The notes beneath the pieces are model-generated. The model made no database searches. It was not told the DNA's origin and saw nothing but the letters and a program-made list of their open reading frames with translations. A DNA stretch of 64,000 nucleotides, from NCBI GenBank assembly GCA_050187625.1, contig JBFWXH010000020.1, positions 15,355 to 79,354 of the forward strand, read 5' to 3'. A program made the translations under genes and the position numbers. Source of the stretch: Candidatus Binatia bacterium (GTDB taxonomy: Bacteria; Desulfobacterota; Binatia; Bin18). Below are positions 1 to 64,000 of this stretch, in pieces; within the stretch, counting starts at the first letter, position 1; every line of letters begins with the position of its first letter.

Positions 1-242
1 CTGACCGCGGCACCCTGGGGCCGGGCATGAAAGCCGATCTCAATCTGATTGACCTAAACGCGCTCCGCATTGAGACTCCGACCATGATTCATGACTTACC
101 CGCCGGCATGCCACGACTCATGCAGACAGCCCACGGCTACGTGGCCACGATCGTGAGCGGCGAAGTGATACAAGAAAACGGCACAGCGACAGGAGCGCGG
201 CCAGGCAAGGTAGTACGTGGGAATGAGAGACCATTGCGTTAG
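1..242 (+). CDS. 3' end of an amidohydrolase-3 / N-acyl-D-amino-acid deacylase-like gene (5' end outside window)
   Basis: Frame is open from nt 3 (DRGTLGPGMKADLNLIDLNAL...TGARPGKVVRG). The pattern G-x-ADL-x-x-ID ... VxG ... TG-x-x-PGK-V-V-R resembles the C-terminal strands of D-aminoacylase-type amidohydrolases. Motif recognition only. Confidence 0.45.
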   Translation, partial: DRGTLGPGMKADLNLIDLNALRIETPTMIHDLPAGMPRLMQTAHGYVATIVSGEVIQENGTATGARPGKVVRGNERPLR

Positions 243-275
243 CTATTGCGTGGGCATGAGCGAGTTATCCATTCG

Positions 276-302
276 GTCATTCCCGTGCGGGCGGGAATCT
301 AG
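276..302. repeat. Half copy of palindromic repeat family R1
   Basis: gtcattcccgtgcgggcgggaatctag; same arm as the elements at 9020 and 24708. Confidence 0.5.
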
Positions 303-389
303 CGGCACCAATGGGGTATTGTGTATCCGAGGAGCGAGGCGAGAGTTCCCTCAGGAAAAGAGCTTTTTTCGAGATAGAGGAGTTTGACT

Positions 390-1865
390 ATGGAGTCACA
401 TCACAAAACGACCCCAGCTACGATCCATGCGCGCCTGACGCATCCGGTAATTGACGCCGATGGTCATTGGATTGAGTTTGAGCCGACGTTGCTCGATTAC
501 CTCAAGCAAGTGGGCGGCCCTAGCATGGTCGATCGTTATCGCCGCAACGAGTATTCGGCTGGTTTGCGTCATTGGGCACGGATGACACAGGAGGAACGGC
601 GCGCGCGTCGTTCCATGCAACCGTCTTGGTGGGCTTTTCCCACAAAGAACTCGCTCGACCGTGCGACCGCAATGCTCCCACGGCTTCTCTACGAACGGAT
701 GGCGGACATCGGGCTCGATTTTGCTGTCGTTTATCCGACGCTCGCGCTGCTCTTTCCAGCCATGAAAGACCCAGAGGTGCGAAGCGCTGCCTATCGAGCC
801 TACAATTTGATGGCTGCGGACATGTTTCGTGGCCTTAACGATCGCCTGACCCCAGCCGCCTGCATTCCGATGGGTGCACCGGCGGAAGCGCTGGCGGAGC
901 TTGACGTCGTCGTCAACCAGCTCGGTTTGAAAGCCTTGATGTTTTCGAGCCTGCTGCGTCGACCCATTGAAGCGCTACAAAAAGATGGCGCTCCCAATCG
1001 CCATGCGACCTGGCTCGACACTCTTGGACTCGACAGTCAGTACGACTACGATCCGGTTTGGGCAAAGTGTGTCGAACTGAAAGTGACGCCAACCTTCCAT
1101 ACGGCTTCTCAGGGGGTCGGCGCCCGCTTGTCTATTTCCAATTTCGTCTACAACCATATCGGACACTTCGCCGCCGCAGGTGAGGCAGTCTGCAAATCGT
1201 TGTTCTTGAGTGGCGTCACTCGTCGTTTCCCCACGCTCAAGTTCGCGTTCCTTGAAGGAGGCGTTGGCTGGGCGTGTTCGCTGTACAGCGATCTCATTGG
1301 CCACTGGAAGAAGCGTAACGTACAGGCCCTTGCACAGACAAACCCGGCTAACCTCAATCTGAACGCGATAGCTGACTATGTCCAGCGCTATGGCACAGAG
1401 GCGCTCACCTCGCACCTTGATCAGCTTGACTCGATTGGCGATATATTGGCCGGGGTCGAGGCGGTGGATGATTTCGCAGCATGCCACATCACGGACCCTG
1501 CGGACATCCGCGATTTGTTCGTGCCGAATTTTTACTTCGGCTGTGAGCCCGACGATCCGGTCAACGCATGGGCCTTCCACGCCAAAGCAAATCCCTTCAA
1601 CGCCAAGCTGCACGCCATCATGGGCTCAGATATTGGTCATTTTGATTGTATCGACATGGCGGATGTCTTGGTCGAGGCCCATGAACTTGTCGACGAGGGA
1701 TTAATGGCTGAGGAGGATTTCCGCGACTTCGTTTTCGGCAACCCCGTACGTTTATGGGGTGAAACGGATCCGAATTTCTTTAGAGGGACAGTCATTGAAA
1801 AAGAGGCTGCAGATTACCTTGCGCAGGAGAACACGTCGCAACAAGCTGTGGCTGCAGAAGCATAG
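390..1865 (+). CDS. Amidohydrolase-2 family metal-dependent hydrolase/decarboxylase
   Basis: ORF track starts at TTG 384. ATG 390 lies 7 nt after GAGGAG. N-terminus HPVIDADGHWIEFEP and overall layout resemble the PF04909-type (ACMSD/LigW-like) family. Confidence 0.75.
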   Translation: MESHHKTTPATIHARLTHPVIDADGHWIEFEPTLLDYLKQVGGPSMVDRYRRNEYSAGLRHWARMTQEERRARRSMQPSWWAFPTKNSLDRATAMLPRLLYERMADIGLDFAVVYPTLALLFPAMKDPEVRSAAYRAYNLMAADMFRGLNDRLTPAACIPMGAPAEALAELDVVVNQLGLKALMFSSLLRRPIEALQKDGAPNRHATWLDTLGLDSQYDYDPVWAKCVELKVTPTFHTASQGVGARLSISNFVYNHIGHFAAAGEAVCKSLFLSGVTRRFPTLKFAFLEGGVGWACSLYSDLIGHWKKRNVQALAQTNPANLNLNAIADYVQRYGTEALTSHLDQLDSIGDILAGVEAVDDFAACHITDPADIRDLFVPNFYFGCEPDDPVNAWAFHAKANPFNAKLHAIMGSDIGHFDCIDMADVLVEAHELVDEGLMAEEDFRDFVFGNPVRLWGETDPNFFRGTVIEKEAADYLAQENTSQQAVAAEA

Positions 1866-2003
1866 AGTTCTAGCGGAAATCATTCCAACAACGGAGACAA
1901 CATCTATGACGAGTGAACAGCTCAAGAAAGTGCTCGACATCGTGAAATCGCCACAAGCAAGCGACGTGCACTGCGAGCCCATTATGGCCGGGGGGGAGTT
2001 CTT

Positions 2004-3440
2004 ATGAGTATCCGCACGGGCGCAGAGTATCGAGAGCAGCTCCGAGACGGACGTACCGTCTATGTGAATGGTGAACGGGTCAAAGATGTCACGACCTACC
2101 CGCCGTTTCAGCGTACCGTTAACACTATTGCTGCGTTGTACGACCTCCAACATGACCCAGCTCACCAGTCGTTCTTGACGTTTCCTTCTCCGCAAACCGG
2201 TAATTTGGTCAGTCTTTCATTTCTCATCACCGAGACGGCGGAAGACGTCGCCCGGCGCGTGCGCGCCGAAGAGTTCCGCGCCGAAGCCACCTTCGGCCTG
2301 ATGGGGCGATTACCGGACTTCATGAACGCACTGCTGACCGACGCCGCGATCGCGGCTCCATTCATCGGACAACGAGAGCCCCGCTTCAACGAAAATGTCG
2401 TCCGGTACTATGAGACCTGCCGAGAGAATGATCTCTGTCTTACCCATACCCTCGTCGACCCCCAAATCGACCGCTCCAAAGGTCCAGCCCAGCAATCCGA
2501 TCCTGAAGCCGCCTTGCACTTGGTGCGCGAGACAGATCGGGGCATTATTGTCCGTGGCGCACGGATGCTCTCCACGTTAGCTCCGTTCTCGGACGAGATC
2601 TGGGTCGGACCATTTTATCCCCGTAAACCCGGCGAAGAAGCATACACGCTCTGCTTTGCCATCCCCATGAGCACGACGGGCTTAAAATTTCTCTGCCGAG
2701 AACCGTATGACGCTGGGCGCAGCACGTTTGACCGCCCCGTGTCCTCCCGCTTTGACGAAGAAGATGCGCTGGCGATTTTTGAGGACGTGCTGGTGCCCTG
2801 GGAGCGCGTGTTCATCAACGGTAACCTCGAGGCGTCGAACTCTCTTCTCGCCCACGCACCGGGCTACGCCTTACTGCAGGCCACAATTCGTGGGGTAGTG
2901 AAACTTCGCTTCCTGGCCGGCCTCGCCTGCCACGTGGCCGAGGCGATCGGTCGAACTGCCGCGCCGCATGTACAGGCACAGGTAGGGGAGTTAATTGCGA
3001 AAGTCGAATTAGCGAACGGACTGTTGCGAGCGTCAGCGCAGGATGTTGTGGCCCATCGCCGCGAAGGCCTGTCGCTCCGCGCTCTCGCCTCTACGTTATG
3101 GGTTTTCATTCCCGAGACGCAGATGCGGGCCGCAGAGATCATCCGACAGTTGAGTGGCAGCGGCTTGATCCTCACGCCAACAGAGCAGGATTTTCACAAT
3201 CCCGAGATTGCACCTTATTTAGAGAAATATCTCCAGGGGAAAAACCTCGGCGCACGAGAGCGGGTACAGCTCTTTAAGCTCGCGTGGGATGTGTTGGGCG
3301 AACAGTTCGGCAGCCGGCAGTTACAGTACGAATGGTTTTATGCAGGAGATCCAATTTTTACTCGTTCCCGGTTCTACCGTTCCCCAGCAGCCAACACCTA
3401 TAAAGCAATGGTTGAGCAGTTACTTGCGAAGCAGCCATAG
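2004..3440 (+). CDS. 4-hydroxyphenylacetate 3-hydroxylase (HpaB) family flavin-dependent oxygenase component
   Basis: 478 aa. N-terminus RTGAEYREQLRDGRTVYVNGERVKDVTTYPPF is the hallmark start of the HpaB / 4-hydroxybutyryl-CoA dehydratase family. Purine-rich RBS upstream. Confidence 0.8.
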   Translation: MSIRTGAEYREQLRDGRTVYVNGERVKDVTTYPPFQRTVNTIAALYDLQHDPAHQSFLTFPSPQTGNLVSLSFLITETAEDVARRVRAEEFRAEATFGLMGRLPDFMNALLTDAAIAAPFIGQREPRFNENVVRYYETCRENDLCLTHTLVDPQIDRSKGPAQQSDPEAALHLVRETDRGIIVRGARMLSTLAPFSDEIWVGPFYPRKPGEEAYTLCFAIPMSTTGLKFLCREPYDAGRSTFDRPVSSRFDEEDALAIFEDVLVPWERVFINGNLEASNSLLAHAPGYALLQATIRGVVKLRFLAGLACHVAEAIGRTAAPHVQAQVGELIAKVELANGLLRASAQDVVAHRREGLSLRALASTLWVFIPETQMRAAEIIRQLSGSGLILTPTEQDFHNPEIAPYLEKYLQGKNLGARERVQLFKLAWDVLGEQFGSRQLQYEWFYAGDPIFTRSRFYRSPAANTYKAMVEQLLAKQP

Positions 3441-3577
3441 GAAGAGCGGAAAAAAAGCCTATGTCGAGCCGTGCCAGTCAACCACTTCATAAGAGGTTCT
3501 TTTCGTGCTTGTCATCTAGTAAAAATTGTATCGATGTAGCAAATTTGACTTTTTAAGTTTTAAGGAGGACCAACGGA

Positions 3578-5404
3578 ATGAGTCAAACAGTATCCCAGTC
3601 CCAACCAAACCGCATCCCAACGGCCGAAGAACTCGGCTTTGACCCCGGTGCCCTGCGTGAGAAGTACGCTGCCGAGCGCGCGAAGCGTCTGCGCGCCGAC
3701 GCAAACAGCCAATATCAGGAAATCACTGGCCAGTTCGCGCACTATAACGAGGATCCGTATGTCGAGCCGGGCTTCACCCGCCCTGCCCTGCTAGAAGAAG
3801 TCGATGTCTTGATCGTCGGCGGAGGCTTTGGGGGCATGTTAGCGGCAGTGCGCTTGCAAGAGGTCGGAATTACGAACTTTCGGATCGTCGAGAAAGCCGG
3901 GGATTTTGGTGGGACCTGGTACTGGAACCGCTATCCCGGCGCGCAGTGTGATATCGAAGGGTATCTCTACCTACCCCTGCTCGAAGAGACCGGGTACATT
4001 CCGAAGGAACGATATTCCTTCGCCCCCGAGATCTTTGCCCATGCGCAACGGATCGGCAAGCACTACAATTTGTACGAACGGGCATGCTTCCAGACGAAAA
4101 TCAACGAGGCCCGTTGGGATGAGGAAGCAGGACGCTGGACAGTCACCACCGATCGCGGTGATGAGTTCAAGGCGCGCTTTGTAATTATGTCGAGCGGGCC
4201 ACTGAACAAGCCCAAGTTACCGGGGATTCCAGGGATCGAGAAGTTCAAAGGACACACGTTCCACACGAGTCGCTGGGACTACGACTACACTGGTGGTGAT
4301 ACCACCGGGGGATTACATAAACTCCACGACAAACGCGTTGGCATTATTGGCACCGGAGCCACAGCGATCCAGTGCATCCCACATCTCGGTGAGCATGCAA
4401 AGCAGCTCTATGTCTTTCAACGCACGCCATCTTCGGTAGACGAGCGTAACAACACGCCCACCAACCCGGAATGGGCGAAGACGCTCAAGCCTGGATGGCA
4501 GTACTATCGTAACCGCAACTTCACCGCCCTCTTGGACGGGGTGCAGCTTGAAGGAGATGAAGTTCGTGACAAGTGGACCAGCCCGCTCAAGAAGCTCAGC
4601 GATTTGCTCAACAGTAAGAGCGGAGATATCTCCGCCACAGAAAAGGCAGCCTTGGCAGAAATCGCCGATTTTCAGAAGATGAACGAGATTCGCACGCGCG
4701 TGTCCTCGACGGTGAAGGACCCAGGGACAGCGGAAGCGCTCAAGCCCTGGTTCGGGCAATGGTGCAAGCGCCCAACCTTCAACGACGAGTATCTCCCCAC
4801 CTTCAACCGGCCTAACGTGAAGTTAGTGGACACGGAGGGGAAAGGGGTTAATCGGATAACCGAGCACGGCGTCGTGGTAAATGGGGTTGAGTACGAAGTG
4901 GACTGCCTGATCTTCGCGACGGGGTTCGAGGTAGGAACAGCGTACACGCGGCGAGCCGAGTTCGCGATGTACGGTCGTAACGGTGAGTCACTCGCCGACG
5001 CCTGGGCAAACGGGATGCGTACGTTCCACGGTTTTCTGAGTTGTGGGTTTCCCAACTGTTTCCACATGGGACTCACACAGACGGGGCTCACAGCGAACTT
5101 CACTTACATGCTCGACAATCAAGCCAAGCACGTGTCGCAGCTCATCACTCTGGTTAATAAGCGCAACGCGAAATCAATCGAGCCGACTCCTGAAGCTGAG
5201 GCTGAGTGGGTAAAGATCGTCAACGGACCGAACATGATGACGAAGTACCAAAATGCCTGTACGCCGGGGTACTACAACGGTGAGGGAACGAACGAGGGGC
5301 AGGGATTCCTCCAAGCCGTGTATCCTCAAGGCGCGCTGGCTTTTTACGACATGCTCGCGGAATGGCGCAAGCAGGGAGATTTTTCTGGACTTATTGTGAA
5401 GTAG
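3578..5404 (+). CDS. Type-I Baeyer-Villiger monooxygenase, long form (608 aa)
   Basis: AAGGAGGA RBS. VGGGFGG Rossmann motif, [20 protein letters not shown] fingerprint [12 protein letters not shown], second GTGATAIQ motif. Close paralogue of 12708-14537. Confidence 0.9.
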
Positions 5405-5487
5405 GCCGAGGATCAACTGCTGAAATCATGGCAGAATACTCGCACCGCGAAAGATACTCCTGGCGGATTCAAGCTCTCTCACTCCCC

Positions 5488-5509
5488 GCCCGGAGCTACA
5501 GCTCCGGGC
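5488..5509 (+). terminator. GC-rich perfect hairpin between two BVMO genes
   Basis: gcccggagc-taca-gctccgggc, 9-bp perfect stem. No downstream T-tract, so a terminator function is uncertain. Confidence 0.3.
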
Positions 5510-5549
5510 TTAGCGGACAAAGGTGAAACAACCACAGAGGAGGAACAAG

Positions 5550-7178
5550 ATGGCAAATGCGCAACCAACGACACTCGCAACTAGGACAGAGCCGATCGAA
5601 CAGTTTGACGCGATTGTGATCGGCGCTGGCGTGTCTGGCTTGTATCAACTGTACCGGCTACGGGAGCTGGGGCTCGCGGTGCGGTGCTTTGAAGATGGCA
5701 GTGAGGTGGGTGGCACCTGGTATTGGAACCGTTATCCAGGCTGCCGCTTCGATTCCGAGAGCGAAACCTATGGCTATTCGTGGTCGAAGGAACTGTTGCA
5801 GGAATGGGACTGGAAGGAACATTATTCCGGCCAGCCCGAGAACGAAAAATATCTCAATTATGTCGCGGATAAATTCGACTTGCGCAAAGACATCCAATTC
5901 AACTCGCACGTGACCTCAATCATCTACGACGAGCAGGCCAATCGCTGGGACATCCAATTGGAAAGCGGTCAGCGTGCCCGGGCACAGTTTCTCATCGCGG
6001 CAGTCGGCCTCTTGTCTGCTCGCTACACCCCGCCCTTTGAGGGAGTCGACAGCTTTCAGGGGGAGTCGTTTCATACTTCCCGATGGCCGAAGGAAAAGGT
6101 GGACTTCACCGGCAAGCGTGTCGCGGTTATCGGCACTGGCGCCACCGCAGTGCAGCTCATTCCGGAAATCGCCCCAGAAGTTGGGCATCTGACCGTCTTT
6201 CAACGTACCCCCAACTACTGCGCACCGTGCCGGAACTCTCTGGTAACCGAGGAGGAACAGCGCCAGTGGAAGGCTACCTACGACCAAATTCACCAACGGA
6301 TTCGCCAGACGACCGTCGGTCTTCCGCACGAGTTTGACCGGCGCAAGACGTTCGACGTTCCGCAGGAGGAGCGACATAAGTTCTATGAGGAGTTGTGGGC
6401 GAAGCCCGGCTTCGCGAAATGGTTGTCCAATTTTCACGATATTATGATCGACCCGGAGGCTAATGAGGACTTCGCCGAGTTCGTGCGCAACAAGATCCGC
6501 CAGCGCGTCAAAGATCCCGTGGTGGCGGAAAAGCTCGTGCCTAAGGACCACCCCTTCGGCTCAAAACGTATCCCCTTGGAGACCAACTATTACGAGGCGT
6601 ACAACCGGAACAATGTCTCGTTGGTGGACGTGCGTGAGGCTCCGATCGAGCGTATCACGCCCAGAGGTATCAAGACCACGGAGAAAGAGTACGAGTTTGA
6701 CGTGATTATCTACGCCACGGGGTTCGATGCCGTGACTGGTGCGTTGACACGCATCGACATTCGCGGCGAGGGAGGACAAACGCTCAAGGACAAGTGGGCC
6801 AATGGACCACGTAACTACCTGGGGTTGCAAAGTGCAGGTTTCCCCAATTTGTTCATTGCCATCAACGCCGCGTTCTGTAACTACACGGTCTGCGCTGAGT
6901 CGATCGTCGAATGGATTACCGATGCCATCCGCCATATGCGCGAGAAGGGCTTAAAAAGTATGGCCCCTAAGCAGCAGGCGGAAGACGCGTGGATCGAATA
7001 CATCAATAAGATTGCTGAAGGCTCGATTTTTACGAAAGCCAAGTCGGCGTGGTTTATGGGCACAAATATCCCAGGAAAACCCCGTGCCGTTCTCCTCAAT
7101 CCTCTCCCTGCCCCAGCTTATCGGTCCAAGTGTACCGAGGCTGCCGCTAAGGGCTATGCAGACTTTGTGCTACAGTAA
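5550..7178 (+). CDS. Type-I Baeyer-Villiger monooxygenase (cyclohexanone-monooxygenase-like, ~542 aa)
   Basis: ATG 5550 follows GAGGAGGA (ORF-track start 5523 is a GTG extension). [44 protein letters not shown]. Confidence 0.9.
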   Translation: MANAQPTTLATRTEPIEQFDAIVIGAGVSGLYQLYRLRELGLAVRCFEDGSEVGGTWYWNRYPGCRFDSESETYGYSWSKELLQEWDWKEHYSGQPENEKYLNYVADKFDLRKDIQFNSHVTSIIYDEQANRWDIQLESGQRARAQFLIAAVGLLSARYTPPFEGVDSFQGESFHTSRWPKEKVDFTGKRVAVIGTGATAVQLIPEIAPEVGHLTVFQRTPNYCAPCRNSLVTEEEQRQWKATYDQIHQRIRQTTVGLPHEFDRRKTFDVPQEERHKFYEELWAKPGFAKWLSNFHDIMIDPEANEDFAEFVRNKIRQRVKDPVVAEKLVPKDHPFGSKRIPLETNYYEAYNRNNVSLVDVREAPIERITPRGIKTTEKEYEFDVIIYATGFDAVTGALTRIDIRGEGGQTLKDKWANGPRNYLGLQSAGFPNLFIAINAAFCNYTVCAESIVEWITDAIRHMREKGLKSMAPKQQAEDAWIEYINKIAEGSIFTKAKSAWFMGTNIPGKPRAVLLNPLPAPAYRSKCTEAAAKGYADFVLQ

Positions 7179-7297
7179 AGAAACCGTGAGGGTGAGTGAC
7201 CTCGCTAGTGGCAGTGTCAACCAGCGACAAGGGAACGACAAAGACACAAATAAGAAACAGTCACAAGACAAGAAAAAATCCGCGAAGGAGGAACGTC

Positions 7298-8965
7298 ATG
7301 GCAAATGTTCAACAGTCCTCGACGGCCACCGCTCAGGGGCCGATCAGGCAATATGATGCAGTCATCATCGGGGCAGGCGTCGGTGGTCTCTACGCTTTGC
7401 ACCATCTACGCAAAATGGGATTCTCGGTACGGGTCTACGAAGGTGCTGCTGGCGTGGGCGGCACGTGGTGGTGGAATCGCTACCCCGGCGCGCGGGTCGA
7501 TGGTCCGGGGAGCCCTTTTTATTGTTACACGTTCTCCGAAGAGCTTGTGAAGGAATGGGACTGGACTGATACTCAGCCCGACCAGCCCTCGGTGCTGGCC
7601 TATCTCGAATATTTCACCGACCGGTTCGACCTGCGCCGCGACATCCAGCTCGAAACTTGGATACGCGATGCGCGCTACGACGAAGAGAAACAACGCTGGT
7701 TGGTAGAAACCAGCGCTAGCGAGCGTGTGAGCTGCCAGTTTCTGATCTGCGCCGTCGGTACCCTCTCGGCGGCGTACAAGCCCAACATTCCTGGAATCGA
7801 CGACTTTGCCGGCGAGTGCTACCATACTGGCCGCTGGCCGCATGAACCTGTCTCATTTGTCGGCAAACGCGTTGGCGTGATCGGCACCGGCTCCTCGGGC
7901 GTGCAAGCGATTCCCGAAATCGCTCGCGAGGCGGCACACCTAACGGTGTTCCAGCGTACGCCGCAGTACACCATCCCGGCCCGCAATCGTCCCCTTGATC
8001 CTGAGTTGGTACGGCAGGTCCGTGAAAACTGGCCCGCTATGCGCGCGAAGCTGAATGCAAACCCTGTGGGCATGCAGTTCGAGATGAGCAAGCGCTTGGC
8101 CTCTGAGGATACAGCCGAGCAGCGCCAGGCGCTCTACGAAGAGCTGTGGCAAAAGGGTGGGTTCCACCTCCTCTTTGGCAGCTATGCCGACATCATGACT
8201 GATAAAGAGGCCAACCGCACGATAGCCGACTTCGTGCGTGGCAAAATCCGCGAGATCGTGCGTGATCCCAAAACCGCCGCGAAGCTGATGCCCGACTACT
8301 ACCTGGGCACCAAGCGACAGCTCCTCGATAACGGCTACTACGAAACCTACAACCGTGACAATGTCACCCTTGTCGACCTGCGCGAAGATCCAATTCAAAA
8401 GATCACGCCTACGGGCATACGAACGGCAACGGGCGACCATCCGCTAGACATACTTGTACTGGCGACAGGCTTTGACGCCATGACCGGCGCACTGCTGCGC
8501 CTCAACCCGAAAGGGCGGGGCGGTGTCAGCCTGGCAGAGAAGTGGCGTGCGCATTTTAATACCTACCTCGGCATAACGATCGCCGACTTTCCCAACCTCT
8601 TTATGATCCATGGCCCGGGGTCACCGTCGGTGCTGTACAACATGCCCCTTGGCGCTGAGCACGAATCAACATGGATTGGTGACTGCGTGCGCTATCTGCG
8701 AGAACGCGGCCTGGGCGCGATCGAGCCGACTCCCGATGCGGAGAAAATCTGGGACCAAGAGGTCGCAGATCTCGCCAATGCGACGCTCTACCCGCTTACC
8801 GATTCCTGGTACATGGGGGCGAATATCCCAGGCAAGCCGCGCCAGTTCTGCGCGCATCTCGGAGGCCCCGCCTACTTCCAACGCATTGCTGACGTCGCCG
8901 CCAAGGGGTACGAGGGCTTTGTGTGCGAGAAGAAGCACCAAGAGGAGGCCATCGCCGCGCTCTGA
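7298..8965 (+). CDS. Type-I Baeyer-Villiger monooxygenase (~555 aa)
   Basis: ATG 7298 follows GAAGGAGGA (ORF-track start 7196 is an unlikely basic extension). IGAGVGG, VGGTWWWNRYPGARVD, FAGECYHTGRWP, IGTGSSGVQ. Confidence 0.9.
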   Translation: MANVQQSSTATAQGPIRQYDAVIIGAGVGGLYALHHLRKMGFSVRVYEGAAGVGGTWWWNRYPGARVDGPGSPFYCYTFSEELVKEWDWTDTQPDQPSVLAYLEYFTDRFDLRRDIQLETWIRDARYDEEKQRWLVETSASERVSCQFLICAVGTLSAAYKPNIPGIDDFAGECYHTGRWPHEPVSFVGKRVGVIGTGSSGVQAIPEIAREAAHLTVFQRTPQYTIPARNRPLDPELVRQVRENWPAMRAKLNANPVGMQFEMSKRLASEDTAEQRQALYEELWQKGGFHLLFGSYADIMTDKEANRTIADFVRGKIREIVRDPKTAAKLMPDYYLGTKRQLLDNGYYETYNRDNVTLVDLREDPIQKITPTGIRTATGDHPLDILVLATGFDAMTGALLRLNPKGRGGVSLAEKWRAHFNTYLGITIADFPNLFMIHGPGSPSVLYNMPLGAEHESTWIGDCVRYLRERGLGAIEPTPDAEKIWDQEVADLANATLYPLTDSWYMGANIPGKPRQFCAHLGGPAYFQRIADVAAKGYEGFVCEKKHQEEAIAAL

Positions 8966-9019
8966 GCACAATGCGCAGGAATTACGTGGCGAGTTCTGTC
9001 GCAGGAGCTGACCCACGAC

Positions 9020-9115
9020 GTCATGCCCGCGCAGGCGGGCATCCAGATGTGTATGGCACGGGACGTGCGTGAAGCTTCCTGGATTCCGGGTCTCGCGGTG
9101 CTCGCCCGGAATGAC
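9020..9115. repeat. R1 palindromic MITE-like element (full copy)
   Basis: gtcatgcccgcgcaggcgggcatccag ... ctggattccgggtctcgcggtgctcgcccggaatgac. Each arm is itself a hairpin. Second full copy at 24708-24788. Confidence 0.6.
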
Positions 9116-9404
9116 GATTATGCCAACTCGCTACGTATTTCGTGAGTTGGGTACTTAGGAATTTTAGCTCGTCGATTTTCGAGGTGCTCGACGACAAGGT
9201 GCGCGCGGAGTGACGCTGACGGCTTGTGCCTCTCACCACGTTCAGAGTTGGTGGCTTTGGAGTGGGCGAGCCTTGCCTTGCGACTGATATGACAGGATGA
9301 TATCAGGCTGACGGTTAGCGGTAACGTGCACATGAGGCCGTGGAAGAGTATGCCCGCTCCTCTTACGGCCAACGACTCAAACCGGGCAATGAAGAGGGGT
9401 AGCA

Positions 9405-9878
9405 ATGGCAGCAGTTAGCAAACTCCCTGTGAATCCAGTATCCGGCGTTCCTCCCGAAAGTATCACGTGGGTCCATCTCGAAGGGAGCCCGAGATTTGAC
9501 TATCCGATCGATTACTGGATCGCTATTCTGGGAGCACAACCAGAGAAGGGCAAGATTGACTTTCTCTCCAAGTGGGCGCCGAATTCGTACTGCCACTTTC
9601 ATCGACATCTCGGTGAGACCACCACGCTCGTGCTCGAAGGCGAACAGCACATCGTCGAAACCACACCCACGCAAACGATCCATAAAGTCCGCAGACCTGG
9701 ATTCTATGCCCGCACTCCTGGTGGCGACGTACACATGGAGTACGGAGGGCCAGAAGGGACAGTGGTTTTCTTCAGTTGTCAGGCAGACAACGGCCGTCTC
9801 TTCGAGGTTCTCGATAAAGACGAGAACGTTCTCGCTGTCGCGACTATCGAGAGTTTTCTCTCCGGAAAACTCGGCTAA
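9405..9878 (+). CDS. Small cupin-like protein (ChrR-type cupin pattern), paralogue 1 of 3
   Basis: 157 aa. HFHRHLGETTTLVLEGE and PGGDVHMEYGG resemble cupin motifs 1 and 2. Clear homology to 27282-27740 and 63722-64000 (LFEVLD, VRP-G-Y blocks). Confidence 0.6.
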   Translation: MAAVSKLPVNPVSGVPPESITWVHLEGSPRFDYPIDYWIAILGAQPEKGKIDFLSKWAPNSYCHFHRHLGETTTLVLEGEQHIVETTPTQTIHKVRRPGFYARTPGGDVHMEYGGPEGTVVFFSCQADNGRLFEVLDKDENVLAVATIESFLSGKLG

Positions 9879-9998
9879 GGCGAGCGATTCAGGCCACGAT
9901 GAAAGCACCTCGTGTCCGTCGGGTCGGACACACATACTCCCCGTTAGCTCTGGCGCCAATAATGTTCGGTACAAATTTTGCCGTTGGGTACGAACTTT

Positions 9999-10021
9999 CC
10001 CTTCTCCCGCCGGGAGAAGGG
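9999..10021. repeat. Hairpin of the CCCTTCTCCC-GCCG-GGGAGAAGGG type (related to the arms of R3)
   Basis: cccttctcccgccgggagaaggg, nested inside an outer gtacgaa/ttcgtac stem. Confidence 0.45.
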
Positions 10022-10068
10022 ACCCACCGCAAAAGATTCGTACGCATCGACACAGTGAGTTTCGTGCG

Positions 10069-10094
10069 CTACACGGCGATTCATCGCCGTGTAG
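10069..10094. other. Perfect 11-bp stem hairpin in a 460-bp non-coding spacer
   Basis: ctacacggcga-ttca-tcgccgtgtag. No T-tract. Confidence 0.4.
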
Positions 10095-10340
10095 ATGGAT
10101 TGACCCGCTGCCGATTGCTACGATTGCTCCGCACCAGAGGCAGAAGAGACTTTCTGAAGCGGCTGAATGACGCATTTTCGTGCTGATTTACCGGACCCGC
10201 AAGTGGTTATTTTTATTAGGGTTCGGTTTTGTCCAGTTAATTAGGACTTTCCGGACAACAATGCATTCTTCTTGTCTCTATTTTGGGAGGGACTTCCAAA
10301 ATAGTTCCTGTTAAGTGCTTATTTCTACTAAATTTTTATT

Positions 10341-11288
10341 ATGATTGAAGAATTTATTGCCGACCCGATCTCGTACATGAGAAGACGGGAACGTGAATAT
10401 AGCGAGCGCCGCTATCTGAGGAACGCTCATAAAAAAGCTCTGGCTACTCGGCGTATAGATATCTATGCAAATATGTGGACAACCGACATTAATGGGAGCG
10501 TCCGGCGCATTTCGGATCCGGCTCGGCGTGCATTTTTTCTGACCAAATTGATTGAACTAGAGGTTGAAAATGATATCAGGCATCGGTCAAGGGGTAGAAT
10601 TGTTGACGAAAAACAAATTCGCATTATCGCTTCTCGTAAATACAAGAGAGTTCGCCTTAAAACTGTCCCAACGATTCCTAAAGGGAATTTTTTAGTTCGC
10701 TACAGCAAGAAGGAATATATTGAGAAAGCATTTGTTGAGGGGAGTATACGAATTGCACCGGCCGCATCTTATGCTGACAGTTCACTAAATGCCGCGCAAT
10801 TTGACGAAGAATTACGCCATTTCTCAGTAACTCCTGATAAACAACTTTTGTTCAAGGTCTACGGCTCGGACACTCCCGGCGGACCAGAAAGAGAACTTCC
10901 GGTCACTCCGTTGGAGTTTTTTCAATATATGGAAGTGCAAAACTTCTATGTTCTTTGCTGTGCGGCTAGCTTTGACTGTCGCATGTTCCACGATTTTGAA
11001 GCTGATGCCGCCATCATTATTTTCGATCCCGACACATTTATTACGCGGATCAATAGTGCTGTCTTGAATCACGTTCAATCACAATTGAAGCACGGGAAAA
11101 TTAACTATTATGATCCCTATTTAGTCGAAAGGTCACAGCTAGTACCTGGCTTCTTCAAGCACTTTCGATATGCCTATCAAGATGAATATCGTCTGATCTG
11201 GGAGGTGTCGCCACAAATCCTACTTCAACCATTTTTCGTCAACATTGGATCGATGTATGACGTAGCGGACTTCGTTGAACTGAGATAA
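10341..11288 (+). CDS. Low-GC orphan hypothetical protein (315 aa)
   Basis: Longest ORF in a segment of about 40-45% GC, with an AT-rich leader. Central FLVRYSKKEYIEKAFVEGSIRIAPAASYADS and C-terminal FKHFRYAYQDEYRLIW are faintly reminiscent of DUF2971-type proteins (memory only). Confidence 0.55.
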   Translation: MIEEFIADPISYMRRREREYSERRYLRNAHKKALATRRIDIYANMWTTDINGSVRRISDPARRAFFLTKLIELEVENDIRHRSRGRIVDEKQIRIIASRKYKRVRLKTVPTIPKGNFLVRYSKKEYIEKAFVEGSIRIAPAASYADSSLNAAQFDEELRHFSVTPDKQLLFKVYGSDTPGGPERELPVTPLEFFQYMEVQNFYVLCCAASFDCRMFHDFEADAAIIIFDPDTFITRINSAVLNHVQSQLKHGKINYYDPYLVERSQLVPGFFKHFRYAYQDEYRLIWEVSPQILLQPFFVNIGSMYDVADFVELR

Positions 11289-11306
11289 GCGGGGCGAGAC
11301 CGCCAC

Positions 11307-11332
11307 GTCCGGAAAGGTAAGATTTTCCGGAC
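11307..11332 (+). terminator. Hairpin 19 nt after the stop of the low-GC gene
   Basis: gtccggaaa-ggtaagat-tttccggac, 9-bp perfect stem. Its 3' arm repeats tttccggaca, which is also found at 10248-10257. Confidence 0.4.
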
Positions 11333-11431
11333 AGAGACAATATACTCCTATTCTATGTCATAGTCTGTAACGGCAGACGACAGCAGAAAATTGCTCTCTG
11401 TCCTGGGGTGCCAGTGAAGCACTGATGGTTT

Positions 11432-12223
11432 TCAGCACCCGACAAACCGCGCCGGGCGGTGCTCGGCGACGGCGCGTAACCCCTCTTTGTGATCAGCCGT
11501 CTGCCGTAGCCAGTGTTGTTCGCGATACTCGCGTGCCGTGGCTGCCTTGATCTCGGGCACGAGTCCTTCACGCATGGTCGCCCGCACCGATTGGACAGCG
11601 AGTGGCGCATTCGCAGCGATCTCCCGAGCCAGCTCTACGGCGGCGGTTCGCACGTTGGACTGGTCAGTAATCATGTCTCCCAAACCCCATGCCAAGGCTT
11701 CTTCGCCGCCAATCGAGCAGGCGGTAGAGCACAGCAGTGTTGCGCGTTGCCAACCAATCAGTCGCGGCAGAAGGTAGGTTATCCCAGAGCCTGGATGAAA
11801 ACCCAACTTGACAAAATTGGCCGCGAAACGCGTCTCCGGGCAGAGAACACGGAAGTCCGGAATAAGCGCCAAGCCCAAGCCTCCACCGATGGCGGCACCT
11901 TGAATTGCACCAACGACCGGTTTGCGGCAGGCGTGCATCCGCGCCATTTCGGCGTACAACGGATTGCCCGCCTCTGCAGCCCACGTCTGCTGTTCAGCCT
12001 CGCCTTGCAGATAGTGAAAATGCGCACCTGCGCAGAAATGTTTACCGACTGAGGCGAGCACGATGGTGCGGCACTCCACCGTGTTATCAAGTGTCTCGAA
12101 CGCAGTGACCAGGGCTTGAAGAAGATTAAGGTCAAGGACATTGTTAGGGGGCCGTTGGATTTCTACGGTTGCCACACAATTCTCAAGGGTGACCGCAACA
12201 TCTCCATACTGGGTTTGCATCAT
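11432..12223 (-). CDS. Enoyl-CoA hydratase/isomerase (crotonase) family protein
   Basis: Start MMQTQYGDVAV follows GGGAGGAG. CAGAHF... and GAAIGGGLGLAL are typical crotonase-fold segments. Confidence 0.85.
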   Translation of the reverse strand: MMQTQYGDVAVTLENCVATVEIQRPPNNVLDLNLLQALVTAFETLDNTVECRTIVLASVGKHFCAGAHFHYLQGEAEQQTWAAEAGNPLYAEMARMHACRKPVVGAIQGAAIGGGLGLALIPDFRVLCPETRFAANFVKLGFHPGSGITYLLPRLIGWQRATLLCSTACSIGGEEALAWGLGDMITDQSNVRTAAVELAREIAANAPLAVQSVRATMREGLVPEIKAATAREYREQHWLRQTADHKEGLRAVAEHRPARFVGC

Positions 12224-12707
12224 GCGCTCCTCCCGGAGGAAAGTTCTCGTGCCATGGCGAACGCTCGGACCAAAACCGCCGCGTCCGCTCTCCATGCGAG
12301 GTCTGTGTGTGGAAACCTAAACCAGCAGGCAGGATTCCGCTACCGGTCGCCCGACTTTTTACGACCAGGGTGAGGTCAGTTGCGCTCTGTCGTGCTTTGT
12401 ACCAGTCACAATTTAAGCCCTTAGTCACGTCAAATCCCCTCTCACTCAGGGAGAAAGACCCCATACTCGCCGTGGCGTGACTGAAGACACAAGGGTATTT
12501 CCTTACGTTGAGATCAGCGCGCGCGTTGCGATGCAGCGTAGGTAAAAGCTTGCGTCCGGCAACCTTTCTGCTATACCACTGACTTCCTTGATCGTGGTAC
12601 AAACGAAATGTTGATACGCGCCAAGAACACCCTACAAGAGGATTTCTTGGAACAGTTTGACACCACCAGCAAAGGAAGAACAGCCCCAAAGAAAAGGAGA
12701 ACAAACC

Positions 12708-14537
12708 ATGAGTGAATCTCTCACCCCCGCCACCCCGCCCGGCATTCCGTCTATCGAAGAGTTAGGCTTTGACCCTGACGCCCTACGTGAGAAGTATGCC
12801 GCCGAACGAACCAAGCGTCTGCGAGCAGACGGGAATGAGCAGTATCAGGAAATTACTGGTCAGTTCGCACCGTATAATGTGGACCCCTATGTGGAACCGG
12901 GATTCACACGTCCGGCCCTGCAAGAAGAACTCGATGTCGTGATTATCGGTGGCGGTTTTGGTGGTCTGCTCGCAGCGGTGCGATTACAGGAGGTCGGCGT
13001 CACCAACATTCGCATCATTGAGAAAGCCGGAGATTTTGGCGGCACCTGGTACTGGAATCGCTATCCCGGCGCGCAGTGTGACGTAGAGTCCTATGTCTAT
13101 CTGCCGCTGTTAGAAGAGACCGGCTATATGCCTAAGGAGAAGTATTCGTTTGCGCCGGAGATCCTTGAACATGCGCGGCGGATTGGACGCCACTTCAAGC
13201 TATATGAGCGCACCTGCTTTCAGACGCAGATCAAAGAGGCACGCTGGGATGAGGGCGCGAAACGGTGGACGATCACGACGGATCGTGATGATGTCTTCCA
13301 CACGCGGTTTCTGATCATGTGCAGCGGGCCACTGAACCGACCCAAGTTGCCAGGCATCCCCGGCATCGAGAAATTCAAAGGCCATACCTTCCATACTAGT
13401 CGATGGGATTATCATTACACCGGGGGAGATAGCACTGGAAACTTACATAAACTCCACGACAAACGGGTCGGCATTATTGGCACCGGAGCTACCGCCATCC
13501 AGTGTGTGCCCCACCTTGGCCAACATGCCAAGCAACTATATGTTTTCCAGCGTACGCCCTCCTCGGTGGATAAGCGCGGCAACATGCCGACTGATCCTGA
13601 ATGGGTACAGACCCTCACGCCCGGTTGGCAAGCCTATCGCAATAATAACTTCTGTACCCTCATGGCGGGGCGACCCGTGGACGAAGATCTCGTCAACGAT
13701 GGCTGGACGAGTCTCTTCAAGAAACTGACCCGGCTGTTTTCGCGCCGCAATAACGCCGATCTCACCGAAGAAGAGCGGGCACAGCTCGCAGAGATCGCCG
13801 ATTTCCAGCAGATGAACGAGATTCGCGAGCGCATCTCCTCGATCGTCACCGACCCGCAAACCGCAGAGGCGCTCAAGCCGTGGTATGGGCAATGGTGCAA
13901 ACGGCCTACTTTCAATGATGAGTATCTGCCGACTTTCAACCGACCCAATGTCAAACTGGTCGACACCAAAGGCAAAGGCGTTGACCGGGTGACTGAGCAT
14001 GGTGTTGTTGTCGATGGAGTGGAGTACGAAGTTGATTGCTTGATCTTCGCCACTGGGTTTGAGGTTGGCACGGCCTACACCCGGCGAGCAGAGTTTGAGT
14101 TGTATGGGCGTGATGGAGTGCGACTCACCGAAGCCTGGGCCAACGGGATGCGGACTTACCACGGGTTCCTGAGTTGTGGATTTCCGAACTGCTTTCACAT
14201 GGGATTGACGCAAACGGGATTAGCACCGAACTTTACCTATCTGCTCGAAGGGCAATCACAACACATCGCGCAGCTCATTTCTGAGGTCAATGCTCACAAG
14301 GCGATGACCGTCGAACCGACGCCGGAGGCTGTGGCTGACTGGGTCGAGTTGATGACGAAACCGAATGCCTTGACCGAGTACCAAAATGCCTGCACGCCAG
14401 GGTACTACAACGGCGAGGGGCAAAACACAGGGGTCGGATTTGTGGGAACACAGTATCCTCAGGGCGCGCCGTCGTTTTTCAAGATGCTTGCCCGCTGGCG
14501 CGAGCAAGGGGATCTGTCCGGGCTCGTCGTGAAGTAG
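12708..14537 (+). CDS. Type-I Baeyer-Villiger monooxygenase, long form (609 aa)
   Basis: ATG 12708 follows [52 protein letters not shown]. Roughly 80% aa identity by eye to 3578-5404. Confidence 0.9.
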
Positions 14538-14584
14538 GACGAGGAGTCAATCCAGAAGGCATTGATCGATGGTCTGGGAGAAAT

Positions 14585-14612
14585 GGAGGGGCGACGCAGG
14601 CGTCGCCCCTCC
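14585..14612. terminator. GC-rich palindrome between BVMO and esterase
   Basis: ggaggggcgacgc-ag-gcgtcgcccctcc. No T-tract. A related stem gtaggggcga...tcgcctctac occurs at 24823-24850, so it may be a repeat rather than a terminator. Confidence 0.3.
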
Positions 14613-14669
14613 AGACTCAGGATGGATGGAGTCGAAGGACAGGCATGACGTCAGAAAAGGAGAGAAGCA

Positions 14670-15632
14670 GTGAACTTCATGGAGCAATTAGACCCTGAGC
14701 TGCGAGCCGTGCTGGAGAAGTTCCCGACTGAAGGGGCGGTAGATCTGAATAACATCCCGGCAGCTCGGGCCAAAATGAAAAAGCTGTTCACGTCTATGGC
14801 GGCCAAAGTGCTTCCGATCGAGGGCGTGACCAGCCAGGATCAATCCGTGCCGGGCCGACAGGGCGACCCAGCGGTGCGGGTCCGGATATATCAACCGCAG
14901 GAGCGACCGAGCATCTTGCCCGCGCTCTTATGGATTCATGGTGGCGGATATGTTATGGGCGACATCGAGCAAGACGACCGACTCATGCAGCAAATGGTCA
15001 AGAGAATCGGCTGCGTGGCGGTGTCGGTCGATTACCGCTTGCCGCCTGAGCATCCGTTTCCCGCGCCGGTCGAAGATTGCTATGCCGCGTTACAGTGGTT
15101 GCTTACCCATGCCGGCGACCTCGGTGTTGATTTCTCGCGTATTGCTATTGGTGGCGCTAGCGCTGGGGGTGGGCTGGCGGCAGGCTTGGCGCTACTGACC
15201 CGCGACCGGGGAGAAGTGCCAGTGGCTTTTCAACTCCTCATCTACCCTATGATTGATGACCGCAACGTCACCCCTGCGAGCTTTGCGATTACTGACCCGC
15301 GCGTGTGGCATCGCGAGAGTAACCGCTTAGGGTGGAAAGCCTATCTGGGTCGAGATGGTGGTGGGGATAACGTGTCGTCCTACGCTGCAGCTTCCCGAGC
15401 GACGGACCTGAAGAACTTGCCGCCAGCCTACATTCCAGTCGGCGCACTCGATCTGTTTATCGACGAGAATATTGAATATGCGCAGCGGCTCATTCAGGCG
15501 GGCGTCCCGACCGAGCTGCACGTGTATCCGGGAGCATTTCATGGGTTTGATGTGTTCGCCCCGTCTGCGGCAGTCTCGAAACAGTTCAAAGCCGAGCGCG
15601 ACAACGCCCTCAAACGTGCGCTGTATTCCTAA
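14670..15632 (+). CDS. Alpha/beta-hydrolase esterase, hormone-sensitive-lipase (family IV) type
   Basis: HGGGY oxyanion motif, nucleophile elbow G-A-S-A-G (GGASAGG), C-terminal GAFHGF. GTG start 7 nt after AGGAGA. Confidence 0.85.
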   Translation: MNFMEQLDPELRAVLEKFPTEGAVDLNNIPAARAKMKKLFTSMAAKVLPIEGVTSQDQSVPGRQGDPAVRVRIYQPQERPSILPALLWIHGGGYVMGDIEQDDRLMQQMVKRIGCVAVSVDYRLPPEHPFPAPVEDCYAALQWLLTHAGDLGVDFSRIAIGGASAGGGLAAGLALLTRDRGEVPVAFQLLIYPMIDDRNVTPASFAITDPRVWHRESNRLGWKAYLGRDGGGDNVSSYAAASRATDLKNLPPAYIPVGALDLFIDENIEYAQRLIQAGVPTELHVYPGAFHGFDVFAPSAAVSKQFKAERDNALKRALYS

Positions 15633-15675
15633 TCGACGCCCCGCAGTTTAGTTCCTCGGTGAGAGATTATGGATC

Positions 15676-15942
15676 GTGTGGCGACCGTTACGTTTCGGCA
15701 CGATCCAGGTAGACCCGCAAGACTTGTCCTTTCTCCTGCGATTGTTATTCCAAGATGGAATGCCCGAATTGCGCAATGACCCGCGTTTTGCACGCTTATG
15801 CGCACGGCTGGGACTTGTGGAGTTCTGGATGGCGACAGACAAATGGCCTGACTGCGTCGATGAAGTTTCTTACGATTTCAAGGCCGAGGGTGCGAAGGTG
15901 CAAGACCTCCCAAAAGAAGATTTCTGGTTTTCAGCACTGTGA
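15676..15942 (+). pseudogene. Possible remnant encoding only the C-terminal tail of a larger (TPR/regulator-like) protein
   Basis: ELRNDPRFARLCARLGLVEFW resembles the common C-terminal 'DPRF..LL.R.GL' tail of TPR-containing proteins. No plausible N-terminal domain or RBS. Confidence 0.25.
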
Positions 15943-16209
15943 CTTGGGAACACTGATCACTGTGTCTTTATAGCCTGGGCTATACTTAACGACTAAACGA
16001 TGATGAACGAGCCGATACATGTACCCTGGCATTCCCCGCCGACGCCGGCGCCCCGAAGTTCCAGCCAGTCCTCAATGCGTTGGCTGGTGACAGACGCATC
16101 CCCCGTTGACGCTTGACCTCATCCCTCTTACATCCAGGCAGGGACGTGACCCACGCAGCTTGTTGGTTCGACGACCCTCGAAACTCCATGCCCGAGAAAG
16201 GGTATCAAA

Positions 16210-17937
16210 ATGATTACAACCCGGTGTTTTCCGATTCGTAACTCCGTAAGCACGGTCTTGCTCGTGCTGATAACTGCGTCATGTCCAAGTCTACTCTTCG
16301 CCCAAGATCTCTCCGGCACCCTGCGGCTGACCATTAGCGACACCAGTACTGGACAGCCTGTTCCCGCCCGCGTCGAAATTCAAGGCGCGGACGGAGCTTA
16401 CCATGTGGCAGAGGATGCGCTCCCGGCAAGCGGCGATTGTGGAATGGGCGATCCTGGTTCAGGTCCAGTTGACCAGGCCGCGTCGCTGGAGAAATTCTTT
16501 GACCGGGTTCGGGTCAGTAACCCCTATACGGGGACTACTCAGTTTTACAGCACAGGAAAGTCATCCATTCGGCTGCCGGCCGGCGCTGCAACTATCAAGG
16601 TTTTCAAAGGCCCTGAATACAAGGTGAGCGTGGAGAAGGTCCAGATCCAGGGGGATGGCACCGTCGAGCACCACATCGCCTTAAAGCGCTGGACCAACAT
16701 GCCGCAACAAGGCTGGTACAGCGCTGATGATCACTTGCATATTCCGCGACCGTCACCCGAGTCGAATACTGCCCTGTCCAAGATGCTGCAGGCAGAAGAC
16801 ATCAATGTCGGCAATCTCCTACAGATGGGCAAAGTCACGAATTTCGACATCGCCAAGCAGTATGCGCACGGCCCTGGCGGCCTCTATCAAGAAGGCAATT
16901 ACATCCTTGCTGCGGGCCAGGAGAATCCGCGTACTCACTTCCTGGGACATACGATTACGCTTGGCGCCGCAACTGCGCATTTCGACGACAAGAAATACCT
17001 GATTTATCGGTTGCTGTGGGAGCAAACGGCCAAGGAAGGAGCCATCAATGGCTACGCCCACCTGGTTGCACCCGATGGTTTCCTGCTTGCGCCACAGGAC
17101 GGGATGGCCGTGGTTTTGCCACACAATTTGATGCATTTCGTAGAGGTCCTGCAATTCAATCGAACCGGCTATGAAACCTGGTATGATCTGCTCGCACTGG
17201 GATTTCGCATGACCGCGACCGCGGGCAGTGACTATCCTTGTGGAGGACAATCCCTGCCCGGGCATGAGCGCTTCTATACGAAAGTCGCAGGACCCCTGAC
17301 CTACGCGAAGTGGATCGAGAGCGTGCGCAAAGGCCGCACTTTTGTAACGTCCGGTCCCCTCGTCGAGTTTCGCGTTAATGGCCAGGATATCGGCAGTGAA
17401 ATCACGCTGGACAACCCATCCACTGTAGAACTCACTGGAAGTGTCATCTTTGACCCCGAGCGGGACGATCTGGTCGCTGTGGAACTGCTGCAAAACGGCA
17501 ACATCGTGAACCGATTCTCCCGCGTCAAAGGCGAATCGAAGATCGAATTCAAGGTTACACGTCGTGTCGATGAATCGTCCTGGTTCGCCGTCCGTGGTTT
17601 CGGGGCGCGCTTCGACGAGAACACCTTCGTGACCCCAATAATCTTCAGCTCCATCGAGCCGACGAGCAACGTGCATACGTCTCCGATCTATGTCTCGCTC
17701 AAGAACCGGCCAGGAATTGAGAAAGCCGCCCACTCCAAGGCGGTCGCACAAAGCTTCCTGGCGCGATTGACCGACATGGAAAGGCTGCTCGCGGAGGATA
17801 ACATCGAGGTGTTAGCCGCCAAATTGGCAGACCCGACCATGGATGCCGTCCCGAAAGAAGTTTTCCTCAACAACAGGCAAGACCTGCTCAAAGAGATTCA
17901 GGAGGCCAAGGACTTTTTCAAAGCAAGAGCGCCGTGA
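16210..17937 (+). CDS. Secreted CehA/McbA-like (PHP-type) metallohydrolase
   Basis: Signal peptide VLLVLITASCPSLLFAQD. LRLTISDTSTGQPVPARVEIQGADG N-domain and WYSADDHLHIPRP metal motif. Confidence 0.6.
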   Translation: MITTRCFPIRNSVSTVLLVLITASCPSLLFAQDLSGTLRLTISDTSTGQPVPARVEIQGADGAYHVAEDALPASGDCGMGDPGSGPVDQAASLEKFFDRVRVSNPYTGTTQFYSTGKSSIRLPAGAATIKVFKGPEYKVSVEKVQIQGDGTVEHHIALKRWTNMPQQGWYSADDHLHIPRPSPESNTALSKMLQAEDINVGNLLQMGKVTNFDIAKQYAHGPGGLYQEGNYILAAGQENPRTHFLGHTITLGAATAHFDDKKYLIYRLLWEQTAKEGAINGYAHLVAPDGFLLAPQDGMAVVLPHNLMHFVEVLQFNRTGYETWYDLLALGFRMTATAGSDYPCGGQSLPGHERFYTKVAGPLTYAKWIESVRKGRTFVTSGPLVEFRVNGQDIGSEITLDNPSTVELTGSVIFDPERDDLVAVELLQNGNIVNRFSRVKGESKIEFKVTRRVDESSWFAVRGFGARFDENTFVTPIIFSSIEPTSNVHTSPIYVSLKNRPGIEKAAHSKAVAQSFLARLTDMERLLAEDNIEVLAAKLADPTMDAVPKEVFLNNRQDLLKEIQEAKDFFKARAP

Positions 17938-18054
17938 AGCCGTCTGGCGCTTTTGGCGAGTATCGATCGAGGCGATCTCTGTAAGACTCGCGTTGACGCC
18001 CACGACCCGCTCTTCTATACGGGTATACGCGCGCTCGCAGCAAGGAGGACACGT

Positions 18055-18906
18055 ATGATCACAGCTATGCCACGCATCGCCATTGCCATCCATGACTTCC
18101 CGAAGTGCCTGGCTACTTTCAGAGACGTGCTGGGGATGCCGGTCGTCGACGTATCGGAGAGCAGTGTCGCAAGTCTAGGAGCGAAAGTGGCCATGTGTGT
18201 TCCCGAGGGTGGGAGTAATATCGAGATCATGTCACCCGCTGACCTCAACGCTCCGCTCAGCCTCAGTCTCCGGAAATTTCTTACGCGGCGCGGGGAAGGG
18301 TTGTTCGCACTTATGCTTGAGGCCCCAGACCCGGATACCGAAGCCGACGCCCTTGCGAGTCGCGGACTCAACGTCCTCCCGCTGATGGCCGGTGCAGGAG
18401 GGCGCGACGTGCATCCGAACTCTACCCACGGTGTCCTGATCCGGGTCTATCCGATGAATTCTTTTCGGGGACGCGCCACCGCTCATGAGCAGGATACGGA
18501 TTCTCCTGGCCTTTCGGGGATCGCGCGGGTGATCGTTGCGGTTCACGATCTCAATCACGCCGTGGCTGTGTATGGCAAAAAATTCGCCCTGGACATCGCT
18601 GAGCCAACCGTCGATGCTAAGTGGGGGGTACGTTCAGCGGTTTGCACCCCACCGTCCGGCGGCGTGATCGAATTAGTTGCAGTAGATGACCGCAATCAGC
18701 CGTTTGCCGAATCCATCGCGACATTCTTGGACAGCGGTCGAGAGGGCATGTACGCCCTGGTTCTGCAGTCGCGCGACCTGCAGAGATCGGCAAGAACCCT
18801 AGCTGCGCGAGGAGTCGAGGTTCACACTGTCGCCGACTCACCTGACATCCTGGAGATCGAACGGACGTCGACTTTCGGCGCCCGTATTTGGATTGAGTCC
18901 GCTTGA
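18055..18906 (+). CDS. Tandem VOC (glyoxalase/dioxygenase-fold) protein
   Basis: ATG 18055 follows AAGGAGGA. Two VOC modules start at RIAIAIHDFPKCLATFRDVLGM and GIARVIVAVHDLNHAVAVYGKKF. Confidence 0.65.
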   Translation: MITAMPRIAIAIHDFPKCLATFRDVLGMPVVDVSESSVASLGAKVAMCVPEGGSNIEIMSPADLNAPLSLSLRKFLTRRGEGLFALMLEAPDPDTEADALASRGLNVLPLMAGAGGRDVHPNSTHGVLIRVYPMNSFRGRATAHEQDTDSPGLSGIARVIVAVHDLNHAVAVYGKKFALDIAEPTVDAKWGVRSAVCTPPSGGVIELVAVDDRNQPFAESIATFLDSGREGMYALVLQSRDLQRSARTLAARGVEVHTVADSPDILEIERTSTFGARIWIESA

Positions 18907-18915
18907 GACCGGTGT

Positions 18916-20595
18916 TTACGCAGACGGTGCGACCATGGTCGCATACCCTTCAATGAAGGGGGATAAACTCTCCTTATCGACCTCAACGTTGATAATCGAC
19001 GGTTTCCCGTTGGCGGCCGCGCGTCTGATGGCTGGGAGGATTTCCTCTGGATCGGTGACCCTTTCTCCATACCCATCCCACATGGAGACCATTTTCTCGT
19101 AGGCACGCATGTGGTGCAGTTCGGTGTTGCATTGCCCCCTCGTAGCAATCTCATCTGGCCGAATGTATTGCTCTACCAAGCTGATCATTCCCCACCCTGA
19201 GTCATTGGAGATGACACACACCACAGGGATGCCCAGCCGCGCCATGGTATCCATCTCCATAGCATAGAACCCGAAGCTTCCGTCACCCGTATACCATAGC
19301 ACTGGCTTCCGGTTCGCGACCCAGGCTCCAACCACCTGGCCAGGTCCTGTCCCGATAGTCCCATTCGGCCCAGTCGCATGGATCTGCCCTGGACGTGTTG
19401 CGATCGCCGCACCTGTCATCCATACGCTGGCTTCACCACCGTCGATGATGAGGTTCCAGTCCCGCGCATCTTCCTCTAGGAATTTCGCCGCCTCGCATGC
19501 ACAGCGGGCCGGATGGATAGGACTCTTGCCGACATGATACGCCTCGGGGAGGGTAGCCGCTCCACTACGCCGGACTGCCCCAGTCCACGGGTCGCCCGTC
19601 TTTGGAGAACATTTGGTCTGGATCGATTCGAGGAGTTGACGCGTTACGGGTCCCGCTCCACCAACGATTCCGAGGTCGGCACGGAGGTTGAAACCAATCT
19701 GGCTTCTGTCAGTATGCACCTGAATGACCGTGGCATCCTTGGGAATTGCACGGCCCAATCGCAGTCGGTAATCAAACCGACAGCCCAGAGCCAACACCAC
19801 ATCAGCCTTCGAGAAGGCGCGAGTTTTCAACAACGGATTGTCTGATTCGTCGCCAAACAATCCACGGCACGCGCTTCCGGCGATACCCACCGGCATCTTC
19901 AAATAATCCGACAATGCAGCAATCGCCCCGGCATGCTTCCCCATGGACCATCGGGCTCCCTCATCGACGATCATTGCCGGACGTTGCGCATGTGCGAGGA
20001 TCTCGGCCGCCTCCTCGATTAGTTCCGCTTCTCCACTGGGCACCGCTTGGCTCAGGGAGTGAGCCGGAAAACGGACGCGCTCCTCCTCTACCTTCGCAAA
20101 CAGCAGATCCGTTGGTACCTCCAGGTAGACCGGCCCCGGGCTCGCCCCCATAGCCTGGCGAAAGGCCATGGATACATACTCCGGAATACGGACGGTGCTG
20201 GTAATTTTTCTGGCCCACTTACAGCACGACTCCATCAGGGTCAGGGTCGACATGTCCTGCAGATCACCCGCGTCGCGTTTACTCATCGCCACTGCACCGC
20301 CGATCTGCAGGAGTGGAATATTCATTGAGTCCGCTTCCATCATTCCCGCTGGCGTATTCCCGACCCCTGGCCCTGCGGTCGTCACCACAACGGCCATCTT
20401 TCCCGAGGCCCGCGTATAGGCAATCGCAGCATACACGGCCGAGCACTCATGACGCATATCGATAATCTCAATCCCCGCATCTCGCATCCCGTAAAAGACC
20501 GGCATGATATGCCCGCCAGATAAGACGAATGCTTTTTCCACACCTTCATTCACCAAGGCTTTCGCGACTAGTGCTCCTCCGTCGATTGCACCCAT
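18916..20595 (-). CDS. Thiamine-diphosphate-dependent enzyme (acetolactate synthase / 2-hydroxyacyl-CoA lyase / benzoylformate decarboxylase superfamily)
   Basis: N-terminal GGALVAKALVNEGVEKAFVLSGG. ThDP-binding motif GDGSFGF...VISND. Confidence 0.85.
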   Translation of the reverse strand: MGAIDGGALVAKALVNEGVEKAFVLSGGHIMPVFYGMRDAGIEIIDMRHECSAVYAAIAYTRASGKMAVVVTTAGPGVGNTPAGMMEADSMNIPLLQIGGAVAMSKRDAGDLQDMSTLTLMESCCKWARKITSTVRIPEYVSMAFRQAMGASPGPVYLEVPTDLLFAKVEEERVRFPAHSLSQAVPSGEAELIEEAAEILAHAQRPAMIVDEGARWSMGKHAGAIAALSDYLKMPVGIAGSACRGLFGDESDNPLLKTRAFSKADVVLALGCRFDYRLRLGRAIPKDATVIQVHTDRSQIGFNLRADLGIVGGAGPVTRQLLESIQTKCSPKTGDPWTGAVRRSGAATLPEAYHVGKSPIHPARCACEAAKFLEEDARDWNLIIDGGEASVWMTGAAIATRPGQIHATGPNGTIGTGPGQVVGAWVANRKPVLWYTGDGSFGFYAMEMDTMARLGIPVVCVISNDSGWGMISLVEQYIRPDEIATRGQCNTELHHMRAYEKMVSMWDGYGERVTDPEEILPAIRRAAANGKPSIINVEVDKESLSPFIEGYATMVAPSA

Positions 20596-20684
20596 TTTTG
20601 CATCCCTCCCAGTTGATTATTTTCTTTGAACGAGAAAAACACAAGAGTATTCGACGATGCCATTCCCCCGGGCTTTGCTGTCGC

Positions 20685-21614
20685 TCAACGTCGTGTCGTC
20701 AGCACCACCCCGCTAATCACTAGGCTCGTTCCAATCAAATGGACTGTTGTGATCCGTTCCCCGAGAAAGAGGGCGGAAAACACCAGCACAATAATCGGAA
20801 TAAGATTCATAAACACAGCCGCCCGATGCGGACTGATACGTGTCAAAGCTTGATAGTACAACAAATTTGTCAACGGTGAGAGCACACACAGATAGCAGAT
20901 GGCCACAACGATAGTCGGACTGAATGTAAACTCCTGAGTAAACGGTTCTTCGAGAAAAAAGACCGGCAACAAGGCCACCGCTCCAACCAGATACGCACTG
21001 CTCGTCGCTGCCGTTGGTGAACGGTGGGCCAAAGCCACCCGACTATAGACCGTATACACTGCCCAATTAAGCTGTCCGATCAGGAGAATCACATCACCCC
21101 AGTTGAACGAACGCTGCAGCAAGTTCGCCAACGAGCCCTGACAAATAATGGCCACCAGTCCGACAAAGGACAGCACAATCCCCGTGACATTGACCAACTT
21201 GAGCTTCTCACCCAAAAACATCCACGACAGCAACGTCACCCAGATGGGCGTCGCCGCCGCCAGGATACCTGCGTTTGATGACGAGGTCAGCTTGAGTCCA
21301 ACGTAGAACAAGCCGCCAGAGGCCAAGACCCCGGTAAAGGCCATGATGAAGCTGCTCTTGGGATCTTTACGAATTTCCTTCCACCACTGTGGGTTTGATT
21401 TGCGACCTAACAGATTCAGGACCAGCGCTCCAAAGATTGTCCGAATCGCCATAAGAGTGAATGCCCCAATAAATGTCAGGGCAAATTTGCCAGCTGGAAA
21501 ATTGCCAGCCCAGAGTGTGATGACGCCAAGCAACTGGAAGTAAGCCAACGGAAAACAGTCTCCTTTCTCCCCACACCTCGACACCAGACGCAGAGATAAA
21601 GCTCGCGCAATCAT
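20685..21614 (-). CDS. DMT-superfamily (EamA-type) transporter
   Basis: About 10 hydrophobic helices in two EamA-like halves. Start codon uncertain. Confidence 0.75.
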   Translation of the reverse strand: MIARALSLRLVSRCGEKGDCFPLAYFQLLGVITLWAGNFPAGKFALTFIGAFTLMAIRTIFGALVLNLLGRKSNPQWWKEIRKDPKSSFIMAFTGVLASGGLFYVGLKLTSSSNAGILAAATPIWVTLLSWMFLGEKLKLVNVTGIVLSFVGLVAIICQGSLANLLQRSFNWGDVILLIGQLNWAVYTVYSRVALAHRSPTAATSSAYLVGAVALLPVFFLEEPFTQEFTFSPTIVVAICYLCVLSPLTNLLYYQALTRISPHRAAVFMNLIPIIVLVFSALFLGERITTVHLIGTSLVISGVVLTTRR

Positions 21615-21647
21615 CTCCGCTGAGCTGGCGCAGCGACAGTCACCTCT

Positions 21648-22001
21648 CTATCTGCAGCTGTGCACAGTTCCGCGAACAACCCTGACTCCAGACCGGTGTT
21701 CAGAATGAATACTTCGATCTGAGAATATGCTGAGCAAGCCGACGAGGCCGATCAGCGTGAGGGCAAGCCATGAAGCACAATAGCTGCCCGAAACGTCAGT
21801 TAATAGCCCAAAGAGCAGCGGGCCTAATAGCATGAGGGGAACAGATAAAACTTGGACAACCGAAATCGCAAAGCCCGCTGACCCTGGTGTGGCAATTTCC
21901 GTCACCAGGGTGTGAAACAATACCGCCCAACTCTCCGACATCGACGTGGTGTCATGTAAGACACAGCAGCTTGACATCTGCCGCCGGTGCCCAGTAAACA
22001 A
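21648..22001 (-). pseudogene. Remnant of the C-terminal helices of an MFS transporter
   Basis: SVPLMLLGPLLFGLLTDVSGSYCASWLALTLIGLVGLL looks like the last 2-3 helices of an MFS protein. There is no upstream remainder. Confidence 0.35.
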
Positions 22002-22056
22002 CCTGAGCCTCTATGTGCTCACGCAAAATCAGCACAAGGCTAAGGAGGGATCACGT

Positions 22057-22953
22057 ATGGCGAAGAAAACGTGGATCGAAGTTGCGCTCAATGGCGCCTG
22101 GACGCGACGGTTGCAACCAAACATTCCGGTAACGGCTCAGGAGATCATCAACGAGGGCGTGGCCTGCGTCAGAGCCGGAGCCGCGGTGATCCATGCCCAT
22201 ACTCTGGACCCAGACACCGGTAAACAGAACAATAGCCTGGAGAATTGTATTGCTTTTATCGGCGGCATTCGCTCCCAGGTGGATGCCATCGTCTATCCCA
22301 CTGCCGCGCCTATTCCTTTGCCAGATGATTGGTACGCCCGTTATGCGACGACAATAGAACTGGTAAAACGGGGGTTGTGTGAATGGGGGTTCCTGGATCC
22401 GGGCTCATGTAATTTTTATCTCTCCGATACCAGTGGGCCATCGCTGTTTGGCGATAGCGGAGTGTACAGCAATCCCAACGGTGCGCTAGAGTTGGGCATT
22501 GAGCTGGCAGCCACGCATAAGTATCACCCGGCTTATGCATGTTACGAGCCGGGGTTCGTGCGTCAAGGAGCAACGTTACATCGCAAACAACCGGCGGCAC
22601 CCGTGCCGGTGTATCGCTTTATGTTCTCATCGGCCTTCACCTTTAGTTTTCCTCCGGAGCCCTGGGCGCTGGAGGCCTATGTGAAATTGGTAGATACCGT
22701 GGCCCCAGGGTCGCCATGGATGGCGGCAGGCTTGGCGGTGGATGTGCTCCCCCTAATCCCGACGATTGTTTCGTTAGGTGGACATGTGCGGGTTGGGCTT
22801 GAAGACGCCCCGTTCCAATCCTCGCGCAAGAATATCGAACTGGTAGATGCGGCCGTCAATGCGATTCAGAAGGCTGGAAGTGAACCGGCAACCGCCGCAG
22901 AGATCAGAGCGTCGTTGGCTGCCTACGAAATGCCGACGGCAAGTACAGCATAA
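22057..22953 (+). CDS. 3-keto-5-aminohexanoate cleavage enzyme family (BKACE / DUF849)
   Basis: ATG 22057 follows AAGGAGGGA. WIEVALNGAWTR...ITAQEI..EGVACVRAGAAVIHAHTLD matches the BKACE N-terminal TIM-barrel pattern. Confidence 0.75.
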   Translation: MAKKTWIEVALNGAWTRRLQPNIPVTAQEIINEGVACVRAGAAVIHAHTLDPDTGKQNNSLENCIAFIGGIRSQVDAIVYPTAAPIPLPDDWYARYATTIELVKRGLCEWGFLDPGSCNFYLSDTSGPSLFGDSGVYSNPNGALELGIELAATHKYHPAYACYEPGFVRQGATLHRKQPAAPVPVYRFMFSSAFTFSFPPEPWALEAYVKLVDTVAPGSPWMAAGLAVDVLPLIPTIVSLGGHVRVGLEDAPFQSSRKNIELVDAAVNAIQKAGSEPATAAEIRASLAAYEMPTASTA

Positions 22954-23083
22954 AACACCCGAATGAATAGCAAGAAGGCGACAAGCTATGCCAATATCGG
23001 TCACGGTCGCTCAGGACTCTGCTGAGTCTAAATCAAAACACAAAAGATTCGTACACTCCGTCACCTGCGGTGTCCTCCTTCCG

Positions 23084-23186
23084 CCCGACGATGAATCATC
23101 GGGCTCAGGCCCCAAAGCCTGGTAAACCAGGCTGGCAGGGGACTTCAGTCCCCTTTGGTCTGTGAGCCCGGTGCTTGAGCACCGGG
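23084..23186. other. Densely structured non-coding segment (nested and mutually exclusive hairpins); candidate cis-regulatory RNA or ncRNA
   Basis: gcctgg-taaa-ccaggc (23117-23132), ggggac-ttca-gtcccc (23138-23153), enclosing ccaaa/tttgg and gggctca/tgagccc stems. cccggtgc-ttga-gcaccggg (23167-23186) shares CCC with the outer stem. Confidence 0.3.
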
Positions 23187-23365
23187 CGGCGACTGTGCCA
23201 ATGTTGTGTGTTGCGATGTAGATCGGAGAACCACCGGCTAGAATCCCACGGGTTTGGCTCATCGCCCTCAGGATGTTTCAGCACGGCGAAGGGCAAGGAG
23301 AGTATGATGCGATTGAATTTCTCACTGGCGATAAGGTAGTAGTAGTTCACTAAAGGAGGGAAATC

Positions 23366-24556
23366 ATGAGTGGCTACACGATTATAGACGTCGATACCCA
23401 TGTTACGGAGACACCGGACGTGTGGACCAGTCGCGTCCCTGCGCGGATGCGTGACGCGGTACCGCACGTTGAGACTGACGCGCAAGGGCGACAATGGTGG
23501 GTTTTGGGGAATAATCGCCTTGCCAGTCCAGGGCTCAGCGCAACGGCCGGTGTCGGCGATATGAAGAACTGGCCAAAAACCTATGACGACATGCACCCTG
23601 GCGCCTATGACGCCAAGGCGCGGCTCAAGTACATGGATGAGATGGGCATTTGGGCGATGGTCATGTATCCCAACGTCGGCGGATTTGGCGCCCAGCAGTT
23701 TCTCAAATTGGGGGATCCTGAGCTGATGCTCGCGTGCGTGCAGGCGTACAATGACTGGCAAACGGAATGGGCCTCCGCCGACTCCCGCCGACTGCTACCG
23801 ACCACCTCGCTTCCATTCTGGGATGTCAACGCTGCGGTGCAGGAAGTGCGGCGCTGCGCCGCAATGGGGCATAAGAATATGCTGTTCACGGGCGAACCCC
23901 AATCTTTTGGGCAGCCTTTGCTGGGCGATCGCTCCTGGGACCCGCTCTGGGAAACAGCGGTAGAACTGGATCTGCCCATCAGTTTTCACGTCGGCTCCGG
24001 AAGCATGGACTTGGGGTTGCGGAAGGACAAAGTGGCAACCTATGGTCGTATGGCGACCTTTACTGACCTCTCGATCGAGATTCTCCTACGTAACGGCATC
24101 CAGGTGAGCGACCTCATCATGTCTGGAGTGTTGGCCCGCTATCCCAAGATCAAATTCGTGTCGGTTGAGAGCGGTGTCGGATGGATTCCGTTTGCCCTCG
24201 AAGCGCTCGATTATCAGTTCGTGGGCAACCGCGTACGAGAAGACCGACCAGACCTCGATCTGATGCCATCTGAGTATTTTGCACGCAATATCTATGCGTG
24301 TTACTGGTTCGAGCAAACTGCGCCGCGTCGGCTGCTCGACAAAGTCGGAGTGGATAATATTATGTTTGAGACGGACTTCCCGCACCCGACCTCGTTGTAC
24401 GGCGATGAGGTGCATGAACGGATCAGCAGTGGTCTGTCTGACTGTGAGGAATCGGTGCGACGCAAAATTCTCTGGGATAATGCGCAGCAGCTGTATAAGG
24501 TCGAAGGGCCAACCGCGAAGGATGAGGCGCAGCGGGCAGCGGCGGTCAGTGCGTGA
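23366..24556 (+). CDS. Amidohydrolase-2 family metal-dependent hydrolase/decarboxylase
   Basis: AAGGAGGGA RBS. IIDVDTHVTETPDVW start (D-x-H-x metal motif). PF04909-like layout. Confidence 0.8.
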   Translation: MSGYTIIDVDTHVTETPDVWTSRVPARMRDAVPHVETDAQGRQWWVLGNNRLASPGLSATAGVGDMKNWPKTYDDMHPGAYDAKARLKYMDEMGIWAMVMYPNVGGFGAQQFLKLGDPELMLACVQAYNDWQTEWASADSRRLLPTTSLPFWDVNAAVQEVRRCAAMGHKNMLFTGEPQSFGQPLLGDRSWDPLWETAVELDLPISFHVGSGSMDLGLRKDKVATYGRMATFTDLSIEILLRNGIQVSDLIMSGVLARYPKIKFVSVESGVGWIPFALEALDYQFVGNRVREDRPDLDLMPSEYFARNIYACYWFEQTAPRRLLDKVGVDNIMFETDFPHPTSLYGDEVHERISSGLSDCEESVRRKILWDNAQQLYKVEGPTAKDEAQRAAAVSA

Positions 24557-24707
24557 CGTCCAATGGTGGAAAAACAACTGATGATCAACCGGCTATCTCC
24601 CAAGCCGCTAAAAATGTGGCTGCCAAATGCCAACAGTCCATCATTGCGAGTTCTTCATAGCGCAGGAACTACGTGTCGAGGCAGAAACGAAGAGGAGGCC
24701 CCGATCC

Positions 24708-24788
24708 GTCATTCCCGCACAGGCGGGAATCCAGTGTTTTCCTCCTGGATTCCGGGTCGCGGCCTGCGGCCGTGCCCGGAATGGTCAT
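24708..24788. repeat. R1 palindromic MITE-like element (full copy)
   Basis: gtcattcccgcacaggcgggaatccag-tgttttcctc-ctggattccgggtcgcggcctgcggccgtgcccggaatggtcat. Confidence 0.6.
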
Positions 24789-24916
24789 GCATCTGCGCTG
24801 CACCCTTGACTATGAAAAGTCTGTAGGGGCGAGTAGCCGTTCGCCTCTACTTTCGGGGGGAATGACAGGATGCTACGAGCAACCGATGCGAGTTGAGGGT
24901 TTCGTTTCTGCAATGC

Positions 24917-24950
24917 GATTGCTTCGTCGCTCCTTGCTCCTCGCAATGAC
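24917..24950. repeat. R2 repeat, right arm only
   Basis: gattgcttcgtcgctccttgctcctcgcaatgac; compare 36971-37005. Confidence 0.5.
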
Positions 24951-24973
24951 AGTAATCGAAGGAGAATACGTCT

Positions 24974-25480
24974 ATGCCTTTTAGTGAAATTCATCACGTC
25001 GCGATCGCGGTCAGTGATATGGAGCGGTCGATAGCCTTCTACCGCGATATTCTTGGCTTTCGCAAAACCCTGGATATGCCACTTGACAGCCCCAGTCTGG
25101 ACCGACTGCTCCGCATGCACCCTGGGACAACCGGGCGCTCGGTTATTCTTCAGCAGGGGATGAGCACGGTCGGGGAAGTAGAACTTGTACAATTTTCTCC
25201 TGCCCCTACCACACCAACACCGGCAAAAGGCGCAGGTGGCCTCGGTGCGTTCTTATTGTCGTTTGCGGTCAAGGATGAAGAGTTAGATGATGTCTACCAA
25301 CGACTACTGAAAAAAGGCATCGCCTGCTACTCGGAGCCACAAGTCCTTGAGCTGCCAGGGTATGGGGCGACACGAGCGGTAATACTTGAGGACCCCGACG
25401 GTCAAATGATCGAACTGATTCAATTACCGTCGGCAGAAGAAATTCAGCGGGCACGGGATGCACAGCACGCCAATACATGA
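24974..25480 (+). CDS. VOC family (glyoxalase/bleomycin-resistance/dioxygenase fold) protein
   Basis: IHHVAIAVSDMERSIAFYRDILGF N-terminal VOC module. Confidence 0.75.
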   Translation: MPFSEIHHVAIAVSDMERSIAFYRDILGFRKTLDMPLDSPSLDRLLRMHPGTTGRSVILQQGMSTVGEVELVQFSPAPTTPTPAKGAGGLGAFLLSFAVKDEELDDVYQRLLKKGIACYSEPQVLELPGYGATRAVILEDPDGQMIELIQLPSAEEIQRARDAQHANT

Positions 25481-25586
25481 AAGCATCCGGGCTTAACAAA
25501 TACTGCGGATAGGCAATAGGAGCGTCCGCGAACAGACAGCATGAGCAGCGAAAAACCACCCACAGACAGAAAGGGTAGAGAACATT

Positions 25587-27224
25587 ATGGCGCAGTCTTT
25601 CCAATCCACGTCGGCAGCTAGTGCCAAGCCGATCGAACAGTTTGACGCAATTATTATCGGCGCCGGAATTTCCGGACTCTATCAGCTCTACCGTTTGCGC
25701 GAGCTGGGACTCTCGGTGCGGGTCTATGAGGCTGGCAGCGGTGTAGGTGGTACGTGGTATTGGAACCGTTATCCAGGCGCGCGCTTCGATTCCGAAAGCT
25801 ATTCCTATGGCTATTCGTTCTCGGAGGAACTGCTACAGGAGTGGGATTGGAAGGAGCATTTCTCCGGCCAGCCGGAGAATGAACGCTATCTCAATTATGT
25901 GGCGGACAAGTTCGACTTGCGCCGCGATATGCAATTCAATGCTCGGGTCAAATCAGCGAGCTACGACGAGCGCGAAAATCGCTGGCAGATCCAGACTGAA
26001 GATGGCCACCGCGCGCAGGCGCAATTCCTCATCACGGCAATCGGAGTCTTGTCGGCCCCGCAAATGCCCCAAATTGAAGGGCTTGAGAGCTACACAGGAG
26101 AGTGGTGTCACACTGGCTTGTGGCCAAAGAACCCGATCAACTTCGCCGGCAAACGCGTAGGAGTCATCGGTACCGGTGCGACGGCCGTTCAACTGATCAC
26201 GGAAATCGCCAAAGAAGTCGGTCATCTCACCGTCTTTCAGCGCACCGCGAATTATTGCGCACCCTTACATAATCGGCCGATTGATCCCGAGACCCAGAAA
26301 GCAATCAAAGCCAGCTATCCGGACATCTTCAAAAAATGCCGCGAAACGTTTGCCAGCTCGCTCCATCAATTCGATCCGCGCTCGGCTCTAGAAGTCTCGC
26401 CGGAAGAACGGCACGCCTTCTACGAGCAAATCTGGGCGGAACCCGGGTTCAGGAAATGGTTGGGTAATTTCCAGGACATCATGACGAACAAAGAAGCCAA
26501 CGAAACCTTCGCTGAGTTCGTGCGCAACAAAATTCGCGAGCGGGTTAAAAATCCAGTCGTCGCAGAAAAACTGGTTCCTAAGGATCACCCGTTCGGCTCC
26601 AAACGTGTCCCATTGGAGAGCGGCTATTACGAGGTCTACAACCAGGACAACGTCGAATTGGTTGACCTGCGCGAGACTCCGATAGAACGCATTACGCCCA
26701 CAGGCATCAAGACCAGCGATAAAGAGTACGAGTTTGATATCATCATCTTTGCCACCGGGTTTGACGCGGTGACTGGAGCTTTCAACCGGATTGATATCCG
26801 TGGTGTGGGCGGACAAGCGCTGAAGGACAAGTGGGCGGAGGGACCACGTACCTACCTCGGTATCCAGACCGTAGGGTTCCCCAATCTGTTCACGCTCGTC
26901 GGTCCTCATAATGGTGCTACGTTCTGCAACATTCCGCGCTGTAGCGAGCAGAATGTCGAATGGGTCACCAAATGTATCCGTTATATGCGGGAGCATAACC
27001 GTAAACGCATTGAAGCGACTCCCGACGCAGAGGCGGTATGGACCGCACACGTCGGCGACACGATTGCCAACTCGCTCTTGCTAGAGGCCAACTCCTGGTT
27101 CATGGGAGCGAATACTCCTGGGAAAAAACGCGCCTTTCTCATGTACGCGGGAGGTTCCCCCGCCTATCGGCAAAAGTGTGAGGAAGTAGCAGCCAAGGGA
27201 TATGAGGGGTTCGTGCTGCAATAA
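25587..27224 (+). CDS. Type-I Baeyer-Villiger monooxygenase (545 aa)
   Basis: [23 protein letters not shown], fingerprint variant YTGEWCHTGLWP, IGTGATAVQ. Confidence 0.9.
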   Translation: MAQSFQSTSAASAKPIEQFDAIIIGAGISGLYQLYRLRELGLSVRVYEAGSGVGGTWYWNRYPGARFDSESYSYGYSFSEELLQEWDWKEHFSGQPENERYLNYVADKFDLRRDMQFNARVKSASYDERENRWQIQTEDGHRAQAQFLITAIGVLSAPQMPQIEGLESYTGEWCHTGLWPKNPINFAGKRVGVIGTGATAVQLITEIAKEVGHLTVFQRTANYCAPLHNRPIDPETQKAIKASYPDIFKKCRETFASSLHQFDPRSALEVSPEERHAFYEQIWAEPGFRKWLGNFQDIMTNKEANETFAEFVRNKIRERVKNPVVAEKLVPKDHPFGSKRVPLESGYYEVYNQDNVELVDLRETPIERITPTGIKTSDKEYEFDIIIFATGFDAVTGAFNRIDIRGVGGQALKDKWAEGPRTYLGIQTVGFPNLFTLVGPHNGATFCNIPRCSEQNVEWVTKCIRYMREHNRKRIEATPDAEAVWTAHVGDTIANSLLLEANSWFMGANTPGKKRAFLMYAGGSPAYRQKCEEVAAKGYEGFVLQ

Positions 27225-27281
27225 GCGCGTTCCTTGAAAAGAGAAAAGAAACTCTCACCAAAAAGATCGAGGAGAACACCT

Positions 27282-27740
27282 ATGGCAACCGCCACCGCTG
27301 CTGAGACCACATCTTACGTCTTCGATGATCGCAATATCCGCTGGTATACCCTGGGGGATTTCAAGCACTTCGTCTTTGCTATGCTCGACGTCGATGTGCC
27401 AGGAAAGATTGTCGACTTCGTGCTCAAATTCCCCGCCAATGAGAAAATCTTTCTGCACCGCCACCTGGCGTTGACGAATACCTTGGTTGTCCAAGGGGAG
27501 CATCGTCTCTACGAACCGAATGGGAAACTCAAGGAGGTGCGTCCTGTTGGCAGCTACACCTCAAGTCCTCCAGGTGACCCGCATCAAGAGGGCGCAGGCG
27601 CTGGAGGTGGAGTAGTTTTCTACAGTGTACGAGGCAAGGACGGTGTCTTATTCGAAGTGCTTGATGACGATTTCAAGGTCATCGGGACGCTGACTCTAGA
27701 GGACTTCGCCAACGCCTACAAAGAACAGAAGGGCGCCTGA
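27282..27740 (+). CDS. Small cupin-like protein, paralogue 2 of 3
   Basis: ATG 27282 follows GAGGAGAA, 57 nt after the BVMO stop. LHRHLALTNTLVVQGEH, PPGDPHQEG, VLFEVLDDD align with 9405-9878. Confidence 0.6.
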   Translation: MATATAAETTSYVFDDRNIRWYTLGDFKHFVFAMLDVDVPGKIVDFVLKFPANEKIFLHRHLALTNTLVVQGEHRLYEPNGKLKEVRPVGSYTSSPPGDPHQEGAGAGGGVVFYSVRGKDGVLFEVLDDDFKVIGTLTLEDFANAYKEQKGA

Positions 27741-27817
27741 AGAAAAACCGGAATAAACATGAGCAGTCGCCTCAATAAGCAAGTAGGCGGACGTTTCATC
27801 AGCAAGGAACAACGAAC

Positions 27818-30244
27818 ATGGACGGACTCGAAGGAGTGAAAGTTCTCGAATTAGGGAACATGGTATCGGCTGCGCACGCAACGAAATTGCTGGCCGATCT
27901 CGGCGCGGATGTGGTGAAAGTCGAAGAGCCCACAGGTGATACTGCACGAGCACGCGGTCCGTTTCCTGGTGGCGTGATCGATCCAGAAAAGAGCGGCCTT
28001 TTTCTCTACCTGAATACCAACAAACGTAGCGTGGCACTGGACCTGAACCGCCAACGGGATGAACTCCGTCATCTCGTGTCGTGGGCTGACATTCTGATCC
28101 ACAACTACTCTCCTCGAGACATGGCTGCACGCAGCCTTGCCTACGAAACGTTTTCTCACATCAATCCTCGGCTGGTGATGTGTTCGATCACGCCCTTTGG
28201 CCTGACAGGACCACACAAAAACTATCATGCCTATGATCTCACCCTTGCGCATGCCGGGGGCTGGGCGTGGTTGAGCCCCGGCGCGTTAGAACATCCCGAG
28301 CTGCCGCCGCTCAAAGCCTTTGGCCAACAGTGTGGCTTTCAGGGTGGGCTCGCAGCCGCGACAGCGTCTCTCGGCGCTTATTATCGTGCGTTGTCGACTG
28401 GAACCGGTGAGCACATCGACCTTTCTGTCCAAGCCTTCATTGCCTCGTTCCTGGAGCAGGCAATTGTTTATTACAGCTACTTGGGGCGAGTCGCCTCGCG
28501 TTTGGGGCAGCGCTATATGTATCCGTGGGGCATGTATGAATGCCGAGATGGTCTTATTTTCATCGTGGTGCCAGAAGAAGACCAGTGGGAGCGTCTCGTA
28601 GAACTCATGGGTAAACCGGAATGGACGAGCTGGGACATTTTTTCTGGCCGTACCAATCGTATCAAGAATCAGGATGCGCTCAAAGTCTACGTGGAAGAAT
28701 GGACACGGCAATGGACTGTCGAGGATCTCTTCCATGCTTCCCAGGCTCGGCGATTGTGCGTGGCTCCAGTGTTGACGATGGCAGGCTTGGCTCGCCAGGA
28801 GCAGCTCCGCGTACGCCACTTCTTTGTCGAAGTCGACCATCCTCAGGCTGGCACTCTGACCCACATGGGGCCGCCGTACCAACTACAAGACCCATGGTGG
28901 CAGATCCGGCGACCAGCACCACTGCTCGGTCAACACAACGCTGAAATCAAGAATGAGACTAGAGGCTGGAAACTAGAGACGAGTTCCTCCACCCCTCAAG
29001 CCTCAAACCTCAAGCCTCAAGCCTCTCCAACCCAGCTTCCTCTGTACGGCATTCGTATCGCCGATTTTTCCTGGGTGTGGGCGGGCCCGTATTGTACGAT
29101 GCATCTCGCGTACCTCGGTGCCGAGGTCATCAAGATTGAATCCCAGGCCCATCTCGATTTGATGCGACGGTTGCCGATTGCCCCGCGCGGAGTCACGCCT
29201 GGATTCGATAGTTCTGGTCCATTCAACCAATGGAACCAGAGCAAGAAGAGCATCCAGGTGAATCTCAGCAAAGCTGAAGGAATCGCGCTGGCCAAAGAAC
29301 TGATTCAACAGTGTGACGTGGTGGTTGAGAACTTTGCCACCGGCGTGATGGATGCCTTTGGCTTGGGTTATGAAGAGCTAAAGAAACTGAAACCTGACCT
29401 CATTATGGTGTCAATCTCTGGCTATGGTCACACCGGTCCGCTCAAAGATTACATGGGATATGGACCAGCGATACCACCTCTGACCGGATTGTCGGCGTTA
29501 ACTGGCTATGCCGATGGTCCGCCACGAGAACTCGGTGTATCCATTGGCGATCCCAATGCCGGGATAACAGCGGCGGTGGCCATCTGTGCTGCGCTTGCGG
29601 CCCGCAAACGCACAGGACAGGGCCAATATATCGATGTCGCACTCTGGAGCGCTGCTGCGGTGTTAGCGGCGGAGGGGTGGATGGAATACACCATGAACGG
29701 CACCGAACCGGCACGCCAAGGCAACCGCGACGTCTGGATGGCGCCACATAACTGCTTTCGTTGTCTCGGCGAGGATACATGGGTCACGATTGCCTGTGGC
29801 ACGGAAGCAGAATGGCAGGCGCTGTGCCGCATAATGGAACACCCACAGTTGATTGATGACCCGCGTTTCCGCACCGCCCGTGACCGCAAAGCACACGAAG
29901 ACGAACTCGAACAACTGATCACGACATGGACCTCTCAACGTGATCGCTGGGCAATCACCCACAGCTTGCAAGCGGTTGGGGTCGCGGCATTTCCCTCGAT
30001 GAGTAGCAAAGACCTGGTAGAAGATACACAGCTGAACGAGCGCGGCTTTTTTGCGCGCCTTGCACATCCGGGAGTGGGGACGCAGACCCACACGGGGATC
30101 CCATGGACCCTGACCCATGCTCCAAATGGGGTCCAGTCCCCTGCGCCGTTGCTTGGTCAGCATACAGACGAAGTGCTGCGCCGCGTACTGGGCTATGAGG
30201 AGGAAAAGATCGCTCGGTTAAAAGAGCAGCAAGTGTTGTACTAA
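27818..30244 (+). CDS. Tandem-fused (two-module) family-III CoA-transferase, 808 aa
   Basis: Two CaiB/BaiF-type modules start at GVKVLELGNMVSAAHATKLLADLGADVVKVE and GIRIADFSWVWAGPYCTMHLAYLGAEVIKIE. The C-half has GDPNAG...RKRTGQGQYIDVAL. Confidence 0.85.
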   Translation: MDGLEGVKVLELGNMVSAAHATKLLADLGADVVKVEEPTGDTARARGPFPGGVIDPEKSGLFLYLNTNKRSVALDLNRQRDELRHLVSWADILIHNYSPRDMAARSLAYETFSHINPRLVMCSITPFGLTGPHKNYHAYDLTLAHAGGWAWLSPGALEHPELPPLKAFGQQCGFQGGLAAATASLGAYYRALSTGTGEHIDLSVQAFIASFLEQAIVYYSYLGRVASRLGQRYMYPWGMYECRDGLIFIVVPEEDQWERLVELMGKPEWTSWDIFSGRTNRIKNQDALKVYVEEWTRQWTVEDLFHASQARRLCVAPVLTMAGLARQEQLRVRHFFVEVDHPQAGTLTHMGPPYQLQDPWWQIRRPAPLLGQHNAEIKNETRGWKLETSSSTPQASNLKPQASPTQLPLYGIRIADFSWVWAGPYCTMHLAYLGAEVIKIESQAHLDLMRRLPIAPRGVTPGFDSSGPFNQWNQSKKSIQVNLSKAEGIALAKELIQQCDVVVENFATGVMDAFGLGYEELKKLKPDLIMVSISGYGHTGPLKDYMGYGPAIPPLTGLSALTGYADGPPRELGVSIGDPNAGITAAVAICAALAARKRTGQGQYIDVALWSAAAVLAAEGWMEYTMNGTEPARQGNRDVWMAPHNCFRCLGEDTWVTIACGTEAEWQALCRIMEHPQLIDDPRFRTARDRKAHEDELEQLITTWTSQRDRWAITHSLQAVGVAAFPSMSSKDLVEDTQLNERGFFARLAHPGVGTQTHTGIPWTLTHAPNGVQSPAPLLGQHTDEVLRRVLGYEEEKIARLKEQQVLY
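28994..29028 (+). repeat. Heptanucleotide tract (CCTCAAG-like x5) in the inter-module linker
   Basis: CCTCAAG CCTCAAA CCTCAAG CCTCAAG CCTCTCC, read directly from the sequence. Confidence 0.8.
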
Positions 30245-30455
30245 GGGGGCAGGCGAGTCTCAGGGTATAAGGTTCGCTCAGCACTATGAAGAAACCCTGT
30301 TGCTCTTGCCTAGTTGTGCCTTTTTCTTGTAGGAAATCTACTCTCGCGTAGCGCGGACGCTACAGAAACAAAGCCTTGGACTGGGGTACTGCCGTCAACT
30401 CGGAACAAGGCAGGCTGGACAAAATTTCATGGAGAGAGACAAAAGGAGGATTGAC

Positions 30456-32090
30456 ATGGCGAATGCTGAACAGAATACACCGACTGCCACGAATGGAGCT
30501 GGAACAGTCGAACAGTTTGACGCGATCGTGATTGGCGCTGGTGTGTCTGGCTTGTATCAACTGTACCGGCTGCGGGAGCTGGGGCTCAAGGTACGCTGCT
30601 TTGAGGATGGCAGCGGCGTGGGCGGGACCTGGTATTGGAACCGCTACCCAGGCTGTCGTTTTGATTCCGAGAGCGAAACCTACGGCTATTCGTGGTCGAA
30701 GGAACTGTTGCAGGAATGGAACTGGAAAGAACATTTCTCCGGCCAGCCGGAGAACGAACAATACCTGAATTATGTGGCGGACAAGTTCAATTTGCGTCCC
30801 AACATCCAATTCAATTCTCGGGTCGCCTCGGCGGTCTACGACGAGCAGGCGAACCTTTGGGACGTCCAGTTAGAGAATGGTCAGCGCGCCCGGGCGCAAT
30901 TCGTCGTCTCGGCGGCCGGCATCTTGTCCGCCCGGTACACACCACCATTTCCGGGGATCGATAGCTTCAAAGGCCAGTCGTTCCACACCTCGCGCTGGCC
31001 GAAGGAAAAAGTGGACTTCTCCGGCAAACGCGTGGCGTGTATCGGCACTGGCGCTACTGCTGTCCAACTCATTCCCATCGTCGCCAAAGAAGCTGGCCAT
31101 CTGACCGTTTTCCAACGGACCCCCAATTACTGCGCCCCATTGCGTAATGGGCTGGTTTCCGAGGAGACCCAAAAGCAGTGGAAAGCCAACTACGACGAAA
31201 TTCACAAACGTATTCGCGAAACGCCATTCGGCTTTATGCATAACTTCGACCCGCGCAATACTTTCGACGTCCCCAAGGAAGAACGGCTCGCGTTGTACGA
31301 AAAGTTGTGGGCACAGCCTGGGTTCACCAAATGGCTGAGCAATTTCCACGATATTATGACCAACCGTGAGGCCAACGAGGACTTCGCTGAATTCGTGCGC
31401 AACAAGATCCGCGCCCGCGTCAAGGATCCCGTGGTGGCGGAAAAGCTCTGCCCTAAGGACCATCCGTTCGGCTCCAAACGTATTCCCCTGGAGACTGAGT
31501 ATTACGAGACGTATAACCGGGATAACGTCTTGCTGGTGGACGTGCGTGAGACCCCGATCGAGGCCATCACTCCGAAAGGCGTCAAGACGAGTGACAAAGA
31601 GTACGAATTTGACGTCATCATCTACGCTACGGGGTTTGACGCTATCACCGGGGCATTGACCTCGATGGATATTCGCGGCGAAGGCGGGCAGACGCTTAAG
31701 GAAAAGTGGGACACGAATGGACTCAGCACGTACCTGGGCCTCCAGACTGCTGGGTTCCCGAATTTCTTCATCGCCACGAATGCCGCGTTCTGTAACTACA
31801 CGGTCTGCGCAGAGACCATTGTGGAATGGATTACTGATTGCATCCGTTACATTCGCGAGAAGGGCTTAAAACGCATTGCCCCTACCCTGGAAGCAGAGGA
31901 GGCCTGGGTGGAGCACGCGAACGAGTTGGCCTCGCACACGCTCTTGAGTGATGCGAAATCCTGGTTCATGGGGGCGAACATTCCCGGGAAGAAACGCAGC
32001 CTCCTCCTTTATGCCAATACTGCCACAGCCTATCGCGATAAGTGTTTGGAGGTCGCCGCCAACGGCTACGAGGGATTTGTGTTGCAGTAA
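30456..32090 (+). CDS. Type-I Baeyer-Villiger monooxygenase (~544 aa)
   Basis: ATG 30456 follows [53 protein letters not shown]. About 80% aa identity by eye to 5550-7178. Confidence 0.9.
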   Translation: MANAEQNTPTATNGAGTVEQFDAIVIGAGVSGLYQLYRLRELGLKVRCFEDGSGVGGTWYWNRYPGCRFDSESETYGYSWSKELLQEWNWKEHFSGQPENEQYLNYVADKFNLRPNIQFNSRVASAVYDEQANLWDVQLENGQRARAQFVVSAAGILSARYTPPFPGIDSFKGQSFHTSRWPKEKVDFSGKRVACIGTGATAVQLIPIVAKEAGHLTVFQRTPNYCAPLRNGLVSEETQKQWKANYDEIHKRIRETPFGFMHNFDPRNTFDVPKEERLALYEKLWAQPGFTKWLSNFHDIMTNREANEDFAEFVRNKIRARVKDPVVAEKLCPKDHPFGSKRIPLETEYYETYNRDNVLLVDVRETPIEAITPKGVKTSDKEYEFDVIIYATGFDAITGALTSMDIRGEGGQTLKEKWDTNGLSTYLGLQTAGFPNFFIATNAAFCNYTVCAETIVEWITDCIRYIREKGLKRIAPTLEAEEAWVEHANELASHTLLSDAKSWFMGANIPGKKRSLLLYANTATAYRDKCLEVAANGYEGFVLQ

Positions 32091-32177
32091 TACTGGCCTG
32101 TACGGCTGCCCTGCGTGCCCAGCGAACAGCGGGAGACCGGGAATATCGATCCCAACTTCAGGCGTTTACTGAGTAAG

Positions 32178-32303
32178 AATTCCCTCTCCCGCCGGGAGAG
32201 GGCGAGGGTGAGGGGATCTCACAAAGAATACTCTTTTTTCCCCTCATCCTGACCCCCTTCGACAAAACTCAGGATAGGCTTCTCCCGGACGGGAGAAGGA
32301 ACC
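32178..32303 (+). repeat. R3 MITE-like element (~125 bp), forward copy
   Basis: aattccctctcccgccgggagaggg...cccctcatcct...cttctcccggacgggagaaggaacc. The reverse complement of 55469-55573 aligns along its length apart from one ~25-bp indel. Confidence 0.6.
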
Positions 32304-32511
32304 GAAAACCGCCAGCGGGTAATCTGCCATCGACTGGGTCCTTCTTAGGGATTTCTTTCTTGTGTTTTCGGCGCAGACAGGTGCGGCAGCCTTGTCAACT
32401 TGTCCATGAGCATGGATAAAGGAGAAGCTACAGTTAAGACTCGCGGTTCTCCAAATATAGGAAAGAACCAGCGCGAGCATTGTAGAAAGGAAAGTAAAGG
32501 AGGAATTCGTT

Positions 32512-34944
32512 ATGCCCGGACTCGAAGGGGTACACGTTCTTGAACTTGGCCATATGGTTTCTGCCGCCTACGCCGCCAAGCTTATGGCTGACCTTGGCGC
32601 GGACGTCATCAAAATTGAAGAGCCCCACGGAGATCAAGCGCGTCAGCGCGGCCCGTTTCCCGGCGGAACACCGCACGCCGAGAAAAGCGGCCTCTTCCTC
32701 GCCCTGAACACGAACAAGCGCAGCGTGGCTCTGGATCTGCAACAATCCCAAGGGCAAACGCAGCTCCATGATCTGGTGGCAAAAGCAGATATTCTCATCC
32801 ATAATTACCCCCCAGCCGAAATGGCCGCACTGGGAATCAATTACGAGACGTTTCGTCAACTCAATCCCCGTTTAGTCATGTGCTCGATCACGCCCTTCGG
32901 GTTGACCGGCCCACATCGACAGTACCGTGCCTACGAAATCACTATGGCTCACGGCGGTGGGTGGGCCTGGCTGAGTCCTGGTGCCTCAGACCGTCCAGAT
33001 TTGCCACCGCTGAAAGCCTTTGGCCATCAAGCTGACTTTCAAGGTGCTCTGGCAGCGTCAGTTGTCACCTTGGGAGCATACTATCGGTCGCTGAATACGG
33101 GCTTAGGCGAACATATTGACCTGTCGGTACAGGCGTTCGTCGCTTCGTTTCTGGAGCAAAATTTCGTCTATTACAGCTATATGGGCAAAGTCGCCTCGCG
33201 CCTGGGGCAACGCCTGATCTATCCGTGGGGTATGTACCAGTGTCAGGATGGCCTGATTTTTCTGGTCAACGTTGAACAGGACCAATGGTTACGTCTGGTC
33301 GACTTGATGGGTGACCCGGAGTGGGCCAGTTGGGAAATTTTTAAAGACCAGTTCGCACGCGCAGAAAACTGGGATGTCATTAAGCCATACCTGGATGAAT
33401 GGATGCAGCAGTGGAAGGTCGAGGACTTGTGGCGAGCCGGGCAAGAACGCCGCATCTGTTTTTCCCCAGTGTTCACCCTGCCGCAACTGGCCACACAGGA
33501 GCAACTGCGCACACGCGACTTCTTTATCGAGGTGACTCATCCACAAGCCGGCAAACTCACGCATCTCGGCGCTCCGTACCGCCTGGGCAAATCGTGGCTA
33601 AAAATTCGCCGCCCCGCGCCCTTGCTTGGCGAATATAACGAAGGAATTACGACCGAGACGAAGGGGTGGAGACAAGAGACTGGTTCCTCCACCCCTCACC
33701 CCTCAAGCCTCAAGCCTCAAGCCTCTCCGTCCCATCTTCCCCTCGACGGCATTCGCGTCATCGACTTTAGCTGGGCCTGGGCCGGGCCGTTCTGCGCCCT
33801 CCACCTTGCCCATCTTGGCGCTGAAGTTATCAGAGTCGAGTCGCAGGTCCGTCCTGATCTCGGCCGCCGCGTCCCCATCTATCCTACCGGTATGCAACCA
33901 GGCTTGAACCGCTCTGGCTATTTCAATCAATGGCATCAGGGCAAGAAGAGTATCCTACTCAACTTGAGCAAACGCGAGGCCATTGACATTGTCAGGAAGC
34001 TGATTGCCCAGAGCGATGTGGTCGTCGAAAACTTTGCGACGGGAGTGATGGAACATCTCGGGTTAGGATACGAGGAGTTAAAGAAGCTCAAACCAGATAT
34101 CATCATGGCCTCGATCTCCGGCTACGGTCATACCGGACCGCAACAAAAATATATGGGTTATGGGCCGGCCATCGCGCCGATGACCGGGTTGTCTTCCCTC
34201 ACTGGCTATATTGGCGGTTCTCCGCAGGAGGTAGGGATTTCCTATGGTGATCCCAATGGTGGCATCGACGCTGCGTCCGCGATCTGTGCGGCGTTGGTGG
34301 CGCGCAAACGGACAGGACAAGGGCAGTACATCGATGTGTCATTGTGGGAGGGTGTGGCAGCGCTGATGCATGAAGGATGGATGGAGTACGCCATGAACGG
34401 CACCCAACCAGAGCGCATGGGCAATCGCGATCCTCTCATGTCGCCACACAACTGTTTCCGCTGTGCAGGCGACGATGAATGGGTCACCATCGCCTGTGGC
34501 ACGGACGAAGAGTGGCAGGCACTGTGCCAGGCCATTGGCCAACCGCAGCTTGCTGCTGATGCCCGCTTCCGTACCGCGCCAGACCGCAAAGCCCACGAAG
34601 ACGAATTAGAAGCGATCATCAGCGCGTGGACGTTGCCGCACGGAAAATGGGAGGTGACACGGACGTTACAAGCGGCGGGCGTTGCCGCGTTTCCGTCGAT
34701 GAACAGCAAAGATCTCGCAGACGATCCGCATCTCAATGAACGGGGTTTCTTCGCTCGGCTCCACCATGCCGAGGTGGGCGAGCAAACCCATACTGGCATT
34801 CCGTGGCGCTTGACCAATGCTCCGAACGGCGTTCGTGCGCCTGCGCCTCTGCTCGGGGCGGATACTGACACGGTCATGCACGAACTGTTGGGCTACTCTA
34901 GTGAGACCATCGCCAAATTGAAGGAAGAGCAGATATTGTATTAA
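32512..34944 (+). CDS. Tandem-fused (two-module) family-III CoA-transferase, 810 aa
   Basis: AAAGGAGGA RBS. Modules start at GVHVLELGHMVSAAYAAKLMADLGADVIKIE and GIRVIDFSWAWAGPFCALHLAHLGAEVIRVE. The C-half has GDPNGG...RKRTGQGQYIDVSL. Confidence 0.85.
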   Translation: MPGLEGVHVLELGHMVSAAYAAKLMADLGADVIKIEEPHGDQARQRGPFPGGTPHAEKSGLFLALNTNKRSVALDLQQSQGQTQLHDLVAKADILIHNYPPAEMAALGINYETFRQLNPRLVMCSITPFGLTGPHRQYRAYEITMAHGGGWAWLSPGASDRPDLPPLKAFGHQADFQGALAASVVTLGAYYRSLNTGLGEHIDLSVQAFVASFLEQNFVYYSYMGKVASRLGQRLIYPWGMYQCQDGLIFLVNVEQDQWLRLVDLMGDPEWASWEIFKDQFARAENWDVIKPYLDEWMQQWKVEDLWRAGQERRICFSPVFTLPQLATQEQLRTRDFFIEVTHPQAGKLTHLGAPYRLGKSWLKIRRPAPLLGEYNEGITTETKGWRQETGSSTPHPSSLKPQASPSHLPLDGIRVIDFSWAWAGPFCALHLAHLGAEVIRVESQVRPDLGRRVPIYPTGMQPGLNRSGYFNQWHQGKKSILLNLSKREAIDIVRKLIAQSDVVVENFATGVMEHLGLGYEELKKLKPDIIMASISGYGHTGPQQKYMGYGPAIAPMTGLSSLTGYIGGSPQEVGISYGDPNGGIDAASAICAALVARKRTGQGQYIDVSLWEGVAALMHEGWMEYAMNGTQPERMGNRDPLMSPHNCFRCAGDDEWVTIACGTDEEWQALCQAIGQPQLAADARFRTAPDRKAHEDELEAIISAWTLPHGKWEVTRTLQAAGVAAFPSMNSKDLADDPHLNERGFFARLHHAEVGEQTHTGIPWRLTNAPNGVRAPAPLLGADTDTVMHELLGYSSETIAKLKEEQILY
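33694..33728 (+). repeat. Heptanucleotide tract (CCTCAAG-like x5) in the inter-module linker
   Basis: CCTCACC CCTCAAG CCTCAAG CCTCAAG CCTCTCC. Confidence 0.8.
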
Positions 34945-34973
34945 AGTGCTGCCCGATTAGCGGTTACTACCAT

Positions 34974-35044
34974 GTCAGGTTGAGCGTAGCGAAACATCTC
35001 TCTTCAGCGTCCCAGGTGAGATTCGTTGCTTCGCTCAGAATGAC
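34974..35044. repeat. R2-variant palindromic element
   Basis: gtcaggttgagcgtagcgaaacatctc ... gagattcgttgcttcgctcagaatgac. Confidence 0.5.
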
Positions 35045-35096
35045 AGTATCGTGAGATCAGGCAATTGGGATAGGCTCTAAAAGGGAAGGATGGCAC

Positions 35097-35549
35097 ATGG
35101 ATATTACGAGCATCTACCATATCAACATTAACTGCACCAACTTCGAGCGCTCGCTCGCCTTCTACAAAATGTTAGGGTTCAAAGAGGTGGTCGATTTTGG
35201 TGAGGGCACAGGACCACAAATGGCGGGGCTGAAACTGCCTGGTGCGCGCGGAAGGGGGAAACTCCTGCAACTCGGCGACGATCCTCGTTCGTGTCATATT
35301 GACTTGATCGAGTGGCTCGATCCCAAAACCGAGGGGCGGCCATACGAACGCCTGACCAACGCAGGGATCGCGCGGGTCTGTCTGTATTCCAAGAACATCT
35401 GGAAAGATTACGAAGAACTCAAGAGTAAAGGAGTGGAGTTTTATACTGAGCCGATAACGATTAAATATCGCGGCGGACAGTCACTCATCGTCTGTTTCGA
35501 AGACCCAGACGGGACGGTGGTAGAGTTGACGCAGTTTCAGAAACAGTAG
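35097..35549 (+). CDS. VOC family protein
   Basis: IYHININCTNFERSLAFYKMLGF. 150 aa. Confidence 0.75.
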   Translation: MDITSIYHININCTNFERSLAFYKMLGFKEVVDFGEGTGPQMAGLKLPGARGRGKLLQLGDDPRSCHIDLIEWLDPKTEGRPYERLTNAGIARVCLYSKNIWKDYEELKSKGVEFYTEPITIKYRGGQSLIVCFEDPDGTVVELTQFQKQ

Positions 35550-35584
35550 ATGCATCACGCGACGACGCAAAAGGAGGAACGCTC

Positions 35585-36922
35585 ATGATCATTGGCTATT
35601 TCACCGAACGGCCGTACCGCTGGGTGCCAGAGGACGAGGTCCTCAGGAATGAGGCATTCTTTGCGGTGTCGAACAAATACTTTGACCGCGAGAAGGCAGC
35701 AGACGACTATAACTACTTCCTGGATGAGTACTGCTATGCCGAAGAGCTAGGTTTTGACGCCCTCATGCTCAACGAGCACCATGGCAATCCTTTCTGCATG
35801 GGCAGTGTGATGAACGTCGAGGCCTCGATCCTTGCGCGCATCACCAAGCGCGCGAAGATTGTGTTGATTGGCAACCCCCTGCCGGTCATCAAGCATCCCC
35901 TGCGTATGGCAGAAGAGCTAGCTGAGATCGATCTGATTTCCCGTGGACGCCTGGTGACAGGCTGGGTCCGTGGCGCTGGCAGCGAACAGTTCTTCAATAA
36001 TGCCAACCCTGCCTACAACCGGGAGTATTTCAACGAAGCGCACGATTTTATCATTCAGGCGTGGACGCGGCCCGGTCCGTGGCGCTACGAAGGCAAGCAT
36101 TTCCACTATCGTCATGTGAACCCCTGGGCACTGCCTTATCAGAAACCACACCCGCAGATGTGGATTCCTGGGGTACTGAGTCCAGAGACCGCCCAGTGGT
36201 GCGCGGAGCGCGGCTACCCGTACATGGGATTGGTCACTGCCCTGGGACCCACCTGCGATATGTGGGACTTCTACGCTGATACTGCCGCCAAGAATGGCTA
36301 TCAGGCTGGACCAGAGAACTTCGGTTATCTGATGAGTGTGTTCGTAGCCGACACCGATGAGAAAGCCCAAGAACTCGGCAAAGGCTTTATGTTTGGGGGA
36401 GGGCCAGGGGCTTTCTCACGACCAGAGCACACCGTACCGCCAGGATATAATTCGAAGGATGCGATTCGCCGTCTCGCCCGGATGCCGAGTGGTGGCTGGG
36501 TAGGTGTCAACGCCGAAAGGTTCAAAGCAGCGCAGGAAGGCAAGAGCGCCTACGACGGCAAGGATCTCAATGAGGTTCGTCGCAAGCTGATGGCAGCCTA
36601 TGACAAAGCGCAGAAAGACCATCTCATGATTGTCGGGTCGCCCAAGACAGTCATTGAGAAAGTTAAGACTATCATGCAGCTGCTCCGTGTCAGCATCCTC
36701 ACCGTCTTCCAGGTGCAAGGCACGGTCAGTAATGAGGATCGGAAAACCAGCATGCGCTTGTTCGCGCAGGAGGTCGCCCCGGCGATAAGAGAGTACGCCA
36801 AAGAGCTTGACCTGCCAGATCCGTTTCAACGCTTCCCCGGGTCGGTCAAGTTACAACCTGGCACGACGCGACTCCCGGTAGTAGATCGTGCACCACTTGC
36901 AACCATGAAGTTCGGCGCGTAA
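35585..36922 (+). CDS. LLM-class (luciferase-like) flavin-dependent oxidoreductase, 445 aa
   Basis: LGFDALMLNEHHGNPF...LIGNPLPVIKHPLRMAEELAEIDLISRGRL is typical of the luciferase-like TIM barrel. Confidence 0.75.
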   Translation: MIIGYFTERPYRWVPEDEVLRNEAFFAVSNKYFDREKAADDYNYFLDEYCYAEELGFDALMLNEHHGNPFCMGSVMNVEASILARITKRAKIVLIGNPLPVIKHPLRMAEELAEIDLISRGRLVTGWVRGAGSEQFFNNANPAYNREYFNEAHDFIIQAWTRPGPWRYEGKHFHYRHVNPWALPYQKPHPQMWIPGVLSPETAQWCAERGYPYMGLVTALGPTCDMWDFYADTAAKNGYQAGPENFGYLMSVFVADTDEKAQELGKGFMFGGGPGAFSRPEHTVPPGYNSKDAIRRLARMPSGGWVGVNAERFKAAQEGKSAYDGKDLNEVRRKLMAAYDKAQKDHLMIVGSPKTVIEKVKTIMQLLRVSILTVFQVQGTVSNEDRKTSMRLFAQEVAPAIREYAKELDLPDPFQRFPGSVKLQPGTTRLPVVDRAPLATMKFGA

Positions 36923-36930
36923 ACGGCACT

Positions 36931-37005
36931 GTCATTGCGAGCGCAGCGAAGCAATCTCATTTTCATACAGAGATTGCTTCGTCGCCTGTGGCTCCTCGCA
37001 ATGAC
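36931..37005. repeat. R2 palindromic element (full copy)
   Basis: gtcattgcgagcgcagcgaagcaatctc-attttcataca-gagattgcttcgtcgcctgtggctcctcgcaatgac. Confidence 0.65.
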
Positions 37006-37041
37006 GCCCTTGGCCTGTGGTGCCTTTTTCGGAGGAGACCA

Positions 37042-37434
37042 ATGAGCACCGCTGACAACAAAAAACTCATTCAGGACGTCTTTGCGGCCTGGGCCAACGG
37101 CGACGGCATGGCCTTCTTTAACTTGTTAGCCGACACCGCTTCGTGGACGGTGATGGGAAATTGTCCAATTTCCGGAACCTATGTGGGCCGACAACGGTTA
37201 ATCGAAGAGGCGCTCAAACCCCAACGTGAGAAGCTGGCCGGTCCACCAACACCAACAGTGATCAATCTGATTGCCGAAGGAGACACCGTCGTCATTCAGT
37301 GGGTCGGTAAAGGAACCACCAAAACCGGCCAACCGTATAACAATAGCTACTGTTATGTCGTGCAGATCGAAGCCGGACGCATTGTCCGTGGAACCGCCTA
37401 TCTTGATACCGAATTGGTGCGATCGATTTGGTAA
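37042..37434 (+). CDS. SnoaL-like / NTF2-fold (ketosteroid-isomerase-like) protein
   Basis: ATG 37042 follows GGAGGAGA. NKKLIQDVFAAWANGDGMAFFNLLADTASWTVMG is a typical SnoaL_2 start. The ORF-track extension from 36988 lies inside the R2 repeat. Confidence 0.7.
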   Translation: MSTADNKKLIQDVFAAWANGDGMAFFNLLADTASWTVMGNCPISGTYVGRQRLIEEALKPQREKLAGPPTPTVINLIAEGDTVVIQWVGKGTTKTGQPYNNSYCYVVQIEAGRIVRGTAYLDTELVRSIW

Positions 37435-37545
37435 TCCGTAAAGACCTGGAGATTCTTCAAACTAATATGGGGTGACATTCCTAGACGATGGGACTATAGG
37501 AGGGTATTATTAATAGTTTGAACCACTCACCAGAAAGGAAGCAAC

Positions 37546-38676
37546 ATGAAAATAGGTATCCAAAACGTTTTCCCCGCTCACAAGGATTACAGCGATCGCG
37601 ACATGTACAAGCATGAGACGCGCTTGCTGATCGAAGCCGAAGGCATGGGGTTCGACATCATCTGGCCCGTCGAGCATCACTTCTTCGATTACTCGATGTG
37701 TCCTGACAACATGCAGTATCTCAGCTATATCGCCGCCCGCACCGAGAAAATGGAACTTGGCACCGGGGCTATCATCCTGCCTTGGAACAATCCGATGCGA
37801 GTAGTCGAAAAGATGGTGCTGCTCGATCACCTGTCTGACGGACGCGCAGTGCTCGGCCTTGGACGCGGGTTGTCACGGCGGGAATACGCCGGGTTCGGTG
37901 TCGATATGACCGAAGCCCGCGAGCGCTTCAACGAAGCTGCCGCCATTGTCGTGCAAGGGTTAGAGAGCGGTATCGTCGAAGCCAATACCAAGTATTATCA
38001 ACAATCGCGTATCGAAGTGCGTCCGCGCCCGTTCAAGAGCTTCAAGGGCCGTCGCTACATGGTGTGTATGTCGCCGGAGTCCTTCTCAGTCGCCGCGTCG
38101 CTGGGGCTTGGGGCAATGATGTTCTCACAGACCGCGTGGGAGAAAATGGCTCCGCAGCTGGAAGCGTATCGTGCAGAGTACCGCCAGCAGAACAATGGCG
38201 AGGAAGCACCACCGATCAGCATTGTGGATTTTATCTCGTGCTTTCCCACGCGCAAGAAAGCCGAAGAGGTCGCGCTACGCGGGATCACCGGCTATTACTG
38301 GAGTTTAATGGAGCATTACCGTATGGATGATGCGGCCAACTTCGCCACTACGGGTTCTTCATATCAGCACTACGCCAAAGCCGCCGAGCAGATCACCGCG
38401 GCTGGGCACGATGCGGTCATCGAAGAATTCATCGCCTCGAATCTCTGGGGCACGCCCGATATGATCCTCGCGACGCTACGTCATCGCCGTGAGGTGATTG
38501 GCGATTTCGAGGTCAACGGCGCGTTCAGCTATGACAGCACTCCGTACACCGATGTCGAGGAGAACATGCGCCTCTTCGCTAAGGAGATCGGACCAGAGGT
38601 CAAGAGCTGGCAACCGAAGGCTCCACGTCAGCCGGTTGATGTGCGCCCTGCTGCTGCATCCGCGACAGCGAAATAG
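37546..38676 (+). CDS. LLM-class flavin monooxygenase, LuxA/alkanal-monooxygenase-like (376 aa)
   Basis: GFDIIWPVEHHFFDYSMCPDNMQYLSYIAARTEKMELGTGAIILPW. Paralogue of 58370-59488. Confidence 0.8.
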   Translation: MKIGIQNVFPAHKDYSDRDMYKHETRLLIEAEGMGFDIIWPVEHHFFDYSMCPDNMQYLSYIAARTEKMELGTGAIILPWNNPMRVVEKMVLLDHLSDGRAVLGLGRGLSRREYAGFGVDMTEARERFNEAAAIVVQGLESGIVEANTKYYQQSRIEVRPRPFKSFKGRRYMVCMSPESFSVAASLGLGAMMFSQTAWEKMAPQLEAYRAEYRQQNNGEEAPPISIVDFISCFPTRKKAEEVALRGITGYYWSLMEHYRMDDAANFATTGSSYQHYAKAAEQITAAGHDAVIEEFIASNLWGTPDMILATLRHRREVIGDFEVNGAFSYDSTPYTDVEENMRLFAKEIGPEVKSWQPKAPRQPVDVRPAAASATAK

Positions 38677-38771
38677 TCAGGCTCTCCTGTCCAAGCCGGT
38701 CGTCCGAATTGCCTTGTGCATTCTCCGGGCGACCGCACGATAACCCGATTTACATACCGTAATGGAGGATC

Positions 38772-39575
38772 ATGGATCTCAAACTTGCAGGCAAGTCTGT
38801 GCTCGTCACTGGCGCGAGCAAAGGCATAGGCCAAGCCATCGCCGAAGCATTCGCGGCTGAAGGCGCTAGGGTGGCGCTGGCGGCCCGCTCGGCGCAAGAT
38901 CTCGAGCGTTTGGCTGCCGCAATTAACAAGACCGGTGGCGAAGCCATTGCATGCCCGACCGATCTGACGAAACCAGCGGAAGTCCAAGCCCTCGTTGACT
39001 CTGTCATCTCCCGCTTTGGCTCCATTCACGTGCTGGTGAATAATGCCGGTGGAGTGGTTGACGGGTTTCCCAAGTTCGAGGAACTCTCCGACGAGGAATG
39101 GTTCACCACCTTTGACGTGAACCTCTTTTCGACTGTTCGCCTGACGCGCGCCGTGCTCCCGCACATGCGGCAGCAACAATGGGGCCGCATTATCAACGTG
39201 TCCAGTGAGTTGGCGTTGCAGCCGGATGGCGACATGCCACATTATACTGCCGCCAAAGCCGCTATTCTTAATCTGACAAAGAATTTGTCAAAGGCGTATG
39301 CGCTCGATGGGATTTTGATTAACACGGTATCGCCAGGCATGATTGCCACTCCCGCAGTGGAGGAGATGGCCATAGAAACAGGCAAGCGCATGGGGATTTC
39401 CTCGACAGAAGTGCTGGCACGCTTTATTGCCAAACGCCGTCCCTCTCTTGCTCTTCGTCGCCCCGGCCAGTCAGAAGAAATTGCTGCGGTCGTCCTTTTC
39501 CTGGCCTCTGCAGCTGCGTCGTATATGACCGGCACAAATATCCGCGTTGATGGTGGGTCGGTGGCAGGGATATGA
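38772..39575 (+). CDS. SDR-family oxidoreductase (FabG-like)
   Basis: TGASKGIG cofactor motif, NNAG, catalytic YTAAK. Confidence 0.9.
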   Translation: MDLKLAGKSVLVTGASKGIGQAIAEAFAAEGARVALAARSAQDLERLAAAINKTGGEAIACPTDLTKPAEVQALVDSVISRFGSIHVLVNNAGGVVDGFPKFEELSDEEWFTTFDVNLFSTVRLTRAVLPHMRQQQWGRIINVSSELALQPDGDMPHYTAAKAAILNLTKNLSKAYALDGILINTVSPGMIATPAVEEMAIETGKRMGISSTEVLARFIAKRRPSLALRRPGQSEEIAAVVLFLASAAASYMTGTNIRVDGGSVAGI

Positions 39576-39784
39576 GTTCTGTGTGTGATGGTGAAATCGG
39601 CATGTAGCTCGGGCGGCATGTTCGTACAGTTAGGAAAGTTCATTGCCGAACATCGCAAGGAACTACAAGTAGCCCCTTTCTGGAGCTTGTTTCTTTTTTC
39701 ATATTTTATACAGACTACACCACTAATGAAAAACAGAATCTATGTACACTACACTCTCCACGCAAGACACGAGAACTTTTCCTG

Positions 39785-40843
39785 CTAGCTCACTAACCTG
39801 ATTGTTGAGGGACTCATCTTTAAATGATGAGCAAAATAATTTCGTGCAGTAACAAAGCGTAGAACCGTCTTGAAAATATCATGCATGAACGAACTCCATC
39901 CGCAGCTCCGTGATAGGAGATCAATACGACCGAAAATGTCAGGGGGCTTCTTGCTCAACTTGGTCAGGTCCCAGTTCTGTTTATCTGTGACCCTTCCTAA
40001 GATACTCCTGTCCTTGGATTTTTTTGGACACTGATTCTCAAAACCCTTGAATATATTAATAAGGTCGTCTGGGGCATTGGGGTCTACTATCTTTTCAAAG
40101 ATTGAACGGATTAAGATTTCTGTCCGAATAGATATCACAAGGAGAGAATCCAACGAAGAATTCAAGATTGCGTGCGCAGTCCTATAGAATGACACCCGAG
40201 CAAAAATCTCCTTGTAACTGTCCTCCCATCGTTTACTCACCTTAGCGAATCTCGCCATCATGATTGAACGGCCCTTTCGAGGAGGAAGGAAGTTCTCAAT
40301 ATTTTCGTATCCATTGAGAGCTTCCACAAAAGTATACGCTCGCCAGTAGTTCAGGTACGCCTCATATGGAGCAAACTTGTGCCCATTCGGATGCGCCTTG
40401 TATCTCAGAGTATCTGGTACTCTACTCAGAAATTTTTCGACAAAGTCGGTTTTCCATTTCTCCTGATCATACGGATGAAGGAGATCTTTGAGTGAAGAGG
40501 TTTCTCCCGGTACAAGCACGATATTAACCGAGTGATAGCTGGCGATTTCCACCGCTTTGTTAAGGCCTGGAACAAACTTTGCCTGACGTTGTGGGAAATT
40601 CTCATAGTTTAGGAAATATTTACGAGGGAGAAGGACGAAAAGGTCCAGCTCAACAACCTTTTCCCTAATGAGATCTACCAACGATATGCGATAAGGCAAT
40701 TTCGTAATATCGAGTATGCTCTTGAGATAGTGACCCAACCTACCATCGGCAACATGTCCTGTGATGGGTGGTAGGAAGAGCTGCGCGTCCAAATAGCGGC
40801 AGTCCATATCTATATTGTTGATACGCATTTTCCTGAGCATCAT
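39785..40843 (-). CDS. Low-GC orphan protein (352 aa) with C-terminal R-x4-H (HEPN-like) motif
   Basis: About 40% GC ORF in a ~58% GC context. The C-terminus VLRFVTARNYFAHHLKMS contains RNYFAH (encoded at 39824-39844). No other motif recognised. Confidence 0.55.
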   Translation of the reverse strand: MMLRKMRINNIDMDCRYLDAQLFLPPITGHVADGRLGHYLKSILDITKLPYRISLVDLIREKVVELDLFVLLPRKYFLNYENFPQRQAKFVPGLNKAVEIASYHSVNIVLVPGETSSLKDLLHPYDQEKWKTDFVEKFLSRVPDTLRYKAHPNGHKFAPYEAYLNYWRAYTFVEALNGYENIENFLPPRKGRSIMMARFAKVSKRWEDSYKEIFARVSFYRTAHAILNSSLDSLLVISIRTEILIRSIFEKIVDPNAPDDLINIFKGFENQCPKKSKDRSILGRVTDKQNWDLTKLSKKPPDIFGRIDLLSRSCGWSSFMHDIFKTVLRFVTARNYFAHHLKMSPSTIRLVS

Positions 40844-41104
40844 TTTTACCTTGAGCGCTCATTATCCTTGAGCCCCCCGATTACAATTCTGAGCCTTGGC
40901 CTCCATAGCCTTTTTCGGTGGCAGTGGAAAGCCTAATTCCAAGACTCAAAACCTCTTACACACACAAAACGGAGATAGTGAACGCAATCGAAACTTTTTT
41001 TTCCTCGCCTCATCTCCGGTAAACTTTCGGTCGAAAACCTCGACATTCAGTTCCCGCCCAGCATGGCCGAGGAAGCGGAGGCCAGGGCGTGAATCGCCCT
41101 CTAA

Positions 41105-41520
41105 AAATCCCACCGGGATTTCGTTCTCTAGCCCAGGGTTGGCACAACCCTGGGGAATCAAATCGCGATGAATTCCCAACCCCACAGGGGTTGCGTCAAC
41201 ATTGAACCGCCTCACGGCCACAACCCCGTTGGGGTTGATGACTACGATCTTACGGCCCCAGGGTAGCTCGTCCCTCGCAACCCTGGGCTTTGCACCATAA
41301 TCCCTTCGGGATTGCGCAAATGAAGATCAAAGATCAGCTTTGTGTTACAATCCCTTCGAGATTGGACAAATGAAAACCCTGACGTTATTTAGCAATCCCA
41401 TGGGGATTGAATGCACAAAAATCCCAACGGGATTCCATCCTCCAGCCCCAGGTTGCCACAACGCGGCAACCTGGGGAGAACGAGCCAATATCCCTATACC
41501 AGCAACCCCAAGGGGGTTGC
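41105..41520. repeat. REP hairpin array upstream of the RAYT gene (three hairpin classes)
   Basis: Class A is CAACCCC-NNN-GGGGTTG. Class B is AATCCC-NNN-GGGATT. Class C is CCCAGGGTTGC-N-GCAACCCTGGG. At least 10 hairpins with irregular spacing. Confidence 0.8.
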
Positions 41521-41538
41521 ACCAACCCACCTGACGCC

Positions 41539-41994
41539 ATGCCCCAATCCCTCTCCGCTATTTATATTCACCTGACCTTTTCAACAAAAGAGCGAAGGCC
41601 GTTGCTCCGCGATAAACCCCTCCGTGACAAACTCCATGCGCAACTGGGCTGCATTAGCAAAACTCTTGGCTGTCCGCCGCTGATCGTGGGCGGCGTGGAA
41701 GACCATGTACATCTCCTGTGTCGCTTCGGTCGTACGATTACGCAGGCGGAATGGGTGAAGGAGTTGAAGCGCGTGTCTAACGGCTGGCTTAAAGAGCAAG
41801 GAAGTGGCTACGCCGATTTCGCCTGGCAGGGCGGCTACGCCGATTTCTCCGTTAGTCAGTCTAATCTTGCACGGGTGAAGCAATACATCGCGAGCCAGGA
41901 GGAACATCATCACAAACTGACGTTTCAGGACGAATTGCGCACGTTGTTGCAGAGACATGGAATCGAATTTGACGAACGCTATGTTTGGGATTGA
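41539..41994 (+). mobile_element. REP-associated tyrosine transposase (RAYT; IS200/IS605 TnpA-like Y1 HUH enzyme)
   Basis: Start MPQSLSAIYIHLTFSTKERRP. HUH motif VEDHVHLL, Tyr region WQGGYADFSVS, C-terminal YIASQEEHH. Confidence 0.85.
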
Positions 41995-41998
41995 GGCG

Positions 41999-42088
41999 CA
42001 ACCCCATTGGGGTTGTATTCCCCCTCACCAATTACCCAGGGTTGCTCTTGCAACCCTGGGCTGCATTTCGCAATCCCTTTGGGATTGC
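41999..42088. repeat. REP hairpins downstream of the RAYT gene
   Basis: caaccccattggggttg, cccagggttgctcttgcaaccctggg, gcaatccctttgggattgc. Confidence 0.8.
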
Positions 42089-42192
42089 TGCCCAACCCAA
42101 CAATAGAGGGCACAACCCAGTCTTCTCTTGTGCGTAACGCGCTTCTGTGCCACCATCGTCAATCGCATTGACTATAGAGAACAGGCGACACC

Positions 42193-42534
42193 ATGACAGC
42201 TTTCGCCATTCGCACCGATCAGAAAGAGACAGGCAAACGTCAGTTCCGCGCAATCGCTGGAGACCGCCAAAGTCTCGGAAGAACTATGGGGGAAGCGCTC
42301 GATGCATTAACGGTGGAATGGGGAGACGATGTTCAGGAAACGGTGGTGTTGATTCAACGGTTTCAGCCGGATCAATACTTTACTCAGGCGCTGTATGATC
42401 GGATGCAGGCGTTGCTCGCCCGTCGTTCCACTTTGACGCCGAAAGAGCGCACAGAACTCGAAGCTCTCATTGATGCTGAAGTAGACGCAATTGTCGCGCG
42501 CACGGAAACGCGCGTGCGTCCACAGCAGCCGTGA
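42193..42534 (+). CDS. Small hypothetical protein (113 aa), 4-nt overlap with HNH remnant
   Basis: Plausible protein composition. Its stop TGA overlaps the GTG of the next ORF (GTGA). Confidence 0.45.
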   Translation: MTAFAIRTDQKETGKRQFRAIAGDRQSLGRTMGEALDALTVEWGDDVQETVVLIQRFQPDQYFTQALYDRMQALLARRSTLTPKERTELEALIDAEVDAIVARTETRVRPQQP

Positions 42535-42600
42535 ATGCGCGATATCCTGCGATTGCTGAACGTGCAACCTATAGGTGCGAGTATTGTCTCCACCTGAAAG
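42531..42600 (+). pseudogene. 5' remnant of an HNH endonuclease gene
   Basis: RYPAIAERATYRCEYC is the usual N-terminal first Cys pair of small HNH endonucleases. Similarity ends at the inverted repeat at 42585. Confidence 0.35.
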
Positions 42601-42630
42601 TGTTTTCAATTTTCCTTTCAGGTGGAGACA
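42585..42630. repeat. Perfect 16-bp inverted repeat with 14-nt loop
   Basis: tgtctccacctgaaag-tgttttcaattttc-ctttcaggtggagaca. Confidence 0.85.
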
Positions 42631-42688
42631 ACTCGGAGTATTCCCTTAACGCCTCTGTTGACGAAAGAACTGAAAACCGGGACACGTC

Positions 42689-44691
42689 ATGCCTAACTTC
42701 ATCTCCGAGGACCAGATTGAGCGGGCGCTGGTGCAAAAGCTGCAACAGCTGCATAGTTTCGACACGCTCGACTGCTATACAGAAGACCCGGAGGATTTAC
42801 ACGATGGCTCGGGCCGCACCAACAAACGCGACGTTATCCTCGTGGATCGGGTCAAGGAAGCCGCTATCCGCCTGAACCCGACCATTCCGCCAAAAATCAT
42901 TGATGACGCGATGGAAAAGCTGCTCGACCGGCGTCAGGCCATGTCGCTCGTCGCCGCCAATCATGAGATGTACAACTTGCTGCGCGACGGTATTCCGATA
43001 GAGTTCGACAACGCGCAAGGCCAGAAGCAGCAAGACCGAGTGAGACTGATTTACTTCAACGAACCGAAAGAGAACCGGTATTTGGCCGTTACGCAACTGT
43101 GGATCAAAGGCGAACGCGGCTTCCGCCGTCCCGACGTGTTGCTGTATGTCAACGGCATTCCCCTGGTCTTCATCGAACTGAAAAACTCGAACGTCAAGCT
43201 CAAGACCGCGTTTACTACAAAGACACTCAGAAAATCATCGCTCAGAACCATCAGTTCATCGGCGTGAATCACGCCTACGAGACGTTCCTCAAACGCGAGG
43301 AGTTGCAAGGTAAGCTCGGCGTGTTCTGGCACACACAGGGTTCGGGCAAGAGTTTTTCGATGATTTTCTACGTGCGCAAGATTTTCCGTAAACAGGTGGG
43401 AAACTTTACCTTCGTCGTGGTCACCGACCGTGACGATTTAGACGGGCAGATTTATCGCAACTTCCTCCATACCGGCACGGTCACCAAAGCTGAAGCCGCC
43501 CAGCCGAAAAATAGCGAGGAGATGCGCAAGTTCCTCGGGCAAAACAAACGGCTGGTTTTTACCTTGATTCACAAATTTCGCTGGCCCAAAGGCAAGACCT
43601 ATCCTGTGCTCTCGCCTCGCAACGATATCATCGTGATTGTGGACGAGGCCCACCGCACGCAATACAAGATCTCGCGGAGAACATGCGGGCTGGACTGAAG
43701 AACGCCCAGTATCTCGCTTTTACCGGTACGCCGTTGCGGGCGAGACCGCAAGACGAACCAGTGGTTCGGCGATTACGTTTCTGAGTACAACTTCCAGCAA
43801 TCCATGGACGACGGCGCCACCGTGCTGCTGTTCTACAAGAAACGTGTCCCACAAGTGCTAATTCAGAACGAAAATCTCAGCGAAGAGTTCTATGAGATTC
43901 TGGAGGACGAGAACCTTGATGACGCCCAGCAAGCAAAGCTGGAGAACCGCTTCGCGGCGGAAGTGGAAGTGGTCAAACGTGATGACCGCCTGGAACGGAT
44001 CGCTCGAGACATCGTCTATCACTTTCCCCGGCGCGGCTACCTCGGCAAAGGCATGGTCGTCTCGCTCGACAAATTCACTGCTGTGAAGATGTATGACAAA
44101 GTCCAGCGCCTATGGAAGGAGGAGATTAAAAACCTGCGTGGACGGATCGCTCGCTCCGTGGATGACCTAGAAAAAAGACGCTTGCAAAAGCGTCTGGACT
44201 ACATGCGGTCGGTGGAGATGGCGGTCATCGTAAGCGAGGATGCTGACGAGGAAAAAAAGTTCACCAAACAGCAGCTGACTATCAAACCACACCGCGAACG
44301 GATGAACACCGTGGACGAGCATGGGCACGATGTAGAATACAACTTCAAAGACCCTGCACATCCGCTGCAACTAGTTTTTGTCTGCGCGATGTGGTTGACG
44401 GGTTTCGACGCACCCACTGTATCAACTTTGTATCTCGACAAGCCGATGAAGGATCACACGTTGATGCAGACTATTGCCCGCGCCAACCGTGTCACCTCCT
44501 GGAAGATCAACGGCGTCGAGAAGAAGAACGGTGAGATCGTCGATTACTACAACGTGTTCCGCAGTATGCGGAAGGCGCTACGGGATTATGCGCAGGGCCA
44601 GGAAGGACAGGAGCAGCCGCCAGTGCAAGAGAAGAAAGTGCTGTTCACGCTGCTTGACGACGCCAACCAGGGATTGAAATGGGCGGCGTGA
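42689..44691 (+). pseudogene. hsdR: Decayed type-I restriction enzyme R subunit
   Basis: The N-domain (MPNFISEDQIERALV...RPDVLLYVNGIPLVFIELK), helicase motif I (HTQGSGKS), DEAH box (VDEAHRTQY), LAENMRAGLKNAQYLAFTGTPL and DDGATVLLFY lie in three different frames. About 100 aa are missing after IELK. No hsdM or hsdS nearby. Confidence 0.8.
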
Positions 44692-44852
44692 GTGAAGAAG
44701 CAAAAAAGAGAAAACAAACTCTCAGTCACGATCATTGCTTCCATACGCAGCCTCTACTCAGCTTCTGCTCTAATTCTTGACTGCACAAGGTGCCTGCGAT
44801 AGCGTGTCCTTAATTTCATGTCAGCAGTATTTGCGACATAGGGAGGTAGATT

Positions 44853-46781
44853 ATGCATGAACAACACAACGCGAATGGCCAAGGGGAAGCACAACGCTTC
44901 GCCGAAGCTGTCGCGATTGCCAACATTCCAACACTCCTGATGGTGTTGGTGCAGTTGACCGGCGATCTTCGCTGGCTAGAGGAGCCCTATCGACCTCACC
45001 GCGCCCGCGGGATGAATGATAACGATACCGGCGGACTGCCAGAGCCAATTCAGGCCGAGATCCGCAAAGCGGCACTGGAGGCTATCTTGGCCTGGCGGGC
45101 GGGCCATCCAGTAGCTATTCCCGAACCATCTCCCGAATTGCGCTGTCAAATGTTGGCCTGTGCCGTAGCCGAAAAGGTGCCCCTCGAATACGATCCGCTC
45201 ATTGCTGCAGATCTTCCTTTGGCACAGCACGACATTGTCGAGAAATTGCCGGTCCCAGAGGGATTCAAAGCACTGATCATTGGCGCTGGCGTCTCGGGCT
45301 TATGCGCGGCAATCAAGTTCCAGCAAGCGGGTATCCCTTTTACTATCCTGGAAAAAAGCACCCAGTTAGGAGGTATCTGGCGCGATAACCGCTATCCTGG
45401 CGCTGGGGTCGACACTCCGAACCATCTCTACTCATACACGTTCGCTCCGTACGACTGGTCGATGTATTTCGCGCTCCGCGACGAACTGCATGCCTATCTG
45501 GAGCACGTTGCCGATACGTTCAACCTGCGCCCGCACATCCGCTTCGAGACCGAGGTGAAGTCGGCTGACTATGACGAAAAGACGCAGCAGTGGAAGGTAA
45601 CGGTTCGGCAGGCCAACGGTTCACAAGAGACACTCACCAGCAACGTCCTCATCAGCGCAGTCGGGATCTTTAATCCCATCAAGATGCCGGACATCAAAGG
45701 GCTGGAGAGCTTTGCCGGTCCGTGTTTTCACACGGCAGAGTGGCCCGATGATGTTGATCTTACGGGGAAGCGGGTGGCCATGATCGGCAATGGTGCCAGC
45801 GCCATGCAGACGGGGCCGGCGATTCAACACAAGGTGAAATCACTCACGATCTTCCAGAAGTCGCCGCATTGGGTAGCGCCCAATGAACAGTTTGGCAAGC
45901 CGATCCCTGATGCTCTGCGTTTCCTACTGCGCGAAGTGCCGCTCTATCGCGCGTGGTATCGCATACGCCTGGGCTGGACGTTTGGCGACCGTATTCACTC
46001 CACTCTACAGAAGGACCCCACCTGGGAATACGCCGATCGCTCGCTCAACAAAATGAACGACTCGCATCGGGCCTACTTCACGCAGTATATCGTTTCTGAG
46101 ATTGGCGACAGAACCGACCTGCTGGAGAAAGTCGTGCCGACTTACCCACCCTTCGGCAAGCGCATGTTGATGGATAACGGCTGGTACCGCATGTTGCGTA
46201 ACGAGAAGGTGCAACTTGTTTCTGATCCCATCGTCGAGATTAAGCCAGATCGCGTCGTTACCAAAGATGGTTCGGAATATGAAGCCGACGTGTTGGTGGT
46301 AGCCACCGGGTTTGACGTGTTGCGCTTTCTCACCTCCTTTGAGGCACGGGGCCGCTCGGGACGCAGTTTGCGCGAGGTGTGGGAGGATGACAATGCCAAG
46401 GCGTACATCGGGACGGTTATCCCCGACTTTCCCAACTTCTTCTGCTTGTACGGGCCAAACTTACAGCCAGGCCACGGCGGCAGTCTGATTTTCGTCGTCG
46501 AAATGCAGATGCGCTATATCATGGACGTGTTGAAGAAGATGTTGACACAAAACCTTGGTGCGGTTGAATGTCGTCAGGACGTGCACGACGCGTACAACGA
46601 AGGCGTGGATCAAGCACATGCCAACATGGTCTGGACCCACCCTGGGATGGAAACCTACTATCGCAATGACCGCGGGCGAATTGTCGTGAATTCTCCGTAT
46701 CGCAACACCACCTTCTACAATATGACGCGTGAAGCCAAGCTCACTGACTTTACTGTCGAGCCTCGCCACTCGTCGTCTTGA
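44853..46781 (+). CDS. Type-I Baeyer-Villiger monooxygenase with ~140-aa N-terminal extension (HAPMO-like, 642 aa)
   Basis: GGGAGG RBS. IGAGVSG at residues 144-149, LGGIWRDNRYPGAGVD, FAGPCFHTAEWPDD, IGNGASAMQ. Confidence 0.85.
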   Translation: MHEQHNANGQGEAQRFAEAVAIANIPTLLMVLVQLTGDLRWLEEPYRPHRARGMNDNDTGGLPEPIQAEIRKAALEAILAWRAGHPVAIPEPSPELRCQMLACAVAEKVPLEYDPLIAADLPLAQHDIVEKLPVPEGFKALIIGAGVSGLCAAIKFQQAGIPFTILEKSTQLGGIWRDNRYPGAGVDTPNHLYSYTFAPYDWSMYFALRDELHAYLEHVADTFNLRPHIRFETEVKSADYDEKTQQWKVTVRQANGSQETLTSNVLISAVGIFNPIKMPDIKGLESFAGPCFHTAEWPDDVDLTGKRVAMIGNGASAMQTGPAIQHKVKSLTIFQKSPHWVAPNEQFGKPIPDALRFLLREVPLYRAWYRIRLGWTFGDRIHSTLQKDPTWEYADRSLNKMNDSHRAYFTQYIVSEIGDRTDLLEKVVPTYPPFGKRMLMDNGWYRMLRNEKVQLVSDPIVEIKPDRVVTKDGSEYEADVLVVATGFDVLRFLTSFEARGRSGRSLREVWEDDNAKAYIGTVIPDFPNFFCLYGPNLQPGHGGSLIFVVEMQMRYIMDVLKKMLTQNLGAVECRQDVHDAYNEGVDQAHANMVWTHPGMETYYRNDRGRIVVNSPYRNTTFYNMTREAKLTDFTVEPRHSSS

Positions 46782-46823
46782 AGATTTGCAGGGGAGGTCG
46801 CTGAGAATTCCTCGGAGCGACCT

Positions 46824-47744
46824 CTATGCATCTAATCCCTCACGCAGCGGCGTATAGGGAACGCGCTCTGTCCAGGGTTTGTAGGTATGCGCATTCTCCG
46901 GAGTAATGAGCCGCCCCAGGCCGGCGATGGTCGACTCCCCTCGGAGATCTTCACCATGCACCAGCGTGCGCACCACCAAATCACCAATGGCCGCTCCGAT
47001 ATTGGTAATCTCAATGTCCCATGTGCCATGCGACCGCCCAGCCAGGATCGCATCCACCGCTTTTGGACTGCCGTTGCGCGACACCATTTTCATCTCCCCA
47101 GCGCGACCGGCTTCCTCAATCGCGGCAAGGGTTCCCAACATGGTTTCGTCGTTAAACGGAATGAGACCGGCCAGGCTGGAGAAATCAGCCAAGAGCCGCC
47201 GCGCCGCTTCACGGCCGCCTTCAGCAACGTCTTCCAGGTTACGATAGCGTGACTCAAACGGATCATTCACTAACGTAAGGCCACTGTATTTGACCCCATG
47301 AACAATACCCATCACAAGCTCGATATCGTCAATAACTTCGGGACCACCGATGACCGCAACCCGTGCTGCAGCAGGCAAGAGCGACGCCAAATACTCGGCC
47401 ATATACACGCCATGATTAAAGTTTGGGTAAACCAGTGACGCGGTGACTGGATAACGTGGTCGCTCGAAAGTAAAAATTGGAATCCCACGCTGGCGAGCTG
47501 CTGCGACTGCCTGGGCGGGCTGTCCGGGGTCGAGAACATAGAGAACGATACCCTCCACCCCCGCCTGAATTCCCTGCTGAATCGCTTGCTGTTGTCCTTC
47601 GCTCCAATCGGGTCGCCGCACGTCGACGGTGAGCGTTCGGAGTTCGATCCCCGATTGTTGCAGACGGTGGGCAAGCCCATGGGCCAAGGCATCGAGACCA
47701 GGATGCGCTCCATATTCCATCACGTTCACGTAGAGTATACGCAT
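46824..47744 (-). CDS. Periplasmic-binding-protein type-I fold protein without signal peptide or HTH
   Basis: Starts directly with beta-strand MRILYVN. GIVLYVLDP...GIPIFTF...VAVIGGP...FNDETMLG matches ribose-binding/LacI-core topology. Confidence 0.65.
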   Translation of the reverse strand: MRILYVNVMEYGAHPGLDALAHGLAHRLQQSGIELRTLTVDVRRPDWSEGQQQAIQQGIQAGVEGIVLYVLDPGQPAQAVAAARQRGIPIFTFERPRYPVTASLVYPNFNHGVYMAEYLASLLPAAARVAVIGGPEVIDDIELVMGIVHGVKYSGLTLVNDPFESRYRNLEDVAEGGREAARRLLADFSSLAGLIPFNDETMLGTLAAIEEAGRAGEMKMVSRNGSPKAVDAILAGRSHGTWDIEITNIGAAIGDLVVRTLVHGEDLRGESTIAGLGRLITPENAHTYKPWTERVPYTPLREGLDA

Positions 47745-47762
47745 ATGTTCCTCGGTCCTGTT

Positions 47763-48689
47763 TCAGAGCCCGACCGATAGCGGCGTCCACTCGACCCGCT
47801 CCGACCACGGCCGCCAGCTGGCAATATTCTCTTGCGTAATCATCCGGCCAACCGGACTCATCGTCATATAATCTTCGAGTTCTTCACCACCCGCCAGATG
47901 GCGGACAACGAGGGCGCCAAGCGTCGTTCCAATCCCTGACGCATCCAGGTCCCACGTCCCCACGGTTTTCCCGGCCCGAACTGCGTCAACGGCTCGCGGT
48001 GAACCATTGCGAGAGACGATCTTGATGTTGCCCAATTGTCCAGCCTCTTCGAGGACCTGCACACAGCCGAGCATGGTCTCGTCATTATAGGGAATGAGAC
48101 CGTGGAGGTGCGATTGCGGAACATGTTGAAGCAAACATGCCATTGGGGCACGTGCCCCTTCCGCTACATCTTGGACATTACAGAACTGCCGATCTTCGGG
48201 ATCATTCAGCAACCGACAGTGGCTTCGTTTGAGGGCGTAGACCAAGCCAGCCACTTCCTCGGCGTCATCTACTGTATCCGGCCCGCCGATCACACCAACA
48301 CCACTATCCGCGGGCAACATTGACGCTAAGTATTCAGCCATGAACACCCCTTGGTTAAAGTTAGGATAGACGACAGAAGCATTGACCGGATAGCGCGGTC
48401 TGACAAACGAAAAAACTGGGATGCCCGCCGAACGCGCCTTGGCCACGATGTCGCCAAACATCGTCGGATCGAGGGCATAGATGACAATGCCATCGACCCG
48501 TGCGTCTATCCCGGCCTCAATCGCCGCCGCGTAGCGTTTCCGATAGCCAGGTTCACGAAAATCAGCGAACAAGACCGACAGCTGCATGCCAGCAGCGTGT
48601 AAGGCGTGCTGCAGACCATAGGCTAACGCATCAATAGCTGGGTTAGCGTCTAAGTGGATCGGATTCACATACAGGACTTGTTTCCCCAT
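47763..48689 (-). CDS. Periplasmic-binding-protein type-I fold protein, tandem paralogue
   Basis: Start MGKQVLYVNP. About 55% identical by eye to 46824-47744. 18-bp gap between the two genes. Confidence 0.65.
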   Translation of the reverse strand: MGKQVLYVNPIHLDANPAIDALAYGLQHALHAAGMQLSVLFADFREPGYRKRYAAAIEAGIDARVDGIVIYALDPTMFGDIVAKARSAGIPVFSFVRPRYPVNASVVYPNFNQGVFMAEYLASMLPADSGVGVIGGPDTVDDAEEVAGLVYALKRSHCRLLNDPEDRQFCNVQDVAEGARAPMACLLQHVPQSHLHGLIPYNDETMLGCVQVLEEAGQLGNIKIVSRNGSPRAVDAVRAGKTVGTWDLDASGIGTTLGALVVRHLAGGEELEDYMTMSPVGRMITQENIASWRPWSERVEWTPLSVGL

Positions 48690-48793
48690 TGACGACCTCG
48701 TATGCTCTTTTTCCGCCACGTAGCACGCGGGGCGTGCGGGTGCAAGCATAATGCCCCATAGACGTTCTTCTTGTGAGGACGGAGGAGCAAAAC

Positions 48794-49420
48794 ATGAGCG
48801 ACAGACGAGATGTGTTTATCCCAGCCTCGCACGGCGCGGCCTGTGTCGTCCGACGTGGGGAAACGATTCGCGTGGTGGACGTCGAAGGCCACCAAATCGG
48901 TGATTTCGTGTGTTTCAATCTCCATCATCGAGCCGAAAAGCTCTCTACTGGTGAGACGGTGAATTTCAATACGCTGGCTGGAAGCGGGTCGCTGCATTTC
49001 ACGGTCGGCAGCAAATTCTACTCGAATCTCCAGAACCCAATGTTTGAGATTGTTGAAGACCTGGCCAAGGGCGTCCACGATGCCCTGTTTGCACCGTGCA
49101 GCAGCGCACTGTACGCCGCGTGTGCAGGAGACCCCAGCCATCGTAACTGTCGAGACAATTTGGTGGAGGTGCTCGAGCCGTATGGCGTAGGGTATCTGGA
49201 CGTACCGGACCCGATTAATCTCTTTCAACACACACGCATTCGACCCGACGGAACAATCGACTGCCAGCCAGCGGCAACCCAAGCTGGGGAATATATCGCT
49301 CTTACAGCTCGGATGGATTGCCTGGTTGCGGTCTCGGCTTGCCCATATGACCTGGCCATTGAAGGACAAATGCCAAACGGGGCGGCGTGCACCCCGTTGC
49401 GGATCGAGTTTGTCAGGTAG
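48794..49420 (+). CDS. DUF1989 (urea-carboxylase-associated) family protein
   Basis: FIPASHGAACVVRRGETIRVVDVEGHQIGDFVCFN is the typical DUF1989 N-terminus. Confidence 0.65.
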   Translation: MSDRRDVFIPASHGAACVVRRGETIRVVDVEGHQIGDFVCFNLHHRAEKLSTGETVNFNTLAGSGSLHFTVGSKFYSNLQNPMFEIVEDLAKGVHDALFAPCSSALYAACAGDPSHRNCRDNLVEVLEPYGVGYLDVPDPINLFQHTRIRPDGTIDCQPAATQAGEYIALTARMDCLVAVSACPYDLAIEGQMPNGAACTPLRIEFVR

Positions 49421-49550
49421 TGAATCCGGACAGAAACAAGGACTGCCCGTGTCGTCCTCAACTTTCGCTTTGGACCGACCTGGACATTTCCTTGACGAGG
49501 CATCTTCGCATGCCGTGATGCCCTTGTGGATAAAATGGCGACGAGCACGA

Positions 49551-50621
49551 CTACGGACGAGCCAGAAACACTTGATGATACGGATTCTTGATGGGCAGCT
49601 TCTCGAACGTCGAGAACCCGGCCTCGGTGGCCAGGCTCCGCGCCAGGCTCTCACTAATAGCGGAGCCCAAGCCCTCACCGTTCTGCGCCAACGACACCGT
49701 GAGACAGTGCATCGTACTGGCGCCATACAGCGTGCGCCCAAACGTGTTGAAATTGTCTTCGAGCTGATCGGACACCTCAGCTTCTGACCACAGCAAGGCA
49801 CCGTCGGGTTTTAACACCCGACGCAGCCCAGCCAGGGCCGCCCGGGGCTGGGCCATGTCATGAATACAGTTGAAAGCCATGACCAAGTCAAACCGCTCCT
49901 TAAAGGGTAGGCTTTCCGCCGCAAGCCGCTCAAAGGAGAGACGCTCGCCGATCCCCGCTTCCTGCGCCTTTGCTCGGGCACGCTCGAGCGAGCCTGCGTC
50001 GACGTCATAGCCACAGAAACGAGAAGCGGGGAATGCTTGGGCAACTGGAATGAGACATTGCCCAGCCCCGCAGCCGACCTCAGCCGCTTCACCTCCGTGC
50101 TCAAGTTTATGCTGAATATGCGGCACGGCTGGAATCCACTGGTCGGCCACCCACGTCTCATAGCCGACGTGGAACAAACGCTCGATGGCCTCGACAATCT
50201 CTGGGCCGAAATCGGTAAAGGGGACTCCGCCGCCGTGTTGAAAGGCGTCCATCAATTTCCCTATCTGCCGATAGCAGGTAACGGCATATTGAAACGCGCC
50301 CGCCGTAAAGAAAGTGGTGTCCTCGTTGGCCAGGACCATGGCCTGCTCAGGGTTCATACGGAACCTGGCTTCTCCTGGGTCGTAGTCAACATAGCCGGCC
50401 GCTGCCATGGTGGCCGCCCACTCGCGCACGTAGCGCTCGGTCAGCCTGGTCTGCGCCGCAAGTTCCGCGGTCGTGAAGGCCGCGCCCGTAGAGAGAGCTT
50501 TAAAGAGACCCAAACGATCTCCTATATATGCTAGGGCAACCGTCATCGCTGCACCAAAGTCAGTGCCGACTTGGCGGGCCAGCCCTGCCGCCTTTTGCCG
50601 ATCGTAGATATTTGTAGCCAT
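49551..50621 (-). CDS. Class-I SAM-dependent methyltransferase with N-terminal winged-helix-like dimerisation domain
   Basis: Motif I EVGCGAGQ. Post-I/II DLVMAFNCIHDM, VLKPDGALL. Start MATNIYDRQK chosen over the upstream extension. Confidence 0.75.
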   Translation of the reverse strand: MATNIYDRQKAAGLARQVGTDFGAAMTVALAYIGDRLGLFKALSTGAAFTTAELAAQTRLTERYVREWAATMAAAGYVDYDPGEARFRMNPEQAMVLANEDTTFFTAGAFQYAVTCYRQIGKLMDAFQHGGGVPFTDFGPEIVEAIERLFHVGYETWVADQWIPAVPHIQHKLEHGGEAAEVGCGAGQCLIPVAQAFPASRFCGYDVDAGSLERARAKAQEAGIGERLSFERLAAESLPFKERFDLVMAFNCIHDMAQPRAALAGLRRVLKPDGALLWSEAEVSDQLEDNFNTFGRTLYGASTMHCLTVSLAQNGEGLGSAISESLARSLATEAGFSTFEKLPIKNPYHQVFLARP

Positions 50622-50901
50622 ACCGCCGACTGTTAGCACAGGACCACGGCTGATACAACGCGAAAACCGGTAGCCATTCCCCGGTGAAGAGGCCTCGTAG
50701 GGGGTGCGCGCGCACCACAGAATCAATCCATGGACGCGGAGCGCAAGCACACCCTAAAAAATGACCATCAAAGGCTCCGGGCATCAGCCACTTTCCGTAG
50801 CCGCAATATATGCCATCTTCGCGGAATAGGTAGCGAAGGGAGTCCGTATTGGACTCCCTTCATGTTCAGCCACCACGAATGAAGAGAACGCGAGTCGCGC
50901 T

Positions 50902-52086
50902 TCAGACGCGCTCGATGATCGTGCCGGTTCCGAGACCCCCACCGCAGCACATAGTGATCAACCCATAGCGGCCCTGCGAACGCTGCAGCTCGTGGGCGGC
51001 TTTGGTGACGAGAAAACAGCCGGTCGCGCCAAGCGGATGCCCCAGCGCGATCGCACCGCCATTGGGATTGACACGCGCCATGTCAGGCTTGATCTCTTTG
51101 GCCCAGGCCAACACCACTGAGGCAAAGGCCTCGTTAATTTCCACAACGTCAATGTCGTTGATCGACAACCCGGCGTGCTTGAGCATCTTACGGGTGGCAG
51201 GAATCGGCCCTTCAAGCATCAGCACCGGGTCACAACCGACGAGTGCCGTCTCGACAATCCGCGCCAGCGGTTTGAGCCCGAACTCACGAGCTTTCTCAGC
51301 GCTCATCAGCAACACTGCGGCAGCGCCATCGGCGATCTGAGACGAGGACCCCGCGGTGTGGACACCATTTTCGCGAGCGACGGGCTTAAGGTTAGCCAGG
51401 GCTTCAAGACTTGTTTTGCGTGGGATCTCATCGGTAGTGACGGTCTTCACCTTGTCGGTACGATTCCCGTCGTCGTCGAGAACCGGAGCCTCGACAGGAA
51501 TCATCTGCGCAGTGAAACGGCCCTCAGCGATTGCCCGCGCCGCGCGGATCTGCGATTCGAGCCCGAGGGCGTCGGTATCCGCCCTCGTTATCCCGTACTT
51601 TTCGGCAATACGCTCGGCGCCCTCAAACTGGCTGGTGAATTCATAATGCTCGTAGTAGCTCCGCGCAATAGGTTTGCCGTATCCAGCTTTCGCACCAGCG
51701 ATAGAGTCAGAACCGATCGGCAACCGGCTCATATTCTCGACTCCGCAGGCGAGTACGACGTCTTCCACCCCAGAGGCGATCAGGCTATACGCCAGATTGG
51801 TAGCTTCCTGTGAAGACCCGCATTGGGAATCGACCGTGATGCAGGGGACCTCCTGGGCGCCGCCGTGAGCGAGCCAGGCGGTGCGGGTCACGTTCATCGC
51901 CTGGGCGCCGACTTTGTTGATGCAACCGCCGACGACCTGTCCCACGTCGGCAGATTTAATCCCTGCGCGCCCGAGTACGCCGTTCAGGACTTGTCCTAAA
52001 ACATCGGTCGGATGAGCCCCGGCCAGAGATCCATTACGCCGACCCACCGGCGAACGGCCAGCCTCAACGATGACGACTTCTTTCAT
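50902..52086 (-). CDS. Acetyl-CoA C-acyltransferase (thiolase II/I family)
   Basis: MKEVVIVEAGRSPVGRRNGSL, active-site Cys in VDSQCGSSQEA, GHPLGATG, CCGGGLG. Confidence 0.9.
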   Translation of the reverse strand: MKEVVIVEAGRSPVGRRNGSLAGAHPTDVLGQVLNGVLGRAGIKSADVGQVVGGCINKVGAQAMNVTRTAWLAHGGAQEVPCITVDSQCGSSQEATNLAYSLIASGVEDVVLACGVENMSRLPIGSDSIAGAKAGYGKPIARSYYEHYEFTSQFEGAERIAEKYGITRADTDALGLESQIRAARAIAEGRFTAQMIPVEAPVLDDDGNRTDKVKTVTTDEIPRKTSLEALANLKPVARENGVHTAGSSSQIADGAAAVLLMSAEKAREFGLKPLARIVETALVGCDPVLMLEGPIPATRKMLKHAGLSINDIDVVEINEAFASVVLAWAKEIKPDMARVNPNGGAIALGHPLGATGCFLVTKAAHELQRSQGRYGLITMCCGGGLGTGTIIERV

Positions 52087-52308
52087 ATATTCCCTCCTAA
52101 GGGCGTCGCAGATCCGCCCCATTGAATGTCCTGTGTGATCCGTGCTGAATGGGCCTTTGTTCTAATATACGAAACCTGATTGCGCAAGGCAGAGCTTTGT
52201 CCAGGGAATCAGGCCAACTCTACAGGACACTTCACAACAGCCCTTGCCAGCAGGCGCCGAATGGGGAAAGAAGGGTATCTACACGCCATTTCGCATAAGG
52301 AGGAAGTT

Positions 52309-52692
52309 ATGAATACAGCCAATGAACAAGTCGTGGTTGAGTTTTTTAAAGCCTTCGATCGCCTGGATCTGGAAGGAGCGTTGAGCTGCCTTACCGAGGA
52401 TTGTGTCCATGATGACAAGCCAGTCGGGATTCACAAAGGAAAAGAAGAGATCCGTCAGTTTTTTGTTCCCCAGATGAAGGAGATGAAAAGTTTCCGGGCC
52501 GAGCTAAAAGAGACCTTGTCCGTCGGCGATCTGGTCATGAACGAACGGGTGGACTGGGTAGAGTTGCAGGGCGGAAAGAAGGCAGCAATCCCGGTCATGG
52601 CGGCGTTCGAGATCAGGAACGGGAAGATCGCCGTGTGGCGAGATTACTATGACATGAATACGTTTTTCAAACAGATCAAGGAGAGCAAGTAA
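52309..52692 (+). CDS. Limonene-1,2-epoxide-hydrolase-like NTF2-fold protein
   Basis: ATG 52309 follows AAGGAGGA. VVVEFFKAF..LD.EGALSCLTEDCVH...NGKIAVWRDYYD matches the LEH-family pattern (WRDYFD). Confidence 0.7.
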   Translation: MNTANEQVVVEFFKAFDRLDLEGALSCLTEDCVHDDKPVGIHKGKEEIRQFFVPQMKEMKSFRAELKETLSVGDLVMNERVDWVELQGGKKAAIPVMAAFEIRNGKIAVWRDYYDMNTFFKQIKESK

Positions 52693-52764
52693 ATACAATC
52701 CTGACCTATGATTTATACTACGTGCGGGCATAATTGCGCTTTTTGCTCTGCACTCATCGAGAGT

Positions 52765-52845
52765 GTCATTCTGAACGGAGCATTGCGGAGTGAAGAATCT
52801 CTCAGCAGGCGCAGAGGAGAGATGCTTCGCTCTGCTCAGCATGAC
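52765..52845. repeat. R2-variant palindromic element
   Basis: gtcattctgaacggagcattgcggagtgaagaatctc ... gagatgcttcgctctgctcagcatgac. It lies inside the false 5' extension of ORF 52708. Confidence 0.5.
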
Positions 52846-52890
52846 AAAACCGCATTTTCTACCCGCGCAAAGTATAGTTGGGAGGGCCAT

Positions 52891-54243
52891 ATGTCTGTAC
52901 CGCTATTCTTCTCCGCGTTCGTCATGAACACGGCGTCCCATATCCTGCACGGCGTATGGCGCCAACCCGATGCCCGTCAGATTGAATTTAACTCGCTGGA
53001 TTTTTGGGTCGATGTGGCGAAAGAACTAGAGGCGGGACTTTTCGACGTCATCTTTTTTGCAGATGTCATTGGACTGTATAACGACTTCAAGGGCTCGTAT
53101 CGAAAACACGTCGAAGCCGGCTTGCAAATTCCCAGCAACGACCCTTCGGTTATCTTGTCAGCGCTGGCGTACAACACCGAGCACCTCGGACTGGCCTTCA
53201 CCAGCAACATTCTGCAGGAACATCCGTTCAATTTTGCACGCAAGATTTCGACCCTTGACCACGCGTCGAAGGGGCGCATTGCGTGGAATATTGTCACGAA
53301 TCCATTGGCCAACGCCGCGCACAACTTTGGCCAGGAACTCACACCGCATGATGAACGGTACGAGTGGGCCAGCGAATATGTTGCTGTCGTTTACAAGCTC
53401 TGGGAGGGCTCATGGGACGAAGGTGCACTGGTACAGGATCGCGAGGCGGGGATTTATGGGAACTTCGACAAGATCCACCGCATCCATCACGTCGGGAAAC
53501 GTTACTCAGTCGAAGGGCCTCACCTTGTTGCGCCCTCGCCTCAGCGGACACCTCTTTTATTCCAGGCTGGGTCGTCTGCAGCCGGGATGAACTTCGCGGC
53601 GGCCAACGCCGAGGCGCAGTTTCTGATTACGCCACGCCCCGAGGTCGCTGCCTCGGTCATCAAGACGATGCGCAGCCTGCTCCCAAAGTACGGGCGACGC
53701 AGCGAGGATATCAAATTCTTCCAGGGCCTGTCGTTCGTGGTCGGCAGCACTGAGGAAGAAGCGACACGCAAAGGCCAAGCACTTGATGAAGCGATCGACG
53801 CTGAGACGATGATTACCCATCTGGGCGGAGCCATGGACATTGATCTGGGCGTGTATCCCCTGGACCACCCGCTCGCTGACATTCAGACGGAGGGCGTCCG
53901 CAGCATACTCGAATGGGTACAGGCATCGGTCGTAGGACGCACGGCGACGGTGCGTGATCTTGCCATTCTGAACAGCAAGGCAAGCCGCGTCACAGGAACC
54001 CCGGAACAAATCGCACAACAACTCGCGACGTGGCAGGAAGCTGGTATCGACGGTATCAACGTCATCAACGCCACGATCCCCGGGAGCTACACGGAGTTCA
54101 TCGAGCATGTGATGCCCGAACTTCGCAAACGGGGCCTCGCTAAACAGGCGTACACATCCGGCACCCTGCGCCGGAAATTGTTCGGTCGCGATACGGTGCC
54201 AACGACCCATCCCGCGGCGGCATACCGCAACGCCTTTCGGTAA
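52891..54243 (+). CDS. LLM-class monooxygenase, NtaA/SnaA/DszA subfamily
   Basis: ATG 52891 follows GGGAGGG. FFSAFVMNTASHILHGVWRQPDARQIEFNSLDFW is the subfamily hallmark. Confidence 0.85.
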   Translation: MSVPLFFSAFVMNTASHILHGVWRQPDARQIEFNSLDFWVDVAKELEAGLFDVIFFADVIGLYNDFKGSYRKHVEAGLQIPSNDPSVILSALAYNTEHLGLAFTSNILQEHPFNFARKISTLDHASKGRIAWNIVTNPLANAAHNFGQELTPHDERYEWASEYVAVVYKLWEGSWDEGALVQDREAGIYGNFDKIHRIHHVGKRYSVEGPHLVAPSPQRTPLLFQAGSSAAGMNFAAANAEAQFLITPRPEVAASVIKTMRSLLPKYGRRSEDIKFFQGLSFVVGSTEEEATRKGQALDEAIDAETMITHLGGAMDIDLGVYPLDHPLADIQTEGVRSILEWVQASVVGRTATVRDLAILNSKASRVTGTPEQIAQQLATWQEAGIDGINVINATIPGSYTEFIEHVMPELRKRGLAKQAYTSGTLRRKLFGRDTVPTTHPAAAYRNAFR

Positions 54244-54429
54244 AAGGACGGCGAGGCAGGTTTGCCGAGTCCAGCTCGCTGTCCTTGACAGATCAACAGC
54301 AAAACAACACAAATGGCCGCAAGGAACCACCACGCTTTGCCGTGGCCGTAGCGACTGCGAACATCCCAACATTGTTTATCTGGACCTGCAACGGAGAGCT
54401 GCCAATAGTGTCATGGAAGGAATGAATCA

Positions 54430-55416
54430 ATGAACAATATCAAATTCAGTCTCTTTTTACCCACAGGAGATTTTGCCAAAGCCCGAGCGGCGGCGGAATG
54501 GGCCGATACACACGGGTTCTATTCTGTCTCTATCAACGATCATTTTTTCTCGCCTCTCGGCGCGCCGCAAACACCACAGCTCGAGTGTTACGCGACGTTA
54601 AGCGCGATTGCAGCCATCACCAAGAACGTCCGCCTCGCACCAGCAGTGACAGCGATGTCGTTTCGTTCGCCAGCCATGCTGGCCAAAATGACGGCGACAC
54701 TTGATCACATCAGCAACGGGCGATTCATCTTCGGTGTCGGCTCCGGCTGGCAACGCTCCGAATATGACGCGCATGGCTATCCCTATCCCTCGAATGTGGA
54801 GCGTCTCGATCAACTGCAGGACGCACTCAGGTTGATCAAAGCGATGTGGACCCAGGAGGAGCCCACGTATCACGGACGTTACTTCTCGGTCGACAAGGCC
54901 TACAATTACCCCCGTCCGGTACAAAAACCCCATCCGCCAATTATGGTCGGCGGTGCAGGAAAGAAGCTCTTACAGATTGTTGCAGCGGAAGCACAGATCG
55001 CGAATCTCATCCCACCGATTGTCAACGGCAAAGACTTTGTCCAAGACCCGCAGGCGGCAGTGCGTTTCGATAAAGCTGAACTCAAGCGGCGGATCAACAT
55101 GCTGCACGATTTTGTGGCCAAGGCTGGCCGCGCTCCAGGGTCGGTGGAAGCGAGTGGCATTGCGATGGTCAATATCCTGCGCAGCAAGAGCGAAGCAGAT
55201 GCTGCGGTAAAAGCGACGGCGGCGGCGATGGGTTTTCCCAGTGAGGAAGCGATGCGCAATGCGCCAGTAGCGCTGATTGGGACGCCAGAGGAAGTGCGAC
55301 GAGAACTGCGGTCACGGATCGAAGAATTCGGCATGACCTATTTTGTAGTGTTTCCGCGGTCGGATGAGGCACGCGATCTGCTCGCAAAAGAAATTATGCC
55401 GGAATTTACCACCTAA
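54430..55416 (+). CDS. LLM-class oxidoreductase, F420-dependent-like subfamily
   Basis: KFSLFLPTG...HGFYSVSINDHFF...LDHISNGRFIFGVGSGW...KPHPPIMVGGAG. Confidence 0.7.
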   Translation: MNNIKFSLFLPTGDFAKARAAAEWADTHGFYSVSINDHFFSPLGAPQTPQLECYATLSAIAAITKNVRLAPAVTAMSFRSPAMLAKMTATLDHISNGRFIFGVGSGWQRSEYDAHGYPYPSNVERLDQLQDALRLIKAMWTQEEPTYHGRYFSVDKAYNYPRPVQKPHPPIMVGGAGKKLLQIVAAEAQIANLIPPIVNGKDFVQDPQAAVRFDKAELKRRINMLHDFVAKAGRAPGSVEASGIAMVNILRSKSEADAAVKATAAAMGFPSEEAMRNAPVALIGTPEEVRRELRSRIEEFGMTYFVVFPRSDEARDLLAKEIMPEFTT

Positions 55417-55468
55417 AATGGCGGGGATGGATATTGTAGGGTATTGGAGCTGAGAAGAAACGACCCGG

Positions 55469-55573
55469 GGTTCCTTCTCCCTGAGGGAGAAGGACAGGAT
55501 GAGGGGAAAAGAGAGACATGGAGATCCTTATTTGATTCCCTCACCCTGGCCCTCTCCCGGCGGGAGAGGGAAT
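55469..55573 (-). repeat. R3 MITE-like element, inverted copy
   Basis: ggttccttctccctgagggagaagg...gatgaggggaaaag...ccctcaccctggccctctcccggcgggagagggaatt. Confidence 0.6.
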
Positions 55574-55633
55574 TTCTGCCAGGTAACTGGCTCGGGAAAC
55601 CACAGATGATGACCACCTAAGGAGGGCACTACT

Positions 55634-56179
55634 ATGAGTCGTTTATTCGGCGAGATGCGGCAGATTGCCTTTGTCGTCCGTGACCTTGACCAGGCACTTC
55701 GTTACTGGACTGAAACGCTTGGGGTTGGTCCATTCTTTCTGTTTCGCAAGTTCATTCCGGACAATTATCGCTATCGGGGGGAGCCCGCACCAGCTCCCCA
55801 TCTCACGCTGGCGCTCGGCTTTTCCGGTGGGGTTCAGGTCGAATTGATCCAACAACACGATGATCATCCCAGCGCCTACCGCGATTTCCTGCTGTCTGGT
55901 CGCGAAGGCTGTCAGCATGTCTCGTCGTGGGTGACACCGACAGAATATGATCAGACTATGGCCGCCGCGCGCGCACGGGGCGTAACCGTCGCACACGAGG
56001 GAGTGGTTCCTGGCAGCAGTATTCGTTTTGTGTACTTTGCCACGGACACCAGCCCCGGAGGACTCCTATATGAGATGGCCGATCTCAAAGAGTCACCGCT
56101 TTACGACGTCATGATGCGTATTCAGGAAACGGCTCGCACCTGGGATGGTACCGACCCGGTTCGAGAGCTTTCCTTCTAA
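55634..56179 (+). CDS. VOC family protein
   Basis: MRQIAFVVRDLDQALRYWTETLGVGPFF. Confidence 0.7.
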   Translation: MSRLFGEMRQIAFVVRDLDQALRYWTETLGVGPFFLFRKFIPDNYRYRGEPAPAPHLTLALGFSGGVQVELIQQHDDHPSAYRDFLLSGREGCQHVSSWVTPTEYDQTMAAARARGVTVAHEGVVPGSSIRFVYFATDTSPGGLLYEMADLKESPLYDVMMRIQETARTWDGTDPVRELSF

Positions 56180-56202
56180 GAAACCGCGGCTCCAAAAAAA
56201 CG

Positions 56203-58296
56203 ATGCCGGCCGGTCGGCTATCTTCCTGGAGGTGTCTCGGGGGTGGGTTGTGGCTGTTGTCCATACTTGCGATTCCTAGAGTCTGGGCACAGACGTTACC
56301 GCCCCCCGCTATCCATCGCTTACCAGAGATGACGATCACCGCGACCCGCGAGGAGCGTTCCTTATCAGAGGTGTCACAAGCTGTATCAACGGTGGAAGCG
56401 GAAGAGATTGCCCGGCAAACTCCTGGCGTCCTCCCAGATCTTCTTCGTGGTGCGACTGGCGTTTTCGTCCAGCAAACAACGCCAGGGCAGGCCGCGCCGA
56501 TTATTCGCGGGCTCATCGGCAGCTCGGTGTTGATGTTAGTAGACGGGATGCGGCTCAATTCTGCCTTCTTTCGCCCTGCGCCAAATCAATACTTTGCGTT
56601 AGTTGACCCTTATGCCGTTGAACGCATTGAAGTGGTGCGTGGCCCAGGGTCAACGTTATACGGCAGCGACGCGATGGGCGGCGTAGTTCAGGTCTTCACT
56701 CCTGTTCCCCGCTTCACGACGACCCAGTGGCAATGGCAGGGTCGCTGGCTTGGGCAGTTTGGCAGTGCTGACGTTTCACAAGTCTCACGTTTCTCACTTC
56801 GTGGTGGCAAAAAAGGTGTCGCGCTCAGCAGCGGATTTACCTATCAAAATCATGATGACGTGCGCGATGGCGGTCGCCTGGGAAAACAACACCCGTCAGC
56901 CTTCGCTGTGTATGCTGCCGATGGCAAGGTGTTCCTGGAAGATGACTGTCAGGACCTTTTGCTCAATCTGCAATACGTCCGGCAACCGAAGACTCCCCGA
57001 TTCGATGAACTGACACCGGGGTTTGGCCAGTCCCAGCCGTCATCGGTGGTGTTCTACTTCGAGCCCAATGATCGGCTCTTTGTGCATGGGCGGTATCGTT
57101 GGCGGAGGCCCGTCTTTTTTCTCGACACCGTGCAACTCAATGTCGCTTTTCAAGAGATCAAGGATGACCGCCGGTCCCGCGATTTTGCCAGCGTCCAAGA
57201 GGACCGCGAACGCAATCGCAGTCGCTGGATCGGAGCGACGTTTCAACTGTCCTCCCATTGGCGTGACTGGATGCTGTTCACCTACGGGGGCGAGATCTAC
57301 CTCGATGACGTCGCGAGTTGGCGACGCCGCCGTGACGTAGTGACCGGGCAAATCTCGCGTCCGGTCAGCCGCTTTGCTGATGGCGCAACGATGGACAGCT
57401 TTGCGGTGTACGCGCAAGACGAGATCTTCTTTCACCCACGCTTCACGACGATTCTCGGCGGGCGGGTAAGCTACTTCGATATCGCCATTCCGAAGGCTGG
57501 CCGTACCGTTGGTACGAGCTTACACGTCAGCGATATCACGGGAAGTGTTGGCCTTGTGTACCGTGTAACGCCAGAACTCTCGCTGGTCGCCAATGGTGGG
57601 CGCGGATTTCGCGCGCCGAACATCTTTGATCTCTCGACGTTGGGGCCACGCCCAGGAAACCGCTTCCAAACCCCCAACACACAGTTACGCCCAGAAGAGA
57701 TTCTCTCGTTTGATGTTGGCGTGAAAATGGCTTTTGCCAGGTTTACCGGCGAGGTCTTCGGATTTTACTCTTCGTATGATGACAAGATTGAAGCTGCGCC
57801 GACCGGAGCCTTAACAGACGCAGGACGTACGATTGTTCAGAGTGCGAATCTGAATAGCGTTACCCTGGTTGGGGCCGAGGCAGGCGGACGATGGAGAGTG
57901 AGAAAGGGAGTAGAAGTGTTTAGCAGTTTTACCTTTACGTGGGGGGAAGAGAAATTTCGCGATGGGCAGAAAACCCCGGCGGATCGTATTCCACCAGCGA
58001 ATGGTCGGCTCGGGGCGCTTGCGCAGCTTACTCCCCGTTTGTGGCTCGAGCCGTTTCTCGAATACGCCTTTTCTCAGCAGCGTCTAAGCGCACGTGACCG
58101 CACTGATCCCCGGATTAATCCACACGGAACCCCAGGATGGATGGCCGTTGCGTTTCGCATGGGATGGGAAGTGCAGAAAGATATTGTGGCGCGTCTGAGT
58201 ATCGAGAATCTCTTCGACAAGGCATATCGTCAGCACGGCTCAGGTATTAACGCGCCTGGGGTCAACGCCATCGTGACGCTTGAGGCGCAGTTCTGA
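56203..58296 (+). CDS. TonB-dependent outer-membrane receptor
   Basis: Signal peptide ...LSILAIPRVWAQ. Plug domain ITATREERSL...VDGMRLN...IEVVRGPGSTLYGSDAMGGVV. C-terminal IVTLEAQF ends in Phe. Confidence 0.85.
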   Translation: MPAGRLSSWRCLGGGLWLLSILAIPRVWAQTLPPPAIHRLPEMTITATREERSLSEVSQAVSTVEAEEIARQTPGVLPDLLRGATGVFVQQTTPGQAAPIIRGLIGSSVLMLVDGMRLNSAFFRPAPNQYFALVDPYAVERIEVVRGPGSTLYGSDAMGGVVQVFTPVPRFTTTQWQWQGRWLGQFGSADVSQVSRFSLRGGKKGVALSSGFTYQNHDDVRDGGRLGKQHPSAFAVYAADGKVFLEDDCQDLLLNLQYVRQPKTPRFDELTPGFGQSQPSSVVFYFEPNDRLFVHGRYRWRRPVFFLDTVQLNVAFQEIKDDRRSRDFASVQEDRERNRSRWIGATFQLSSHWRDWMLFTYGGEIYLDDVASWRRRRDVVTGQISRPVSRFADGATMDSFAVYAQDEIFFHPRFTTILGGRVSYFDIAIPKAGRTVGTSLHVSDITGSVGLVYRVTPELSLVANGGRGFRAPNIFDLSTLGPRPGNRFQTPNTQLRPEEILSFDVGVKMAFARFTGEVFGFYSSYDDKIEAAPTGALTDAGRTIVQSANLNSVTLVGAEAGGRWRVRKGVEVFSSFTFTWGEEKFRDGQKTPADRIPPANGRLGALAQLTPRLWLEPFLEYAFSQQRLSARDRTDPRINPHGTPGWMAVAFRMGWEVQKDIVARLSIENLFDKAYRQHGSGINAPGVNAIVTLEAQF

Positions 58297-58369
58297 CCTC
58301 TCTCTTGCCCTGTTGTCGCCATCGCCAGACAAGACTCAAGAATGGCGATGGCGCTCTGTCTTTCGTGCC

Positions 58370-59488
58370 TTACGCGGCGATATATTGACGGGCGTCAAAC
58401 TCTGCCGGGTCCTTCAGCGGCTCGGTTTGCCACTTCTTCACCTCGGGCAGCACTTTCTTGGCGAACAGGTTGAGATTACGCTCGGCTTCGTCGTACGGCA
58501 TACCAGCATAGCTGAAGTTCAGCATGAAGCCATTGGCGTCGATCATGTCACGGATCGTCGCCAACTTTTCGAGCACCTGATCTGGGGTTCCCCAAGGCAT
58601 GAGTTTCGCGAAATCCATGGCTGCCGTGTCGACCCCATGTTTACCGATATACTTGGTAATCATTCGGTACGACTCATAGCTCTTATGGGTGCCGAAGTGT
58701 TCCGCCGTCATCTCATAGTGCTTGACGACCGTGCGGTACTGGGCCGCTAACCATTTCATCGCCATCTCTTCCGCGCGATCTTTATTCTCGTCGACGAACA
58801 CGAATCCACCACTCAGTGGTTTCGGGGCTGGGGTGTTGCCATGATATTGCTTCCAGGCCTCGTGATACACTTCGAAATCTTTTTTCACCGCATCCCACGG
58901 CTTCTGCGGAATGACTAAAAGGCCAACGCCGAGCTTCGCCATGATCGGGGAGGAATCTGGAGAAACCGCGGCTGCATACGAGCGTCCCCGGAAGGACTTG
59001 AACGGAAACGGACGAATTTCGCGCCGCGGCTGTTTGGTATGGAGACCACCTTCCATGTACCCTTTCTCTAAGGCTTCGAGGATTAACTCCGCGTACTCAA
59101 CAAAGTGATTGCGACCTTCGTTCTGATCGAGGCGAAATCCTTCATACTCGATCCGCGCAAGTCCACGACCAATACCCAAAATAAAACGACCATTTGACAC
59201 ATGGTCGAGCATCGATACTTGCTCGGCTACGCGAATCGGATCATGCCACGGCAACACAATCACCATGGAGCCGAGCTTGGCCTGTTTGGTGCGTCCCGCC
59301 ATATAGGTCAGAAACTGTACTGGATCGGGGCACATCGTGTAGTCGTCAAAGTGATGTTCAATGGCCCATACGGAATCGAACCCGAGTGGTTCAGCCATCT
59401 CCGCGAGGCGAATCTCGTTGCGCCACACTTCACGGTCGGTCAACTGGTTATTAGGATTTTGAAAAACTGATCCATACCCTACGTGCAT
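58370..59488 (-). CDS. LLM-class flavin monooxygenase, LuxA/alkanal-monooxygenase-like (372 aa)
   Basis: GFDSVWAIEHHFDDYTMCPDPVQFLTYMAGRTKQAKLGSMVIVLPW. Paralogue of 37546-38676. Confidence 0.8.
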   Translation of the reverse strand: MHVGYGSVFQNPNNQLTDREVWRNEIRLAEMAEPLGFDSVWAIEHHFDDYTMCPDPVQFLTYMAGRTKQAKLGSMVIVLPWHDPIRVAEQVSMLDHVSNGRFILGIGRGLARIEYEGFRLDQNEGRNHFVEYAELILEALEKGYMEGGLHTKQPRREIRPFPFKSFRGRSYAAAVSPDSSPIMAKLGVGLLVIPQKPWDAVKKDFEVYHEAWKQYHGNTPAPKPLSGGFVFVDENKDRAEEMAMKWLAAQYRTVVKHYEMTAEHFGTHKSYESYRMITKYIGKHGVDTAAMDFAKLMPWGTPDQVLEKLATIRDMIDANGFMLNFSYAGMPYDEAERNLNLFAKKVLPEVKKWQTEPLKDPAEFDARQYIAA

Positions 59489-59671
59489 AGCATCCTCCTT
59501 GTTTGCTGTCGGCGGTCACGCGCCGTTGTTCATTGGTGTTTAGTCTGGACTATCGCGAAAACGATCATATAGCAAGGGAAAGCCGAGGATGTTGCAGATC
59601 GTCGTATCTTCACGGATAACGAATGACATTTGCGCACGCGCTGCCGACAGTCATAGATAAGGAGACCACAG

Positions 59672-60901
59672 ATGCCAATGAAGCTCACCGAGCGTCAACA
59701 ACGTTTCATTGCCATGGCCGCCACCCATGCTGATGATTTCAAAACCCGCGTGACCCAGCACGATCAAGAGAGCAGTTTCCCACATGAGAATGTTGATGCC
59801 ATGAAAGCATCCGGCTATACCGCGCTTATTGTTCCAGAAGAACTGGGGGGCGGCGGTGCGACCCCCTTAGATATTGCCCTCGCGCAGGAACGCTTAGCCT
59901 ATGGGGATCTGCCCATGGCCATTGCTGTCAATATGCACCATATAGCGGTGTCGATTGTTGCTGATCTCTGGCGGCTCAATCAGAAAGGCAAAGGCCAGAA
60001 GCTGGACGCTCTTGAATCTTTGCTTACGGCAGTGGTCAAGGACAAGATTATCTTTGGCGGGCCGGTCAGTGATCCCAAGATGAATAGTTCGCTCGGTTTT
60101 GCCGGAGTGAATGATACAACCCGACAGGCCAAGAAAGTCGATGGCGGGTATATCATTACTGGTCGCAGCGGGTTTGGTACCATGTCGGCCTGTGCGGATT
60201 ATTTGTTGACGACCGCTCGCTATGACGACCCGGAAAAGGGTCCACAGTGCCTGCTGTGTTTCCTCCCCTCCAACACGAAGGGGGTCGAGATTCAAAACAA
60301 CTGGGATACCATGAGCATCCGTTCCTCGTGCAGTAACGATGTCGTGTGGGACAATGTGTTTGTCTCCGAAGATGCCGCTGTCCCGCGACCTGTCCAAACC
60401 TGGGATGCTCTAGCCGATATCACCTCGTCATGGTGGGTCGCCTCAGGACCGGCGTGTTACATTGGTCTCGCGCAGGCTGCTCGGGACTATGCAGTGAACT
60501 GGGTCTCCGAGCGTACCCAAGAGCCCTTTGCTCAACCGATGACGTACTACCCAGGTAACCAACTGCTGCTCGCAGACATGGAAATCGGTATACGCTCCGC
60601 GCGGGCGATGCTTCATCAAACCATTGCCGCGCATACTGACATCGTCATACGCAGTCGGGACGATCTCGTGAACTTGATCTCCTGTTTCCAATTTGTCATG
60701 GAGAGCTGTGTACAGGTAGTTGATAAAGCCATGCGTATGGTCGGCGGGGCAGCGTTATTCAAAAAGAATCCTTTAGAGCAGATGTACCGTGATGTGCGTG
60801 CGGCCATTATTCATCAACCCTTTGCCGGTCTTGAAGGCAAAGCGCTCCTTGGTCGCCGGGCATTCGGTTTACCAGTGTATGGGATGCCACGCTTCGTATA
60901 A
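59672..60901 (+). CDS. Acyl-CoA dehydrogenase family protein
   Basis: AAGGAGA RBS. ENVDAMKASGYTALIVPEELGGGG..PLDIALAQERLA and length (409 aa) fit the ACAD fold. Confidence 0.75.
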   Translation: MPMKLTERQQRFIAMAATHADDFKTRVTQHDQESSFPHENVDAMKASGYTALIVPEELGGGGATPLDIALAQERLAYGDLPMAIAVNMHHIAVSIVADLWRLNQKGKGQKLDALESLLTAVVKDKIIFGGPVSDPKMNSSLGFAGVNDTTRQAKKVDGGYIITGRSGFGTMSACADYLLTTARYDDPEKGPQCLLCFLPSNTKGVEIQNNWDTMSIRSSCSNDVVWDNVFVSEDAAVPRPVQTWDALADITSSWWVASGPACYIGLAQAARDYAVNWVSERTQEPFAQPMTYYPGNQLLLADMEIGIRSARAMLHQTIAAHTDIVIRSRDDLVNLISCFQFVMESCVQVVDKAMRMVGGAALFKKNPLEQMYRDVRAAIIHQPFAGLEGKALLGRRAFGLPVYGMPRFV

Positions 60902-60947
60902 AAGTTGCTCACAACCAAGGATGAGTGTTTTGCAAAGGAGGGAGAAC

Positions 60948-62093
60948 ATGAGAACGTTTCTGCAATATATGGGATGTCTGATTACTGCGCTGGCCGGGGT
61001 GAGTTTGCTGAACACGCCAGCGCTTGCTGAGGAGGAAGTCAAAGGATTACTGGATCGTTTAATGGCTGCCCCTACCGTCAAAGCCGAGGAAGGTTTTCGT
61101 GCCGAGATGCTGATTCCTCCTGGTGAGTTCTATGACCCCCTCTGGCTCCACGCACAAGGCGATGCGGTCTGGCTCAACGATGATGGTGGCGAGGAAGGCG
61201 AAAAAGGCAGCCGTCTCGTTTCGATTAGCAAAGCAGGGAAAATCTCGGAGCTAGTAGGCCTTGGACGCCTGCTGCCGGTCACAGGCTATGGGGTGGCACC
61301 AGAGAGTTTCGGTGAATTTGCCGGTCATATTTATTCTATTGCCCAGGCGAAAGTGGCAGCCCCAGGAGCAACCGCAAATCATGTAATTCAGCGGGTTGAC
61401 CCTCAATCCAAGGATGTGGCGACGGTGGTCTGCACCCTCACGGAAGCGGGAAACATCAATAAGGGCGTGAGTGGGTTTGGGGTTGATGCCCGGTTCGGCC
61501 CGGCTGGCAGTCCGTTTGCCGATCGCTTTTTTGCGGCCACGGCGTTTAATAACACCATCTATCAGGTGAAAGCGGACAACACCTGCTCGCCATTTGTGAC
61601 CTTTGATGGCGCAGTGACTGGCGCACCCATGGGCATTGCCTTCTCCCCGGATGGCAAATCCATGCTGGTCACGCTCAAAAAAGGTGGCATCCTCGAACCC
61701 CCAACCCCCGGCAGTGGTATGGTCGTGCGGGTCTCGCCAGACGGCAAGGTTGATGAGAAACCGGTCGTGCAGGGGCTTTCTCAGCCTATGGGAATTATGG
61801 TGGCGCCGGCGAATTTTGGCGCTTATGGCGGACAAATCTTTGTGGCAGATGGTCAAGATATCCAAGCGCCCGTACCAATGACTCAAGCACTGAATGCCGA
61901 TGGCAAAGTCTATCGTGTGGGCGACGACGGCAAACCCCAGTTAGTGGCCAGCGGCTTCTTCAATCCGGTTGGTATGTTGGTTGTTAATGGAGCACTGTGG
62001 GTAACCGACATCAACGGAGATTTCATTGCCGGGAAGCGTGAGTTACCGGATGGTTTTATTGTCAAGCTGACTCCCACCACCACCAGTAAATAG
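60948..62093 (+). CDS. Secreted hypothetical protein, probably beta-propeller fold
   Basis: ATG 60948 follows AAAGGAGGGAGA. Signal peptide LITALAGVSLLNTPALAEE. Repeated short beta-strand/Gly-Asp-Gly patterns. Function not recognised. Confidence 0.5.
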   Translation: MRTFLQYMGCLITALAGVSLLNTPALAEEEVKGLLDRLMAAPTVKAEEGFRAEMLIPPGEFYDPLWLHAQGDAVWLNDDGGEEGEKGSRLVSISKAGKISELVGLGRLLPVTGYGVAPESFGEFAGHIYSIAQAKVAAPGATANHVIQRVDPQSKDVATVVCTLTEAGNINKGVSGFGVDARFGPAGSPFADRFFAATAFNNTIYQVKADNTCSPFVTFDGAVTGAPMGIAFSPDGKSMLVTLKKGGILEPPTPGSGMVVRVSPDGKVDEKPVVQGLSQPMGIMVAPANFGAYGGQIFVADGQDIQAPVPMTQALNADGKVYRVGDDGKPQLVASGFFNPVGMLVVNGALWVTDINGDFIAGKRELPDGFIVKLTPTTTSK

Positions 62094-62127
62094 AGTAGTC
62101 GCCACGAGGCGTGGGTGATCCCAGTGA

Positions 62128-62553
62128 TTACACCCGCGCCGACGCTTGATGAATTTTGTACTCGCCGCGCTGACCAATCACGATGCGCACCGGCATACCG
62201 ATCTTAACCGCAGACACGTCAATATCGATCACATTAGTAGTGATCTCCGGACCTTCTTCTAAAGTCACGACGGCGACGACGTAAGGAGTTCGCTCCTTGA
62301 AATAGGGGTGATACGGTTTGTCAAAAACCACAAAGGCACGAACCGTTCCTCGGCCCGAAGCAGGTACCCATGTCAGTGCCTGCACATCAGCACCGCAGCG
62401 CAAGCACGCCTGTGAGCGCGAGTAGTAGGCACCACACGAACAGCGCGCCAGCACAAAGTTGCCCGCATCAATAGCTTCCCAGAATGGTTGGTCTTCGACC
62501 GCAGCCACACGACTCGGGGGCGCAGGCGAGACCTGAGTTTCTGTACCGCTCAT
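62128..62553 (-). CDS. DUF35 Zn-ribbon / OB-fold protein
   Basis: Rubredoxin-like C-x-C...C-x-x-C (RCSCGAYYSRSQACLRCG) followed by an OB-fold segment. 19-nt gap to the thiolase-like gene. Confidence 0.8.
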   Translation of the reverse strand: MSGTETQVSPAPPSRVAAVEDQPFWEAIDAGNFVLARCSCGAYYSRSQACLRCGADVQALTWVPASGRGTVRAFVVFDKPYHPYFKERTPYVVAVVTLEEGPEITTNVIDIDVSAVKIGMPVRIVIGQRGEYKIHQASARV

Positions 62554-62572
62554 TTTTTATTCCTCGTACGAT

Positions 62573-63712
62573 TTACTCGACGCCAAGGATTACCGCTGAC
62601 TGCGCTAATCCTGCCCCAGTGATACCGACATTCGTGACAAGAGCTGTGCGAGCACCGGGCACTTGCGTTGGCCCTCCCTCACCTCGGAGTTGCCGAATAC
62701 CTTCGGCCAGATGCGTGAACCCTTGCACATAGGCCCAGGAATGAAGTGTCCCGGAGGTATTACAGGGACGTTTGGAGTGCCAGCGCAGGTTCCCCGCACG
62801 CACCCAATCCCCAGCCTCTCCGCGTCCGCATAGTCCGTACGCTTCGAGCTGGAGCGCAATCATAATGGTGAACGCATCGTAGAACTGAAACACGTTGATG
62901 TCTTCGATCCCCAGGCCTGCCGTCCCAAAGGCACGGCTCCGTGCCGGTTCAACCTCAAGTTCCGCTGGTCCCAGGATTGTATTCGAGCCTCGGGTGTAGC
63001 CTTGGCCGACCTCATGACAGGTCCCCAAGCCCAGCAGATTCACCGGTGTGGTTTTCAGGTCACGCGCCCGCTCTGCGGTCGTCACAATAAACGCGATCGC
63101 CCCATCGGTCACCAGACAGTAGTCGAGCAGATGTAAAGGCCTGACGATAAAGGATGAATTCTGATGATCGTCCACTGTGATCGGCCGGTTGTACATGTAG
63201 GCATCGCTACGTGGGACCGCGTTGGAGCGCAGGGCAACTGCAATCTCAGCCAGATCAGCAGAAGAGGTGTTGTACTTGTGCATGTAGCCGCGAGCCATCA
63301 ACGCGGCTTGCGCACCCGGAGAGAACAGGCCATAGATCGCGTACTGGTTCTTCTCACCAGCCCCAACCGTGACCGTTTGCGAGCGGGCATTGGTGGCATG
63401 CACGCACACGACGTAGTCTGCTGTCCCGGCGGCGAGCATACCGATCGCGGTAATCAGGGTAAAAATCCCGGTTGCCCCGCTGGAATCGACTTGCAAGGTT
63501 GATTGCGCACCAAGTGCCGCGCGACTCGCCGCCATTCCGGAGGTACGTTCACCGAACCCCGGCTGGTAGATGTACCCGTCCACTTGGTTACGTTTCAGCC
63601 CAGCATCGCGCAAGGCCAGTTCAACCGCGTCCCAGGCGAGCTTTTCTGCGCTGGTTCCGGGAATGATGCCCTGCAGCGTAACGCCTAACCCAGCGATGGC
63701 ATATTTTTGCAT
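62573..63712 (-). CDS. Thiolase-like protein, SCP-x / DUF35-partner type
   Basis: MQKYAIAGLGVT..., 379 aa, immediately upstream of DUF35 as in known thiolase-DUF35 pairs. Confidence 0.8.
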   Translation of the reverse strand: MQKYAIAGLGVTLQGIIPGTSAEKLAWDAVELALRDAGLKRNQVDGYIYQPGFGERTSGMAASRAALGAQSTLQVDSSGATGIFTLITAIGMLAAGTADYVVCVHATNARSQTVTVGAGEKNQYAIYGLFSPGAQAALMARGYMHKYNTSSADLAEIAVALRSNAVPRSDAYMYNRPITVDDHQNSSFIVRPLHLLDYCLVTDGAIAFIVTTAERARDLKTTPVNLLGLGTCHEVGQGYTRGSNTILGPAELEVEPARSRAFGTAGLGIEDINVFQFYDAFTIMIALQLEAYGLCGRGEAGDWVRAGNLRWHSKRPCNTSGTLHSWAYVQGFTHLAEGIRQLRGEGGPTQVPGARTALVTNVGITGAGLAQSAVILGVE

Positions 63713-63721
63713 GGTATGGCT

Positions 63722-64000
63722 TTATCCTTGCCTTTGGGCGTTAAGAATCGCTTTGAAATCTCCGGTGCGTAACGTTCCCACCACATTGAGGTCCTTGTCT
63801 AGCATGTCGAACAGCGTGTCCGTCTCTCCACGCACGCTGTAGTACAAAACGCATCCATTGGGACCACCTCCTTCATCATGGGCGTCCCTCCCCGTTCCAA
63901 AGGTATACCGACCGACTGGGCGCACCTCTCTGACCTGGCCATCGGGTTCATAAATCACGTGATCTCCCTCAACGACAAAGGTATTGGTGTCGGCAAGATG
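63722..64000 (-). CDS. Small cupin-like protein, paralogue 3 of 3 (5' end outside window)
   Basis: The frame stays open to the window edge: HLADTNTFVVEGDHVIYEPDGQVREVRPVGRY...LFDMLDKD aligns with HRHLALTNTLVVQGEHRLYEPNGKLKEVRPVGSY...LFEVLDDD. Confidence 0.6.
   Translation of the reverse strand, partial: HLADTNTFVVEGDHVIYEPDGQVREVRPVGRYTFGTGRDAHDEGGGPNGCVLYYSVRGETDTLFDMLDKDLNVVGTLRTGDFKAILNAQRQG

Follow-up and report, generated by a model that had tools for sequence, protein, structure and literature searches.

The classical catabolic clusters chnB/chnC, mekA/mekB and acmA/acmB each contain one Baeyer-Villiger monooxygenase (BVMO). More generally, about one BVMO is found per microbial genome, and the more than 20 of Rhodococcus RHA1 are dispersed (PMC3427485). 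Paralogue expansions of monooxygenases, CaiB/BaiF proteins and SDRs were described in SAR202 (Chloroflexota) for recalcitrant alicyclic DOM (PMC5395668). The highest BVMO count among 40 listed BVMO-positive plasmids was six per Rhodococcus megaplasmid of 0.58-1.36 Mb. Here we analysed a 64,000-nucleotide stretch of a Candidatus Binatia genome (the window) and found, within 43 kb, seven intact type I BVMO ORFs amid breakdown-pathway genes. We consider, with a probability of roughly 0.7, that the window covers part of a large catabolic island of this uncultured soil bacterium, with seven predicted functional type I BVMOs from three long-separated clades. The enrichment in catabolic genes continues for at least 6-10 kb past both window ends. 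The locus is an unusually dense yet mechanistically ordinary catabolic island, whose BVMO density far exceeds published norms. The initial annotation had called this density exceptional, which is correct with respect to these norms but not in the sense of a one-off, other dense arrays being present in related Binatia genomes.

The seven genes (BVMO1 to BVMO7, all on the forward strand) are uninterrupted ATG-to-stop ORFs encoding 608, 542, 555, 609, 545, 544 and 642 aa, respectively, and their coordinates agree with the gene calls of the public MAG GCA_050250595.1. The three length classes proposed initially were recovered, except that the middle one spans 542-555 aa instead of 544-555 aa, the sole slip. 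All seven proteins matched the Pfam FMO-like and Pyr_redox_3 families, and chance similarity is no issue for their assignment because full-length alignments with solved BVMOs gave E-values of 9e-67 to 8.8e-187. The GG(T/I)W..NRYPG block and two Rossmann motifs are present in each of them. The BVMO fingerprint is one identical 12-letter string in BVMO1 and BVMO4, and reads FQGESFHTSRWP in BVMO2, FAGECYHTGRWP in BVMO3, YTGEWCHTGLWP in BVMO5 (with Y replacing the first F), FKGQSFHTSRWP in BVMO6 and FAGPCFHTAEWP in BVMO7. The positions aligned to PAMO D66, H173, R217 and K336/R337, as well as the ATG motif, are conserved, with the exception of a K at R217 in BVMO7, which has FQKSP in place of FQRTP. 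By sequence, all seven proteins are type I BVMOs whose catalytic machinery is intact. The claim of seven BVMOs was borne out: the ORFs are intact and match solved BVMOs, every quoted motif string was located, and a tblastn search of the window gave seven BVMO genes and no more.

As judged from sequence similarity, the seven proteins belong to three known clades, the PockeMO/PtlE type (BVMO1 and BVMO4), the PAMO/OTEMO/STMO type (BVMO2, BVMO3, BVMO5 and BVMO6) and the HAPMO type (BVMO7). BVMO1 (3578..5404), an N-extended PockeMO/PtlE/CPDMO-type enzyme, had PockeMO (5mq6) as its top PDB match, with 455 bits vs 281 bits for PAMO. It is 75% identical to BVMO4 (12708..14537), also of the PockeMO/PtlE type, and the NCBIfam PtlE model gave 750 bits with both, over its full length and under the 1100 cutoff. 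BVMO2 (5550..7178), canonical PAMO/OTEMO-type, is 48-49% identical to both PAMO (577 bits) and OTEMO (574 bits). BVMO3 (7298..8965) is a canonical PAMO/CHMO/STMO-type protein (PAMO 582, TmCHMO 549 and OTEMO 419 bits), 46-50% identical to BVMO2, BVMO5 and BVMO6. The PAMO/OTEMO-type BVMO5 (25587..27224) matched PAMO with 625 bits and OTEMO with 606 bits, and BVMO6 (30456..32090), assigned to the same type by family profile matches and motifs, is 49-51% identical to OTEMO and PAMO. Taken together, the four proteins of this clade share 48-52% identity with PAMO. Finally, BVMO7 (44853..46781) has an N-terminal extension of 135 aa before the FAD motif and PDB matches that reach only about 200-229 bits; its more than 100 relatives (73-89% identity, ~640 aa) bear the JGI automatic name 4-hydroxyacetophenone monooxygenase.

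Amino acid identity is 26-77% between the paralogues and 86-92% with orthologues in other genomes. The duplications are thus old, as previously stated. Orthologues were found at 88-92% identity for BVMO1 (loci L009, L010 and L060), 86% for BVMO2 (L060), 77-88% for BVMO3 (at least 10 metagenome loci) and 89% for BVMO4 (L032), and relatives of BVMO6 at 76% (L013, L054 and L060). In an NJ tree with 200 bootstraps, in which PAMO and OTEMO were the only characterised references, BVMO1 and BVMO4 grouped with their own orthologues in 200/200 and 199/200 replicates, respectively (BVMO4 with that of L032). The closest pair, BVMO2 and BVMO6, shares 77% of amino acids and 76.0% of nucleotides globally or, in local alignments of some 1,400 nt, 79-79.7%, so that the initial estimate of about 78% was fair.

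This divergence bears on whether the array could have arisen from similar genes that were chimerically joined or misassembled. The short-read MAG GCA_050250595.1 is indeed broken at window positions 9654-9663, with a further break near 55.5 kb, and 44817 is the first position of a Logan contig. However, a nucleotide identity of 76% for the closest pair is too low for collapse or mis-joining, and the age of the duplications excludes a collapsed-repeat artefact. The two MAG contigs overlap by 10 bp at 9654-9663, a junction crossed by an intact cupin ORF (cupinA); contig 108 carries BVMO1-3 and contig 38 alone BVMO4-7. A second Binatia MAG encodes all seven proteins, whose accessions run consecutively from MGE0822721 to MGE0822752, and the longest contig reported for each measures 95,817 bp. 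An assembly artefact is therefore so improbable as to be nearly negligible.

The genes around the BVMOs are consistent with degradation. Upstream of BVMO1 lies a gene for an HpaB-family two-component flavin hydroxylase (2004..3440, +; Pfam HpaB_N 1e-96, HpaB 9e-53; NCBIfam HpaB-1 435 bits, cutoff 480). BVMO3 is followed by cupinA (9405..9878, +), a 157 aa ChrR-type cupin (Pfam Cupin_7 E 1.4e-7, 31.7 bits, cutoff 27). An enoyl-CoA hydratase/isomerase gene (11432..12223, -; Pfam ECH_1 1.3e-49) is divergent from BVMO4, and directly 3' of the latter is a hormone-sensitive-lipase (HSL)-type alpha/beta esterase gene (14679..15632, +; Pfam Abhydrolase_3 7e-66; NCBIfam LipP1 family 253 bits, below the family cutoff). 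A CehA/McbA-family metallohydrolase (16210..17937, +; NCBIfam NF038032 179.7 bits, cutoff 80, in agreement with the NCBI name) is a candidate ester/lactone hydrolase, and the window also encodes two Amidohydro_2 proteins and an LEH-like protein. An alpha/beta esterase thus adjoins BVMO4 alone, as initially noted, but the overall hydrolase content had been understated. Between BVMO5 and BVMO6 are cupinB (27282..27740, +; 152 aa, ChrR-type, weak Cupin_7 match of 2.9e-4, 38% identical to cupinA) and CoAT1 (27818..30244, +; 808 aa), which consists of two fused family III CoA-transferase domains (Pfam CoA_transf_3, two stretches). The N and C halves of CoAT1 resemble 9fn0_A and 9fn0_B, the two subunits of benzylsuccinate CoA-transferase, and the nearest model for the C half is succinate-glutarate CoA-transferase. 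A second fused family III transferase, CoAT2 (32512..34944, +; 810 aa, Pfam and NCBIfam matches), has orthologues with 65-80% identity in Binatia genomes. The CoA-transferase neighbours of BVMO5 and BVMO6 and the two small cupins after BVMO3 and BVMO5 were therefore confirmed.

CoAT2 and a VOC gene are followed by LLM1, a SnoaL-like protein, LLM2 and an SDR (35585..39575, +; Pfam Bac_luciferase twice, adh_short, SnoaL_2). BVMO7 is separated from the other six BVMOs by a RAYT/REP element and an hsdR pseudogene (41106..44691, +). We observed there a RAYT-like Y1 transposase (41539-41994, Pfam Y1_Tnp) flanked by REP hairpins (12 hairpins counted), and an hsdR decayed in three frames, with PADLOC REase_I fragments at profile positions 5-156, 251-413 and 475-701 of 1029. 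The downstream catabolic genes (50902..63712; Pfam) encode a thiolase, an LEH-like protein, LLM3, LLM4, a VOC protein, a TonB-dependent receptor, LLM5, an acyl-CoA dehydrogenase and an SCP2-type thiolase with its OB/DUF35 partner (gene call OB_ChsH2_C). LLM3 belongs to the NtaA/DmoA family (NCBIfam TIGR03860, 478 bits, cutoff 280), and Pfam recovered all five LLM monooxygenases (Bac_luciferase) and the single HpaB gene reported earlier. We found no flavin reductase in the window to partner the LLM and HpaB enzymes, and no obvious pathway regulator. Same-strand gaps range from 35 to 460 bp, which makes the operon structure uncertain.

In relatives, the BVMO genes are combined differently. One related Binatia array contains four BVMOs within 11.9 kb. 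The order in L060 is BVMO7 orthologue, BVMO6-like, esterase, GST, BVMO1 orthologue, SDR, GST and BVMO2 orthologue, and BVMO7 orthologues directly adjoin other BVMOs in L060 and L062 despite the RAYT/hsdR interruption in the window. Three genes (BVMO1-like and the BVMO3 and BVMO4 orthologues) are in tandem in L032, two BVMOs are present in L013/L054, and BVMO3 orthologues are solitary in L033, L035 and L042. L010 shows the order cupin, BVMO1 orthologue, CoAT1, LLM5. CupinB has 792 homologues, mostly in Binatia, which adjoin a BVMO in L010, L013 and L054 and not in L052, L053, L056 and L057. Given these permutations, dense BVMO arrays with a shuffled order are a trait of the lineage, and the BVMOs are probably loosely linked, independently shuffled modules and not one obligate pathway.

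From what is established for the family, each BVMO would be a single-chain FAD/NADPH protein in which NADPH reduces FAD and O2 gives a C4a-peroxyflavin; the latter would attack the substrate carbonyl to form a Criegee intermediate that rearranges to an ester or lactone. The neighbouring genes suggest the later steps. The ester or lactone could be opened by the HSL-type esterase, the CehA/McbA metallohydrolase, the Amidohydro_2 proteins or the LEH-like protein, the hydroxy acid formed would be oxidised by the SDR, the fused dicarboxylate-type family III transferases would load the acids onto CoA, and enoyl-CoA hydratase, acyl-CoA dehydrogenase and thiolases would break down the CoA esters. We infer the catabolic role, the substrate classes and the order of the downstream steps from this context. 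Most likely, the paralogues differ in the ketones on which they act. Candidates would be bulky polycyclic or terpenoid ketones for BVMO1 and BVMO4, smaller cyclic, aryl-alkyl or aliphatic ketones for BVMO2, BVMO3, BVMO5 and BVMO6, and aryl ketones for BVMO7; given the promiscuity of BVMO clades, the clade is a weak guide to the substrate. Sulfur and nitrogen atoms are also oxidised by type I BVMOs. The ketone-cleavage toolbox for diverse substrates proposed initially is a putative role, deduced from the genomic context.

A possible, still tentative, idea applies to some of these genes only and does not conflict with a catabolic role of the island. As in the case of OTEMO, the CoA-transferases would make CoA thioesters of keto acids, to be oxygenated by BVMO5 and BVMO6, perhaps BVMO2. 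The resulting lactone-CoA products, in a similarly tentative extension, would open spontaneously or via the cupin/VOC proteins. The gene order BVMO5, cupin, CoAT1, BVMO6, CoAT2, with gaps of 57-421 bp, is in line with this idea, as are the BVMOs found directly 5' of CoAT1 orthologues in L010 and L013/L054 (the latter one shared arrangement) or 2.4 kb upstream in L009, with a SnoaL-like gene in between. BVMO2, BVMO5 and BVMO6 also clustered with OTEMO in 140 of the 200 NJ bootstraps (70%) and contain OTEMO-like strings such as PGCRxD and KDPVVAEKL(I/V)PKDHPFG. However, their identity is 48-52% to OTEMO as well as PAMO (49-52% to PAMO and 48-49% to OTEMO in the direct comparison), and, among the CoAT1 orthologue loci whose flanks are long enough, about half lack a BVMO. 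The OTEMO substrate of the camphor pathway is, moreover, made by an ATP-dependent ligase, not by a family III transferase. The transferases of the island resemble dicarboxylate:succinyl-CoA enzymes (benzylsuccinate, succinate-glutarate, SUGCT and mesaconate transferases), so activation of diacid products fits at least as well; they may thus activate ring-opened diacids rather than BVMO substrates. The earlier hint at CoA-activated substrates held up only in part, the grouping with OTEMO being offset by the equal similarity to PAMO and the dicarboxylate type of the transferases.

The seven BVMOs could also act in sequence on one complex polycyclic substrate, for example a steroid, a hopanoid or a polycyclic terpenoid, and open several of its rings one after another. 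BVMO1 and BVMO4 belong to the polycyclic-ketone clade of PockeMO and PtlE, and the SCP2-type thiolase with its OB_ChsH2_C partner, ACAD and ECH genes are present; such genes also occur in steroid side-chain degradation. This dedicated pathway is nevertheless unlikely, since the gene order is not kept as a unit in relatives, where orthologues are single or otherwise combined, and no KstD, KshA or Hsa-type steroid core gene was detected at threshold (the HsaA and KstD models scored far under their cutoffs). Decoration of a secondary metabolite, as by PtlE, PenE and PntE in pentalenolactone biosynthesis, appears very unlikely. The PtlE equivalog is the top NCBIfam match of all seven BVMOs, with up to 750 bits, but every score is below the 1100-bit cutoff. 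Pfam profile searches found no PKS, NRPS, terpene synthase or P450 among the window ORFs, and the genes nearby encode beta-oxidation enzymes, CoA-transferases, hydrolases and a receptor for uptake.

The array is thus a real locus, notable for enzyme mining, that adds new members to families already known. BVMO2, BVMO3, BVMO5 and BVMO6 align end to end with PAMO of Thermobifida fusca (574-625 bits) and with OTEMO of the Pseudomonas putida camphor pathway, and share their motifs, catalytic Asp, His and Arg and length (~545 aa), but they are only 39-52% identical, so that no orthology can be claimed, and BVMO5 differs by the Y in its fingerprint. PockeMO, CPDMO, PtlE, PenE and PntE are N-extended BVMOs for bulky polycyclic or macrocyclic ketones. 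BVMO1 and BVMO4 similarly exceed their 542-555-aa paralogues by an N-terminal extension of ~55-60 aa, with PockeMO as best structural relative (455 bits) and a full-length match to the PtlE model (750 bits); unlike PtlE, they score under 1100, lack a pentalenolactone cluster and come from a different phylum. HAPMO is itself ~640 aa long with an N-terminal extension. BVMO7 resembles HAPMO of Pseudomonas fluorescens ACB in its 642 aa and ~135-aa extension, its close relatives bearing the HAPMO name by JGI automatic annotation, but hydroquinone-pathway genes (hapCDEF-like) are absent near BVMO7. BVMO4 directly followed by an esterase recalls chnB/chnC, mekA/mekB and acmA/acmB, whereas the six other BVMOs have no adjacent alpha/beta esterase. 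As in Rhodococcus jostii RHA1 (PMC3427485), one catabolically versatile organism has many type I BVMO paralogues that are divergent from each other, the difference being seven BVMOs per 43 kb in an uncultured phylum of the Gram-negative type, against at most six on the listed megaplasmids. The 9.7-Mb genome of RHA1 has its BVMO genes at scattered positions. In SAR202, flavin monooxygenases have likewise expanded together with CaiB/BaiF CoA-transferases, SDRs and enoyl-CoA hydratases, and a route from ketone to lactone, acid and CoA ester was proposed (PMC5395668; PMC6946804), but SAR202 relies on luciferase-like (type II) enzymes, whereas type I BVMOs are dominant and clustered here, in another habitat and another phylum.

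The seven genes that the initial annotation had read as type I Baeyer-Villiger monooxygenases (BVMO1, 3578-5404; BVMO2, 5550-7178; BVMO3, 7298-8965; BVMO4, 12708-14537; BVMO5, 25587-27224; BVMO6, 30456-32090; BVMO7, 44853-46781) were open from ATG to stop and all coincided with gene calls of the public assembly. They encode proteins of 608, 542, 555, 609, 545, 544 and 642 aa, respectively. Tblastn searches with all seven as queries recovered seven BVMO genes and no others from the window; these occupy 12.2 kb (28%, from summed coordinates) of a 43.2-kb interval. Pfam FMO-like and Pyr_redox_3 domains were found in each protein, and all the motif strings quoted in the initial annotation could be located in the seven proteins. 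Both Rossmann dinucleotide motifs (GxGxxG/A), aligned with those of the reference BVMO PAMO, flank the fingerprint in the correct order in every case. The short fingerprint FxGxxxHxxxW(P/D) was strict in six of the seven; BVMO5 (YTGEWCHTGLWP) has Y at position 1 and retains the His, Trp and Pro. A regular expression for the long fingerprint, [A/G]GxWxxxx[F/Y]P[G/M]xxxD, which separates BVMOs from FMOs and was introduced by Riebel et al. 2012 (PMC3427485), matched all seven proteins, the GG(T/I)W..NRYPG block being part of this longer motif.

Catalytic residues were checked against a PAMO sequence read off a PDB alignment and then aligned to all seven proteins. D66 (the catalytic Asp), H173 (the fingerprint His) and K336/R337 (the K-R pair with the catalytic Arg; PAMO numbering) were kept throughout, and the fingerprint residues, whose misalignment with characterised BVMOs the initial annotation had held to be decisive against its reading, aligned with PAMO in all seven. 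The NADPH 2'-phosphate residue R217 was kept in six proteins and is K in BVMO7; the ATG motif was kept in all, and FQRTP in all except BVMO7, where it reads FQKSP. The five proteins compared directly with solved BVMOs (BVMO1, 2, 3, 5 and 7) gave full-length matches, with E-values from 9e-67 to 8.8e-187 against PAMO, OTEMO, STMO, CHMO and PockeMO. At the level of sequence, these features identify BVMO1-7 as type I BVMOs (class B, FAD/NADPH, single-component).

The grouping of the seven proteins indicated that their three length classes correspond to three recognised BVMO clades. BVMO1 and BVMO4 are 75% identical and share an N-terminal extension of ~55-60 aa. The best solved structure for BVMO1 was PockeMO (5mq6, 455 bits), followed by PAMO (281 bits), and both proteins fall in the clade of BVMOs acting on bulky polycyclic ketones, with PockeMO as closest relative. 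Both matched the PtlE/PenE/PntE equivalog NF045818 over the whole model length (749.7 and 749.6 bits; 117-264 bits for the other five) but stayed under its cutoff of 1100 bits, and we rejected their identification as pentalenolactone synthases. The canonical proteins of ~545 aa, BVMO2, 3, 5 and 6, show 39-52% identity to PAMO and OTEMO. Among them, BVMO2, 5 and 6 share 65-77% identity with each other and 46-50% with BVMO3. Their best solved structures were PAMO and OTEMO for BVMO2 (577 and 574 bits) and BVMO5 (625 and 606 bits), and PAMO, TmCHMO and OTEMO for BVMO3 (582, 549 and 419 bits). BVMO7, 26-32% identical to the other six and carrying an N-terminal extension of ~135 aa, matched all solved structures at ~200-229 bits, in two stretches. 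Its relatives of ~640 aa number more than 100, with 73-89% identity; many of them carry the JGI auto-name 4-hydroxyacetophenone monooxygenase. Length, N-extension and these auto-names make BVMO7 a putative HAPMO-type enzyme. The neighbour-joining (NJ) tree with bootstraps included as reference BVMOs PAMO and OTEMO only, taken from PDB alignments. Identities of BVMO1-7 to these two alignable references ranged from 30 to 52%. The seven enzymes add new members to BVMO clades already known, and their mechanism is ordinary.

The paralogues of the window are 26-77% identical in amino acids and at most 76% identical in nucleotides over their global alignments, whereas their orthologues in related loci of other genomes (L numbers) were closer: 88-92% for BVMO1 (L009, L010 and L060), 89% for BVMO4 and 88% for BVMO3 (L032), 86% for BVMO2 (L060) and up to 89% for BVMO7. 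In the NJ tree, BVMO1 and BVMO4 grouped with their own orthologues in 200 and 199 of 200 bootstraps, respectively. The duplications are thus older than the divergence of these genomes. At such nucleotide distances, an assembler cannot collapse or mis-join the paralogues. In the public MAG GCA_050250595.1 the region is divided among three contigs (JBFWOI010000108.1, JBFWOI010000038.1 and JBFWOI010000131.1), the first two of which overlap by 10 bp at window positions 9654-9663, and a 157-aa cupin ORF is intact across this junction. A second Binatia MAG encodes identical proteins under consecutive accessions (MGE0822721, 722, 723, 728, 731, 738, 740, 741 and 752), and the longest contig reported for each measures 95,817 bp. 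Both MAGs carry the NCBI label Candidatus Binatia bacterium, and the nearest loci belong to Binatia or "Deltaproteobacteria" MAGs, closed Binatia chromosomes among them.

A typical microbial genome has about one BVMO, and Rhodococcus RHA1, with more than 20, was called a peculiar exception (PMC3427485). Among 72,556 plasmids we found a BVMO match in 322, at 540 places in total, and the maximum among the best 40 of these 322 records was six per Rhodococcus megaplasmid of 0.58-1.36 Mb. Seven BVMOs in 43 kb are far denser than the literature norm or the plasmid maximum among the matches listed. The initial annotation had considered seven BVMOs in one locus exceptional; other Binatia, however, have dense BVMO arrays too. 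Four BVMOs lie within 11.9 kb of ERZ25067114 contig_2, in the order BVMO7 orthologue, BVMO6-like gene, esterase, GST, BVMO1 orthologue, SDR, GST, BVMO2 orthologue. Three are in tandem in L032, and two accompany an orthologue of the CoA-transferase gene CoAT1 in L013/L054. In loci anchored on BVMO3, its orthologues were frequently solitary. A conserved seven-gene synteny was rejected, the order of the window being found in none of 27 CoAT1-anchored and 20 BVMO3-anchored loci. Arrays of BVMOs, dense and reshuffled, characterise the Binatia lineage; the window is the largest example among the loci examined, and its genomic arrangement is an extreme yet recurring Binatia feature. The one genomic survey of Binatota present in the literature searched stresses methylotrophy and alkane hydroxylases, with no mention of BVMOs or ketones (PMC8262859). 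In the literature searched we found neither a report of Binatota BVMOs or multi-BVMO clusters nor a paper pairing Binatota with Baeyer-Villiger.

The array is interrupted before BVMO7. Between this gene and the SDR gene with unk352, an unassigned ORF, lie a RAYT-like transposase gene, a small orphan ORF and an hsdR pseudogene. The transposase gene (IS200/Y1 family, 41539-41994) has 12 REP-type hairpins on its two flanks (span 41106-42086), of the types AATCCC-N3-GGGATT (five), AACCCC-N3-GGGGTT (four) and CCAGGGTTG..CAACCCTGG (three), and homologous Y1 transposases adjoin CoAT1 orthologues in L006 and L007. Such hairpins are confined to the surroundings of the transposase and absent elsewhere in the window; as they could not be tied to rearrangement breakpoints, we rejected the idea that they drive the shuffling of modules. 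The pseudogene (42689-44691), directly upstream of BVMO7, derives from a type I restriction R subunit. It is spread over three reading frames, with fragments covering profile positions 5-156, 251-413 and 475-701 of 1029, so that the C-terminal third is missing; neither hsdM nor hsdS was found nearby. In L060, the BVMO7 orthologue is 52 bp from another BVMO; the place of BVMO7 in a BVMO neighbourhood is therefore ancestral and not accidental.

A 21-nt perfect palindrome, CCYTCTCCC-N3-GGGAGARGG, distinct from the RAYT-type hairpins, occurs in intergenic spacers at 10000-10020, 32182-32202, 55473-55493 and 55550-55570, with a degenerate copy at 12437-12457 (five matches versus 0.01 expected by chance). 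Possible readings are a REP-like element and a terminator/stabiliser hairpin. The unassigned ORFs unk315 (10341-11288, +, 315 aa) and unk352 (39785-40843, -, 352 aa) lie where the GC content of the window is lowest, in two stretches of 0.49-0.50 (versus ~0.55 elsewhere). They had no match in Pfam, NCBIfam or PADLOC and could represent insertions, either foreign or related to defence, at the boundaries of modules.

The gene neighbourhood described by the initial annotation was recovered as well: five luciferase-like monooxygenase (LLM) genes, one HpaB-type gene, a pair of CoA_transf_3 genes, and one small cupin each after BVMO3 and BVMO5. The cupins (9405-9878 and 27282-27740) are ChrR-type proteins of ~150 aa which, with a third paralogue at ~63731-64000 (-), are 38-47% identical to each other. 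They have ~800 homologues, mostly in Binatia, one of them auto-named 2,4'-dihydroxyacetophenone dioxygenase. Homologues of the cupin after BVMO5 had an adjacent BVMO in one of three contexts on long contigs; the small cupin thus adjoins a BVMO sometimes, not always, and we rejected it as an obligate BVMO partner. As had also been noted, a single BVMO has an adjacent esterase: an HSL-type alpha/beta esterase gene (14679-15632) starts 141 bp downstream of BVMO4 on the same strand. An adjacent same-strand hydrolase gene, as in the chn/mek/acm-type BVMO-esterase operons, is therefore matched by BVMO4 only, and not by the other six.

In the same module, a 575-aa protein (16210-17937) without a Pfam domain passed the NCBIfam cutoff for CehA/McbA-family metallohydrolases (179.7 bits, cutoff 80) and is a candidate second ester/lactone hydrolase. 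The window further encodes two Amidohydro_2 proteins, LEH/SnoaL-like proteins and five VOC proteins of the glyoxalase superfamily. Candidates for C-C cleavage are a BKACE protein and a ThDP enzyme similar to both 2-hydroxyacyl-CoA lyase and acetolactate synthase. Beta-oxidation is represented by an enoyl-CoA hydratase, an acyl-CoA dehydrogenase, a thiolase and an SCP2-type thiolase with an OB/DUF35 partner, and transport or binding by a TonB-dependent receptor, two periplasmic binding proteins and an EamA transporter. The partner of the SCP2-type thiolase is an OB_ChsH2_C (DUF35-type) gene at 62128-62553 (-), a pairing that occurs in steroid side-chain and benzylsuccinate pathways. The acyl-CoA dehydrogenase gene is followed by a secreted-looking beta-propeller protein (60948-62093, +) with a weak ScyD/ScyE-family match. 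Among the oxidoreductases, one SDR (38772-39575) is the alcohol-dehydrogenase candidate. Only LLM3 passed an LLM family cutoff (NtaA/DmoA); LLM4 (54430-55416) scored best against F420-dependent LLM oxidoreductase subfamilies (193 bits, just below cutoff) and may not be a monooxygenase at all, but a reductase or dehydrogenase. A flavin reductase to serve HpaB and the remaining LLMs was not seen in the window, nor was a clear pathway regulator; a MarR-type gene is located upstream in L001. We found no PKS, NRPS, terpene synthase or P450 in the window, and the enrichment in catabolic genes runs on past both of its ends. From this neighbouring gene content we infer that the island is probably catabolic. 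In the most likely route, a BVMO would turn a ketone into an ester or lactone, which a hydrolase would open; a dehydrogenase would oxidise the opened product to an acid or diacid, and a CoA-transferase would activate the acid, whose CoA ester would be degraded by beta-oxidation. Since the modules are separable in relatives, several substrate-specific modules are favoured over one obligate seven-step pathway.

The initial annotation had seen in the BVMO-CoA-transferase adjacency a hint that the BVMOs act on CoA-activated substrates, as OTEMO does. The two CoA-transferases flanking BVMO6, CoAT1 (27818-30244, 808 aa) and CoAT2 (32512-34944, 810 aa), are single chains of two fused family III domains, a conserved architecture that was seen at 27 loci of Binatia and some Myxococcota MAGs. 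Their N and C halves match, respectively, chains A and B of the heteromeric benzylsuccinate CoA-transferase 9fn0, and the C half was closest to models of succinate-glutarate and succinyl-CoA:mesaconate transferases. Benzylsuccinate, succinate-glutarate and mesaconate transferases are dicarboxylate:succinyl-CoA enzymes, which fits an activation of ring-opened diacid products; in cyclohexanone degradation, the ring-opened diacid, adipate, is likewise CoA-activated. As far as their sequences can tell, diacid-product activation fits the two CoA-transferases at least as well as CoA-activated BVMO substrates.

An OTEMO-like role of the BVMOs agrees with the grouping of BVMO2, 5 and 6 with OTEMO in 140 of 200 NJ bootstraps (70%, two references only), and with the position of BVMOs relative to CoAT1 orthologues: immediately upstream in L010 and in L013/L054, and upstream at a distance of 2.4 kb in L009. 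However, BVMO2, 5 and 6 are as close to PAMO (49-52% identity) as to OTEMO (48-49%), and with transferases of dicarboxylate type we consider this role rather unlikely. More speculative still, and in our opinion improbable, is a modular, shuffle-prone Binatia system for alicyclic or terpenoid carboxylic acids, in which BVMOs would be coupled to BbsEF-like fused CoA-transferases, sometimes with a ChrR-type cupin, ring cleavage taking place on CoA thioesters or leading directly into them. If true, the single known OTEMO precedent would become a whole toolkit, and an uncultured phylum a major soil degrader of recalcitrant alicyclic carbon.

The observation of the initial annotation is confirmed and its interpretation partly supported. 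BVMOs are sought-after biocatalysts whose physiological substrates are mostly unknown. The locus supplies seven intact enzymes of 26-77% mutual identity from an uncultured phylum for enzyme mining, with many orthologues at hand for ancestral or consensus design. Besides enzyme mining, its value lies in a catabolic trait of this phylum that was unreported in the literature searched: the recurrent BVMO arrays of Binatia suggest an overlooked degradation of subterminal-alkane, alicyclic or terpenoid ketones. The SAR202 hypothesis follows a comparable logic, the Binatia version being built on type I enzymes.

Follow-up and report, generated by a model that had tools for sequence, protein, structure and literature searches.

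Homodimeric family III CoA-transferases (Frc, YfdW, YfdE, SUGCT, CaiB, Mct) are symmetric, interlocked assemblies of ~400-residue chains with two identical sites. In a 64,000-nucleotide stretch of DNA from Candidatus Binatia bacterium (hereafter the window), by contrast, two genes each encode two such modules within one polypeptide, which raises the question of whether the two sites of such a chain are equivalent and, if not, which of them is catalytic. Paralogue 1 (27818..30244, + strand) encodes a protein of 808 amino acids that is identical to P0001 and has full-length homologues, while paralogue 2 (32512..34944, + strand) encodes 810 amino acids; the two proteins are 68% identical. Both match the Pfam profile PF02515 (CoA_transf_3) over two stretches, with scores of 680 bits for paralogue 1 and 700 bits for paralogue 2 at a cut-off of 23.3 bits, and the best stretch spans profile positions 1–366 out of 366. 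Two complete family III modules are thus present in each ORF of ~810 residues, as the preliminary description of this DNA had proposed.

In paralogue 1, the N-module comprises residues 1–390 (27818..28987, + strand) and the C-module residues 409–808 (29042..30241, + strand). The covalently joined N- and C-modules are only 27–28% identical to each other. They are connected by a linker of the Pro/Ser/Gln type that had been noted previously and that proved to be real and in frame, at approximately residues 391–408 of paralogue 1 (STPQASNLKPQASPTQLP; 28988..29041, + strand). This Ser/Thr/Pro/Gln-type segment is poorly conserved and displays no secondary structure in the AlphaFold model, where its pLDDT values range from 51 to 68. 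When counted between conserved anchors, the inter-module spacer varies from 13 to 121 residues family-wide, with a median of 30; in paralogue 1 the anchors (W1 His373 and Pro408) are 34 residues apart, a count that runs from anchor to anchor and is therefore longer than the linker part 391–408.

Another explanation for such long ORFs would be that two neighboring genes were joined by a frameshift artefact in the linker, and other bacteria do have pairs of separate genes whose stop and start codons overlap. However, contigs assembled by Logan from two landfill-metagenome runs, probably of the source samples, cover positions 27700–30578 and 32189–35000; at this level of contigs, and not of raw reads, there are 0 differences and 0 gaps. 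In addition, the closest 240 database homologues are all ~790–830 residues long, with ~100% query coverage, and come from many independent assemblies; one uninterrupted frame is found in both paralogues and in more than 240 independent homologues, whose linkers vary in length. We thus discarded an artefact of frameshift or assembly, whose probability we consider to be negligible. Apparent rearrangement joints at 30824–31997 were likewise rejected, as they arise where a contig belonging to the paralogous monooxygenase was mapped over this region. An Rfam search of positions 24000–36000 gave no match.

The catalytic residue of the family is an aspartate (Asp169 in Frc), and we located its position in each of the four modules. 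In the N-module of paralogue 1, pairwise and multiple alignments place Gly173 (codon GGC, 28334..28336, + strand; motif QCGFQG, residues 171–176) at this site, and HMMER pairwise alignments pair it with the catalytic Asp residues in 4ed9, YfdE and SUGCT. In the C-module of the same protein, Asp578 (codon GAT, 29549..29551, + strand; motif GDPNAG, residues 577–582) is the predicted nucleophile, and is paired with the SUGCT Asp as well as with Asp178 in chain B of 9fn0, a BbsEF heteromer whose companion entry 9fol carries the title 'D178-CoA adduct'. Chain A of 9fn0 has a Tyr at the equivalent position. In paralogue 2, both modules carry an Asp: Asp175 in the N-module (codon GAC, 33034..33036, + strand; motif QADFQG, residues 173–178) and Asp580, the predicted nucleophile, in the C-module (codon GAT, 34249..34251, + strand; motif GDPNGG, residues 579–584). 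When all halves are aligned together with MAFFT, the catalytic position falls in the same column. Thus, a counterpart of Frc Asp169 and of BbsEF chain B Asp178 is found in Asp578, Asp580 and Asp175, while Gly173 occupies its place in the N-module of paralogue 1. The by-eye assignment of a canonical Asp to both C-terminal halves, of Gly to the N-terminal half of the first protein and of Asp to that of the second is therefore confirmed; an Asp at the catalytic position of the first N-terminal half, which would have overturned it, was not observed in these alignments.

The preliminary description had regarded this asymmetry as a trait of one paralogue. It is indeed present in paralogue 1, but it is not special to it: among 140 diverse two-module proteins, the C-module carries the Asp in 139, and the N-module in only 21 (15%). 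An Asp in the beta-type (C-terminal) module only is a feature of paralogue 1 and of 119 of the 140 family representatives, and it is paralogue 2 that is the exception. A further alignment showed the C-module Asp in 141 of 141 sequences, and in a clade at ~50% identity (n = 82) it is present in all 82 proteins, with the N-module Asp in none. The 121 close homologues all have the C-module Asp, and display Asp (102), Gly (9), Glu (9) or Asn (1) at the N-module position. The orthologue group of paralogue 1 has Asp in 25 cases, Gly in 8, Glu in 7 and Asn in 1 at position 173, and only this central residue toggles, the flanks QQC_FQGG being invariant; the paralogue-2-like group (n = 80) has Asp in 77, Glu in 2 and Gly in 1, and about 85% of paralogue 2's clade carries the N-module Asp. 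As judged from these alignments, a one-sided Asp is the rule of the whole two-module family, mirroring BbsEF.

Overall conservation is about equal in the two modules (0.47 for the N-module versus 0.51 for the C-module); what the N-module has specifically lost is the Asp along with the AGP and ENF motifs. AGP and ENF are degenerate or missing in the N-modules of both window proteins and kept in their C-modules; the CoA-type motifs M2, M3 and M5 are conserved in the N-module. The conserved flanks of position 173 and the conserved CoA-motif residues show that the N-pocket is under selection.

The arrangement of one module with and one without the nucleophile recalls BbsEF, the succinyl-CoA:(R)-benzylsuccinate CoA-transferase (PDB 9fn0, 9fol, 9fun), which also consists of two module types and carries the CoA-adduct Asp on one chain type only; chain A is devoid of it, as is the N-module of paralogue 1. 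We take chains A and B of 9fn0 to be BbsE and BbsF, respectively, judging by their lengths. In a neighbor-joining tree of modules with 100 bootstraps, the N-modules and chain A form one group in 97 replicates, the C-modules and chain B another in 94, and reciprocal identities agree with this pairing. Further heteromeric enzymes of this kind are SmtAB and the CoA-transferases for phthalate and naphthyl-2-methylsuccinate. The best PDB match of the C-module of paralogue 1 is chain B (4e-72), while the best matches of its N-module are 4ed9 and chain A. The proteins can thus be understood as a BbsEF-type heteromer whose alpha and beta subunits have been fused, with an N-module of the alpha/BbsE type that lacks the nucleophile in paralogue 1 and a C-module of the beta/BbsF type that is predicted to be catalytic. 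The covalent pseudo-heterodimer with non-equivalent sites put forward earlier is hence still the best reading of the gene product, on the grounds of its two modules, the Asp pattern and the tree. There are also clear differences: BbsEF is made of two separate polypeptides, whereas each window protein is a single ORF that continues through the linker; the window modules are only ~32–35% identical to BbsEF; BbsEF operates in anaerobic toluene degradation, whereas the setting in the window is aerobic and oxygenase-rich, with no bbs or bss genes nearby; and paralogue 2, unlike BbsEF, has an Asp in both modules. A literature search identified no paper on the 9fn0 structure, and no two-module chain was present among the PDB matches. 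Roles as an MCR-like racemase or as an intramolecular Mct-like enzyme were set aside, since the PDB relatives with such roles lie much farther away.

An AlphaFold model calculated with the 141-sequence alignment (pLDDT 93.3, pTM 0.94) is confident, with a floppy linker. Foldseek superposed the C-module of the model onto chains B and D of 9fn0 with a TMt of 0.96 and an rmsd of 1.6 Å, and the N-module onto chain A with a TMt of 0.86; both halves are thus matched to subunits of interlocked dimers. The pTM value of 0.94 supports an intramolecular interlock of the two modules only indirectly. In such an arrangement, the ring-shaped modules would pack within one chain as the interlocked dimer of the family does, and this packing would generate two non-identical pockets at the interface.

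Taken together, we consider it probable that the window proteins are single-chain alpha-beta CoA-transferases of the BbsE/BbsF type, with a catalytic C-module and a role in acid activation. The fold and the catalytic Asp position are common to the homodimeric family III enzymes and the window proteins, and the mechanism through an anhydride and an aspartyl-CoA, summarized for family III in PMC9813914, is presumed to be so as well. Following it, Asp578 (Asp580 in paralogue 2) of the beta-type catalytic partner would attack a donor acyl-CoA, yielding an acyl-aspartyl anhydride and then a beta-aspartyl-CoA thioester, from which CoA would be passed to the acceptor carboxylic acid. The N-module would act as the alpha-type partner, conserved and with several CoA-binding-type motifs kept, but with a dispensable nucleophilic Asp. 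No NCBIfam equivalog scored above its own cut-off for the window proteins, and donor and acceptor are therefore guesses; succinyl-CoA or a similar dicarboxyl-CoA would be the most likely donor. Since it carries Gly173, the second pocket of paralogue 1 should be unable to perform nucleophile chemistry, and could be a structural or ligand-binding remnant.

Paralogue 2 requires a separate consideration, as both of its pockets could be catalytic, as in other proteins in which the N-module Asp is kept, with paralogue 1 being a recent one-site derivative. The presence of this Asp in 77 of 80 paralogue-2-like proteins and in 102 of 121 close homologues, together with the conservation of Q-[AC]-D-F-Q-G and of motifs M2, M3 and M5, is what one would expect from two working sites. 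Nevertheless, the N-module Asp is found in 15% of proteins family-wide and never in the sister clade, the paralogue-1 group freely swaps it for Gly, Glu or Asn, and the AGP and ENF motifs that C-modules keep are degenerate or missing in both N-modules. With these other hallmark motifs missing despite Asp175, the competence of the N-site of paralogue 2 is doubtful, and we regard two catalytic pockets as an unlikely alternative to a single catalytic C-module. It is similarly improbable, in our estimation, that the Binatia clade has kept or regained the N-module Asp in such a manner that paralogue-2-type proteins are two-site, two-specificity single-chain CoA-transferases. If this were the case, such enzymes might, for instance, link one acid/acyl-CoA exchange to a different one, the N-site would be in the process of being lost or retuned in the paralogue-1 group, and the N-pocket would be an evolvable, functional second site rather than a fossil.

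The preliminary description was not aware of any characterized protein with the tandem architecture, but one exists. DddD, the DMSP CoA-transferase/lyase, has its essential residue, Asp602, in the C-terminal domain. It is a single chain of ~820–840 residues with the same tandem layout as the window proteins, to which we liken it from its published description, and it has been studied as an enzyme that carries two CaiB domains in tandem and depends on one catalytic Asp (PMC7174347, PMC4437653). A UniProt accession for DddD, A6W2K8, is given in PMC5395668. The architecture is therefore not unprecedented, although a literature search for fused family III enzymes other than DddD returned no paper. 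The layout, the single catalytic Asp and the lyase activity of DddD (PMC7174347, PMC4437653) also make it conceivable that the window proteins are bifunctional CoA-transferase/lyases, in which the C-module would transfer CoA and an elimination would ensue, possibly aided by the N-module; the authors of the SAR202 genome study proposed possible new lyase functions for DddD-like CoA-transferases located beside flavin monooxygenases (PMC5395668). DddD, however, acts on DMSP within a ddd operon, and the window proteins have no such context: the ddd set (transporter, dddB/dddC-type dehydrogenases, LysR regulator) was encountered neither in the window nor in four related loci, and the Pfam-annotated neighbors include neither a BCCT transporter nor a dddB-/dddC-like pair. 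The name DddD is also absent among database matches to the window proteins and among the cluster names of 10 representatives of 830–850 residues, and enoyl-CoA hydratase genes that adjoin the family could provide the hydration or elimination chemistry. We thus consider a DddD-like lyase to be very unlikely, and favor a CoA-transferase of the BbsE/BbsF type.

Fused and split forms of such a CoA-transferase both occur among cultured bacteria. The fused protein of Variovorax sp. SRS16 (WP_162571376.1) has Tyr and then Asp at the two catalytic positions, the split pair of Agrobacterium larrymoorei (WP_084631752.1 and WP_027676446.1) has Glu and then Asp, and a split pair from Variovorax has Phe and then Asp. 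The first two display the alpha-then-beta order of the window proteins, to which they are ~30–38% identical, and their genes adjoin those for enoyl-CoA hydratases or MaoC proteins. A fusion with the modules in reversed order (P0383) is also found. The arrangement is widespread, very numerous in databases and mostly unstudied, and is not a new kind of enzyme. Genes for 'CoA transferases' of ~800 residues could thus be annotated as BbsEF-type alpha-beta fusions in which a single nucleophile, that of the C-module, is obligatory, and the family offers a test case of how an obligate interlocked dimer copes when its genes fuse or split and when one of its active sites is lost.

Members of this group are plentiful in Binatia, Chloroflexota and marine Gammaproteobacteria, which have many oxygenase genes, and such CoA-transferases have been proposed to route recalcitrant organic acids to beta-oxidation without ATP cost (PMC5395668). 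In the window, the neighbors encode flavin monooxygenases, glyoxalase-fold proteins, luciferase-like monooxygenases, an amidohydrolase and a short-chain dehydrogenase; beside orthologues, ECH_1, acyl-CoA dehydrogenase, Amidohydro_2, short-chain dehydrogenase, luciferase-like and FMO-like genes are recurrent. A flavin monooxygenase gene of the Baeyer-Villiger type lies upstream of paralogue 1 (25587..27224, + strand; Pfam FMO-like and Pyr_redox_3) and another one upstream of paralogue 2 (30429..32090, + strand; Pfam FMO-like), although only some of the related loci have a Baeyer-Villiger monooxygenase adjacent. Such a neighborhood suggests that acids are activated in a step that follows the Baeyer-Villiger oxygenases. 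In this Binatia-like bacterium, the CoA-transferases may activate acids generated by the adjacent monooxygenases and by hydrolases, and the activated products could be passed on to reactions of enoyl-CoA hydratase and acyl-CoA dehydrogenase. The two monooxygenase copies are 65% identical, and the layout of the locus suggests that a cassette of monooxygenase and CoA-transferase was duplicated. Between the first monooxygenase and paralogue 1 lies a small cupin-like ORF (27234..27740, + strand), with a weak match to Cupin_7 below the Pfam cut-off; its homologues, at 69–73% identity, are found near the orthologues in loci L009 and L012.

Two genes on the + strand of the window, at 27818-30244 and 32512-34944, encode proteins of 808 and 810 amino acids (proteins 1 and 2), in which CoA_transf_3 (PF02515) is the sole Pfam family and is matched twice per chain, with totals of 680 and 700 bits, respectively, and a best stretch spanning all 366 profile positions. 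The proteins are 68% identical to each other, and the N- and C-terminal halves (N- and C-modules) within each share only 27-28% identity, marking the internal duplication as ancient. The motifs quoted in a preliminary description of the region were all found in place, and its reading of each gene as a single ORF through the linker was upheld by contigs and by full-length relatives. Independently assembled contigs from two public landfill-metagenome runs match 27700-30578 and 32189-35000 with 0 differences and 0 gaps; being assembled contigs, not raw reads, and probably derived from the source samples, they are weak evidence alone. The comparative evidence is stronger. Among database relatives, the 120 closest to protein 1 (66-84% identity) are ~800-830 residues long, except for four truncated entries (703-748 residues), and nearly all cover 100% of the query; a search with a 51%-identical marine homologue gave the same full-length pattern in 120 relatives, and, of the 150 top-ranking representatives in a 50%-identity clustered library, 138 are full-length two-module proteins, with identities down to ~34%. 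A frameshift artefact creating the long ORFs is thus excluded by the full-length homologues and the gap-free contig match. Measured between conserved anchors at His373 and Pro408 of protein 1, the inter-module spacer ranges from 13 to 121 residues across the family (median 30), and it is the lowest-confidence region of the structural model described below.

An alignment by eye had placed Gly at the catalytic Asp position in the N-module of protein 1 and Asp in the other three modules, and both HMMER and MAFFT agree with it. The residues concerned are Gly173 (codon GGC) and Asp578 (GAT) in protein 1, and Asp175 (GAC) and Asp580 (GAT) in protein 2. In HMMER pairwise alignments, Gly173 pairs with the Asp of 4ed9, YfdE and SUGCT, and Asp578 pairs with the SUGCT Asp and with residue 178 of chain B of benzylsuccinate CoA-transferase BbsEF (PDB 9fn0), a number counted from the HMMER alignment and rechecked in the joint alignment. 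PDB 9fol, of the same enzyme, bears the title 'D178-CoA adduct', so that Asp578 lines up with a nucleophile whose CoA-bound state has been observed by crystallography. When N-halves, C-halves and PDB sequences were aligned jointly with MAFFT, Gly173, Asp175, the C-module Asp of each protein, Asp178 of chain B and the Asp of SUGCT fell into one column, where 9fn0 chain A carries Tyr. No acidic residue (Asp or Glu) lies within some ten positions of Gly173 along the sequence.

The absence of the N-module Asp from protein 1 is thus confirmed, but it is not peculiar to one paralogue, as had been suggested. Among 121 close homologues, the C-module Asp is present in all (121/121), and the N-module position is occupied by Asp (102), Gly (9), Glu (9) or Asn (1). 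A marine gammaproteobacterial clade of 82 proteins (~50% identity) retains the C-module Asp in 82/82, and its N-module position holds Ala (52), Gly (16), Ser (7) or others, and never Asp. When 138 diverse representatives were considered together with the two window proteins, the C-module Asp was found in 139/140; Asp occurs at the N-module position in only 21, the remainder having Glu (30), Gln (17), Tyr (15), Ser (13), His (10), Gly (8), Ala (8) or others. The sole exception, cluster representative P0383 (803 residues), is a reverse-order fusion in which a beta-type Asp module (SYPDP) comes first and an Asp-less module second, indicating that fusion has occurred in both module orders. By these alignments, asymmetry between the modules is the rule of the two-module family.

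The N-module is not in decay: conservation per column averages 0.47, versus 0.51 for the C-module, and it retains the VExPxGDxxR, N..KRS and FG..GP motifs while specifically lacking the AGP loop, the ENF motif and the Asp. In the orthologue group of protein 1 (at least 76% identity), QQC_FQGG is invariant around a central residue that is Asp in 25 sequences, Gly in 8, Glu in 7 and Asn in 1, and the N-module nucleophile is therefore dispensable in this lineage; the protein-2-like group has Asp (77), Glu (2) or Gly (1) at the same position. A homologue at the Myxococcota locus L016 (9950-12400; MAG CBDFGR010000002.1) has Asn at the Asp position and an in-frame stop in place of a conserved Trp (PEW to PE-stop), which marks either an error in long-read assembly or a pseudogene.

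For the C-module, the top PDB match is benzylsuccinate CoA-transferase chain B (4e-72; 35.4% identity, versus 27.5% to chain A). The N-module matches chain A at 2.5e-40, about level with 4ed9, and its identities are 31.8% (chain A) and 27.1% (chain B). We take chains A and B to be BbsE and BbsF, respectively, by subunit length. A neighbour-joining tree was built from 32 N-halves and 32 C-halves together with both 9fn0 chains, SUGCT, YfdE and 4ed9. N-halves grouped with chain A in 97/100 bootstraps and C-halves with chain B in 94/100, the homodimeric enzymes lying outside both groups; each window protein is therefore a BbsE/BbsF-type heteromer in single-chain, alpha-beta form. Fused and split arrangements both occur in cultured bacteria under the same Asp rule. 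An Agrobacterium larrymoorei Ti plasmid carries two overlapping genes, with Glu at the position in the first and Asp in the second, and a Variovorax sp. SRS16 plasmid carries a fused 847-residue gene (Tyr, then Asp) and, two genes downstream, a split pair (Phe, then Asp). The latter locus (plasmid 3, NZ_LR594668.1, 266418-276823) is one operon with the fused transferase, an enoyl-CoA hydratase, the split pair (40-45% identical to the chains of 9fn0) and a thiolase, and offers a culturable system for comparing fused with split forms.

An AlphaFold2 model of protein 1 (141-sequence alignment) had a mean pLDDT of 93.3, with uncertainty confined to the linker. Foldseek superposed the C-module onto 9fn0 chains B and D (TMt 0.96, rmsd 1.6 A) and the N-module onto chain A (TMt 0.86). 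No two-module chain was present among the PDB matches by sequence or Foldseek, the latter giving only ~400-residue chains. Given a pTM of 0.94 over 808 residues, the relative placement of the two halves is confidently modelled, and each is predicted in the open-ring conformation known from interlocked dimers. An intramolecular interlocked pseudo-dimer predicts such open rings and fixed placement, and the rings would then be threaded through each other.

In family III enzymes, the Asp attacks the donor thioester to yield an acyl-aspartyl anhydride, a beta-aspartyl-CoA thioester forms, and CoA is passed to the acceptor acid, at active sites located at the interface of two interlocked subunits (PMC9813914). 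Asp578 and Asp580 would carry out this chemistry, with the N-module providing the partner half of the C-module site and also a second pocket, one that would lack a nucleophile in protein 1. The donor could, as a tentative guess, be succinyl-CoA or a similar dicarboxyl-CoA, since BbsF, SUGCT, and the NCBIfam succinate-glutarate and succinyl-CoA:mesaconate models, which are the closest relatives, belong to that type; every NCBIfam score fell far below its cut-off, and no named family model captures the window proteins. DddD, in which Asp602 of the C-terminal domain as the catalytic residue would fit this geometry, has the tandem two-module layout in common with them, as judged from its published description. 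The architecture is thus not uncharacterised, as had been supposed: DddD of Endozoicomonas acroporae has tandem CaiB domains at residues 1-416 and 439-821 (PMC7174347), and is a DMSP CoA-transferase/lyase reliant on one catalytic aspartate (PMC4437653). BbsEF, whose solved structures were released in December 2025, is the split equivalent. Fused homologues number thousands in sequence databases, and the window proteins are further, uncharacterised examples of an already known fused type, to which we add the alpha-beta assignment of the modules, the family-wide nucleophile census and the finding that residue 173 toggles within the lineage of protein 1.

Each two-module gene is preceded by a Baeyer-Villiger-type flavin monooxygenase, the pair occurring twice in tandem (25587-30244 and 30429-34944), with a small cupin-like ORF separating monooxygenase from transferase in the first copy only. 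The monooxygenases are 65% and the transferases 68% identical, and the arrangement therefore looks like an old cassette duplication. Over 30602-31997, apparent 'joints' and mismatch clusters in the contig mapping reflect the contig of the upstream monooxygenase paralogue mapped onto the second copy; structural variation was rejected, as this cross-mapping accounts for the signal. Other neighbours include glyoxalase-fold proteins, an Amidohydro_2 protein, a short-chain dehydrogenase and luciferase-like monooxygenases, two of them in the same oxygenase-rich region. Four Baeyer-Villiger/FMO-type paralogues lie within the 64 kb (12657-14537, 25587-27224, 30429-32090 and 44853-46781), a richness in oxygenases as expected for Binatia-like genomes, along with an Abhydrolase_3 esterase (14670-15632), a ThDP enzyme (18916-20595) and a BKACE enzyme (21946-22953). 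At related loci, an enoyl-CoA hydratase gene is directly downstream (L028 and L031/L032) or nearby (L029), and acyl-CoA dehydrogenase, Amidohydro_2, short-chain dehydrogenase, MaoC-like and flavin monooxygenase genes recur, adjacency of the monooxygenase not being universal. The transferases are thus likely to serve the ATP-free activation of acids made by oxygenases and hydrolases for beta-oxidation-like processing, a role also proposed for SAR202 CaiB/BaiF expansions adjoining flavin monooxygenases (PMC5395668).

A short G-rich intergenic repeat, GGGAGAGGGnnAGGGTGAGGGG, is present in 3 copies versus 0.01 expected and is probably a REP-like element; one copy (32194-32215) is within the 421-nt spacer upstream of the gene for protein 2, and the others form an inverted pair near 55.5 kb (55485-55506, + strand; 55537-55558, - strand). 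The ORF at 43804-44691 matches only domain 3 of the R subunit of type I restriction enzymes and may be a fragment or a defence-locus remnant, and the 40-42 kb region is of lower GC (0.49).
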